A stretch of DNA of 35,162 bases. It comes from Pseudomonadota bacterium (lineage in GTDB: Bacteria > Bdellovibrionota > FAC87 > UBA2466). The stretch is from the NCBI GenBank assembly GCA_043767805.1, contig JAYUGC010000065.1, positions 1 to 35,162 on the forward strand, in the 5' to 3' direction. Position numbers and translations under genes: made by a program. The notes under the pieces are model-generated. The model had not been told where the DNA came from and ran no database searches. It saw only the letters and a program-made list of their open reading frames with translations. Positions within the stretch are counted from its first letter, which is position 1; each line of letters begins with the position of its first letter. Of the stretch, positions 1 through 35,162 are shown in pieces.

Positions 1-373
1 CCGCTTCGAGATCCTTGACGGAGTAAAAGCTCAAGCCTTCATCCGGCGGGATGGTCATGATCATCTGATCGGGCGTCGGCACCGGATCGTAGGGCCCCGG
101 AATTTCCACTTCGGCGCCTTTGTTTAAATCGAGAATGTAATTGCGCTTGCCCGAGGCATACGCCACCTGATCGGAATTCGGGAACGGACGAAAGAAATAG
201 TTGGGCGTGCGCGCGGCTTCCGCTTGCGACACGGTGGTGGTGTCGTCCAGCCGGCAAAGCACCGCGCTCTCCTGTGTCTGCTCGTCTGCAAGTCCCAGGC
301 TCACGGGCCCGAGCACGAGCAAAGCCAACCCTCGCTTAATCTTGCGAGAGGTACTCCTTGATGAATGCCACAT
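1..373 (-). CDS. Secreted hypothetical protein, 5' part only (runs off the window edge)
   Basis: Absent from the ORF track because it has no stop in the window. My translation from ATG 373 is MWHSSRSTSRKIKRGLALLVLGPVSLGLA-DEQTQESAVLCRLDD...PNYFFRPFPNSDQVAYASGKRNYILDL...IPGPYDPVPTPD..., open to position 2. The N-terminus is signal-peptide-like and overlaps the end of the upstream gene. TTG starts at 328 or 322 are alternatives. Confidence 0.7.
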   Translation of the reverse strand, partial: MWHSSRSTSRKIKRGLALLVLGPVSLGLADEQTQESAVLCRLDDTTTVSQAEAARTPNYFFRPFPNSDQVAYASGKRNYILDLNKGAEVEIPGPYDPVPTPDQMIMTIPPDEGLSFYSVKDLEA

Positions 374-1082
374 ACTGTCCTTCGCTTTTCACGCCCGGAA
401 ACACAGGGCCGACAACCCTGCCCCGGGAGAACAAAACCGTAGTGGGATAATGCTGGCCGACGCCTCGCTGAATCAGCTCCCAGGCTTCGAGCCGCCGGGA
501 GCTTGCCTTTAGCGTGTTGAACTCCGACGGCATCTCCGACAGAAGCAGCGCCGACGCGTGCGGATCCAAAACCGCGAAGACCGGAAGCCCGGTCTTACGT
601 GCGGCTCGTTGCAAGGGCTCCCACCCTTTCAAGGAGTAAGGCATGTGCGGTGACCACACGTAGAGAATGCCTTGAGGATTGGCGGCGGCCACTGCTTCGA
701 AACGAGAATCGTCGAAGGTGTCTTTCATCCGCCCCTCATCGCGGCGGATGAGCGCGGAAGCAAGCTTCGGCGCGCAGCGCTTTGGCTCCCAAGTGATCTT
801 GGTGCTGCTAGTGGGCGAAAGGCGAATGACCTCGAGCCCACCGTCTTTCAAAAGCTTCAGTTCGATCCAAGTCCCGATTTTTCGGGTCGGCGTGCGGTGA
901 ACGACTTCCGCTTCCGGAGAAAGAAAAGGTTTCCATATCCGCTCCGGCTCCCAGCGATCGAGAACTCGCTCGGCACTAGCGTGGCACTTTCGGCCTTCGA
1001 GCAGCCTTTCAGTCCCGTGCCCTGCCGCCGGGAGAGTCGGCAGGGCCAGGAGGAGTAGAGCGGAAATCGAAAACCGTTTCAC
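336..1082 (-). CDS. Secreted hypothetical protein with a C-terminal thioredoxin-like fold lacking CxxC
   Basis: 248 aa, GTG start with GAGG upstream, signal peptide MKRFSISALLLLALPTLPA. ILYVWSPHMPYS and HYPTTVLF resemble the Trx active-site strand and the cis-Pro loop. Confidence 0.65.
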   Translation of the reverse strand: MKRFSISALLLLALPTLPAAGHGTERLLEGRKCHASAERVLDRWEPERIWKPFLSPEAEVVHRTPTRKIGTWIELKLLKDGGLEVIRLSPTSSTKITWEPKRCAPKLASALIRRDEGRMKDTFDDSRFEAVAAANPQGILYVWSPHMPYSLKGWEPLQRAARKTGLPVFAVLDPHASALLLSEMPSEFNTLKASSRRLEAWELIQRGVGQHYPTTVLFSRGRVVGPVFPGVKSEGQYVAFIKEYLSQD

Positions 1083-1415
1083 TTTGAATGCCCTCTTTTC
1101 GGGCGGGCCGAGTGTTTAGCCCGTGGAACTAGGCAATTGCATATCTCTCACCAAGTTTTCGGAGAGCGCCGGGAAAGAATCGAAGCCCGCGCATCTCAAT
1201 CGGAATTTGGATAGCGACAAAACGGGGCACCCCTTCCCGAAACCGTCGGCGTAATGGAGCCTTTCCAAGCCCTCTCGTTAAACCAATGAAACCCCATCTT
1301 TTTTCCCCGTCTAGCCGGAAGGCACCCCATTCGATTACGGCGCAGTCGAAGTGCCCCGCCACGGCACCTAATGCGCAGTGTCACATAAAGCGCGAGACCC
1401 CGTGATAGATCGGGC

Positions 1416-1889
1416 TTGATGATTCGGCTTGGCCTGCTTTGTCTCGTGCTTTTGCTCTCCGGTTGCGGGCGCGATCCCACACTCGAGGAAATCAACGAGT
1501 TCAGCCCGTACTTCCAAAGATTCGAAGCGGCTTCCGCGCAATACGGAAGAGATACGTCCGGCGACAGCCGCGTACGCATTTTGTATGGCGCGCTTCATCC
1601 CGGCGAAGTCGGGGTGTGCGAACAAGGGCCGTTTCAAGCGCCGCGAGTCTTGGTGAGCCGCCCGGCTTGGCAAGCGCGCTCCGAGGCGGGGCGCGAGGCG
1701 CTCATTTTTCACGAATTAGGCCATTGTCTCTTGGGACGAGATCACAAGGATGACTTCGCCGCGCTTCAACGACAGAAAGGCCGCGGCATTTATCTCCCCG
1801 CGAGCCTCATGAACACGCGCGGGGTTCGAGCCGAGTACTATGCCGCCGATCGTTCCTACTATCTGAAGGAACTCTTCACCGCCCGATAG
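1416..1889 (+). CDS. Lipoprotein, metzincin/matrixin-like zinc metalloprotease
   Basis: Lipobox LLSG-C, zinc motif HELGHCLLGRDH, Met-turn SLMN. Start is TTG 1416 or ATG 1419. Confidence 0.8.
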   Translation: MMIRLGLLCLVLLLSGCGRDPTLEEINEFSPYFQRFEAASAQYGRDTSGDSRVRILYGALHPGEVGVCEQGPFQAPRVLVSRPAWQARSEAGREALIFHELGHCLLGRDHKDDFAALQRQKGRGIYLPASLMNTRGVRAEYYAADRSYYLKELFTAR

Positions 1890-1921
1890 TCTTTCGGCCC
1901 TCCGTTAGGTACTCTCGTCGG

Positions 1922-3715
1922 ATGTGGGATCGCCCTCTTCGCCGCTGGCGCCATCAATGGCAAAAAGCCGCTAAACTCGCGGACAAAATCTCTTCACTGA
2001 GAGCCGTCCTCTTTATTTTCGGAAGCACGGCGACCATCGTGCTACTGGCGCTGGGCAAACGAAGCGCCGCTGAGTGGCTGGCCTTGGTGTTCTTCCTCGG
2101 CTTTCTCATCGCGGCACTTTGGCACCGGCGGGTGGCGGGCGCCGCCGCGCGGGCGGCAACTCGCCTAAAACTCACGGAAAGCGCCAAAGCCAAAGCGGAG
2201 CTGGCATGGAAGCTCATTCCCGAGCTTCCGCCTTTGCCGCCGCAAAGAAAGTTGCCGAAGTATTTTTTCGATTTGGATCTTGTCCGGGGGCACTCGCTGC
2301 TTCGCCTGATCAACACCACGGTTTCCTCGGCGGGCTGGCACCGGCTACTCGACTACTTCGATAGCAACGCGCTTTCCTTGACCGAGCTCGAAGAGCGGCA
2401 AGCCAAAGTGAGCGATCTCTTTCGCCTGCGCGTGCTCCGCCGCCGGTTTCTGGCGGTCTGCGCAGATTTCGCGGGCCGCATCGATTCCGAGGCTCTCGTC
2501 GCGCTCGTGGGACAAAGCCTTCACACACCAAAAGCCGTGACTTACTTTTTGATCATTCTCGTCGTGCAGACGGCGGCGGTGGCGGCTTTCGCCCTGTCGG
2601 CGTTGAAAGGATGGCCCCCGCTTTTTCTGCTCTTAGGAGCGGGAGCAGCTCTCCTTTACCGCTGGGGTGGGCGAGAGATCCGGATCCTCGCCGCTTATGG
2701 CGACGCTTTGGTGATTGAAGCGTCTCTCGGTAATCTTTTGGTCCTGGTGGAGCCCTTGCGACGCCTGAGACGAGCCGGCCGGCCGGAGCTCAACGCGCTT
2801 CTTTCGCCCTTCGAAGGCCCGCGGAATCCCGCGGTGGAGTTAAAACGACTCGAGCGCATCACCGGCTTTCTAGGGGTGCGCCAAAATCCTTTGCTCCACT
2901 TGGGAATGAATTTGACTTTCCCCTGGGACTTTTTTTGGACACTGAGACTCGAGAAAGTGCGGCGGGAGATCGCGGAGTCCCTTCCCGACTGGCTTTTTCG
3001 CCTGGCCGAAGTGGAGGCGCTCGCTTCGCTCGCCGAGTGGCAAGCGACCCATCCCACCTATAATTTGCCCACGTTTTCGGCGACTACCGAGCTGCACGCG
3101 GTGAACCTGGGCCACCCGCTCATTTCGCCCGAGAAAAGAGTCTCCAACGATTTGCCTCTCGGCGCGGATACGAAATGCCTTCTAATCACGGGCTCCAACA
3201 TGTCGGGAAAGAGCACCTTCCTGCGCTCGCTCGGCATCAACTTAGTGCTCGCCAAAGCAGGCACTTCCGTCTGCGCGAAGAGCTTCGCGGTGTATCCCGC
3301 CCGGCTCTACACCTCGCTTCGAGTCGAGGACTCGCTGGAGGACAACCTCTCTTCCTTCTACGCCGAAGTGAAAGAACTAAAGCAAATCCTGGATTCGGCG
3401 AGCGTCGGCACTTTCTTTCTTATCGACGAGATTTTTAGAGGCACCAATAACCGCGAACGGCTCATCGGAAGCCGGGCGTACCTGCGAGGACTAGCGCGCA
3501 CGAAAGCCATCGGTCTCGTCACCACCCACGACTTGGAGCTGACCAGCTTGGCCTCCGAGTTTCCGGGTTTCAAAAACGGGCATTTCCGCGAGGATATCCA
3601 CGATGGGAAGATGACCTTTTCCTATCGGCTTTCCACGGGGCCTTGCCCCACCACCAACGCGCTTCAAGTCATGAAGCTCGCGGGCCTTCCCATCGAAGAC
3701 AATCCGGCGTCATGA
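1922..3715 (+). CDS. Membrane-anchored MutS-related protein (MutS domain V ATPase)
   Basis: 597 aa with N-terminal and central hydrophobic helices. Walker A GSNMSGKST, SSFYAEV, Walker B LIDEIFRGTN, TTHDLEL. No mismatch-recognition domain, so this is not MutS1. Confidence 0.85.
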   Translation: MWDRPLRRWRHQWQKAAKLADKISSLRAVLFIFGSTATIVLLALGKRSAAEWLALVFFLGFLIAALWHRRVAGAAARAATRLKLTESAKAKAELAWKLIPELPPLPPQRKLPKYFFDLDLVRGHSLLRLINTTVSSAGWHRLLDYFDSNALSLTELEERQAKVSDLFRLRVLRRRFLAVCADFAGRIDSEALVALVGQSLHTPKAVTYFLIILVVQTAAVAAFALSALKGWPPLFLLLGAGAALLYRWGGREIRILAAYGDALVIEASLGNLLVLVEPLRRLRRAGRPELNALLSPFEGPRNPAVELKRLERITGFLGVRQNPLLHLGMNLTFPWDFFWTLRLEKVRREIAESLPDWLFRLAEVEALASLAEWQATHPTYNLPTFSATTELHAVNLGHPLISPEKRVSNDLPLGADTKCLLITGSNMSGKSTFLRSLGINLVLAKAGTSVCAKSFAVYPARLYTSLRVEDSLEDNLSSFYAEVKELKQILDSASVGTFFLIDEIFRGTNNRERLIGSRAYLRGLARTKAIGLVTTHDLELTSLASEFPGFKNGHFREDIHDGKMTFSYRLSTGPCPTTNALQVMKLAGLPIEDNPAS

Positions 3716-5082
3716 AAGCGCTCACCCCCTCTCGTTTCGACTGGGTCATCTCCCTCTCTCTTTCCAATTTTCTTTTTTGGCGAGACTGGCTGAACGTGCT
3801 CACCAATACCGACGAGGGGGGCACGGAAGCGCTCTATCTCGGACTTAGGCAATCGTTGACGGGGTATCTCGCCCTTCCCGCCTACGTCATGGCACTCACG
3901 ATCCTGATTTGGCTCGGAGTACGCGCCCTGCGCTCGCTACCCTTTCCTCGTCCGGCCAGACTTTTCGGAAAAATCGGGGCGACGCTTCTGGCTCTGGTCG
4001 CGCCCTTCGTGCTTTTCACTTTTAGTTGGTCGATCTTTTTGGCCTTTCAACCCAAAGGCGAGACCCTCGCCGTGCCCTCGACTCGAAATCCTTCCTTGCA
4101 CCGCACTTTGGTCCTCTTGTTCGATGAAATGGATGAGACGATCTTCTTTCGGGAAAGAGAAGCCGGCTTCTCTCTTCCGCACCTGGACGAATTTCGAAAG
4201 CAAGCGTTTCTTGGAACGAAGGCGTTCTCTCCGAACGGCTGCACTTTACTAGCCATTCCGACTTTGTTGACGGGCCACCTCACCACTGAAGCCAATGCGA
4301 CGAGCGCCTCCGAGCTCAAAGTCCAGGCCGATGGCAAAACGTCCTCTTTTTCCGAGATGCCGCAAATCTTCTCGCAGGCCAAAGCCTCGGGGGCTCGTAC
4401 CGGCATCTTGGGGTTCTTTCACCCTTATTGCCGGCTGTTTGGAAGGTACACGCACCGCTGCCGCTCGTTTTCCTCTCTCGAGTACGATTACGGCGAGTTT
4501 CCTTTCGTCCCGCTCACTTTTCAGCCGCCGTGGACGGCGAGGGAGATCCTCACTCACCGACGCAATTTCGCTCTCTTCGCCGAAGCGGCGACCGCCATGG
4601 TCGCCGATCCTTCTTACGATTTGATCTATTTTCACGTTCCCTTGCCGCGGCCTCCCGGCATCTCCGCCGGGAAGGCTGGCTACGGCCAGGACGGCTTTCT
4701 CGCCAACGGCGCTCTCGCCGATAAGCTCTTCGGCGAGTTGCGCCGGCAACTGGAGCGCGCGGGAATGTGGGAGCAAACCCAAATTCTCATCACGGCCGAT
4801 CATGGTTACCGTGACTCCCCTCGCGCGCTGGAACTTTCCGAAGGGCGAAGCCGCTATTTGCGAGTGCCGTTCCTGGTGAAGTTCGCGGGAAAAGTAGACG
4901 CCGCCTCCTTCGATCTTCCCTTCTCGACCGGTGCTTTGAGCTCCTGGGTCGACGGCCTCTTAAACGGTGAGCTGAAAAACGCGGCGGCGCTCGAAGCTCG
5001 GCTGAAGCTAAGTCCCGCGCCCCTGGGCGAGCCCGCCCGATCCCAGAACGAGTACTGCAAGCTTCCTCGCCCCACGCCGTAG
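3712..5082 (+). CDS. Membrane-anchored sulfatase/alkaline-phosphatase-superfamily hydrolase or transferase
   Basis: ATG 3712 overlaps the MutS stop (ATGA). 456 aa, about 3 N-terminal TM segments, LLFDEMD, CTLLAIP (Thr at the nucleophile position), TADHG, RVPFLVK. Confidence 0.75.
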   Translation: MKALTPSRFDWVISLSLSNFLFWRDWLNVLTNTDEGGTEALYLGLRQSLTGYLALPAYVMALTILIWLGVRALRSLPFPRPARLFGKIGATLLALVAPFVLFTFSWSIFLAFQPKGETLAVPSTRNPSLHRTLVLLFDEMDETIFFREREAGFSLPHLDEFRKQAFLGTKAFSPNGCTLLAIPTLLTGHLTTEANATSASELKVQADGKTSSFSEMPQIFSQAKASGARTGILGFFHPYCRLFGRYTHRCRSFSSLEYDYGEFPFVPLTFQPPWTAREILTHRRNFALFAEAATAMVADPSYDLIYFHVPLPRPPGISAGKAGYGQDGFLANGALADKLFGELRRQLERAGMWEQTQILITADHGYRDSPRALELSEGRSRYLRVPFLVKFAGKVDAASFDLPFSTGALSSWVDGLLNGELKNAAALEARLKLSPAPLGEPARSQNEYCKLPRPTP

Positions 5083-5102
5083 AGTCGCCGTACAATGGCC
5101 CC

Positions 5103-5312
5103 ATGCCGAACTCGCCCATCCTTGCCAGTTTCTTAGGACCTTTCTCTATCCGCTTCTCGCCGATAGAGAGCCCGGACTTCGGCCGAGTGACATTTTTCTG
5201 CGAGAGAGAGACGGATGGCAGGCCGAAGAAGCTCTCCCCGGCGGCACGCGGACTCTCTACGCTTTGCGCCGGATTTGATTCTCCCGGACCAGTGTGCGTT
5301 AATCCCGGTTGA
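5103..5312 (+). CDS. Possible small leaderless ORF (69 aa) upstream of the M14 peptidase
   Basis: TACAAT at 5091-5096 lies 6 nt before the ATG. The TGA stop overlaps the peptidase ATG (TGATG). No recognisable domain. Confidence 0.25.
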   Translation: MPNSPILASFLGPFSIRFSPIESPDFGRVTFFCERETDGRPKKLSPAARGLSTLCAGFDSPGPVCVNPG

Positions 5313-7063
5313 TGAAAGCCATTTGCCTGCTCTTCTTCGCGCTCCCCCTCTTCGCGGCGGCTCCTCCTCTGACCACTCTCGCCGAGCGCACCCAGTGGAA
5401 ACAAACGGGCCGCTACGCCGAGGCTACCCAGCTCTGCGAGGCTTTCCCCAAAGCGTTTCCGGGACAAGCACGGTGCTTTACGTTTGGTAAATCCGCCGAG
5501 GGACGGCCTATGGTCGGTCTCGTAGTGTCTTCCGACGGCACGCTCAATCCCAAGGCGGCGCAAAAGAAGAACCGTCCCGTCCTTTTCATTCAAGGCGGCA
5601 TTCACGCCGGCGAAATCGACGGTAAGGACGCCGGCTTTCTCGCGCTACGGGAGATGCTCGCCAAGGAACAGATTCCCGAGGGCCTCGCCAAATCCACCGT
5701 GGTTTTCGTTCCGGTCTTCAACGTCGACGGGCACGAGCGCTTTGGGAAGTGGAACCGCCCGAATCAGGTGGGGCCTGAAGAGATGGGCTGGCGCACCACC
5801 GCGCAAAACCTCAACTTGAACCGCGACTACATGAAAGCGGAAGCCCCCGAGATGGCCGCGATGATCGCGTGGCTTAGAGAATGGGACCCGGTCCTCTATG
5901 TGGACCTTCACGTCACGGACGGCGCGGACTTTCAGCTCGGCGTTTCGGTGACCGTTCAGCCGTCTCGTTATGGCCCGAAGAAATTGAGACAAGTCGGCGA
6001 GGAAGTACGCGAGAAAATGATGGGTCGTCTAAAAAAACTCGGCCATCTCGCCGTCGATTTCTACCCCAGCTTTCGAAAGGACGACGATCCCACTTCCGGA
6101 TTCGAGGAGTACGCCCCGCTTCCGCGGTTTTCCCACGCCTATTGGGCGCTTCATAACCGGATCGGCGTGTTGGTGGAGACTCATTCCTGGAAGGACTACG
6201 CCACCCGGGTCAAGCTCACCCACGACACGATTCTGCAGCTCGTGGATCTCGCCCGCCTAGAGGGACGAGACTGGCTTTCCGCAGTGCATGCGACCGAAAA
6301 GTCCGAGATGAGCTTGGGAGGCGACGACGTTCCCCTCACTTTCGCCGCCACGGATAAGACGAAGACCATTTCTTTTCCCGGTTACGCCTACAAGCGAGAG
6401 CCTTCGCCCGTCTCGGGAGGCTTTCGCGTCACTTACGATCCGAGTAAGCCCGAAGTTTGGAAAGTACCTTTTTATTACGAGCTGAAGCCCAAGAAAGAAG
6501 TCCGCGCTCCGAAGGGCGGCTACCTCGTCCCCGCAGCGTATGCCGGCTGGGTCTCGGAGAAGCTGAAAATTCATGGCATTGGGTATGAGCTCGTCGATAA
6601 GACGCGCACTCTCGATGTGGAGACGTTTCGGGCGACGGAAGCGGTCCTTGCTAAAAATACGTTCGAAGGAAAGACGGCCCTCGCGGTTCAGGGCGAATGG
6701 AAGCGGGAGAAGCGCGAAGTAGTAAAGGGCTCCCTCTATGTTCCACTCACTCAGCCTCTTTCTCGGCTCGCCGTAAATCTTTTTGAGCCTGAGGCGCCGG
6801 ACTCTCTCGTTGCGTGGGGGTATTTCAACTCGGCTTTCGAGCGCAAGGAGTACATGGAGGCCTATGTCGCCGAAGGCCTAGCCGACACGATGTTAAAAGA
6901 TCCGAAAGTAGAGAAAGAGTTCAAGGCGCGAGTCGAAGCGGATGCGGAGTTCGCCAAAGACCCCGAGAAGCGACTCGACTTCTTTTACACCCGCCACCCG
7001 TCTTGGGATGAGCGCTACCGCCTCTACCCAGTCTACCGAGCCCCCCGCTCCCCCAACCCCTAA
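5312..7063 (+). CDS. Secreted M14 family zinc carboxypeptidase
   Basis: Signal peptide MKAICLLFFALPLFA, IHAGEIDG (HxxE), NVDG, LNLNRD, VDLH. 583 aa. Confidence 0.9.
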   Translation: MKAICLLFFALPLFAAAPPLTTLAERTQWKQTGRYAEATQLCEAFPKAFPGQARCFTFGKSAEGRPMVGLVVSSDGTLNPKAAQKKNRPVLFIQGGIHAGEIDGKDAGFLALREMLAKEQIPEGLAKSTVVFVPVFNVDGHERFGKWNRPNQVGPEEMGWRTTAQNLNLNRDYMKAEAPEMAAMIAWLREWDPVLYVDLHVTDGADFQLGVSVTVQPSRYGPKKLRQVGEEVREKMMGRLKKLGHLAVDFYPSFRKDDDPTSGFEEYAPLPRFSHAYWALHNRIGVLVETHSWKDYATRVKLTHDTILQLVDLARLEGRDWLSAVHATEKSEMSLGGDDVPLTFAATDKTKTISFPGYAYKREPSPVSGGFRVTYDPSKPEVWKVPFYYELKPKKEVRAPKGGYLVPAAYAGWVSEKLKIHGIGYELVDKTRTLDVETFRATEAVLAKNTFEGKTALAVQGEWKREKREVVKGSLYVPLTQPLSRLAVNLFEPEAPDSLVAWGYFNSAFERKEYMEAYVAEGLADTMLKDPKVEKEFKARVEADAEFAKDPEKRLDFFYTRHPSWDERYRLYPVYRAPRSPNP

Positions 7064-7089
7064 AAGATGCCTGGGTCGGCACCTTTTAG
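7060..7089. repeat. REP-like palindrome
   Basis: CTAAAAGATGCC-tgggtc-GGCACCTTTTAG is an 11/12 inverted repeat containing the peptidase stop codon. It shares CTAAAAG...CACCTTTTAG with the element at 20433-20457. Confidence 0.6.
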
Positions 7090-7132
7090 CCAGCCACTCG
7101 GATTTCGAAAAACAAGGGCTTTGGGGAGCGCG

Positions 7133-7258
7133 AAAGAAAAACGGCTCGCCGTTCAAACTACGAAAGCGAGCCGTTTTCCCTTCACCGACTAAAAAAGCCG
7201 GTGATGCTGGGTCACCTTCCGATGGGGTTGCACTTCGCTCACACCGCAGCGGGACCAC
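7133..7258 (-). ncRNA. Candidate structured small RNA of unknown family
   Basis: Minus-strand TTGACC (7292-7287)-N16-TAGGTT (7270-7265) promoter-like pair, several nested stems, and a terminator hairpin at the 3' end. Confidence 0.35.
7138..7177. terminator. Bidirectional intrinsic terminator-like hairpin
   Basis: Perfect 12-bp inverted repeat AAAACGGCTCGC / GCGAGCCGTTTT with a 16-nt loop and T-runs on both strands, between convergent genes. Confidence 0.65.
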
Positions 7259-7302
7259 ACTTTTAACCTAGGCTTTTCCTAGGCGGGGTCAAGCTGAGCC
7301 AT

Positions 7303-8877
7303 TCACTCGCAACTGGCGAGCTGCTCGAGGATGAGCGTGCCAAGATGTTCCACCTTGTGCTGGCCAATGCCGTAAACCTTCTCGAGATCCTCGATAGAGT
7401 GCGGGTTCTTTTTCGCAAGATCGCGGAGCGTCTTGTTGCTGAATACGAGAAACGCGGGGATATCGTGCTCTTCCGCGTACTGCTTGCGCCAGTCTTTCAG
7501 CATTTCCTCGCGCACACCCTCTTTCGCCGTCAGGGGCGCGTCGCCGTCCACCTCGCCCTTGCCCTTTTTCGATTTCGCCTTCGACTTCGGCTGAGCTCTC
7601 GCCATCGAATCGTCCAGTACGCCTTGCGGCGGCGGCTGAACCCGGCGCGGAGATTTCGGATCGCAAATGTCGCAATGGCCACAGGCCTTCATGCGGAAGG
7701 AATCGCGGAAGTAAGTGAGAATCCCCGCGTGACGGCACTCCCCGCCCTCGACGAACTGGATCATGGTGTCGAGCGCGCGCCAGCGGCGGTTGATGCTCGC
7801 CGCGTCGGCTTCCGATTGCTGGATGAAATAGGAATGGAGTCCCTTGTCCTTTTTGGCATAGAGCAAAAGACAGGTGGAAGGCTTGCCGTCGCGGCCAGCG
7901 CGTCCCATTTCCTGGTAATAGCTCTCGACGTTGGCGGGCATTTGAAAGTGCGCGACTAGGCGCACGTCAGGGTGATCGATGCCCATGCCGAAAGCATTCG
8001 TCGCGGCGAGAATCCGAATTTTCCCCGAACCGAACTCCCCCTGGATGCGCGTGCGCTCTTCGGTACCGAGACCGGCGTGATAGTAACCGACATTTGAAAA
8101 CTCCGAGCCGAGCTCGGTGCAAACTAGTTCCGTCTGCTTGCGCGTGCCGCAGTAAATCAGAATGCGGCCTTCCGAAAACTGCCTTACCGCGTAGGAAAGC
8201 CGCTGAATTTTCTCGCCGTCGCCGTCGGCGTTCTCCACCTGATAGTAAAGATTGGAGCGATAAAAACCGTGAATGTGCCTATCGGGATTGCGCAGGCCCA
8301 GCGTACGCACGATGTCGCCCAGGACTTGAGGCGTGGCCGTCGCGGTCAGCGCCAGAATGGGAACGTCCGGACGCAGCTCCCGCAAAAGGTTCAGCTTGTA
8401 ATAATCTTTTCGGAAATCGGGTCCCCATTGCGAGACGCAATGAGACTCGTCGATGGCAAAGAGCGAGACGTTTTGATTTTTGATCCACGTCGCAAAGCCG
8501 GGCTTCTGCACGCGCTCCGGGGACACGTAGAGCAGAAAGCTGCTCTCTCGCTTTAGTTCGGCGAAGGCTTGTTGTTTCGCTTCCAAATCTTGCCCGGAGT
8601 GCAGGCACGCCGCGGGAATGCCGAGCTTACTGAGCGCCCGAACCTGATCTTCCATGAGCGCGATGAGCGGAGAGATGACGACGACGATACCCGGCTTTGA
8701 AATAGCCGGCAGCTGATAGCAAAGCGACTTACCGCCGCCCGTGGGCATCACGGCCAACGCATCCCGCCCACCCAGGACGGACTCGATCACTTCCTTTTGT
8801 CCCTTCCGAAACGAGGGAAGGCCAAAGCGATCGTGGAGTAAAACCGGGAGCTCAGCTGGGGTGGAAATTTCGGGCAC
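7303..8877 (-). CDS. recQ: RecQ-family ATP-dependent DNA helicase with HRDC domain
   Basis: MPTGGGKSLCYQLP, SPLIALMEDQV, IDESHCVSQWG, LTATAT, ATNAFGMGID, YYQEMGRAGRDG, Zn site CRH...CGHCDIC, C-terminal HRDC (PAFLVFSNKTL). The ORF extends to 8937; GTG 8877 is my preferred start. Confidence 0.93.
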   Translation of the reverse strand: MPEISTPAELPVLLHDRFGLPSFRKGQKEVIESVLGGRDALAVMPTGGGKSLCYQLPAISKPGIVVVISPLIALMEDQVRALSKLGIPAACLHSGQDLEAKQQAFAELKRESSFLLYVSPERVQKPGFATWIKNQNVSLFAIDESHCVSQWGPDFRKDYYKLNLLRELRPDVPILALTATATPQVLGDIVRTLGLRNPDRHIHGFYRSNLYYQVENADGDGEKIQRLSYAVRQFSEGRILIYCGTRKQTELVCTELGSEFSNVGYYHAGLGTEERTRIQGEFGSGKIRILAATNAFGMGIDHPDVRLVAHFQMPANVESYYQEMGRAGRDGKPSTCLLLYAKKDKGLHSYFIQQSEADAASINRRWRALDTMIQFVEGGECRHAGILTYFRDSFRMKACGHCDICDPKSPRRVQPPPQGVLDDSMARAQPKSKAKSKKGKGEVDGDAPLTAKEGVREEMLKDWRKQYAEEHDIPAFLVFSNKTLRDLAKKNPHSIEDLEKVYGIGQHKVEHLGTLILEQLASCE

Positions 8878-8941
8878 GACCCAGAGTGGTACCAGGAAAT
8901 CGAGTCGGGGCCAACCGGCAACGGGGAGCGTCCGCAAAGCG

Positions 8942-8970
8942 TTGCTGGACGGGCCCCCATGACATAGATT
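8942..8970 (+). promoter_or_regulatory. Sigma70-type promoter for a leaderless lipoprotein mRNA
   Basis: TTGCTG (8942-8947)-N17-TAGATT (8965-8970)-N6-ATG (8977), with no Shine-Dalgarno. Confidence 0.5.
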
Positions 8971-8976
8971 TCTCTC

Positions 8977-9543
8977 ATGCGCCTAAGTCTTCTCTCGCTT
9001 TTTCTTCTCACGGGGTGCGTCACCGTGCCCCGGAACTGCCAGCCCTTACTGCCGGGAGGCCTCGACGTCTCCTACTTCAGCGGTAAATGCAGAAAACTCA
9101 TCTTTCACGGCGAAGATCGCACCATCTACTGCCGCGAAGAAGCGCTGCTCTACGAGCCGGATAAAACGTCGCGCACTCTCGTTTTTCTTTCCGATAATCC
9201 CCACGAGCTCTTTTCCTTCACGGGCCCGCCGTTCTCCGTGGATCCCAATTCCTTGCGATTCGACGTACATCGCACCATCCGCGCGCCCCGCAAAGCTTTG
9301 GGATCGGACATGGCGGGGGTTCCGGAAAAAGGCGCCTGCGACTTCGTGGTACGAGACTCGAAAACGTATTTAATACGCTGCCAGTCGAGGAACGAAAAAG
9401 GCAAAGAGACCTTGATCGAGTTCGCGACCACCGATACGCGGCCCCTCTGGTGCAAGGAAGACTTCCCGACTGCCAGCCTAAGCCCCCCGCCTCGCTCTCC
9501 GCCCCCCCTCAGGCCCAGCCAAGGAGGCCAGGTATCTCTTTAA
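8977..9543 (+). CDS. Hypothetical lipoprotein
   Basis: 188 aa, lipobox LLTG-C, several Cys. The Pro-rich tail overlaps the convergent GH1 stop by 4 nt. Confidence 0.65.
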   Translation: MRLSLLSLFLLTGCVTVPRNCQPLLPGGLDVSYFSGKCRKLIFHGEDRTIYCREEALLYEPDKTSRTLVFLSDNPHELFSFTGPPFSVDPNSLRFDVHRTIRAPRKALGSDMAGVPEKGACDFVVRDSKTYLIRCQSRNEKGKETLIEFATTDTRPLWCKEDFPTASLSPPPRSPPPLRPSQGGQVSL

Positions 9544-10919
9544 GGAATCTGGGTGGCTTCGAGAAGCGAGAGACTGGGACTCAGTCCAGGCGAGCTTTGG
9601 TGCGCCTTGATCACGTTCTGGTAAACGCCGTAAGAAGGGCGCGGCGTACGGACGAAGGTCTGATAGTCGACGTGAACCAAACCGAAGCGAGGCTCGAAGC
9701 CTTTGATCCATTCGAAGTTATCGATGAGAGACCAGTGGTAATACCCACGAATGTCCGCGCCGGCTGAGCGGGCCCGGGCGATTTCTTTTAGGTGCTCGAC
9801 GAGATAGTGCGACCGGCGAGAGTCCGGCGCATCGGCGATGCCGTTCTCGGTAATGTAGAGCGGAAGCTTGTACCGGCTCAAGAAACGGATCATGCGGCCC
9901 AAGCCGCTGGGATAAATCGCCCACCCCAAGTCGCTCGTCTTGTCCTCGGGCTTTGAGAAAATGACGCCCACGGGAACCCGGCGCGTCCGCACGAACGACG
10001 CTTCCGCCGCTTGCGGTCCCCAGCAAACGTAAACGCGCATGTAGTAATTGATGCCGAGAAAATCGACGGTGGGCCGCCCGCGCGCTTCCCAGACGGGCTT
10101 GGGGTAAGGGACGAGTCCCAGCACGCCGAAATGTTGCTTGCGCCCAGTGACCGCGTCCGGCCAGGCCCGGTTGTAAAAGCGGCGAAACACGCTCGTCATC
10201 GCGCGCTCGATGGGATTACCCGGATGAGCCGCCTGAAAATCGATCATGTTGTGAGCAATGCCCACCTGGCGCGGCCAATCTTTCCAGGGACCCGTGCGAA
10301 GCACCGTGGACTTATGAATGCGATCGTAGGCAAGCACGTGCGCGCGGAGCAAGTTTCTCGACGTCAAAGCGCACTTCAACGGGTCGTACTCGGCGGGAGG
10401 CATGAAGCCCCCCAAGTACTGCCCCACCGCCATGCCGTTCGGCTCGTTCAACGTGCACCAGAGCGGAATGCGCCCGCCGATTTCTTTGAGCACGAAACGG
10501 GTGAAGCCCGCGAACTTATCGGGCGCCTGCTCCCAGGTGAACCCACCTTTTTCGGAAAGCCAGCGCGGAACCGTGAAGTGAAGGAGCGTCGCCATGGGCG
10601 CGAGCTTTCGCTTTTCACACTCGTTAATTAGCTCTCGGTACCACTCCATGGCCTCTTGGTTCCAAGCCCCCTGCTCGGGCTCCAAGCGAGACCATTCGAT
10701 GGAGAAACGATAACTGTTCAGGCCTAAGTCTTGGGCGAGGCGCAAGTCTTCCTCGTACCGATTCCAATGATCGGTAGCGGCGCCCGAGTGCGCGCCGCCT
10801 TCGATATTTCCTTGCTGCTCCCAATGCCACCAGTCGTTGTGGACATTGCCGCCTTCGATTTGATGACTGCTCGTAGCCGCGCCCCACAGAAAGGGAGCCG
10901 AGCCGGAAAATTCGGTCAC
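9540..10919 (-). CDS. Glycoside hydrolase family 1 (beta-glucosidase)
   Basis: FLWGAATSSHQIEG, YRFSIEWSRLEP, TLNEP (acid/base Glu), YITENG (nucleophile Glu), WSLIDNFEW, RFGL. GTG start overlaps the upstream stop. Confidence 0.95.
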   Translation of the reverse strand: MTEFSGSAPFLWGAATSSHQIEGGNVHNDWWHWEQQGNIEGGAHSGAATDHWNRYEEDLRLAQDLGLNSYRFSIEWSRLEPEQGAWNQEAMEWYRELINECEKRKLAPMATLLHFTVPRWLSEKGGFTWEQAPDKFAGFTRFVLKEIGGRIPLWCTLNEPNGMAVGQYLGGFMPPAEYDPLKCALTSRNLLRAHVLAYDRIHKSTVLRTGPWKDWPRQVGIAHNMIDFQAAHPGNPIERAMTSVFRRFYNRAWPDAVTGRKQHFGVLGLVPYPKPVWEARGRPTVDFLGINYYMRVYVCWGPQAAEASFVRTRRVPVGVIFSKPEDKTSDLGWAIYPSGLGRMIRFLSRYKLPLYITENGIADAPDSRRSHYLVEHLKEIARARSAGADIRGYYHWSLIDNFEWIKGFEPRFGLVHVDYQTFVRTPRPSYGVYQNVIKAHQSSPGLSPSLSLLEATQIP

Positions 10920-12061
10920 GCCAGAACGCCCCCAGGCAAAATCCTCAAGCGGCTCCCGCGCCAGTGAATGCGGTTACCGACGGCGATGTGGCACCAGAGG
11001 GGAAAAGCCAAAATTTCGCGTGCCGCCCAGCCAATCAAAGTCTGAAGAGTCGGGCGTACGTCGAGCGTCCCCAGCAAACAAAGATCCGCGGTCAGCCAAA
11101 CCAAGAGATGGGCCGAGAAAAAAGCCCAGGAGGAAACACCCTTCCATTCGTGGAGCGCGAAGGCGCCGATAAGACCCGAGAGCACCGCGCCGAACGCGGG
11201 CTCCAATAAGAACGCCCACGGCGCTTGCGCCTTGCGGATGCGTCCCCAGCGGATGTGCCGCGACCAGAAATCCTTGATGCCGTACACGCCGATGTGCTGG
11301 TGAATGGGATCGGAAGCGATCTCCACTTTGAGGCCCAATTTTTGAACGGCTTTTCCCGCCATGTAATCTTCGGCGACATAACGGCCGAGAGCGCGGATAC
11401 CGCCGATGCGATCGAACGTCCGGCGCCGAAAGAGCATGGACTTACCGACGACACAGGGATGGCCCGCCGCACTGGAGAGATGCATCCACCGGGTGTAAAA
11501 GCTATTCAAGTAAGCCGCTTCCAAGGTCCCGCCCACCCCTTTCGGCCCGTGCCCCGCCACGATGGCGGTCACGATACCGACATCGCTCCGCAGAAAGGGA
11601 ACGATCCGCCGCAAATAATCCGGCGCCACGCGCACATTGCTATCGCTAATGAGCCTCACGTCGTGCGCCGCCTCGTCGTAAGAAATCACCAAGTTGTTCA
11701 CCTTGGGATTTTGTCCGACGGCGACGCTACCCACGATGAGCCGCGCCTTTACCTTAGGGTACTCGGCCATGACCTGCTTTACTACCCGAACGGCGGGATC
11801 CTCGCCGTCACTGACGGAAAACAGGATCTCGTACTCGGGATAGTCGAGCTTGAAGAAGGATCGGATATTGGCCTCGAAGCCCTCGTCCTTGCCCTTAAAG
11901 GGTTTCAAAATCGAGACCGGCGGCGCGGGATCGGGTAAAGGCAGCACGCGCCAGGAGCGAAGAATGGCATACCACGTTCCCCACAGGGTGCTTCCGAGAG
12001 CGAAAGCCCACGTCAGAAGTGCGAGAGCGATGAGAGGACCAGCCGTATCGTCTAGCCACAC
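10916..12061 (-). CDS. Ceramide glucosyltransferase-like glycosyltransferase (GT21/GT2, HpnI-related)
   Basis: N-terminal TM helix, VSILKPFKGKD, NPKVNNL, ISDSN, CVVGKSMLFRR, AEDY, RHIRW ((Q/R)xxRW motif), C-terminal TM helices and IHWRG. Confidence 0.9.
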   Translation of the reverse strand: MWLDDTAGPLIALALLTWAFALGSTLWGTWYAILRSWRVLPLPDPAPPVSILKPFKGKDEGFEANIRSFFKLDYPEYEILFSVSDGEDPAVRVVKQVMAEYPKVKARLIVGSVAVGQNPKVNNLVISYDEAAHDVRLISDSNVRVAPDYLRRIVPFLRSDVGIVTAIVAGHGPKGVGGTLEAAYLNSFYTRWMHLSSAAGHPCVVGKSMLFRRRTFDRIGGIRALGRYVAEDYMAGKAVQKLGLKVEIASDPIHQHIGVYGIKDFWSRHIRWGRIRKAQAPWAFLLEPAFGAVLSGLIGAFALHEWKGVSSWAFFSAHLLVWLTADLCLLGTLDVRPTLQTLIGWAAREILAFPLWCHIAVGNRIHWRGSRLRILPGGVLA

Positions 12062-12124
12062 AACCCAATTATCCCGCCCCCCAATTAAGGTTGGGCAAAG
12101 AGACCTTCAGTTTTGCATGAAGGC

Positions 12125-12514
12125 TTAAGCGCGCGCGGCGCAGTGCTTGGCTAAAGTCGCCAAAAGCTCGTCCACATCGATGGGCTTACGCACCAGATCA
12201 ACGTTCGCCATGGCTTGCGAGTGATACGTAGAGCTTCCATTGGCTGTGGCCACCACGACCGGGATGTCTTTCAGCTTAGGCTCGGCGAGCTGATGACGTC
12301 GGAACTCCCAGCCATCCATGATGGGCATCATCAGATCGAGCAGAATGACACTGGGGAGCGGCGTGCCGCTCTGAAATCCGTCAAGCGCCTCGCGTCCGTT
12401 ACCGAAGGCGCGAACCTGATAGCCCTCCATTTCGAGCAGCTCGATGGTTACATCGCGGATGTCTTTATCATCTTCGACGATCCAGATAAGCTCACCTTTG
12501 CCTCCTGGAGTCAT
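12125..12514 (-). CDS. Single-domain response regulator (CheY-like receiver)
   Basis: IVEDD, LLDLMMPIMDG, VATA, RKP. Coupled to the kinase by an ATGA overlap. Confidence 0.92.
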   Translation of the reverse strand: MTPGGKGELIWIVEDDKDIRDVTIELLEMEGYQVRAFGNGREALDGFQSGTPLPSVILLDLMMPIMDGWEFRRHQLAEPKLKDIPVVVATANGSSTYHSQAMANVDLVRKPIDVDELLATLAKHCAARA

Positions 12515-14685
12515 AGGCCACCTCGTGGAAGAGTGAGAGTGAAGGTCGAGCCTTCCTCGGGACGGCTGATCAAACTGACCGAGCCATGATGGGCCTCGGC
12601 GATTTGCCGCACGATATAGAGACCGAGACCCATGCCACTCGGTTTTCCGCGGGACGAGCCGCGTTCGAACCGGTCGAAAATTCTTATCTGATCGCTTTCG
12701 CTGATGCCCTTGCCCGTGTCGGATACGACGAGAATCACCGTCGTCTCATCGCCTGAAATCGAGAGACGAATGGGCTTGCCGGGCGCGTACTTGATGGCGT
12801 TCGAAAGGAGATTGGTGAGGGCTTGCTCCACTCGCAGCTCGTCCCAAACGCCTTTGCCATCGCCTTTCTCGATCAGTTCTATCGACGAGCCCACCGCCTG
12901 GGCTTCATCGGCGAAGCGCAGCGCGAGCTCCTGGCAAAGCACCGTGAGGTCCATGGGCTTTGGCTGGACGGAAAGCTTGCCGTGAACGAGACGGGAGACG
13001 TCGAAAAGCATGTCGACCAAGCCACCTAGGCGTTTTGCCTGCTTTCCCGCCGCCAGGATCCGATCGAGATAAGCCTTCAAAATGGGATGAGCGGGCGCCT
13101 CACGCGTGAGCGATCGCCCGAGCATCTGAAGATTTAGCGACAAGGAAGTCAAAGGCGTTCGCAGCTCGTGGGAGGCAATGGAGAGAAACTCGTCCCGGAC
13201 GCGAATGGCGCCCTGGGCGTCTTCGAAGAGCCGTGCGTTGTCCATGGCGATGCCGGCCCGCCGCCCCAGCTCCTCGGCGACTTCGAAATCTTGCCGCGTA
13301 TAATGGCGCTTGGATTCCGCAAAGGCGAAGGTGAGCGCCCCGAGCACGCGGCCGCGAGCGGAGAGAGGAACGATCATGAGCGACTGCAAACCGAGCTGGC
13401 GAAGGTGCTCTAGATGCGCCTCGTTTTGCGCGGCCTCTCGCAAAACTTCGTCCGTGACGTTTTCCAAATAGAAGGCAGCTCCCGTTCGTCCCACTTCGGC
13501 CGCGCCGTATTTCGAGATCGACTTGCCTGGATAGAGCTCGTTCAGCTGATACGCCCATTCCACTTTCGAAGGATCGGTATGCACCACCGAGAGGCGCTCG
13601 ATCTGCCCTTCCGGCCCGAAAAGATCGACCGCGCACCAGTCGGCGAACTCCGGGACGGAGAGGCGCGCGACGGTGGACAAAGTGAGTTTGAAATCGAGAG
13701 ACGAGACGAGGGCTTTACTCGACTCGGCGAGAAAGAGATTCATCTCCTGAGACGTCTTCTGATCGTGAATGTCGGTGGCCGTCCCCACCCATCCTTGGAT
13801 CGCGCCCTCGGCGCTGCGCACGGGGACCGCGCGGCCGAGGTGCCAGCGGTAAGCGCCATCGTGACGGCGGATGCGGTACTCCGCTTCGAAAACCGAGCCG
13901 CCGGAAATAGAGCTCGCCCAGCAGGCGTTCATGGCCGGCAAATCTTCCGCGTGAATGGCCTGAGTCCAACCGTCCCCGCTCCTCTCGCCGAAGGTGCAGC
14001 CGGAATAATCCAGGCACCGGCGATTGGCGTAATCCGTACTGCCGTCCAATTTGGTGGTCCAAACGAGCTGAGGCATGGCCTCGGCCAAAGTTCGAAACCG
14101 GGTTTCCCGGCCTTTATACCCTTCCATTTTCTCGACTTGCACCAGGGCATCGAGTCCGGGCCCCAGAAGAATGGCGATCGCTTCGAGATCCTGTAGCTCC
14201 GTCAGGCTTTTCGACGTGGCTTCTCCGCCGAGAAAGGCCACGCCAAAGCATCGCCCTCGGCTGAGCAAAGGAACCCCGCAGAGCGCCCCAAGTCCCGCGA
14301 CTTCCGAAAAGTCGAAGGATTGGAGTTTGGGAGGCCAAGCGACCTCGGGCGGACAGCGATACGAAAGGGTGTCCGCGAGCTCATCTCGGAGAGAATTGGG
14401 AATGGCCTTCGAGCCAATGAAACGGCTTAGGGAGAGGCTGCCCTCGGGGAGCCAAAGAGCCGCAAATCCGCCAAACTTTCGCTCCAGCCAGTTGACCACT
14501 TGGGCGCCTGAGCCCGCCAGAGTTTCGCTGGGCTGGGACAGGATTTCGGAAACCTCTGAAATCAAAACGGAAACAGGACCACACGATGCGTCATACCCTC
14601 GTTTGAGTTCCGGCTTCAGGAGATCCATCAGTGTTTTGATACTAGGTGGTTCTATTACGGTCCCGCTTCGGGCCAGTTTCGTCAA
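12511..14685 (-). CDS. Cytoplasmic PAS/GAF sensor histidine kinase
   Basis: PAS/PAC (FRTLAEAMPQLVW...DGAYRWHLGRA...GTATDIHD), GAF (VPEFADWC...VPLSARGRVLG), H-box SHELRTPL, N-box NLLSNAIKY, DTGKGI, GMGLGL. The start codon is uncertain. Confidence 0.92.
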   Translation of the reverse strand: MTKLARSGTVIEPPSIKTLMDLLKPELKRGYDASCGPVSVLISEVSEILSQPSETLAGSGAQVVNWLERKFGGFAALWLPEGSLSLSRFIGSKAIPNSLRDELADTLSYRCPPEVAWPPKLQSFDFSEVAGLGALCGVPLLSRGRCFGVAFLGGEATSKSLTELQDLEAIAILLGPGLDALVQVEKMEGYKGRETRFRTLAEAMPQLVWTTKLDGSTDYANRRCLDYSGCTFGERSGDGWTQAIHAEDLPAMNACWASSISGGSVFEAEYRIRRHDGAYRWHLGRAVPVRSAEGAIQGWVGTATDIHDQKTSQEMNLFLAESSKALVSSLDFKLTLSTVARLSVPEFADWCAVDLFGPEGQIERLSVVHTDPSKVEWAYQLNELYPGKSISKYGAAEVGRTGAAFYLENVTDEVLREAAQNEAHLEHLRQLGLQSLMIVPLSARGRVLGALTFAFAESKRHYTRQDFEVAEELGRRAGIAMDNARLFEDAQGAIRVRDEFLSIASHELRTPLTSLSLNLQMLGRSLTREAPAHPILKAYLDRILAAGKQAKRLGGLVDMLFDVSRLVHGKLSVQPKPMDLTVLCQELALRFADEAQAVGSSIELIEKGDGKGVWDELRVEQALTNLLSNAIKYAPGKPIRLSISGDETTVILVVSDTGKGISESDQIRIFDRFERGSSRGKPSGMGLGLYIVRQIAEAHHGSVSLISRPEEGSTFTLTLPRGGL

Positions 14686-14794
14686 GGGCGCTTGAATGCT
14701 GGACTTTTCGACCCTTCATCCGCTATGACTCACTCCAACCTTCACGTGCGGGAGCCCCCTTTTGGGCCCCGGCACTGAAGCGGAGGCCCAAACC

Positions 14795-15172
14795 GTGAAC
14801 GTCCTTCTAGTCGACGATGACATCTCGATGCTCCGGATCTTCGAGGAGCTCCTCAAAGAAGAAGGCCATCAGGTGATGACCGCCCTTTCGGGCGAGGACG
14901 CTTTCCCCATTCTAAAACAAAATGGGCCGCCTGACCTACTTCTCGTGGACTCTTCCATGCCGCGCATGTCCGGCTCGGAATTTTTGACCAAAGTGAAAGC
15001 GGACTTCCCCGAAGTGTTCGAGAAGTCCCGAATCGTCGGCTTCACCGCGTTTCAAAAGGGCGCCTCCGTCATCCGCGATTTCGAAGCCCAGGTCCACGAG
15101 CTGGTGGAGAAGCCCCGGGACATCGACGAGTTCTTGAATTTCATCCGTGGCCTTTCCAGCCACCGTCCGTGA
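14795..15172 (+). CDS. Single-domain response regulator
   Basis: GTG 14795 after GGAGG. VLLVDDD, LLVDSSMP, FTA, EKP. 125 aa. Confidence 0.88.
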   Translation: MNVLLVDDDISMLRIFEELLKEEGHQVMTALSGEDAFPILKQNGPPDLLLVDSSMPRMSGSEFLTKVKADFPEVFEKSRIVGFTAFQKGASVIRDFEAQVHELVEKPRDIDEFLNFIRGLSSHRP

Positions 15173-17235
15173 AAAGACTCATCCGTATTCCCAAGCAGGC
15201 CTGGCGCTCGGTGAGCTCAGCCCTCAATCGCCGAAGCGATCTGTCGTCGGTCGTGAGCCAGGCCAACCCCAACGCGTCCCTATCCGAGCGAGTGCGCTGG
15301 ATGGAAACGCTGATGGATTGGATCGGTTACACATCCCAGCTCAGTCATGACTTCGACGTCACCACCGGCCAGCTCCATTGGGTGCGCATCCGCTTTCTTT
15401 TGCAATTCCTAAATCGCAATCCCGAGTGGCAATTGAAAGTAAGACTCACGCTCCGCTCGGTGCTCGATCAAGTCTCCGGAGTCGAGCTCTTCTCCCGGAC
15501 CGGTCTCACCCAGGATCGGGCGCTGGTTTCCGAGCTCGTCGATCGCCTGCTTAAAAAAATTCTGCCCGCGCCGCCTCAGGAACGAAACCTCGACGATCTG
15601 TTTCCCAGACTCTTTCGTTCTTTCAACGACGCGGTTTGGGTCGAGCACCTTCCCGAGGACGTCTTTACGGGCCTCGTCTCTCTCATCGACGTCGAAAAGC
15701 GCCGCAAGGAAACTCCGGGAGTCCGCCAGTCCATGGCGGATGCTCTCGTCGTGCTCGGATCGGAGGTCGCGGCCCGCGGCATTTCCCCCGAGATGCGAAC
15801 GCGCCTGCCTTTTCCGTCCATCCGGCACTCGCCGTTCTTGCAGCTGAGAAAGCACCTCGATTTGATCGTCCTGGGCGTGCTCGAGGGCAAGAAGCTGAGG
15901 CCGGGGAGCTGTAAGGAAGACATCGACAGCTGCTTTGGCGCCGTCGAGCGTATTTTTCATCAGCTGGACAAGGAAGGCGTTAGCGTTGGTCTCGTCTATA
16001 ATCTCGAGGCGCAGAAGGCGGCCTTGAAGCGAATCGTGACTCTGCTCGACCTCCTCGACCGCGAGGATGCCCTTACCGATCACAAAGTCATCACTGGGTT
16101 CTGGGCCGATATGATCCGCGAAAGCCTGAGGGCCCGCCACATCCGGCCGCTCCTCAGCAGCAATTTAAAGCTACTGTCCCAAAAAATCGTCGAGAGAGCC
16201 GGAGCGTCGGGAGAGCACTACATCTGCCGGACGCGGGAAGAGTATCGCCAGATCGTGCGCGCGGGGCTCGGCGGCGGCTTTCTCACCGTCTTCACCACGC
16301 TATTTAAGTTCATCATCACGGGGCTGCATCTGCCGCTCTTCTTCGAAGGGTTGTTCGCCTCGCTCAATTACGCGGGCAGTTTTGGGCTCATGCAGGTCGC
16401 GCACTTTAGTCTCGCGACCAAGCAACCCGCGATGACCGGGCCCGCGCTCGCCGGAAAGCTCCGGGAGCTGAAAGGCGCGCGCGACATCCGCGAGTTCGTG
16501 GACGAAGTCGCGCGCCTCACGCGGTCGCAGTTCGGCGCGGCGTTTGGCAACGTGGCCGCCGCCCTGCCAGGCGCCGTCCTGCTGGATCTCCTCTATTTTT
16601 CCTTAAAAGGCTCCCACCTTCTCGGCGCGGAAAAAGCCCTTCACTCCCTGGACAGCCTTAGCCCTTTCACTACGCTGACCATTCCATTTGCCGCCTGGAC
16701 CGGCATCGTTCTTTGGTCGGCAGGACTCGCCGCCGGCTGGGTGGAGAACTGGGTCGTCTACCGCCAGCTTCCGGAGGCCATCGCCCAGCACCGCTTCCTA
16801 CTCCCCGCCTTCGGGGAACGGCGCGTGCGCCGGCTGTCGGAATGGTTTGCTCATAACGTCGGGGGCCTGGCGAGCTGCGTCTGGCTCGGCGTTTTCCTCG
16901 GATTTACTCCGGTGGTGGGCGCCTTCTTCGGCTTTCCGTTCGAAGTCCGGCACGTGACGTTATCGTCGGCCGGCGTCGGCTTTGGCATCGCGGCGCTCTT
17001 CGGGCCGAATTTTCCTTACCTCACGCTCGGCGTGGCGCTCTTCGGCCTCGGCGTCATTTTGACGTTGAACCTCGGCGTGAGCCTAACCTTGGCCTTCACC
17101 CTCGCGTGCCGCGCGCGCGATGTGCGCACCCGCTCGATTTGGTTGCTCGTCCGCTCCACCACGACGGAGCTGAGAAAGCGGCCGATGTACTTCCTCTTCT
17201 CCCCGCGCCGGCGGCACGCGGCCCCCGAAGCCTAA
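15169..17235 (+). CDS. Gcr-family membrane protein (usually annotated 'site-specific recombinase')
   Basis: 688 aa. GEHYI...R, GGGFLT, SLNYAGSF, HFSLATKQPAMT, WVENW, EVRHVTLSS and LNLGVS are typical of this family. The C-terminal half is multi-TM. GTGA overlap with the receiver gene. Confidence 0.85.
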   Translation: MKRLIRIPKQAWRSVSSALNRRSDLSSVVSQANPNASLSERVRWMETLMDWIGYTSQLSHDFDVTTGQLHWVRIRFLLQFLNRNPEWQLKVRLTLRSVLDQVSGVELFSRTGLTQDRALVSELVDRLLKKILPAPPQERNLDDLFPRLFRSFNDAVWVEHLPEDVFTGLVSLIDVEKRRKETPGVRQSMADALVVLGSEVAARGISPEMRTRLPFPSIRHSPFLQLRKHLDLIVLGVLEGKKLRPGSCKEDIDSCFGAVERIFHQLDKEGVSVGLVYNLEAQKAALKRIVTLLDLLDREDALTDHKVITGFWADMIRESLRARHIRPLLSSNLKLLSQKIVERAGASGEHYICRTREEYRQIVRAGLGGGFLTVFTTLFKFIITGLHLPLFFEGLFASLNYAGSFGLMQVAHFSLATKQPAMTGPALAGKLRELKGARDIREFVDEVARLTRSQFGAAFGNVAAALPGAVLLDLLYFSLKGSHLLGAEKALHSLDSLSPFTTLTIPFAAWTGIVLWSAGLAAGWVENWVVYRQLPEAIAQHRFLLPAFGERRVRRLSEWFAHNVGGLASCVWLGVFLGFTPVVGAFFGFPFEVRHVTLSSAGVGFGIAALFGPNFPYLTLGVALFGLGVILTLNLGVSLTLAFTLACRARDVRTRSIWLLVRSTTTELRKRPMYFLFSPRRRHAAPEA

Positions 17236-17669
17236 GCCGCTTGCGAGACTATTTTGGCCTTCTCGGGAGACGCGAGAGGCGCCAAAGCTTGCAGCTCCTC
17301 GGTGAGTAACTGAAAGAGATCTCCGAAGGAGACCAGTCCCACCGCGAAGCCGTTCTCATCGACTACGGGCACGCGGCGCACTTCGGCCCGATTCATAATC
17401 TGCAACACTTCGTAGATCCCGTCATTGATACCGACGGTTTCCACCGAGCTCGACATGATGTCTTTCACCGGCGACTTCTCGCAGTTGCGTCCGCTGGCGA
17501 CGCAGCCCAGAACGATATCTCGATCGGTGACGATGCCCGTGGGACGCCCGTCCTCGACGATAAGCACCGCGCCCACGTTCTCTTCTTCCATTATCTCGGC
17601 CACTTCCTGCACGCTAGTGTCCTCGGAACAGGCGACGAGCTTTTGTTTCAAAAGAGTTCTCATAGCCAT
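17232..17669 (-). CDS. CBS domain pair protein
   Basis: ATG 17669 after AAGGAGG. GAVLIVEDGRPTGIVTDRDIV and VRRVPVVDENG...GLVSFGDL. 145 aa. Confidence 0.92.
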   Translation of the reverse strand: MAMRTLLKQKLVACSEDTSVQEVAEIMEEENVGAVLIVEDGRPTGIVTDRDIVLGCVASGRNCEKSPVKDIMSSSVETVGINDGIYEVLQIMNRAEVRRVPVVDENGFAVGLVSFGDLFQLLTEELQALAPLASPEKAKIVSQAA

Positions 17670-17709
17670 GCCAGCCTCCTTTTTATTTCCCGATTGTGGT
17701 TTAGGGACG

Positions 17710-17725
17710 TGCAACTTCCATTCCG
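17710..17725 (-). promoter_or_regulatory. Possible sigma54 promoter for the CBS gene
   Basis: Minus strand CGGAAT-GGAAG-TTGCA has GG-N10-GC spacing and lies about 40 nt upstream of the start codon. Confidence 0.35.
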
Positions 17726-18018
17726 GGACAAAATGTGCGGCTGGGGTCGCTAAGATTCCGCCCGGAAAATTGACTGGCTCTGACCCCGAGGTGTACGAAG
17801 AAATTCTCACATGAGACGCGCTCGTGTCCTGTTAGTCGAAGATAATCTCGCGGACCAAAGACTGACGACCTACTGGTTCCAGGCTGCCGCCCTCGCTCAC
17901 TAATTTGTGGCGTCCTCACAGAGTCTTCACTCGGCCTAGTTACAGTTTTATGGACGCAAAGGCAGCCTGCGTATCCGCTGCTTCGAGCAGGCATTCCGTT
18001 TGCAAACTTTGTGAGGCG

Positions 18019-18738
18019 ATGAGCGGACTACGTACCTTACTAGCTTTTCATTGTTTCTTAGCCTTGGGGCTCGCCGAGCCCGTTCGCACGGCCGAAGAGT
18101 GCGCGGTATTTCTGCGGCCTCTGGTGGTAAACGCATTCCAGCAAAAATTCGATTTGGCCATTCCCCTTCACATCCACGATCGCACGCTGAAGCATGCATA
18201 TCTTCCGCTGAAGCAAACCGGAACTTTTTACGATCCCGAGGCTCTTTACATCGGCATCGCCAACAACCTCGGCGCGGATGGCTTTCATCATTACTATCTT
18301 GTTTCGGGTAACCGACGCTTCGATGCCATCCCCGGAAAGCCCGCGAAAGTCCACGATACGAAATCGGGGTCCGCTCCCATCATCACCCAAGGCGTCGTCT
18401 TCCGCTTAAAGCTTCCTGCCGAAGTGCGCGCTAAAGTCATGGCCGACATGAAAGCGAGGGAGGGAACCGATTGCCTAACCTGCTTGCACCCGGTAATCGA
18501 GATTTTGAACGAGAACGGAATTCATATCGCGCCCGACGGGCACGGCATGAATCAGTTGAGTACGGCTCAAATTTCGACGGGCCTTCTCTCCGGGCAGGCG
18601 ACTTGGAACGGCAAGCCCGTACCCACGGAAGCCTTTGCCACGAGCTCCGGCCAAGTCGCTCCCTACCTCGTCAATGCGATGAATATGGACGAGATGGCTC
18701 GAGCCCGCTTGGAAGCGCGGCCAAAGCCCGCGGAATAG
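18019..18738 (+). CDS. Secreted hypothetical protein
   Basis: ATG 18019 after GAGG, signal peptide MSGLRTLLAFHCFLALGLA, 239 aa. His (HHYYLV) precedes Cys (TCLHPV). Confidence 0.65.
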   Translation: MSGLRTLLAFHCFLALGLAEPVRTAEECAVFLRPLVVNAFQQKFDLAIPLHIHDRTLKHAYLPLKQTGTFYDPEALYIGIANNLGADGFHHYYLVSGNRRFDAIPGKPAKVHDTKSGSAPIITQGVVFRLKLPAEVRAKVMADMKAREGTDCLTCLHPVIEILNENGIHIAPDGHGMNQLSTAQISTGLLSGQATWNGKPVPTEAFATSSGQVAPYLVNAMNMDEMARARLEARPKPAE

Positions 18739-18799
18739 GCATTTTTTACCGACTTGGGCGTTGAACCCGCCCCCTGGTTTGGGTATATGTGCCCTACTC

Positions 18800-20380
18800 A
18801 TGATCAGCACAACCGAACTCAGTCTCACCTTTGGAAGCCGCCGTCTATTTGAGGGAGTGAACATCAAGTTCGTGCCTGGAAACTGTTATGGGCTCATCGG
18901 CGCGAACGGCGCGGGAAAAACGACTTTTCTGAAGATTTTGGCCGGCATTCAGCCGCCTTCCAGCGGCACCGTGAACCTGACGCCCGGGGAAAGGCTCTCG
19001 TTCCTCCGGCAGGAGCAGTTCGCTTTCGATCAGCACTCCGTTTTAAAGACGGTCATCATGGGCCAGCCGCGCCTTCACGCCGTGATAGAAGAGCGCGAAG
19101 CGCTCTACGCCAAAGCGGAAATGACGGACAAGGAAGCCGACCGCGCCGCCGACTTGGAAGAAGAATTCGGCGACATGAACGGGTGGGGAGCGGAAGCGGA
19201 CGCGGCCGTGCTTCTCGATGGCTTGGGCATCGAGACTTCGCTCCACGAAAAAAAGATGGCGGAGCTCAAAGGTTCCGAAAAGGTAAAAGTCCTTCTCGCT
19301 CAAGCACTCTTCGGAAACCCCGACGTTCTCTTGCTGGATGAGCCCACCAACCATTTGGACCCGAAAGCGGTCGTCTGGCTCGAAGAGTTTCTCTACGATT
19401 TCGAAAAGACCGTGATCGTAGTCTCGCATGATCGCCACTTCATCAACAAGGTCTGCACGCATATCGCCGACATCGACTACAACAAGATCCAGCTCTACTC
19501 GGGCAACTACGATTTCTGGTACGAGTCGAGTCAGATGGCCCTTCGTATGGCGCAGGAAAAGCATCGCAAGGGGGAAGAGAAAGCGAAAGAACTGAAAGAG
19601 TTCATCGCCCGGTTCAGCGCGAACGCCTCGAAGTCCAAGCAGGCGACCTCTCGTAAGAAGCAGCTCGAAAAGCTCACCATCGAGGACATCAAGCCTTCGA
19701 CCCGCAAATACCCTTTCGTGGGCTGGAAGCCGGACCGGGAAGCGGGCGATCAGCTCCTTTACGTCGAGAATCTCTCCAAAGCCACCGAAGGCAAAGAGAT
19801 CCTGAACAACGTCACCTTCGAAGTGAAAAAAGGCGAGAAGATCGTCTTTACGGGCGACGACCTCGCGATTTCCGCGCTTTTTCGCACGCTGATGGGCGAA
19901 CTGAAGCCGGACTCCGGCAAGTTCGCTTGGGGCGTGACCACGACTCAAGCCTATTTCCCGAAGGACAACGCCGAGTACTTCAGCAAGAAGGATCTGACAC
20001 TGGTCGACTGGCTCCGCCAGTACTCCACCGAGCAGTCGGAGACTTTCATCCGGGGTTTCCTGGGCCGCATGCTTTTCTCCGGTGAGGAGTCCATCAAGAA
20101 GGTGGGCGTACTCTCGGGAGGCGAGAAGGTGCGCTGCATGCTCGCGCGCATGATGCTCACCAATGCGAACGTTCTGGTTCTCGACGAGCCGACCAACCAT
20201 TTGGATTTGGAAAGCATCACGGCGGTCAATAACGGGCTGATTCGGTTCCCGGGCACGGTGTTGTTTGCCTCGCACGATCATCAATTCAATCAGACGGTCG
20301 CGAACCGGGTGATTGAGCTCACGGGCCGCGGCGCGAAGAGCTTCGCCATGACGTACGACGAGTACCTCGCCCAGCTCTAG
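18800..20380 (+). CDS. ABC-F family ATPase (YbiT/YkpA-like)
   Basis: Two ABC domains and no TM segments. GANGAGKTT, LLLDEPTNHLD, SHDR, YSGNYD, linker ANASKSKQATSR, LSGGEK, LDEPTNHLD. 526 aa from ATG 18800. TTGAAC-N17-TATATG lies just upstream. Confidence 0.93.
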   Translation: MISTTELSLTFGSRRLFEGVNIKFVPGNCYGLIGANGAGKTTFLKILAGIQPPSSGTVNLTPGERLSFLRQEQFAFDQHSVLKTVIMGQPRLHAVIEEREALYAKAEMTDKEADRAADLEEEFGDMNGWGAEADAAVLLDGLGIETSLHEKKMAELKGSEKVKVLLAQALFGNPDVLLLDEPTNHLDPKAVVWLEEFLYDFEKTVIVVSHDRHFINKVCTHIADIDYNKIQLYSGNYDFWYESSQMALRMAQEKHRKGEEKAKELKEFIARFSANASKSKQATSRKKQLEKLTIEDIKPSTRKYPFVGWKPDREAGDQLLYVENLSKATEGKEILNNVTFEVKKGEKIVFTGDDLAISALFRTLMGELKPDSGKFAWGVTTTQAYFPKDNAEYFSKKDLTLVDWLRQYSTEQSETFIRGFLGRMLFSGEESIKKVGVLSGGEKVRCMLARMMLTNANVLVLDEPTNHLDLESITAVNNGLIRFPGTVLFASHDHQFNQTVANRVIELTGRGAKSFAMTYDEYLAQL

Positions 20381-20382
20381 CC

Positions 20383-20455
20383 AAAAGGTGTGTGGATACT
20401 TTTAGCCACGGCAAATCCCGTGCCGCCGCGAGCTAAAAGTATCCACACACCTTTT
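20383..20455. repeat. Perfect 24-bp inverted repeat (REPIN-like doublet or bidirectional terminator)
   Basis: AAAAGGTGTGTGGATACTTTTAGC (20383-20406) and its exact reverse complement (20432-20455) with a 25-nt spacer. It fills the gap between two convergent genes. Confidence 0.85.
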
Positions 20456-21434
20456 AGAGGTCTTTTTTGTAGAGGGCGTAGGTGTGTTGCCAGAGGGTAG
20501 CGGCTTTTTTGGCGTAGGACTCGCTTCGGTTGCCCGTGCGCACTAAGGCCGAGATGAAATTCTCGAGGCCGCCAGAGACGCCTTCGCGGGCCGCGAGGTA
20601 GGTCAACGCCGTCGACAGGCCCTGGCCGCGGCAGGCGTCCAGCACGGTCGCGCTTTTCAACACCAGGTACCCCGGCTCGGGGAAGGCGAAGAGAAAAGCT
20701 ACTTCCTTACCCTCGGGCGACAAGGCGAAGAACGCGCAGGTGAAATCCATCTTCTTCACGATGGGAACGTACAGTTCACGAAACTGCTGCACGGTAATCG
20801 GCTCGAAAAGAAAGTTATCACGAAAGCCCGCCATGCTGAGATCGAAGAGCGCGGGAATCTCATGGTCCAGAAAGTTGGGGCCGTCGAAGGGACGAAAGGT
20901 GAAGCCCGCCGCGATCGCCGCCTCGTAAGCCGGCTTGGTCTTATCCAAGTAAGCTTTGAGTCCCGCCGAGCCGAGCGTGTGGTAGTGCTCGCACACGGTG
21001 TAGCCATTCGCTTCGAAAAACCAGGGGTACTCCGGGGGATTATTGGGCTCCCACGCGAAGCTCGCCTCGTGAGTGTCCGTGCGAAAGCGATACGGAAACC
21101 AGGTATTGAGATTCATCGGACCGACGGCTAGCCGCGCGCCCTTTGCCTTGAGCCAAGCCTCGGCGGCATCAAGTAGCGTCTCGGCGACTTCTTTCTCAGC
21201 GTCTACGACTTCAAAGAACCCCACCGCTCCCGTTCCGGGGTGTGAAGGCATGAGGCTCGCGCCGATGCGACCGACCGGCGTTTCGCCGTCGAAAACCACC
21301 CAGAACTCCGCAAATTCCGCCGGCGCGAGATCGAGAAAGCGCGCCCAAACGGCCTTTAGCGGCGAGCCTTCCGGCAATGCGCTGAAAGCTTCTCTAAAGC
21401 GCGGGTGATTGTCGGAGCGCGAGACTAAGCGCAT
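20454..21434 (-). CDS. Tandem GNAT-fold N-acyltransferase-like protein
   Basis: ATG 21434 is 1 nt after the upstream stop. PVGRIGA, GAVGFFE, LLDAAEAWLKAKGA, GPMN, NPPEY, C-terminal acetyl-CoA-type motif CRGQGLS. 326 aa. Confidence 0.8.
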   Translation of the reverse strand: MRLVSRSDNHPRFREAFSALPEGSPLKAVWARFLDLAPAEFAEFWVVFDGETPVGRIGASLMPSHPGTGAVGFFEVVDAEKEVAETLLDAAEAWLKAKGARLAVGPMNLNTWFPYRFRTDTHEASFAWEPNNPPEYPWFFEANGYTVCEHYHTLGSAGLKAYLDKTKPAYEAAIAAGFTFRPFDGPNFLDHEIPALFDLSMAGFRDNFLFEPITVQQFRELYVPIVKKMDFTCAFFALSPEGKEVAFLFAFPEPGYLVLKSATVLDACRGQGLSTALTYLAAREGVSGGLENFISALVRTGNRSESYAKKAATLWQHTYALYKKDL

Positions 21435-21435
21435 A

Positions 21436-24159
21436 TCACTTCTCCAAAATACGGATTTCGCCTTTGCCCGCATCCACGCGAACGCGGTCGCCTGTTTTGA
21501 GACGAGTCATCAACCCGCCGGTGACACCGACGATGGTCGGAAGCCCGAGCTCTCTTGCCACCACCGCGGAATGAGACAAAAGACTTCCGCGCTCAATGAG
21601 AAGGCCAGAGCAAGACGGATAGAGCGGCACCCAACCTGGATCGGTACGGCCCGTAACTAAAATTTCCCCGTTCAAGCCTTCCGCGTCTTTCAGGTTCGAT
21701 ACCACGAGCACAACGCCTTCGACCACACCAGGACAGCAAGGCGTACCCGTGAGCACGTTGGGATCCGAGTTCACTTCGGTGGTTCGAAGCAAGTCGCCCT
21801 CGGCAAGTATCGCCGTGTAGCCCATGGAAGCGCCCGCGGCGCCAAAGGTGAGCAGCCGATCGGGAGGCGCCGGAGTGTCCTCGTAAATTAGATATTCCTT
21901 TTTGCGGATCCGTACGAGGCTCTTGATGTCGCCCGAGATACCACGGCCCTCGACGAAACCCACGATTTCTTCCACCGTGAGGAAGAAGATGTCGCGTTCG
22001 CCGTCCAGGAGATCCATGGCCGCGAGCTTCTTACCCATGGCGCGAAAGAGATGGCGGCACACGCCAAACACTTTCGTGCGGGCAAAGCGCAAGTTCTCGC
22101 GGTTCTTCACCGCGCGCCTAGCCTGAGTGAGGACCCAACTGTAAAGACTCCAGCGGAAGCCGGAAAGCTTCGCTCGCACTTTGGCCTCGGCGCCGCGGCG
22201 AATGCCCTGCTCCCGCTCTTCCATATTGCCGAACTCGTAGGAACCCGTACGCACGTAACTCGCGATGGAGTTGATGACGAACGTGGGATCGTCATGGAGA
22301 TCCGAAGCTTCCAGCTTCAACTCGTCCACGCAGCGGAATCCGTATTTGTCGAGGAACTCGAACAAGTCCTTCGTGAAAGCCGCGTCCTTCTTCGAGCCTT
22401 GGAGCTCTTTCCAAACCGCGTCGGAAGACATCGAGAGCATCCAGGACCGGAAACCAGGATCGCCCTTGTCCACGCGCGCTGCCATGCGCATCAAAAACTT
22501 CGTGGGCTCGGTGCTCTCCAGGCCTCCCTCACCGCATAGCAAATCGTTTTGCAGCGAATCGGCCGCCCCCTTACCTTCCACCCATTTCTCAGTGAGCTTC
22601 TTCAAAAGACCGAAGAAGAGCATGCAGAGGTAGTCGTTGATGATGGGCGCTTTCCACTGTTTCAAGAGCTGCTCGTCCAGATAGTGGTAATGATCGACGA
22701 GCCTCGGCAGTGACCAGGTGCTGTAATCGAGCTTGCGGGTCCCTTCGTAAACATCCACGAAGTGAGCATTGAACTCGCCGATGATCTTATCGATGTTTCT
22801 GAACCGATAAATCGTCTGGCTGAGGAGCCTTAAACGCGCCCGAAGGGAGTACTTCGGCGCTTCTTTCACGAAATCGAAGATGCCCGCCATTTCGGGCTTT
22901 ATCTGGGCTTTGACGCCCATCATGGTGTCCATGAAGCCTTTGTTGCTCGACGAGCCGGGAAGCATCAGCACCAGCTGGTACCAGTTCACGAGGTTGTAAT
23001 AGATGCGGCCGCGAATGAGCCCAAGCATGTTGCGAAACATTTTCGCGCGCGCGTCGACGAGTTCCTGAGGGACGCCCATCAGCTCGCAAAACTGCACGTA
23101 GACCTGATAATAGGCACGGCTCGCGAAGCTGAAGGTCAAAGGCGACGTCACGCCGCTGTAACTCTCGATGATGTTGGAATTGTCCCAAAGGGTGGGCGCG
23201 GTGCCGTTGATCGATTCCGAGTAAAAGCCCGAAGGCGGCAAGGACGTTACGGGACGGGTTTGAACCAAGTAGAGCTTTCCTGAGTCGAGTACCCATTCGG
23301 CGTCTTGGGGCGTGCCTAGCGACTCCTCGAGCTTTTCGCTCAGCTTCGCAATAGAGCTCACCTGTTCGTCGGAGAGGGAGCTTTGCAGCCCTTGCTCGAC
23401 GGTGAGAGCTTCCTTGACCACGCCACCTTCGCTCGCCTGGCGCATGGCGTGACTCTTCGTGACGACGCGTTTTTCGATTTTTCCCGTCCGACGGCTGATT
23501 TCGAAATCGTCGGACTCGAGCTCTCCGCTCACCAAACCTTCGCCGAGGCCCCACACGGAGCTGACCAGAACTTCATCGCGGTTCAAAACCTTGATGGGAT
23601 GACGAGAGAAGACCACGCCCGCAGCTTCCGCGTTGACCATTCTCTGGATGACCACGCCCACGCGAATGTCTTGCAAGCCGAGGCCGCGCTCCAGGCGATA
23701 GCTGAGCGCCCGCTCGGAAAAGCCGGAAGCCCAGCAACGTTTCAAAGATTCGGCGATTTGTTCCCACCCTTTTTGAAAGAGATAGGAGGAAAACTGTCCG
23801 GCGAAAGAGTTCTGCGCAGAATCCTCGTCGAGGCCGCTCGAGCGTACCGCCACGAAGGAATCTTCGAGACCGAGCGCTTTGAGCTTTCCAAAGATTTCCG
23901 CCTTCAACGAGTCCGAGATATTGCCTTTGAGGAACGCTGCTTCGACGCGGCGAGAAAGCTCGCCCAGATCCGCGGTGGGCTTCAAGACTTCCGCGAGATC
24001 GTTTTCCTGAACGAAGGCTTGCAACGCCTCGGAGGTCACCGCGAACCATTCCGGTACGGTAAAGCCCTTCTGAGAGAGGCGGCCAAGATTGGTGGCCTTA
24101 CCTCCGGCGAGAACCGACAGTTCCGTGATGGCCGAGCTTGATTCAAGAGTCCACTTCAT
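21436..24159 (-). CDS. PEP synthase / rifampicin phosphotransferase-architecture dikinase
   Basis: 907 aa. ATP-grasp domain (GGKA, AVRSSGLDEDSAQNSFAGQF, VQTRPVT), central substrate domain (WDNSNIIESYSGVTSPLT), C-terminal swivel phospho-His domain (TDPGW, GSLLSHSAVVARELGLP). Confidence 0.9.
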   Translation of the reverse strand: MKWTLESSSAITELSVLAGGKATNLGRLSQKGFTVPEWFAVTSEALQAFVQENDLAEVLKPTADLGELSRRVEAAFLKGNISDSLKAEIFGKLKALGLEDSFVAVRSSGLDEDSAQNSFAGQFSSYLFQKGWEQIAESLKRCWASGFSERALSYRLERGLGLQDIRVGVVIQRMVNAEAAGVVFSRHPIKVLNRDEVLVSSVWGLGEGLVSGELESDDFEISRRTGKIEKRVVTKSHAMRQASEGGVVKEALTVEQGLQSSLSDEQVSSIAKLSEKLEESLGTPQDAEWVLDSGKLYLVQTRPVTSLPPSGFYSESINGTAPTLWDNSNIIESYSGVTSPLTFSFASRAYYQVYVQFCELMGVPQELVDARAKMFRNMLGLIRGRIYYNLVNWYQLVLMLPGSSSNKGFMDTMMGVKAQIKPEMAGIFDFVKEAPKYSLRARLRLLSQTIYRFRNIDKIIGEFNAHFVDVYEGTRKLDYSTWSLPRLVDHYHYLDEQLLKQWKAPIINDYLCMLFFGLLKKLTEKWVEGKGAADSLQNDLLCGEGGLESTEPTKFLMRMAARVDKGDPGFRSWMLSMSSDAVWKELQGSKKDAAFTKDLFEFLDKYGFRCVDELKLEASDLHDDPTFVINSIASYVRTGSYEFGNMEEREQGIRRGAEAKVRAKLSGFRWSLYSWVLTQARRAVKNRENLRFARTKVFGVCRHLFRAMGKKLAAMDLLDGERDIFFLTVEEIVGFVEGRGISGDIKSLVRIRKKEYLIYEDTPAPPDRLLTFGAAGASMGYTAILAEGDLLRTTEVNSDPNVLTGTPCCPGVVEGVVLVVSNLKDAEGLNGEILVTGRTDPGWVPLYPSCSGLLIERGSLLSHSAVVARELGLPTIVGVTGGLMTRLKTGDRVRVDAGKGEIRILEK

Positions 24160-24986
24160 AACAACCCCACGAGGATGACGGACCAGATATGCACCAGGAG
24201 CGAGAGCGAAGCGACGCCCTCCACCGCCTTGTGCTTATCGACGAGCAGGAAAAGGAAAGAGAGAATCAAAAGCGCCGAGCAAGGCATCGTTAGAACGACC
24301 ACCCCTAAGAAGGCGGCGGCCCAAACGGAAATCACCGAGCAGATGCCGACGATCGCAAGGCATCCCGTGGAGCCATAGAGCGTCCGATAGTACCCAAGAA
24401 TCGGATTCGCCTTGGCGTCTAACTTACGGCAAACCTCATAGCTAAAGAAAGCGCCCAGCACGAGAAGCCCATAGAGAAAGCCGCGTCCCACGACATCTCC
24501 GCCACTCGCCGCCACGGGCAAGGCGCAAAGGGGAAGCAAAATAATTTGATGAGTGACGGCGTAAAGCAGCGGACGGTTTCCCAGCCAGCTGCCCACATAA
24601 AACTCTTTGAACATGAGCCAGAGATAACCCGTGATGAGAAGGTAGAGACCGGAGGCGGCCGGAGACAGCGGCGATAACAAAAGCCCGAAGGCCACCATGA
24701 AGAGTACCGAGCCGTTGATGACTCGGCCGACCGTATCCTTCTGCAAGAGCCCGCGAGGCAGCGGTCTTTCGGGATGCGCGACCAAATCCTTTTCGTAGTC
24801 TTTGTACTCGTCCATGAGACGAAGGACCGCGAAAAAGAGCATGAGTCCGAGGAAAGAAGCCCAGAACGGCAAACCAATGACTGGGACCCCCGCGAGACGC
24901 GTGCCCGAAGCGGCCATTCCCCCGACGAGAAGGACGTAAACCAAGATCGGAAATCGCTCTTTAAAGTAGGTTAGCCACGCGCCCAT
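24156..24986 (-). CDS. UbiA-superfamily membrane prenyltransferase-like protein
   Basis: 276 aa, about 8 TM helices. First acidic motif RLMDEYKDYEKD...HPERPLPRG; the second motif has diverged to YEVCRKLD. Confidence 0.85.
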   Translation of the reverse strand: MGAWLTYFKERFPILVYVLLVGGMAASGTRLAGVPVIGLPFWASFLGLMLFFAVLRLMDEYKDYEKDLVAHPERPLPRGLLQKDTVGRVINGSVLFMVAFGLLLSPLSPAASGLYLLITGYLWLMFKEFYVGSWLGNRPLLYAVTHQIILLPLCALPVAASGGDVVGRGFLYGLLVLGAFFSYEVCRKLDAKANPILGYYRTLYGSTGCLAIVGICSVISVWAAAFLGVVVLTMPCSALLILSFLFLLVDKHKAVEGVASLSLLVHIWSVILVGLL

Positions 24987-26377
24987 AAGGACCTCCTCGC
25001 GCTCTTTACCCGATCGATGCGCGCCCGGTGGCGGGGATCGCGGCGGATGACGACGTTAAGGACTTCGGAAACTCCCGGGATGCCTTCTCGAATGGCGGCC
25101 TCGCGTGCTTTCGCCTTTTGCACGAAAACGCGGATGCCCCGCTCGTCGCGCTCGATGAAGCCGGCGCTCGTTTTCAAGAGCGAATAGAGTTTCTGCTCAG
25201 TCAAAAAATCCGCGGTCGGCAGCTTTTCGCGGCCGGAGTACCACCAGCCGCCGTCCTTCTGCGTGATGCGGTCTCCCATGCGGTGCCAGATGGCGCCCGT
25301 GCTGTCTTGTCGTTTGTACTTCGCATTTTCCTCGTCGTTGCCGAGGTAGCGAGGACAAACATGGGGGCCGGAAACCCAGACCGTGTCGGGGGTGAGCTCG
25401 GAACGAATGGCGTCGATAGGCTTACCTAAGAACAAAGTTTGGAAAAATCCCGCCTCACGGCTCTTGGCTACCGCGACTCTCGCGTCGACCACGGCGACAG
25501 GCTCCACTTCGGTACTTCCATAAACGTGCTTCCAGCCCGCTTCGGGCCATTTCGCAAAGCCGCGCTCGAAAATCGCACAATCGGTCAGAGCGCCGCCCAC
25601 GTGAATGGAACGAAGGCTCGCCACCTTCGCGTGATCCATGAGCTTCATGAGAAAGGCGGGCCCACAGGTCATCGAGCGAGGCGTGAGCTCGCCACTCAGA
25701 CTATCCAGCGCCGCGAGATGCTCCGATTTCCATTTGGAAGGAAGGATTAGGCTCGGATTACCCGCCGCGAGATTGCTCAAAGCGAAATTGGCGAAGATGC
25801 AAACGTCGGCGCCGGGCTCGTGGGCTCCATGCAACACCGACTGCAAAATCGAGTGTTGATCGGAGAGATATTGATGAGTGCGGACCATTCCCTTGGGGCT
25901 ACCCGTCGTCCCAGAGGTAAAAGTGATAATCGCTGGGGCATCTCCGTCGACAGAGGTGATCTGCCAGCCGCCCGGCTCCGCCTTCAGAGAAGACGTCGAC
26001 ACCCAATGCGGAATGGCGCGAATGGAGGCGACTCGGGCGCCCCAAAGCCGGCCGATGCCACTCGTCAAAAATACTTTGGGCTTCACGAAGGGAAGGACGT
26101 GATTGATTTTTGCGACCGGCATCCAGGGCTCGACCAAAGCGGTGGCCGCTCCCAAGGACGCGATGGCGAGAATCGCGCCGTACATCCGGGGTCCCAGCGC
26201 ATCAAACATTAAGACGGTATCACCAGGGCCAACCCCAAGCCGCTCCATGTGCGCTCGCACGCCAGTCGCCATCCGGCCCATCTCACCAAAGGTGGTAACG
26301 CCACCGTCGGGTAGCCAGAGGGCGGCCGCCTTCGGCTTCTCCTCCGTTTGACGGACTATGAGCTCGGCCGCGTTCAT
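24971..26377 (-). CDS. AMP-binding (ANL superfamily) enzyme, OleC-like
   Basis: TFTSGTTGSPKG, VGGA, YGSTEVEP, WHRMGD, YSGR, C-terminal DPRHRARIDR. 468 aa. Confidence 0.85.
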   Translation of the reverse strand: MNAAELIVRQTEEKPKAAALWLPDGGVTTFGEMGRMATGVRAHMERLGVGPGDTVLMFDALGPRMYGAILAIASLGAATALVEPWMPVAKINHVLPFVKPKVFLTSGIGRLWGARVASIRAIPHWVSTSSLKAEPGGWQITSVDGDAPAIITFTSGTTGSPKGMVRTHQYLSDQHSILQSVLHGAHEPGADVCIFANFALSNLAAGNPSLILPSKWKSEHLAALDSLSGELTPRSMTCGPAFLMKLMDHAKVASLRSIHVGGALTDCAIFERGFAKWPEAGWKHVYGSTEVEPVAVVDARVAVAKSREAGFFQTLFLGKPIDAIRSELTPDTVWVSGPHVCPRYLGNDEENAKYKRQDSTGAIWHRMGDRITQKDGGWWYSGREKLPTADFLTEQKLYSLLKTSAGFIERDERGIRVFVQKAKAREAAIREGIPGVSEVLNVVIRRDPRHRARIDRVKSARRSLWARG

Positions 26378-27483
26378 CCCTGATACTCGTAAATGAAGGT
26401 ATAATAGATCTGAGTTTTTTCGGCGGACACCAACTCGGCGTACTTGGCCGTAACGTCTTTGTAGCCCGTCGAATCGGTGTTCTCCGGCACCCGGAGGTAG
26501 CAGCGCACCACCACCAGAGCCCCCGGGTTCAGCCCTTTGCCGAGCCGCTGTAAATAGACGCGGTCCTGGTGGATGGAGAAATAGGACGGCACGTCACTCA
26601 AAGAGACGAAATCGAATTTCTCCTTCGTTTCCTCAGCGACGCTCAGTAAATCCGCGTTGACCAGAGAGACGGGTATGCGGGCGAGGCAATCCTTCATCTC
26701 CTTATAGACCTCGGGCCGGGCTTCGTAAGTGTTAGCCTCGGGGTACCGGATCTTTCCGAGAAAAGAGAGCTGAAGAAAGAAGTTTTCCCGGCAGAGTCCT
26801 TGGTAAAAAAGGCGCCGATAAGCCTGGCGGTAATAATCAAAGTGCGTTTCGGGAACATTCTTCTTCGCCATATGACCTTTGTAGAGAAAGGCATTGAAGA
26901 AGGCAGCATTGCCGAACGCGCGAAGAACCAAGCGAGGAAGCAGTAACCAGCGAGCGCTATGAAGCTTCTCGTCGAAATACTCCTTTTGCGCCTTCATGTC
27001 GGTGAAATCGAAAATCTCGTCGTACCTGTCGCCGATGAGCCGGCGGAGGAGCTTCGGCACGCCCGTAAAGGTCTTTTCCCATTTCCCTTCGTACAAGATG
27101 CCGTGCCAGTTCAGCGAATCGTATAGGACCTCGAAATATTCGCGGGTCGCGCCATCCAGCTTGAACTTCGCGAAAGTCTCTTTGCGCCATTCGGCGTTCT
27201 CTTCCGTCTTGAAAGGCGGAAAGCCCCAGTACATGAGGTACTCTTCGTGGCTCAAAGCCTCGATGGCCGCCCGTTTGTGGCTCGTCAAAAGCAGTTGCTG
27301 TCCGGAGAGGTCCGCGCACACCAGCTCCTCCAGGGTTCCCCCCAGCAGCGGGAGACTGCGGCCGCCGCTGCCGCAAACGGCGAGGACTCGCTTCGGAAGC
27401 CTCTCTTTTACGAGAGTGTACTCCAAGGCCGTATCTTCGTTCGCCAGCGTGTAATTGAGCTTTGAGAAATATTGCTTAGACAT
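26374..27483 (-). CDS. DUF3419/BtaA-family SAM-dependent (aminocarboxypropyl) transferase
   Basis: LNYTLANED, VLAVCGSGG, ADLSGQQL, YEGKWEK, ENFF, FDFVSLSDVPSY, LNPGALVVVR. 369 aa. Confidence 0.8.
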   Translation of the reverse strand: MSKQYFSKLNYTLANEDTALEYTLVKERLPKRVLAVCGSGGRSLPLLGGTLEELVCADLSGQQLLLTSHKRAAIEALSHEEYLMYWGFPPFKTEENAEWRKETFAKFKLDGATREYFEVLYDSLNWHGILYEGKWEKTFTGVPKLLRRLIGDRYDEIFDFTDMKAQKEYFDEKLHSARWLLLPRLVLRAFGNAAFFNAFLYKGHMAKKNVPETHFDYYRQAYRRLFYQGLCRENFFLQLSFLGKIRYPEANTYEARPEVYKEMKDCLARIPVSLVNADLLSVAEETKEKFDFVSLSDVPSYFSIHQDRVYLQRLGKGLNPGALVVVRCYLRVPENTDSTGYKDVTAKYAELVSAEKTQIYYTFIYEYQG

Positions 27484-29563
27484 TTTCTCTCCCTGAGCCC
27501 GAAGGCTTCCAGCTTTTTAACGCTTCCAAGGCATGTTCCCGGCAGAGCGCGATCTCCTGATCGGTGATGATGCCGGCGGGGCCGCGAATGGCCGCCAGCT
27601 CGGCTCCGTGCCGCTTGGCGATATCGTAAATCTCTCGCACGCGCTCGAAGCTGATGTTGCGAGACAGGGTGAATGATTCGTAGCGGCCTTCCAGGGCGAG
27701 AAGCGCCGTCTCGGCGAGACAGGCGTAAACCACGGATTCCTCGAGCCCGATGTCGCAATTCATCTCGACCGTGCCCGGAAGCATCACTTCGCCGCTCTCG
27801 ATGACGAGCACGTCGGGACGCTCGGCCACCTGAGCCGCAGAATAAGTCAGCGGCCGGGAAACGTCGGAAATCACGCAACCCGGCTTCACGGATTTCAGAT
27901 CCATGACTTTTCCATCGAGAGAGCTCGTCGACAAAATAATGAGATCGCACTCTCCGGCGTATCTATCGGGGTTCGTCCCAATTTCAATTCGGCAGTGAGG
28001 ATTTAGCCTTTGAAACTCTTCGCGAAGGTCCATGAGCTTGCTGCTCGTCAGGGAAACCAGAATGAGTCGCTTCACCACCGCGGTCAAAAGCTTCGCGGAT
28101 ACCTTACCTATGCTGCCCGTCGCGCCAACCACCATCGCCGTGCCCTCTAAACGGGGCGTTTGAAAGCTATAGGGAGCGATGAAGCCGAGCTTCTCCACCG
28201 CGACTCGGGCGGCCCAGAGCGCGGCGGAAGCCGAAAGGGAGTTTCCCGTCGTTACCGGAATGGGGCTTAGCGAAGCCACCGTCACTCCGGCATCTCCGAC
28301 CACTTTAGTAAAGGCGCCGAGCCCGATGATGTCGGCGCCATCTCTCGCGGCCTGCTCGGCGACTTTCACGAGTTTGTCGTAAACGACTTGGGGCTTGGCC
28401 CGCAGCATCTCTCTCGGCGTGTCGAAAAGCGTATAGATAAGTCCTTCCACGCGAGTGCCATCGTGCCGGCTCGTGATGCCGCGGATGGTGCCGTACCGCA
28501 TGCCCGGGAGATGAGATAGGCCACGCTCCAGAGGCCTCTCGAATAACTTAGCCACCCCTTGCAGAGGACGAAGGGCCGGGTGACGAAATAAATCACGGAC
28601 GCTCAAAGGATGAATGATGAAAGCGAACTTCCTCACCGCCCGGTACTCGCCTTGGGAGACGTTTCTGAGCTCGGCCTTGAGTCCCTTTTCATTGATGAAA
28701 GAGAGTACGTCGTCCTCGTCGAGAGGAAGGCTGCGGTTCTGGGTCACCTGAATGAGAGCTTCGAGCACGCCGTAACGAAGGCCGCTCGTCACATTCACGC
28801 CCGGAATGCGAGGCACGATCTGAATGATGTCTTTCACCTTGGCGCTTCTAAGCTGCGTTTCCAAAGCATGGGAGAGCGAATCGACAATGACGGTGCGGCC
28901 TTTAAAGACCCGGCTATCGACTCGTTCCAATACCGTCGATGAGCCGACGATGAAATCGCTGCGGCTCGCTTCTTTCGCTCTACGAGAAAACGGAAGCAGG
29001 CGGAAATCAATGCTCGTCGGCAAAGAGCTGAGCGGCACGCGCTTTAAGAACGGCAGTAACCGCTTCGTATAAGCATTCAGCTCATCCATACCCTTCAAAA
29101 TGATGGGAAGATGCAGATGATAAAAGGCGTCGGCGAAGTAAAGCCTGTCCGTGTACTGGGCGATGACGTTGACCAGCTCCTGATCGACCAAGCCCGAGGC
29201 AAACGCGACCTTTCGCCCCTCGAAGTTGATGCGCTTTTCCTTCACCTGATTCTGGATGGCCCAGGGGATGAAGACTTTGCGAAGCAAGAACCCGGAAGTG
29301 ACCGGCGTGTGCTGAGGGATCTGAAGATAGCGCTGGGAGTCGGGATGATAGTGGAGCTTTCGGCCCACCCGCACGGGAAGCTGCAAGCCGCCGACCGAAA
29401 TGACGTCGCATTTGCCGTCGTGCTGCTTCAAAAGCGCTTCCATCGTCTCGGCATCGAAATCGGCGCCGAACTGAGAGATGCGAACCTTTTCCCCGAAAAA
29501 ATCGACCACCGTGTCGTAATTGTTCCGGGACGAGGTAAAAAGAAGGCTGACGATATGTTTCAC
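27476..29563 (-). CDS. Acyl-ACP/CoA reductase-like (aldehyde-forming, AAR-like) protein with a large N-terminal extension
   Basis: GTG 29563 overlaps the upstream TGA; 695 aa. The C-terminal half has FAFIIHP, GLGAFTKVVG, TTGNSL, Rossmann VVGATGSIG, DVSRP and YACLAETALLALEGRYESFTLSR. Confidence 0.75.
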   Translation of the reverse strand: MKHIVSLLFTSSRNNYDTVVDFFGEKVRISQFGADFDAETMEALLKQHDGKCDVISVGGLQLPVRVGRKLHYHPDSQRYLQIPQHTPVTSGFLLRKVFIPWAIQNQVKEKRINFEGRKVAFASGLVDQELVNVIAQYTDRLYFADAFYHLHLPIILKGMDELNAYTKRLLPFLKRVPLSSLPTSIDFRLLPFSRRAKEASRSDFIVGSSTVLERVDSRVFKGRTVIVDSLSHALETQLRSAKVKDIIQIVPRIPGVNVTSGLRYGVLEALIQVTQNRSLPLDEDDVLSFINEKGLKAELRNVSQGEYRAVRKFAFIIHPLSVRDLFRHPALRPLQGVAKLFERPLERGLSHLPGMRYGTIRGITSRHDGTRVEGLIYTLFDTPREMLRAKPQVVYDKLVKVAEQAARDGADIIGLGAFTKVVGDAGVTVASLSPIPVTTGNSLSASAALWAARVAVEKLGFIAPYSFQTPRLEGTAMVVGATGSIGKVSAKLLTAVVKRLILVSLTSSKLMDLREEFQRLNPHCRIEIGTNPDRYAGECDLIILSTSSLDGKVMDLKSVKPGCVISDVSRPLTYSAAQVAERPDVLVIESGEVMLPGTVEMNCDIGLEESVVYACLAETALLALEGRYESFTLSRNISFERVREIYDIAKRHGAELAAIRGPAGIITDQEIALCREHALEALKSWKPSGSGRENV

Positions 29564-30609
29564 TTCGAGCCCCCCTTCATGAGATTTTCCAAGGCGTAGG
29601 CCATCAAACGGGGCGCATAGCTTTCGAAGTACGGCATTACAAACTTGGGTAAACGATGGGCGAAACGCTGGTTGTCGTACCGAACGCCGCAGTTCATGTA
29701 GAAAAGCGTTTGAGCGGGAATATCCAAACGGCCGGCAATCTTCTCGATCCACCGGTTGGAAGGAACGCTAAATAGCCGCACTTGATACCCGCAGGCTTCC
29801 AGCATCTCGCGAAGCACCGTCCGAATCGGGGCTCCGTGAGGATCGCCGGTCAGGTGAAACGTATGAAGGCCGGCATCATGAGGCCCCCCCATGAGCTCCG
29901 TCATCGCGCGCGCGGTGACATCGACCGGAACCATGTACAGCCGGGTGTGCTCGTTAAAGGGGAGGGTCAGCATCCGAGTCGCATTTACCCAACCGCGCGC
30001 GAAAGCCATCCGACTGAGAAGCCGAAGCAGATAGTAAGGCCCATCAATCTTCGGGATTATGCCCGTTTCACTATGGCCCACCAAAACGCCCAGCCGGTGC
30101 ACGACACGGGGAACACACGACTGCCAATCCCGGACGGAGCTTTCCGCGGCGAATTTCGTGGAGGCGTAAGCGTCGGGAAAGGTTTGCCCGACGTCGAACA
30201 TCTCTTCACCCAGGAGCCCGGAGTAATTGCCGGCCACGGCTATGGTGCTCGTGTAATGAAAAGCCTTCAGGCCGGGCATGAGCTCCGCGAAATGCAAAAC
30301 GTGATTCGTGCCAACGACATTACAAAGGTAGAGATCCTTGCGGCTCGCCTGCAGATCGTAGAGAGCGGCGGCGTGGACCACGCCCGTGGTCTCATAAAGG
30401 ACGCGCTGGCGAACCGAAGGATCTTCGATGACGTCGGGATTCAAGATGTCTCCGCCGACCCACTCCACGCCCGCGAGACCGAGAGCCCGCATCTTTTCGA
30501 GATTCTTGGGGCGGGCCAAGGCAAACACTTTTTCACCGCGAACGGACAACTGCCGGAGCAGCTCGGCTCCCAAAAAACCCGTACCTCCGGTGACGAACCA
30601 GCCGTTCAT
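29560..30609 (-). CDS. Extended SDR oxidoreductase (NAD_binding_4 / fatty acyl reductase N-domain-like)
   Basis: ATG 30609 (ATGA overlap). FVTGGTGFLG, HAAALYD, NVVGT, TSTIAVAG, YASTK, VGHSETG...KIDGPYY. 349 aa. Confidence 0.87.
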   Translation of the reverse strand: MNGWFVTGGTGFLGAELLRQLSVRGEKVFALARPKNLEKMRALGLAGVEWVGGDILNPDVIEDPSVRQRVLYETTGVVHAAALYDLQASRKDLYLCNVVGTNHVLHFAELMPGLKAFHYTSTIAVAGNYSGLLGEEMFDVGQTFPDAYASTKFAAESSVRDWQSCVPRVVHRLGVLVGHSETGIIPKIDGPYYLLRLLSRMAFARGWVNATRMLTLPFNEHTRLYMVPVDVTARAMTELMGGPHDAGLHTFHLTGDPHGAPIRTVLREMLEACGYQVRLFSVPSNRWIEKIAGRLDIPAQTLFYMNCGVRYDNQRFAHRLPKFVMPYFESYAPRLMAYALENLMKGGSK

Positions 30610-31568
30610 TCGGGCACCGCCACGAACTCTTCCGGACGCTGAAAGCTCGGCAAGGAGAGGCGGAAGACTTTGAGCGCCCGGGGCAGAACGCGCACTTCGA
30701 GCTTTCGCCCTTGAGCGAGCAGCTCTCCGTCGCCGAAAAAGGTGAAATCCGGTCCGTCGACGAGCTCGATGTCGACCTGATCGGTCTCGAACGAGATGAC
30801 GCAAGGATCATGGTCCACCGGAAGGCCGCGCTTAACTCTCAGCACCGTGCCAATGAAGGACGTCCAATCGGAATGGGCGAAAATGGTGACGTTGAACTTA
30901 CCGTCGGAGTTGGAAGTCTCGGGCGCCACGGGAAAATCGCCGGCGATATAGGGCTGATTGTTGATGAGAAGAAGCGGAGTTACGACTTCGCCCTCGTACT
31001 GAGCCGAGCGGACTCTCACCCGATAGTGCCGATACTTGCGGGAGATGAGATGGGCGACGAGAGCGATGGTGTAAACGCGGTGATGCAAGGACTTCATGAG
31101 GGAACGAAAGCCGGGAATCTTTCCGCGCAAACTATTCACACTGAGAGCGACGTCACTAACCACTCCGATGCCGCCGTTGGTCGCCATATAGCGCCCGTTC
31201 ACGGAAATAAGATCGATACGATGCACCTCGTCCCGCCGCACGCATTCGAGAGCTTTCTTTAGCTTGGGAGTGATACCGAGCTCACGCGCGAGATCGTTTG
31301 CCGTGCCCGCGGGGACGACCAAAAAAGAGGTCTCGCTCTCCGCAAGGCTCTGGATCAAAGTATTGAAAGTCCCGTCGCCCCCGACGGAAATGATGACGTC
31401 GATCTTTTCGCGCGAGGCGCGCCGCAGCTCTTCCTTCATCAATTCGGGCGTCCCTGGGCTTACGAAGTCCACGTGACTGCGAAAAAGAAATTCGTGAATT
31501 TTCCCTTTCCAGTCATAAGCGCCGCTGGAAGAAGCGGCTCCATTTAAAAATACGCGAACCCTGTGCAT
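30606..31568 (-). CDS. Diacylglycerol/sphingosine kinase family lipid kinase
   Basis: FLNGAAS, VGGDGT, PAGTANDLAR, IDLISVNG, SDGKFNV, GDGE. 320 aa. Confidence 0.9.
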   Translation of the reverse strand: MHRVRVFLNGAASSSGAYDWKGKIHEFLFRSHVDFVSPGTPELMKEELRRASREKIDVIISVGGDGTFNTLIQSLAESETSFLVVPAGTANDLARELGITPKLKKALECVRRDEVHRIDLISVNGRYMATNGGIGVVSDVALSVNSLRGKIPGFRSLMKSLHHRVYTIALVAHLISRKYRHYRVRVRSAQYEGEVVTPLLLINNQPYIAGDFPVAPETSNSDGKFNVTIFAHSDWTSFIGTVLRVKRGLPVDHDPCVISFETDQVDIELVDGPDFTFFGDGELLAQGRKLEVRVLPRALKVFRLSLPSFQRPEEFVAVPE

Positions 31569-31574
31569 ATATCC

Positions 31575-32738
31575 TCAAAAAGAGAAGCTCACCTGCGAGG
31601 TGATTCGGCTCGTGTAGCCGAGAAGGGTCGTGGGAGAGCTTGGATCGTCGCCTAGCCACTCCCCGCCTGTTTTAACTTCCCAAGCCTCGCCGAGCTTCAA
31701 ACGCCCGGAGAGCTGAAACCAGTAGTCTCCCGACTTAAACCGGGACGAAGCTTTCCCTTCGATTTCAAACTTGTTGTTGAACAAGCCCTTGCGCGCCATG
31801 AGCGCCGCGCCTACCCGCGCGTCGCTTCCCAAAACGGCGAAGCGATCGAGAGAGACCTGAACGCCGAAAGTCAGATTCTCGAGGGACGCCGGCGTCCAAT
31901 CGAAACCGGCGTTCGCGGAGTAGGTCGTTTGGGTTGGGGTCGTCGTAAACGTCGCGTCCGAGACCGGATGGTCCTGAGTCAGAATGCCGTCCGCTCTCAG
32001 CACGATTTCCGAAAAGCCTCTGGAAAACGTGGCGCCATAGGAAAGCACGGGCCGGTAAACGGCGCTCAATGTGCCCGGAGCCCGCATTACGAAGGCGGGA
32101 AGCCGGTTCAAGTGCCGATAAGCAAACACGCTCGCGTTCGAATCGGCGAGAGTCTTGCTGACCCGAACCCCACCCTCGGGATAAGTGAAGAAATCGCCCG
32201 CGCTTAGATCATTTTGAATCGCAAGGCCCTTAATCGCCGCGGGAAGCCGCGGAATCTGGCCCTGGGGGCTAAGATAGGGGCTGACCTTGAAACTTCCCAC
32301 GGTGAAGAACCCGTTTAAGTTCCAAGCCGGCAAACGGTTCCTGCCGTGATCCAGGGCGCCGTAATCACGGAAATCGCGGGCGTTCAAGATATCGACCGCC
32401 TGATAACCGAACGTCTCGCTCCAGGTGATTTGCTGAGCGCCGGCCGAGATGCCCCACCGATCGCCCCAGTAGGAGGCGCGCAGAGTCTGCAACGTGACGC
32501 TCGTCTCAGTCATTTTGGCTTCCGCATGGCTCCCGTTGGAGAACGCCCTAACCAAGGATTGAAACTCGATCGGTGTCTTTTCCGCGGTTTGCTTGACCGA
32601 AAGCTCGTAGGCGATGCGATTCGTATCGAAGCGTCCCGTGTTTCGCACGCCGCTCTCATAAGAGATTTCGCTGCGCACCTCGGGTTCCGCTTGAGCCAGG
32701 CCGGCCCACAGGGCCGCTATGCAGAAAAACACCTTCAT
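31575..32738 (-). CDS. Outer-membrane beta-barrel protein
   Basis: Signal peptide MKVFFCIAALWAGLAQA, GAQQITW motif, alternating amphipathic strands, C-terminal VSFSF (BAM signal). 387 aa. Confidence 0.75.
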   Translation of the reverse strand: MKVFFCIAALWAGLAQAEPEVRSEISYESGVRNTGRFDTNRIAYELSVKQTAEKTPIEFQSLVRAFSNGSHAEAKMTETSVTLQTLRASYWGDRWGISAGAQQITWSETFGYQAVDILNARDFRDYGALDHGRNRLPAWNLNGFFTVGSFKVSPYLSPQGQIPRLPAAIKGLAIQNDLSAGDFFTYPEGGVRVSKTLADSNASVFAYRHLNRLPAFVMRAPGTLSAVYRPVLSYGATFSRGFSEIVLRADGILTQDHPVSDATFTTTPTQTTYSANAGFDWTPASLENLTFGVQVSLDRFAVLGSDARVGAALMARKGLFNNKFEIEGKASSRFKSGDYWFQLSGRLKLGEAWEVKTGGEWLGDDPSSPTTLLGYTSRITSQVSFSF

Positions 32739-33442
32739 TTGGACTGAAACCTCTCTAAGCTGAAGAGCGTGTCGGGGAAGGTCTTGATCTTCATGTCGGA
32801 GATGCGAATCTCGGATTTCTGATCGGCGCGCACCGCATCCGCGATGAGCAGAAGCGTGGGCCTGGATTTTCCCGCCATGGACATATAGTCCTTGAACTCA
32901 CCGCGCTTGAGCACTTTGCCGTCGACCGTTAGATACTCGGCGGTCAGCGGCTTGAAAGTCTTTTTCTCAACGACGGCCCGTATCTTTTCGTACGTGAGCC
33001 CTTTCTTTTTTGCCGTGAGAAGCAGCGTCCAGCTGGCCGCTTCGTCTTTCTCGATGACGCCGATGTAGTCTTCCGCCCAGCGCATGCGGCTGATATCGCC
33101 GTTCGCCGCTTCACCGGTGAGCTTTTGACTGAGCCCGACTCGCACCGCCCGTTTCAGGTTCGGCACGTAAGCCCACATATTCTCGTCGATCATCAGAAGA
33201 TCGCGCCCGACATCGCGCTTCGGAGCCATGGTCCGGATCAACGTCTTGTCGTTGCCCTTCAAGGAAACTTCAAAAACGTGGGTCTCGGTATCGCCAGAGT
33301 GGGTGGACTTCACCTCCACCGTCATCATGAAGGACTTGTCTGGGTTTCGGATGTCGTCCGCGTTTTTTAAAATAGTTTCAGGGGATGTCGTCGCGAAAGC
33401 GGACGCCACCCACAAAAGAAGTACAGGCCAAATTTTCGACAT
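32735..33442 (-). CDS. Outer membrane lipoprotein-sorting (LolA-like) periplasmic protein
   Basis: ATG 33442 after a purine-rich RBS, signal peptide, DENMWAYVPNLKRAVRV, QKLTGEAANGDI, YEKI, FPDTLF. 235 aa. Confidence 0.82.
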   Translation of the reverse strand: MSKIWPVLLLWVASAFATTSPETILKNADDIRNPDKSFMMTVEVKSTHSGDTETHVFEVSLKGNDKTLIRTMAPKRDVGRDLLMIDENMWAYVPNLKRAVRVGLSQKLTGEAANGDISRMRWAEDYIGVIEKDEAASWTLLLTAKKKGLTYEKIRAVVEKKTFKPLTAEYLTVDGKVLKRGEFKDYMSMAGKSRPTLLLIADAVRADQKSEIRISDMKIKTFPDTLFSLERFQSK

Positions 33443-33456
33443 TCCTATCCCTTTCC

Positions 33457-34677
33457 TCAAGTTGAGCGCAGCGCTTCTCCGATAGGCATCCGCGTGACTT
33501 TGTAAGCCGCGAGGAACGTACCGATGAGCGCGCACATGGATCCCAGCAAAAACGTTTCGAGGCCATTGAAGGCCTGGAGCTCGACGAGCACGTGATATTG
33601 ACGAGTCAGCCCCGGGCTCGGCGGCATTAATATCCCATTCGCCATCAGGGTGGCGTTGGCGAGGTAAGCGACCGCGAGGCCGAAGAGGGCGCCCCCCATG
33701 CCGAGCAAAGCGCCTTCCGTGAGAAAGAGCGCCATGACGTCACGCGCGGACTCTCCATTGGCTCTCAAGTTACCGACTTCCTGCTTGCGCTCGAGAATGC
33801 CGGTAGAGACCGTATTGAAGATGCCGAGAATGACGATGAAAAGAATGACGAGACGAATGACCCGAAACTGCGAGCCAAGCCAGTCCACCGCGTTCTGGTA
33901 GTACACCTTGTCCAGCACCGCGAAGGCGACCGCTTCGAGTCCCGAGCCCTGAGGCGCAAGCGTCGAAGCGACCCGTTCCCAGTCTTTCAAATCTTTGAGG
34001 CCGACGGCGATACTCTCGACCTTCGCGGTATCGAGAAGCTTTTGAGCGACAGTCAGAGGCAAACGGAAGACGCGATCGTCGAACTCCTTCGCGCCGGTGT
34101 GAAAAATGCCGACGACCGTGAGATCGGCGCCGTTGATGCTGCCGTAGATGGTGTTCGCGAGCACCGTGACCCGGTCTCCGACTTTAAGGCGTAACGAGCG
34201 CGCGAGGCCCTGGCCCATCAAAATGCCTTCCGGCTGATCGGTCAGAGGCTTTCCCTCCTCGATATTCAAAGCCGTAAAGAAATCCGCTTCCGCCGTGCCG
34301 TCGATGCCCTGCCCGCGGCCGCTCAGAGTGATGGAGCCATTCGTAAGGAGCGAATAGAACTCGAGCCGGGGAAAAACGTGAGTCACCCCTTCGGTCGCCC
34401 GGATCTTCGCCATCAAGGGCTCGGGGTTTTCTATCCAATGTTCCCAGGGCTTTTCGAAAACCTGGCCGCGATAACCTTCGGTATTGATCTGCCCGTGGCC
34501 AAAACGAGAACGAATGGTGTTTTCGCGGTACTGGTTCATGATGCCGGTGTTAAAACCATTAAAGGTGAAGAGCGCACCCGTTCCCACGGCCACCGTCAGC
34601 GCGACGGCCATCGTACGGCGATAATTGCGGAAGCAATTTCTAAGGGCGAGAGAAAGCAGCAAGCGGAAGTTACTCAT
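33457..34677 (-). CDS. ABC transporter permease, FtsX/MacB/LolE family
   Basis: LALRNCFRNYRRT, TM1, large periplasmic domain (LARSLRLKVGDRV), ERKQEVGNLRANG, 3 C-terminal TM helices. 406 aa. Confidence 0.9.
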   Translation of the reverse strand: MSNFRLLLSLALRNCFRNYRRTMAVALTVAVGTGALFTFNGFNTGIMNQYRENTIRSRFGHGQINTEGYRGQVFEKPWEHWIENPEPLMAKIRATEGVTHVFPRLEFYSLLTNGSITLSGRGQGIDGTAEADFFTALNIEEGKPLTDQPEGILMGQGLARSLRLKVGDRVTVLANTIYGSINGADLTVVGIFHTGAKEFDDRVFRLPLTVAQKLLDTAKVESIAVGLKDLKDWERVASTLAPQGSGLEAVAFAVLDKVYYQNAVDWLGSQFRVIRLVILFIVILGIFNTVSTGILERKQEVGNLRANGESARDVMALFLTEGALLGMGGALFGLAVAYLANATLMANGILMPPSPGLTRQYHVLVELQAFNGLETFLLGSMCALIGTFLAAYKVTRMPIGEALRST

Positions 34678-35162
34678 CGCGCTTCCTCCTTTTCGATAAT
34701 GCCATCTTTCATGCGCACGATACGAGAGGCATATCCAAGCGCCATGGGATCGTGGCTAGCGAGGAGGACCGTGCCTCCTGCCGTGACGAGACGCGAGAAA
34801 ATTTCCATAATTTCTTTGCCGGTCTTTTGATCGAGACTCGCCGTGGGCTCGTCCGCGAGGATGACCCGCGGGGATTTTGCCAAGGCGCGCGCGACGGCGA
34901 CTCGTTGGCGCTGGCCGCCGCTCATCTCGAGGGGCCGCTTCTCCGCGTGGGATTTTAGGCCCACGCTGTCGAGCGCCGAGTGCACGCGCGACTCACGCTC
35001 CTCCGCCGTGAGGAATTGATGCTTCAAAAAGTATTCGACGTTCTCATATGCGGTCATCGTCTCGAAGAGATGAAAATGCTGGAAGACGAAACCTAAATCG
35101 AAGCGGCGCAGCTTATTCTTTTCGCCCTCATTGAGCCCTTTGAGTGAGCGCCCCTGATAGAG
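34674..35162 (-). CDS. ABC transporter ATP-binding protein, LolD/MacB-like (5' end outside the window)
   Basis: The frame is open from the window edge: LYQGRSL...GFVFQHFHLFETMTAYENV, MSGGQRQRVAVARAL, ILADEPTASLD, SHD. Confidence 0.92.
   Translation of the reverse strand, partial: LYQGRSLKGLNEGEKNKLRRFDLGFVFQHFHLFETMTAYENVEYFLKHQFLTAEERESRVHSALDSVGLKSHAEKRPLEMSGGQRQRVAVARALAKSPRVILADEPTASLDQKTGKEIMEIFSRLVTAGGTVLLASHDPMALGYASRIVRMKDGIIEKEEAR

Follow-up and report, generated by a model that had tools for sequence, protein, structure and literature searches.

The window, meaning the whole stretch of DNA that was analysed (35,162 nucleotides), is the entire contig C65 of a 204-contig assembly from an uncultured relative of predatory Bdellovibrio. 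The ORF listing of the window contains an operon of twelve co-oriented minus-strand ORFs running from 35162 to 20454. In order of transcription, the features are:

34674..35162, minus strand, ABC transporter ATPase (162 aa seen, 5' end cut by the contig end; PF00005 69 bits)
33457..34677, minus strand, MacB/LolCE-type permease (406 aa; PF12704 63 bits, PF02687 59 bits)
32735..33442, minus strand, LolA-like periplasmic carrier (235 aa; PF17131 LolA_like 119.5 bits, cut-off 30)
31575..32738, minus strand, probable outer-membrane beta-barrel, DUF1302-like (387 aa; language-model features)
30606..31568, minus strand, DAGK/YegS-family lipid kinase (320 aa; PF00781 77.5 bits, PF19279 47.1 bits)
29560..30609, minus strand, extended SDR of the fatty-acyl/thioester-reductase type, NAD_binding_4 (349 aa; PF07993 117 bits)
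27476..29563, minus strand, two-module reductase (695 aa; NF053554 PigE, TIGR04058 and PDB matches)
26374..27483, minus strand, DUF3419 (BtaA-family) SAM-type transferase (369 aa; PF11899 96.2 bits, cut-off 28.2)
24971..26377, minus strand, ANL-superfamily adenylating enzyme (468 aa, short C-terminal part; PF00501 100.7 bits)
24156..24986, minus strand, predicted UbiA-fold intramembrane transferase (276 aa; PF01040 32.4 bits, under the cut-off of 34.2)
21436..24159, minus strand, dikinase of Rph/PigC architecture (907 aa; PF01326 257 bits, PF00391 69 bits)
20454..21434, minus strand, tandem GNAT N-acyltransferase (326 aa; PF00583 36 bits, residues 37-118)

With start codons as listed, the junctions measure -4, +14, -4, +6, -4, -4, -8, -4, -16, -4 and +1 nt. 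Neighboring genes overlap at 8 of the 11 junctions; the first of these overlaps, 4 nt long, is between the end of the ATPase gene and the permease start. The initial annotation had described twelve co-oriented genes with these junction lengths, and all values were reproduced exactly. Its claim of a tightly coupled operon of at least twelve genes is borne out by the junctions, by synteny and by the co-conservation among Bdellovibrionota genomes that it had proposed to look for. A genome of the same genus (G001) carries all twelve genes in identical order with 63-85% amino-acid identity, and hence the arrangement is not due to chance. A consensus scan found fewer promoter-like and terminator-like sites inside the operon than in shuffled sequence. 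Downstream of the GNAT stop codon (20454) lies a convergent gene of the ABC-F type (18761-20380, plus strand), and thus the operon ends at the GNAT gene. At the other end, the first gene is truncated by the contig end; its missing 5' part was searched for on the other contigs of the assembly and not found, and a full-length ATPase gene is present in G001. Upstream sequence retrieved from G001 yielded a sole candidate for a further gene, a 235-aa ORF with no family match. The family labels assigned earlier were all recovered by Pfam and NCBIfam, with the qualifications that the barrel has no Pfam model, that the UbiA-like protein stays below threshold and that 'OleC' is a weak label for the adenylase. 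The catalytic motifs of the kinase, SDR, reductase, adenylase and dikinase are intact.

In a sample of 401 Bdellovibrionota genomes, which are related so that counts overstate independent support, the reductase family was found in 107 genomes, compared with 141 for DUF3419 and 139 for the UbiA-like protein. Where the reductase is present, it is accompanied by DUF3419 in 105 of 107 genomes and by the UbiA-like protein in 104, and this co-inheritance also holds where the genes are unlinked (e.g., G036 and G020). The gene set is one inherited unit across Bdellovibrionota, and the twelve genes in the window are one version of it. Among 27 loci, kinase and reductase are present in all 27, the SDR in 25 (both misses are ORF-calling artefacts) and DUF3419 in 24-25, and the order kinase-SDR-reductase-DUF3419 recurs in ~25 loci as a fixed four-gene core. 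The adenylase is linked in 19 loci, the dikinase in 17 and the UbiA-like protein in 15-17. Occurrence of the set differs by family, with 4 of 33 genomes in the window's own family, 51 of 100 in f10 and 24 of 53 in f8. In f15 (e.g., G071), kinase, DUF3419, a P450, adenylase, UbiA-like protein, dikinase and GNAT are found with reductase and SDR not nearby, and hence the reductive route is not universal.

This distribution bears on the possibility that at least two unrelated pathways are merely adjacent, namely a fatty-alcohol or wax pathway, a BtaA-type lipid pathway and a dikinase/UbiA/adenylase module. The reductase family serves other contexts in other phyla, and the adenylase/UbiA/dikinase block often lies on a different contig or in the opposite orientation, as separate pathways would allow. 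However, in 17 of the 27 loci the block is no more than 10 kb away from the core, all twelve genes in the window are coupled, and co-inheritance extends to genomes with unlinked genes. We therefore consider mere adjacency very unlikely.

The two-module reductase combines an N-terminal domain of ~310 aa, which lacks conserved catalytic motifs, with a C-terminal acyl-thioester reductase of the AAR/PigE-N type. It matches NF053554 (PigE positions 1-357, E 2.6e-48) and TIGR04058 (E 6e-13), both under the equivalog cut-offs, as well as the PDB sequences 4ppm (3.3e-38) and 6jzq (1.2e-16). All 6 sequences compared share Cys615, which aligns to Cys294 of 6jzq_A, and G480, A481, G483, I485, and G486 are invariant in the Rossmann motif GATGSIG (480-486). 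The model of the N-terminal domain (pLDDT 90.6) has TAD 9e4s and AAR 6jzq as its best folds (TM 0.45-0.54), and the conserved Cys and the glycine motif are both absent from this domain. In other phyla, reductase homologs are fused to WS/DGAT (L048) or neighbor it, or are encoded 3' of a NAD_binding_4 protein or beside an Fe-ADH. This wax-ester synthase and alcohol dehydrogenase context outside the phylum suggests that the reductase probably yields a fatty aldehyde or alcohol. By homology, the C-terminal module would load an acyl thioester, presumably fatty, on Cys615 and reduce it to the fatty aldehyde. The SDR, which matches the N-terminal half of NF005539 (202 bits) and TIGR01746 (85 bits) and carries the motifs GGTGFLG (8-14) and YASTK (148-152), would act as an FAR-type enzyme and turn the aldehyde into a fatty alcohol. 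An aldehyde-deformylating oxygenase, the partner in alkane pathways, was not detected among the operon proteins by Pfam or NCBIfam. The adjoining kinase contains both the DAGK_cat and the YegS_C domain and a GGDGT motif (63-67), and scores 107.8 bits on TIGR00147, just under the cut-off of 118.65.

The DUF3419 gene is present as a single copy in the genome (whole-genome search, 95.7 bits). The protein contains VLAVCGSGG at 33-41 and VCAD at 55-58, which correspond to the glycine-rich SAM-binding motif of the class I fold and the acidic residue downstream of it. Orthologs occur in Halobacteriovorax, Oligoflexus, and Bacteriovoracaceae. With a score of 96 bits, the operon protein is a distant family member; the DUF3419 copies in nine genomes of the same phylum reach 374-402 bits, and none of these genomes has the reductase. 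This distance from the high-scoring copies makes a different acceptor, or even a different chemistry, possible. The operon enzyme would move the 3-amino-3-carboxypropyl (homoserine-type) group of SAM to a lipid hydroxyl and so generate an ether-linked amino-acid head group. BtaA and BtaB constitute the pathway to the betaine lipid DGTS in Rhodobacter sphaeroides and rhizobia, with BTA1 in algae. Ordinary DGTS synthesis by a BtaA enzyme among unrelated neighbors would agree with the match above the Pfam cut-off and with the JGI name of close homologs, 'S-adenosylmethionine-diacylglycerol 3-amino-3-carboxypropyl transferase'. Yet neither BtaB nor any other methyltransferase family was detected among the twelve operon proteins (Pfam, NCBIfam), the canonical-looking copies are those found in reductase-free genomes, and the position of the operon gene is fixed beside the reductases and the kinase. 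Hence, this explanation is barely credible.

The putative amino-acid head group is consistent with the distribution of two further enzymes. A GNAT protein is present in 11 of the 27 loci and a formyltransferase-like protein in nine, and none of the 27 has both. The GNAT version is paired with a short adenylase or an adenylase fused to the UbiA-like protein, and the formyltransferase-like version with an alpha/beta-hydrolase fused to the adenylase. This mutual exclusion points to a capped amine, which in turn fits an aminocarboxypropyl transfer of the BtaA type. The new alpha-amine would be capped by the GNAT protein here and by the formyltransferase-like protein in the alternative version. The GNAT protein has a weak second GNAT domain (248-293), and a profile of ten orthologs has phosphinothricin N-acetyltransferase 2jlm as its best match (E 6.7e-4), a weak similarity that places it nearest to N-acetyltransferases of 2-amino-4-substituted butanoates.

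The adenylase matches NF006754 (E 1.2e-39) and TIGR01733 (E 1.1e-24), contains TSGTTGSPKG at 154-163, and has NRPS A domains as its closest PDB sequences (~1e-11). OleC models reach 58 and 49 bits, the former against a cut-off of 900; the name 'OleC-like' is thus weak, and a generic ANL adenylating enzyme is the better description. An OleA thiolase is not encoded in the operon, and the OleD model scores 60 bits (cut-off 580). In two loci (L026 and L032), the adenylase is fused to the UbiA-like protein, and the fused proteins score 32.5 and 30.9 on PF01040. The 276-aa protein itself is modeled (pLDDT 88.6) with the all-helical fold of the UbiA type. Its best Foldseek matches are DGGGPS (7bpu/6m31) and ApUbiA (4od4) at TM 0.64-0.67, followed by UbiA homologs, a membrane PRTase, and UBIAD1. 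In the UbiA superfamily, two Asp-rich motifs bind Mg-diphosphate. The operon protein has the invariant residues D59-E60-x-x-D63-x-x-x-D67, R74, and R78; the second Asp-rich motif is not evident, and the invariant residues in that region are E184, R187, and K188.

The dikinase consists of an ATP-grasp PPDK_N domain (PF01326, 17-307), a central domain and a mobile phospho-His domain (PF00391, 830-900) with the His motif ...LLSHSAVVAREL... at 870-881. A PEP/pyruvate barrel is absent, and no further Pfam match was obtained. Its best PDB match is 5fbs/5hv1 (E 1.8e-76), of the 867-883-aa Rph-type architecture. The protein scores 872.4 bits on NF004881 (cut-off 883) and falls under the equivalog cut-offs of Rph (347 against 999), PigC (355 against 1300), and RedH (344 against 1350). 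For the kinase, adenylase, UbiA-fold transferase and dikinase, we infer roles in further ATP-dependent activation and membrane-embedded transfer within the lipid scheme, for example phosphorylation and the attachment of a second group, either hydrophobic or polar.

The initial annotation had proposed a specific route, in which the alcohol is phosphorylated and then transferred by the UbiA-like enzyme to a head group. Spelled out, the DAGK-like kinase would phosphorylate the fatty alcohol, the dikinase might add a second phosphate to give a diphosphate, and the UbiA-fold enzyme would transfer the alkyl chain to a head group built by DUF3419, adenylase and GNAT, yielding an alkyl ether through non-isoprenoid UbiA chemistry. 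The co-occurrence of kinase, dikinase and UbiA-fold transferase with the fatty-alcohol-forming pair is compatible with this order, as are the similarity of the UbiA-like model to the ether-lipid synthase DGGGPS and the invariant first Asp-rich motif with two arginines, residues that bind Mg-diphosphate in this family. However, the order of steps derives from gene content. Known UbiA enzymes ionise allylic or ribosyl diphosphates, which makes the proposed reaction chemically unusual, and a saturated primary alkyl diphosphate would be a poor substrate for their mechanism. Furthermore, the fusion partner of the UbiA-like protein is the adenylase and not the kinase, and f15 carries kinase, dikinase and UbiA-like genes without the reductases. 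We regard this route as quite unlikely.

The putative export genes are the first four of the twelve. The top NCBIfam models of the ATPase are of the DevA, LolD, and MacB types, all far under their cut-offs. The permease contains a periplasmic MacB_PCD and an FtsX domain and scores 90 bits on TIGR02212 (lolCE; cut-off 362), and the LolD model reaches 129 bits among the operon proteins (cut-off 308). The equivalog level of LolC/E, LolD, or LolA is not reached; the carrier, which has a signal peptide and lacks a lipobox cysteine, matches the general LolA_like model only, and the operon has no LolB-like gene. No Pfam or NCBIfam model matched the 387-aa barrel protein. It has a signal peptide and a C-terminus ending in SFSF, and resembles DUF1302 by language-model (Atlas) features, with a score of 0.98 and 18 of 30 matches in DUF1302 clusters. 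By family, the product would be extracted from the inner membrane by the MacB/LolCDE-like ABC transporter, cross the periplasm on the LolA-like protein and be accepted in the outer membrane by the DUF1302-like barrel. Just 5-8 of the 27 loci have export genes less than 10 kb from the core; in Bdellovibrio sp. HCB-162, a LolA-like gene sits between the reductase and DUF3419.

Such an apparatus might also secrete, rather than insert, its cargo; the product would in that case be a secondary metabolite that diffuses or is surface-active, for example a lipoamino-acid surfactant, a signal or a predation factor. The patchy spread of the set in the phylum sample (107/401) and in the window's family (4/33) is in keeping with this, and the tailoring varies, with either GNAT or the formyltransferase-like protein and, at L032, a P450 and a metallo-beta-lactamase-fold protein. 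Moreover, the closest matches of the adenylase are NRPS A domains, and the dikinase scores on PigC and RedH about as high as on Rph. An AAR-like fold is also found in the natural-product enzymes PigE and carmabin TAD, the latter according to a preprint (bioRxiv 10.1101/2024.10.28.620694). On the other hand, Pfam and NCBIfam detected no PKS, NRPS carrier protein or condensation domain in the operon, in agreement with the absence of PKS and NRPS noted earlier; carrier proteins of any kind and pyrrole genes are likewise missing from the operon proteins. LolA-like and DUF1302-like sets would suggest a hydrophobic cargo retained in the envelope, and a set present in about half of the sampled genomes of f10 and f8, two large families, looks more like a physiological trait than like a metabolite peculiar to single strains. 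A secreted metabolite is thus rather unlikely, while being the most serious of the alternatives.

Taken together, the gene set probably directs the synthesis and export of a non-canonical envelope lipid. The more specific reading of the operon, a fatty-alcohol-derived, homoserine-headed and N-capped lipid that is exported by a Lol-like ABC/LolA-like/DUF1302-like set, has in our view an even chance of being correct. A fuller picture joins all parts: an envelope lipid of Bdellovibrionota with a fatty alcohol ether-linked to a homoserine-type head, N-acetylated or N-formylated, with a second chain added by the UbiA-fold enzyme and a private Lol-like route to the outer membrane. Here, the kinase and the Rph-type dikinase would make an alkyl diphosphate from a second fatty alcohol, and the UbiA-fold enzyme would use this diphosphate to attach a non-isoprenoid chain. 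We consider this picture decidedly improbable. If true, it would describe a previously unseen lipid class in predatory Bdellovibrionota and the first UbiA-family alkyl transferase. The initial annotation knew of no characterized pathway with this combination of genes, and our literature searches agree, as they found no described pathway that matches it.

Individual parts of the operon resemble known systems. The C-terminal module of the reductase shares fold family, Rossmann motif and the aligned catalytic Cys with AAR (6jzq), the N-terminal domain of PigE (4ppm) and the carmabin TAD domain (9e4s). Unlike these, the operon reductase has an extra ~310-aa N-terminal domain of related fold, and the operon encodes no aldehyde-deformylating oxygenase, aminotransferase or NRPS partner. 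The wax routes by FAR and WS/DGAT in Marinobacter and actinomycetes likewise combine a thioester reductase with a NAD_binding_4 SDR, which would give a fatty alcohol; without WS/DGAT, the alcohol in the operon pathway would gain a head group and be exported instead of being esterified to wax. OleBC fusions join an alpha/beta-hydrolase to an adenylase, and the alternative operon version shares such a fusion, together with an SDR, with OleBCD. The operon has no OleA thiolase, however, and its scores on the OleC and OleD models (58-60 bits) stay below the cut-offs (580-900).

Rph is the rifamycin phosphotransferase, and PigC, RedH, and TamQ are prodiginine and tambjamine condensing enzymes. The dikinase shares with them the three-part architecture and the catalytic His motif in the mobile domain, whereas it remains below every equivalog cut-off and adjoins a UbiA-fold gene in a lipid operon. 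The UbiA-like protein resembles archaeal DGGGP synthase (7bpu, 6m31) in its predicted fold and in the first of the Asp-rich motifs; it differs from the superfamily in its sub-threshold sequence score, the lack of an evident second Asp-rich motif and its fusion to the adenylase in some genomes. The operon shares a MacB-type ABC transporter, a soluble LolA-like carrier and an outer-membrane barrel, encoded alongside lipid enzymes, with two kinds of system: lipoprotein sorting by LolCDE-LolA-LolB, and the LolA-like/DUF1302 lipid-export sets that occur, for example, in aryl-polyene clusters. It differs in having one permease gene, no LolB and scores far under the Lol equivalog cut-offs, and its cargo is presumably a lipid and not a lipoprotein. 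Finally, the operon has a DUF3419/PF11899 enzyme in common with BtaA/BtaB, which would give a lipid, at one of its hydroxyls, an amino-acid head group free of phosphorus by transfer of the aminocarboxypropyl group of SAM. Whereas BtaA acts on bulk diacylglycerol, the operon enzyme belongs to a distant subfamily, lacks a BtaB partner and keeps a constant position next to acyl reductases and a lipid kinase, and the operon adds N-capping enzymes and a dedicated exporter.

Twelve consecutive ORFs on the minus strand, arranged head to tail between 35162 and 20454, make up the operon, and all eleven junctions, recomputed from the start codons, agree with the initial annotation (-4, +14, -4, +6, -4, -4, -8, -4, -16, -4 and +1 nt). 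The operon ends at 20454 because the next downstream gene, an ABC-F type ATPase (18761-20380), is convergent. Its first gene is cut by the end of the contig, which at 35,162 bases is one whole contig of an assembly of 204 contigs and 4.5 Mb. For the missing 5' part of this gene, neither an overlapping contig end nor a tblastn match elsewhere in the assembly was found. A consensus scan of the stretch for promoters and terminators was uninformative; it gave one promoter-like and 14 terminator-like sites, and shuffled sequence gave more. The sequencing runs containing the stretch are sediment-metagenome DNA of one study only, with no RNA run listed. Named relatives identify the organism as a member of the Bdellovibrionota.

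Genes of the operon, 35162 to 20454, in order
Gene 1, minus strand: ABC ATPase of the DevA/LolD/MacB kind
Gene 2, minus strand: permease (MacB_PCD and FtsX)
Gene 3, minus strand: LolA_like protein (PF17131) with signal peptide
Gene 4, minus strand: 387-aa protein with signal peptide and C-terminal ...SFSF, no family match
Gene 5, minus strand: lipid kinase (DAGK_cat and YegS_C)
Gene 6, minus strand: extended SDR (NAD_binding_4), matching the N-terminal half of the FAR-type model NF005539
Gene 7, 27476-29563, minus strand: 695-aa reductase, C-terminal half matching the PigE N-terminal reductase domain and cyanobacterial AAR
Gene 8, minus strand: DUF3419 (BtaA-family) protein
Gene 9, minus strand: AMP-binding enzyme (adenylase)
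Gene 10, minus strand: 276-aa membrane protein with a sub-threshold UbiA match
Gene 11, minus strand: 907-aa dikinase (PPDK_N and PEP-utilizers)
Gene 12, minus strand: tandem GNAT

The expected catalytic motifs are present in five proteins, namely the kinase (GGDGT), the SDR (GGTGFLG and YASTK), the reductase (GATGSIG and Cys615), the adenylase (TSGTTGSPKG) and the dikinase (SHS in the mobile domain). Language-model features group the 387-aa protein with DUF1302 barrels (0.98; 18 of 30 matches). Single-protein PDB sequence searches with the UbiA-like, DUF3419 and GNAT proteins returned nothing usable, the RecA matches of the GNAT being spurious.

All twelve genes recur in the same order, at 63-85% identity, in a genome of the same genus (G001, labeled "uncultured Pseudobdellovibrionaceae"). 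Upstream of the ABC gene, this genome carries a 235-aa signal-peptide ORF without family match, chromate-transporter genes and a divergent isonitrile-type cluster. The 235-aa ORF has no homology to the pair of small ORFs 5' of the ABC gene in Bdellovibrio-type loci. Comparison of G001 with these loci, which follows up the initial annotation's proposal to look upstream, thus gave no evidence of conserved extra operon genes. The isonitrile-type cluster encodes a PvcA/DIT1-like protein, a TauD-family dioxygenase and a P450, together with an LPG_synthase_C-domain protein and a 377-aa ORF of no family. In G001 (locus L007, 1664-7733), about 2 kb separate it from the operon downstream, a gap that holds the chromate-transporter genes and the 235-aa ORF; in the window's own genome it is on a contig other than that of the operon (C81, 552-6327).

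The reductase was found in 6 of 41 close relatives and in 107 of an evenly drawn phylum sample of 401 genomes, mainly in the families f10 (51/100), f8 (24/53), f14 (19/58) and f4 (5/20); in the window's own family it occurs in 4 of 33 genomes. DUF3419 and UbiA-like proteins are present in 141 and 139 of the 401 genomes, respectively, and accompany the reductase in 105 and 104 of the 107 reductase-positive genomes. Together with the full synteny in G001, this bears out the co-conservation of the gene set. Co-occurrence is kept even where the genes are far apart (genome G036) or on another contig (G020). Since the sampled genomes are akin and not independent, these counts document co-inheritance without amounting to a statistical test. 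DUF3419 copies with scores of 374-402 bits occur in nine genomes, none of which has the reductase. With scores of about 90-225 bits, the cluster-type copies constitute a distinct, more distant subfamily. Carriers include complete genomes of the Bdellovibrio genus-level group as well as named, cultivable Bdellovibrio and Halobacteriovorax strains, among them Bdellovibrio sp. HCB-162 and Halobacteriovorax sp. JY17 and GB3. A full Bdellovibrionota-type cluster (35-43% identity) also lies on a 2-Mb contig labeled as a MAG of the alphaproteobacterium Sulfitobacter sp. (locus L017); either the label is wrong or the gene set was transferred.

To describe the anatomy of the cluster, we compared 27 loci, the window and 26 others.

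Occurrence of the operon genes and of a formyltransferase-like protein among the 27 loci
Kinase: 27/27
Reductase: 27/27
SDR: 25/27 by ORF clustering, the two misses (window, L016) being found by Pfam or tblastn
DUF3419: 24-25/27
Adenylase: 19/27
Dikinase: 17/27
UbiA-like: 15-17/27
GNAT: 11/27 (10, and L014 by tblastn)
Formyl_trans_N protein of about 250 aa: 9/27
LolA-like: 8/27
ABC ATPase and permease: 7/27 each
Barrel: 5-6/27

The GNAT and the formyltransferase-like protein exclude each other, with 0/27 loci having both. The GNAT is partnered by a short adenylase (468-528 aa) or by an adenylase fused to a UbiA-like domain (L026, 828 aa; L032, 760 aa), and the formyltransferase-like protein by an adenylase with an N-terminal alpha/beta-hydrolase (about 800 aa), the hydrolase being separate in L017. 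Both versions are found among genomes labeled Bacteriovoracaceae or Bacteriovorax; hence, no single deep split separates them. In the complete genome G147 (genus g65), the formyl version is contained within about 26 kb, with genes for a long-chain acyl-CoA-ligase-like protein, the formyltransferase-like protein, the hydrolase-adenylase, the UbiA-like protein and the dikinase on one strand, and DUF3419, reductase, kinase, permease and ATPase on the opposite strand. Further variation is seen in Bdellovibrio sp. HCB-162, where a LolA-like gene and a 354-aa gene of no family lie between reductase and DUF3419, and in a rearranged copy (L012 9941-12016, genome G003), where an Old-Yellow-Enzyme/2,4-dienoyl-CoA-reductase-type flavoprotein (691 aa) lies between adenylase and reductase.

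The reductase comprises two modules. Its invariant Cys615 aligns with Cys294 of the AAR chain 6jzq_A and with the equivalent cysteine of PigE. A preprint on the carmabin TAD domain places an invariant cysteine beside the nicotinamide in the AAR/TAD fold (bioRxiv 10.1101/2024.10.28.620694). The N-terminal 315 residues have a confidently predicted fold (pLDDT 90.6), whose best structural matches are again TAD and AAR, at a TM of only 0.45-0.54. Across 54 homologs this domain retains one invariant glycine and neither a cysteine nor a glycine-rich motif, and the most plausible reading is a second AAR-fold copy that has lost its catalytic features. Besides the fused form, stand-alone genes for this domain (about 326 aa) exist in some Bdellovibrionota (G086:C5:220886-221824, G145:C1:1757013-1757951 and G332:C49:25591-26493). 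In the Atlas, the domain lies close to clusters with the automatic name 'quinate 5-dehydrogenase' (0.91-0.92).

A scan of genome contigs with the reductase gave at least 600 matching stretches, 582 of which encode a relative. The best 80 loci include Marinobacter, Vreelandella, Rubrivivax, Nocardioides and other actinomycetes, Burkholderiales and Desulfobacterales. The kinase is nearby in 23 of these 80 and DUF3419 in 23, and the labels of such linked loci are Bdellovibrionota-type or unresolved 'proteobacterium'-type, except for the Sulfitobacter sp. MAG. The other 56 have different neighbors, with a WS/DGAT family common to five and an Fe-alcohol dehydrogenase family common to five; the latter enzyme adjoins the reductase in Rubrivivax. 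In Nocardioides sediminis (L048 6922-13404), the reductase and a WS/DGAT wax-ester synthase form a single fusion protein (1124 aa). The gene 5' of this fusion encodes a 1009-aa protein with a C-terminal NAD_binding_4 domain and no Pfam family in its first ~650 residues, and the pair may represent an undescribed actinomycete wax-ester route. Outside the phylum, the surroundings of the reductase are those expected of a fatty-aldehyde producer for alcohol or wax formation.

The predicted structure of the UbiA-like protein (pLDDT 88.6) best matches DGGGP synthase (7bpu, 6m31) and ApUbiA (4od4) at a TM of 0.64-0.67. Among 17 homologs, D59-E60-x-x-D63-x-x-x-D67, R74 and R78 are invariant and a second Asp-rich motif is not evident. 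Judged by its model, the protein is a member of the UbiA fold; its sequence score stays below the threshold and its motif set is partial. The adenylase is an AMP-binding enzyme as originally annotated, but the label "OleC-like" is too specific for the window copy, whose closest matches are, in the PDB, NRPS adenylation domains (about 1e-11) and, among family models, NF006754 and TIGR01733; against the OleC models it reaches only 58 and 49 bits. Its fusion to the UbiA-like domain in other loci shows that the two proteins act together at the membrane. The dikinase has Rph/PigC architecture, with the 867-883-aa entries 5fbs/5hv1 as best PDB match. Its scores against Rph, PigC and RedH are similar to one another and fall far short of the cut-offs.

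At the level of homology, the parts list is established: a predicted acyl-thioester reductase with a catalytic cysteine, an FAR-type SDR, a lipid-type kinase and a BtaA-family SAM enzyme, followed by an adenylating enzyme, a UbiA-fold membrane transferase, a phospho-His dikinase, an N-acyltransferase and a MacB/LolA/barrel export set. Reductase and SDR would convert an acyl thioester into a fatty alcohol, and the DUF3419 enzyme would transfer a homoserine-type aminocarboxypropyl group onto a lipid hydroxyl. The resulting alpha-amine would be capped with an acyl or acetyl group by the GNAT, or with a formyl group, and transport of the product to the outer membrane would fall to the export set. 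An intermediate with a free amine is best indicated, indirectly, by the strict alternation of the two capping enzymes. The GNAT profile also shows weak similarity to phosphinothricin N-acetyltransferase (E 6.7e-4), which acts on a 2-amino-4-substituted butanoate and thus likewise points to a free amine. The route of the initial annotation, in which an alkyl phosphate or diphosphate feeds the UbiA-like enzyme, is possible but would be chemically unprecedented. Weak points of the scheme are the distant position of the DUF3419 protein within its family, the presence of export genes near the core in a minority of loci, and the kinase, adenylase, UbiA-like protein and dikinase, four enzymes to which it assigns no step. 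A further weak point is the version in family f15, which lacks the reductases: G071 has a kinase and a double FtsX permease, then DUF3419, a P450, adenylase, UbiA-like protein, dikinase and GNAT, with reductase and SDR absent nearby. The P450 lies between DUF3419 and adenylase (L097 8814-17216), and L032 (12095-14292) has a P450 and a metallo-beta-lactamase-fold protein besides the reductases; the acceptor hydroxyl may alternatively come from P450 hydroxylation.

We conclude that the operon is a real, conserved and apparently undescribed predicted lipid pathway of known enzyme families. No description of it was found in open-access literature and preprints, a scope in which a subscription-journal paper could be missed. 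In these sources, the papers on DUF3419 do not treat this gene system, and none connecting Bdellovibrio with betaine lipids was found.

Elsewhere in the window, a family-21 glycosyltransferase (PF13506, ceramide-glucosyltransferase/HpnI-type family) overlaps a GH1 beta-glucosidase by 4 nt (9540-12061, minus strand); the pair lies 8 kb away from the operon and may be glycolipid-related. A PAS/GAF histidine kinase and two single-domain response regulators (12125-17235) adjoin a 688-aa protein of the PF10136 'site-specific recombinase' family (622 bits).

If the predicted lipid pathway is correct, roughly one in four sampled Bdellovibrionota species produces an undescribed envelope lipid, whose synthesis would employ the BtaA family in a new way, on a fatty-alcohol-type acceptor in place of diacylglycerol. 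It would also give first functions to a two-module acyl reductase encoded in at least 582 stretches, to the adenylase-fused UbiA-fold enzyme and to an Rph/PigC-type dikinase in lipid metabolism. In these predators, it is the outer-membrane surface that makes contact with prey and enters it, so a lineage-specific lipid there would bear on predation. The cultivable Bdellovibrio and Halobacteriovorax carriers make the claim directly testable, as the product can be sought in them.

The gene set shares parts with several characterized systems and contains the defining set of none. Canonical DGTS synthesis has BtaA in common but is rejected, as BtaB is absent and the DUF3419 protein belongs to a distant subfamily. 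The operon has AAR in common with the cyanobacterial alkane pathway but lacks ADO, and it lacks the WS of FAR/WS wax synthesis. Compared with Lol sorting, it scores far below equivalog level and has no LolB. The Ole pathway (OleBCD) is rejected because OleA is absent and scores are weak, and menaquinone MenE/MenA because only a weak MenE match was obtained and the MenA model was unmatched. Bacterial sphingolipid synthesis shares the themes of kinase, SDR, GNAT and adenylase, but the operon lacks the serine-palmitoyltransferase-type aminotransferase and this identity is rejected. The prodiginine/tambjamine pathway is rejected as pyrrole, PKS and aminotransferase genes are all absent, although PigE-N-like and PigC-like parts are present in the operon. 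Rph/PigC and DGGGP synthase likewise have parts in common with it.

Follow-up and report, generated by a model that had tools for sequence, protein, structure and literature searches.

Closest described systems

Acyl thioesters are reduced to aldehydes by the reductase domain of PigE, which passes them to a partner enzyme (PMC8341465, available portion), and aldehydes are reduced to alcohols by the N-terminal domain of the two-domain reductase MA-ACR (PMC8492656, available portion). FcrA, a fatty acyl-CoA reductase derived from class I HMG-CoA reductase (HMGR), takes fatty acyl-CoA to the alcohol reductively with NADPH; two of its three marks are Glu in place of Ser684 and a bulky residue at Leu862 (PMC11948995). 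The terminal amidation domain (TAD) of CarI, with the fold and Cys of these thioester reductases, is found at the end of an NRPS, and amidation, not reduction, has been proposed as its activity (10.1101/2024.10.28.620694, available portion).

In the window, that is, the whole 35,162-nt stretch analyzed, three adjacent genes encode a lipid kinase, an SDR, and a 695-aa reductase. This trio may form a split supply line in which an acyl thioester would be converted through aldehyde and alcohol to an alkyl phosphate, feeding dikinase and UbiA-like enzymes, a reading to which we give a probability of roughly 0.55. Literature searches, which covered mainly the main texts of freely accessible papers, returned no description of the trio or its cluster; the available portion of the Lipocone preprint and the cly-cluster table had no bearing on it.

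Organization and conservation of the trio

All three genes lie on the minus strand, and both of the 4-nt overlaps by which the initial annotation had linked them were seen (Table 1). The reductase gene starts with GTG and overlaps the DUF3419 gene by 8 nt. Because M1 is invariant in both alignments, the 758- and 414-aa ORFs of the mechanical listing extend beyond the true starts.

Table 1. Features of the window and the matches by which they were assigned.
Feature	Position	Strand	Basis
Upstream transport genes	31575..35162	-	PF00005, PF12704+PF02687, PF17131
DAGK/YegS-family soluble lipid kinase, 320 aa	30606..31568	-	GGDGT, GTAND, GDGE motifs; PF00781, PF19279
Kinase/SDR overlap, 4 nt	30606-30609		ATGA
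Stand-alone SDR, 349 aa	29560..30609	-	PF07993; N-terminal part of NF005539; conservation in 37 sequences
SDR/reductase overlap, 4 nt	29560-29563		GTGA
Reductase, whole gene, 695 aa	27476-29563	-	
Front domain, aa 1-305	28649..29563	-	likely degenerate AAR/PigE-fold copy
Rear domain, aa 306-695, AAR/PigE-type acyl-thioester reductase	27476..28648	-	GATGSIG, Cys615
Cys615 codon	27719-27721		
DUF3419 (BtaA-like), 369 aa, downstream	26374..27483	-	PF11899 E 3e-27; in 70/80 loci
OleC-like AMP-forming acid ligase, 468 aa, downstream	24971..26377	-	PF00501 E 9.9e-29
UbiA-family membrane protein, 276 aa	24156..24986	-	PF01040 E 7.7e-8, slightly below cut-off
Rifampin-phosphotransferase/PigC-type dikinase, 907 aa	21436..24159	-	PF01326, PF00391
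GNAT acyltransferase, 339 aa	20454..21473	-	PF00583 E 9.6e-9

The trio is kept together across Bdellovibrio-type bacteria, among them the cultured Bdellovibrio sp. HCB209, Bacteriovorax sp. BSW11_IV, and Oligoflexus tunisiensis Shr3. It was complete in 74 of 80 related genome loci, and the order kinase, SDR, reductase was retained in 73 of these 74 while neighboring genes rearranged, so the grouping is not due to chance. Stop codons compatible with the 4-nt overlaps were present in 46 and 44 of the 74 loci. When 301 genomes of the phylum were surveyed, a strong reductase match was found in 76, all of which also contained the dikinase. Given the constant order, the overlap-compatible stops, and this strict co-occurrence, it is scarcely credible that the three genes are mere co-transcribed neighbors with separate roles.

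The trio likely supplies a lipid pathway encoded by the whole cluster. Among the other cluster members, the acid ligase matched NF006754 (E 1.2e-39) under the cut-off, and the dikinase scored 872 bits against NF004881 (cut-off 883). The first aspartate-rich motif of UbiA-like proteins is present in the window protein and kept in 43 of 45 cluster copies. The GNAT gene was found in 21 of the 80 loci and a formyltransferase-type gene in its stead in 34. The upstream set, with homologues in 10-15 of the 80 loci, consists of an ABC ATPase truncated at the edge of the window, a LolE/MacB-like permease, a LolA-like protein, and a 387-aa protein that matched no family and appears porin-like by reading only. 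Plasmid searches for DUF3419 yielded unrelated contexts, and those for the reductase yielded only PigE-like fusions.

As had been stated in the initial annotation, an aldehyde-deformylating oxygenase (ADO) gene is lacking: PF11266 gave no match in the 100%-complete host genome, whereas a Synechococcus control scored above the cut-off, and an alkane pathway was therefore rejected. An alkylamine or prodiginine pathway at this locus was also rejected, because a scan of 28 window proteins revealed no aminotransferase and PigE was matched in its reductase half alone. Both absences were counted in favor of the proposed route.

The 695-residue reductase

All of the AAR motifs named in the initial annotation occur in the 695-aa protein (TTGN at residues 438-441, GATGSIG at 480-486, ACLAE at 614-618, and LEG at 624-626). 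By sequence, the rear domain was closest to the N-terminal thioester-reductase domain of PigE, both as a profile (NF053554; E 2.1e-48, 165 bits, below the cut-off of 850; positions 1-357 of 837) and in the PDB (4ppm, E 2.1e-30), ahead of cyanobacterial AAR (TIGR04058, E 5e-13, 49.1 bits, below the cut-off of 449.7; 6jzq, E 4.8e-11). In structural comparison the rear domain matched AAR 6jzq with Z 31.0 (rmsd 3.2, 325 aligned) and the TAD at the same level (Z 30.5). Cys615 and the glycines of the Rossmann motif (G480, G483, G486) were invariant in 59 of 59 aligned homologues, and A-C-x-A-E was present in 81 of 81 and 80 of 80. Cys615 aligned with Cys294 of AAR and Cys296 of PigE (PMC8341465, available portion). 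The description of this half as AAR-like thus stands as to fold and invariant Cys, but the TIGR04058 cut-off was missed and PigE is nearer.

The protein differs from PigE in having no aminotransferase domain, in carrying what is likely a degenerate duplicate of the fold in front, and in having the SDR as its partner. From AAR (6jzq, 6jzu), with which the rear domain shares the fold and the equivalent of Cys294, it differs in its low identity (about 25%), its double length, and the absence of ADO from the host genome. The TAD (9e4s) shares fold and Cys and, together with AAR, tops the structural matches of both reductase halves, at 14-17% identity to them.

The front domain, about 300 aa that had been left unexplained, gave no sequence match in Pfam, NCBIfam, or PDB. 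Its predicted structure (pLDDT 90.8) matched AAR 6jzq with Z 12.5 (rmsd 4.7, 252 aligned) and TAD 9e4s with Z 11.8, against Z 10 or less for unrelated structures, and front and rear domains gave a colinear but weak profile match (E 0.002-0.05). Neither a catalytic Cys nor a glycine-rich motif is conserved in it, and it shows 4 invariant alignment columns where the rear domain shows 71. It is therefore most likely, as judged from the model, a disabled copy of the AAR/PigE-type fold of the rear domain. A word-based search with its profile returned 4 matches. The label quinate 5-dehydrogenase, suggested by ESM Atlas (0.94), belongs to auto-named clusters without a Pfam family and was not taken as function.

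The stand-alone SDR

The SDR passed the PF07993 cut-off for extended SDRs (E 4.8e-34, 118 bits; cut-off 20.1) and contains TGxxGxxG, with N97, S121, Y148, and K152 each at least 90% conserved in 37 sequences; the motif VGHSETG..K.DGPYY was confirmed. Against the AcrB model NF005539 it scored E 1e-59 (203 bits, below the cut-off of 549) over positions 3-354 of 657, which bears out the earlier view that it resembles the N-terminal domain of a two-domain reductase but stands alone. The SDR thus matches the aldehyde-reductase domain of AcrB/MA-ACR (NF005539, PRK07201), and the two-step logic is alike (PMC8492656, available portion). It differs in lacking the C-terminal thioester-reductase domain, in place of which an unrelated AAR-fold protein seems to be supplied by the next gene.

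Further evidence on the alcohol step came from 80 metagenome loci of a distant reductase subfamily. At least one of an iron alcohol dehydrogenase (24 loci), an SDR of the trio type (13), and a wax-ester synthase (11) was found near 45 of the 80 distant reductases. Iron alcohol dehydrogenase and SDR co-occurred in none of the 80, the clades concerned being largely different. Because no kinase was found in these loci, their evidence is confined to the alcohol step. Apparent ORFs overlapping the distant reductases proved to be shadow frames of an iron alcohol dehydrogenase encoded on the opposite strand and were discarded.

An alternative division of labor would have the SDR alone reduce the thioester, with the AAR-fold protein using its Cys otherwise, for instance in acyl transfer or amidation, or would have the aldehyde itself used downstream. 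The best solved relative of the SDR is the MxaA thioester-reductase domain (E 2.7e-13), so the SDR may itself act on thioesters, and it is likewise similar to the reductase domains of NRPSs (TIGR01746, E 2.9e-24). One genome (G166) retains kinase, SDR, and DUF3419 in this order with the reductase absent, and the dikinase is similar to PigC. PigC activates an aldehyde. Amidation is the activity proposed for the TAD, which has the same fold and Cys (10.1101/2024.10.28.620694, available portion). However, the N-terminal half of AcrB scores far above the NRPS models, an iron alcohol dehydrogenase appears in the place of the SDR in the distant loci, and the window proved to hold no partner that would supply an amine. 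We consider this alternative very improbable; the step from thioester to aldehyde by the AAR-fold protein is highly probable, and an alcohol is quite likely the product of the reductase and SDR together.

Kinase and replacing genes

The kinase passed the PF00781 cut-off (E 8.8e-22, 77.5 bits; cut-off 23.6) and matched PF19279 with E 2.9e-12. GGDGT was present in 72 of 75 cluster kinases, and the kinase motifs overall in 72-74 of 75. With the YegS/DgkB/BmrU lipid kinases (TIGR00147) the trio kinase shares both domains and the motifs, but it fell short of the cut-off for this YegS/Rv2252/BmrU subfamily (107.8 bits; cut-off 118.65), and no NCBIfam cut-off was reached in the NCBIfam scan. Its closest PDB matches were DAGK, BmrU, and DgkB (E about 1e-13 to 1e-12), and a fatty alcohol is its presumed substrate.

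Five dikinase-positive genomes without the reductase (G070, G272, G196, G242, and G113), of two genera only and four of them of one, encode a fusion protein with HMGR-like and APH-type kinase domains, beside the genes for the dikinase, DUF3419, and a GNAT-like protein. All five fusions have Glu at the site of human Ser684 and Phe at that of Leu862, as read from alignments to which we transferred the human numbering. Of the 9 HMGR-like proteins aligned, 8 have the Glu and all 9 the Phe, two of the FcrA marks on the class I HMGR fold. The conserved HMG-binding Lys stretch was gapped in the alignment and variable. The initial annotation had suggested a comparison of homologous clusters for isoprenoid-supply genes in place of the trio; because the replacing HMGR-like proteins carry FcrA-type residues, isoprenoid supply is not favored. 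A protein of the FcrA type also fills the corresponding slot in a Brevibacillus cluster, and the same product as that of the trio is proposed. FcrA has an unrelated fold, delivers four electrons by one enzyme, and is not homologous to the window genes. Neither the window nor the 80 trio loci contained an HMGR-like gene; since PF00368 matched in 226 of 301 genomes, a genome-wide test of exclusivity was uninformative and the test was made by locus. A second PF00368 match was present in five reductase-positive genomes. A 439-aa Brevibacillus membrane protein that looks phytol-kinase-like only by its motifs was not used as evidence, as it had no Pfam, NCBIfam, or PDB match and failed to align with the kinase of the trio.

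In a single genus, six genomes contain the downstream cluster without the reductase; a kinase was seen in five of these and a ceramidase-like gene in four of them. The kinase-only variant and the ceramidase-like gene (PF05875) are neighbors in three genomes, and the latter is found at the same place in a fourth. The substrate of the kinase is the weakest point of the proposed route, since in this genus a related kinase is accompanied by the ceramidase-like gene and by no reductase. The pair of reductases might make a fatty alcohol while the kinase uses a sphingoid base or a glycerol lipid (diacyl-, monoacyl-, or monoalkylglycerol), in which case free alkyl phosphate would not arise. The nearest solved relatives, which are DAG and lipid kinases, and the kinase-only variant favor this possibility; sphingosine kinases belong to the family of the trio kinase, and Bacteriovorax makes sphingolipids. 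Against it, the kinase stays with both reductases amid rearrangement, the FcrA-type reductase is fused to an unrelated kinase, no acyltransferase was seen among the annotated conserved neighbors, and the kinase-only copies form a single long-branch group and therefore possibly reflect one event. A sphingoid or glycerolipid substrate is possible but seems unlikely, and alkyl phosphate is, by a modest preference, the likelier product of the trio.

The genes could also run in the oxidative direction, with lipids imported by the ABC/LolA-like system and alcohol salvaged through aldehyde to acyl-CoA. The transport genes of the same operon, an aldehyde dehydrogenase in some distant loci, and the kinase-only variant, which would suit salvage of ready-made alcohol, agree with this direction. 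It is nonetheless quite unlikely, as the replacing enzyme is of the FcrA type, which is reductive with NADPH (PMC11948995), the AAR and PigE homologues work reductively (PMC8341465, available portion), and the wax-ester synthases near the distant reductases consume alcohols.

Proposed pathway and implications

What was observed are the genes with their overlaps, the folds, the conserved residues, and the gene contexts; the reactions, their direction, and their substrates are those that we infer. The 695-aa protein would accept an acyl group from acyl-ACP or acyl-CoA onto Cys615 and release it by NAD(P)H reduction as aldehyde, with the front domain as a non-catalytic partner copy of the rear fold. 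Reduction of this aldehyde to alcohol would fall to the SDR, as it does to the homologous domain in MA-ACR, and the kinase would phosphorylate the alcohol to an alkyl phosphate, which would go onward to the dikinase and UbiA-like enzymes; DUF3419, ligase, and GNAT may decorate the product. The route from acyl thioester to alkyl phosphate had been put forward in the initial annotation. For its two-step reduction to fatty alcohol, good support comes from homology, fold, and catalytic residues, as well as from the replacing or accompanying genes, whereas the phosphate step is supported only indirectly, through the reductase-kinase fusion of equivalent clusters. Counted against the route were the fold and Cys of the TAD, the MxaA-like SDR, G166, the six reductase-less genomes, the origin of the fusions in only two genera, the second PF00368 matches, and the kinase-less distant loci.

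More speculatively, the trio might provide a fatty acid-based mimic of prenyl chemistry, in which an acyl thioester (perhaps 2-enoyl) would be converted via alcohol to a monophosphate and by the dikinase to a diphosphate, with which the UbiA-like enzyme would alkylate its acceptor to give an envelope lipid, ether- or C-alkylated, of a kind not described so far. The analogy is with phytol kinase, phytyl-phosphate kinase, and UbiA-type transferases, and we regard this extended route as doubtful. If true, the doubled AAR-fold reductase with its swappable aldehyde reductase would be a further fatty alcohol-forming system beside FarA, AcrB, and FcrA.

Because each single step is known chemistry, the surprise of the proposed supply line from acyl thioester to alkyl phosphate is limited. 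If correct, it would add a reductase type for fatty alcohol and wax formation, possibly one using acyl-ACP, and a candidate soluble fatty-alcohol kinase. Two unrelated enzyme sets, the trio and the FcrA-kinase fusion, would then converge on a long-chain alkyl phosphate. The entry step of a conserved cluster would be fixed, and there would be a specific lipid to seek in the cultured bacteria that carry the trio.

Organization and conservation of the trio

The genes for the DAGK/YegS-type kinase (320 aa), the stand-alone SDR (349 aa), and the reductase (695 aa) lie where the initial annotation placed them, with 4-nt overlaps at both joints. They belong to a same-strand run bounded by an ABC transporter gene at the end of the window and by a GNAT gene at 20454, which downstream of the trio includes genes for a DUF3419 protein, an OleC-like ligase, a UbiA-like protein, and a dikinase of the RPH/PigC type. 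The GC content of the trio (0.573) matches that of the genome (0.579), where the reductase finds a single match. Eight kilobases off the cluster, a glycosyltransferase family 21 (ceramide glucosyltransferase-like) gene overlaps a GH1 glycosidase gene.

Coordinates of the trio and of genes at compared loci
Feature	Locus	Position (nt)	Strand
Kinase	Window	30606-31568	minus
SDR	Window	29560-30609	minus
Reductase	Window	27476-29563	minus
Glycosyltransferase family 21/GH1 genes	Window	9540-12061	
239-aa protein	L073	3268-3987	
Stand-alone front-domain copies	L130; L131; L132	7887-8843; 7996-8976; 7980-8918	
Compact wax-ester synthase set	L177; L179; L210	6439-13187; 4868-11187; 6633-12946	
HMGR-like/kinase fusion	L114; L118; L152; L153	5009-7354; 7033-9447; 8124-10460; 9308-11593	
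Kinase, SDR, DUF3419 (genome G166)	L124	1335-4520	
Ceramidase-like/kinase pair	L154; L156; L157	1196-2942; 624-2368; 11261-13011	

Conservation was assessed at 80 genome loci picked by the reductase, most of them named as Bdellovibrionota groups; the closest named one (83% identical) is from an uncultured Pseudobdellovibrionaceae. Because many loci are cut, gene counts within the fetched DNA are lower bounds: the SDR is present in at least 77 loci, the kinase in 74, DUF3419 in 70, and the dikinase in 49. Gene order is kept in 73 of 74 complete trios, the exception (L017) having SDR and reductase swapped. Six loci miss a trio member; five end near the gene, and the sixth (L005) has no kinase in the 1.3 kb upstream. 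The downstream genes are accompanied by either GNAT or a formyltransferase plus hydrolase-ligase. The trio is thus conserved as a unit, and that its genes are mere neighbours is scarcely credible. No account of the trio or its cluster was found in a literature search. In 9 of the 80 loci, a protein of 239 aa without a Pfam match is encoded next to the trio or to DUF3419.

Domain structure of the reductase

A reductase homologue search scored 7999 candidates, of which 3938 were hits. The rear domain (residues 306-695) had been described as AAR-like, which holds for its fold and for Cys615; in sequence it matches the PigE N-terminal domain far better (E 2.1e-48 versus 5e-13 for AAR, both well under the cut-off), and a PDB sequence comparison agrees. 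Structure comparison of the predicted model (pLDDT 87.1) gave AAR first (Z 31.0, rmsd 3.2, 325 residues), in agreement with Foldseek, and carmabin TAD second (Z 30.5), with the next-best match at only 13.2. All 59 aligned homologues keep Cys615 and the Rossmann glycines. In AAR, according to PMC8341465, the equivalent Cys carries the acyl group; that paper also reports evidence for thioester-to-aldehyde reduction by PigE, the purified protein being weakly active. The TAD preprint (10.1101/2024.10.28.620694) serves as a caution that chemistry is not fixed by fold. The acyl group of acyl-ACP or acyl-CoA would be transferred to Cys615 and released as the aldehyde, and the reductase very probably performs this conversion. 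Other AAR/PigE-type reductase domains (P0263, P0245, P0249, P0260) are fused to different N-terminal regions of 150-410 aa.

The front domain (residues 1-305), earlier left unexplained, folds confidently alone (pLDDT 90.8). Its best structural match is again AAR (Z 12.5, rmsd 4.7, 252 aligned), followed by TAD (Z 11.8; Foldseek E 2e-7) and then by periplasmic-binding-protein folds at Z 10 or less. Compared as profiles, the two halves align colinearly but with little significance (E 0.002-0.05, probability 1-15%), and opposite the catalytic Cys the front domain has a different residue; 4 columns are invariant in the front domain versus 71 in the rear. The front domain is likely a degenerate duplicate of the AAR fold, and no more than likely because the margin between structural matches is moderate; its predicted role is structural or docking. 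Among Atlas clusters, stand-alone copies are known from Chloroflexota and Bacillota. Others (312-326 aa) lie in unrelated neighbourhoods of three genomes that also carry the fused protein.

The SDR, the kinase, and distant relatives

As initially annotated, the SDR resembles the N-terminal domain of a two-domain reductase, matching that half of the AcrB model only, with catalytic residues conserved. In MA-ACR-type enzymes, according to PMC8492656, the N-terminal half reduces the aldehyde and the other half, missing here, the thioester. An AAR-fold enzyme could supply this step. By the tests of those families, the protein belongs to neither AAR, PigE, nor AcrB, but it likely works in the manner of a split AcrB whose first step is carried out by an AAR fold. 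The SDR would reduce the aldehyde, and an alcohol is probably the product of the pair; different roles for the two oxidoreductases seem improbable.

An alignment of 12 two-domain homologues, more distant than those above, led to 80 metagenome loci (median 8.8 kb), none with kinase, dikinase, DUF3419, or UbiA genes. Iron alcohol dehydrogenase occurs in 24 (23 within ~200 nt), a window-type SDR directly upstream in 13 (~32% identical to the window SDR), and wax-ester synthase in 11 (five within ~100 nt by longest-ORF coordinates); 35 have none of the three. A quick tree built from 29 rear domains sets the kinase-cluster copies apart from those of the distant loci, and the distant contexts therefore represent related lineages rather than independent draws. 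What they support is a reductase with a swappable aldehyde reductase yielding alcohol, and they have no bearing on phosphorylation. Operation of the trio in an oxidative or salvage direction appears quite improbable. At three loci, genes for an aldehyde dehydrogenase, a wax-ester synthase, a two-domain AAR-like reductase, and a classical short-chain dehydrogenase form a compact group.

The kinase belongs to the DAGK/YegS family but falls under the cut-off of every subfamily. The alcohol is its putative substrate, and a different one is rather unlikely.

Replacement of the trio within the phylum

Among 301 phylum genomes, 96 contain the dikinase (E 1e-100 or better) and 78 a reductase-profile match, or 76 once two weak matches (G195, G292) were left out. 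All 76 are dikinase-positive, G161 having the rear domain only. HMG-CoA reductase is matched in 226 of the 301 but has no match in the source genome or in 33 genomes of its family.

Of the 20 remaining dikinase genomes, five carry an HMGR-like/APH-kinase fusion in the cluster, and six, from one genus, are without the reductase (kinase seen in 5, ceramidase-like gene in 4). In G166 the trio is reduced to kinase and SDR, G177 is fragmented (77% complete), the fetched stretch of G247 contains none of the cluster's core genes, and the last six have lower-scoring dikinases within other gene sets. In an unrooted kinase tree (43 rows), the kinase-only copies share a single long branch, and the G166 kinase is nested within those of the trios, consistent with secondary loss of the reductase in G166. 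That genome (98% complete) keeps the order kinase, SDR, DUF3419, with no AAR-like gene. In the kinase-only genus, a PF05875 ceramidase-like gene is paired with a DAGK-family kinase gene, next to genes for a P450 and a large FtsX-type permease; the pair possibly salvages host or prey lipid. At L125-L127 the dikinase sits in another kind of dikinase-UbiA cluster, whose further genes are of the P450, epimerase-type SDR, ICMT/PEMT-like methyltransferase, acyl-AMP ligase, and PKS-like types.

The fusion (~780 aa, with an APH/ecdysteroid-kinase-like domain) is likewise present in G054 and G055. A Brevibacillus laterosporus record has an unfused HMGR-like gene heading the cluster; no such gene was found in the 80 trio loci. 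A second acyl-AMP ligase lies near the fusion gene at L114-L118 (with an ACP in L118), followed by an AurF-like di-iron gene, annotated in L117 and L118. Isoprenoid-supply genes had been suggested as possible replacements for the trio, but of nine aligned HMGR-like proteins, eight have Glu at the Ser684 site and all nine have Phe at that of Leu862. In this they resemble FcrA, for which PMC11948995 describes Glu for Ser684 and a bulky residue in place of Leu862.

Proposed pathway

UbiA enzymes depend on a diphosphate as donor, in most cases an allylic one, and the group that BtaA transfers is aminocarboxypropyl. The kinase would convert the alcohol to an alkyl phosphate, to which, as overall product of the trio, we assign a probability of roughly 0.55. 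Since FcrA is known to yield fatty alcohol, and its counterpart here is kinase-fused and in the same slot, the fusion replacing reductase, SDR, and kinase, seen in two genera, is the best evidence for the initially proposed route from acyl thioester to alkyl phosphate, which the dikinase and UbiA-like enzyme may use downstream.
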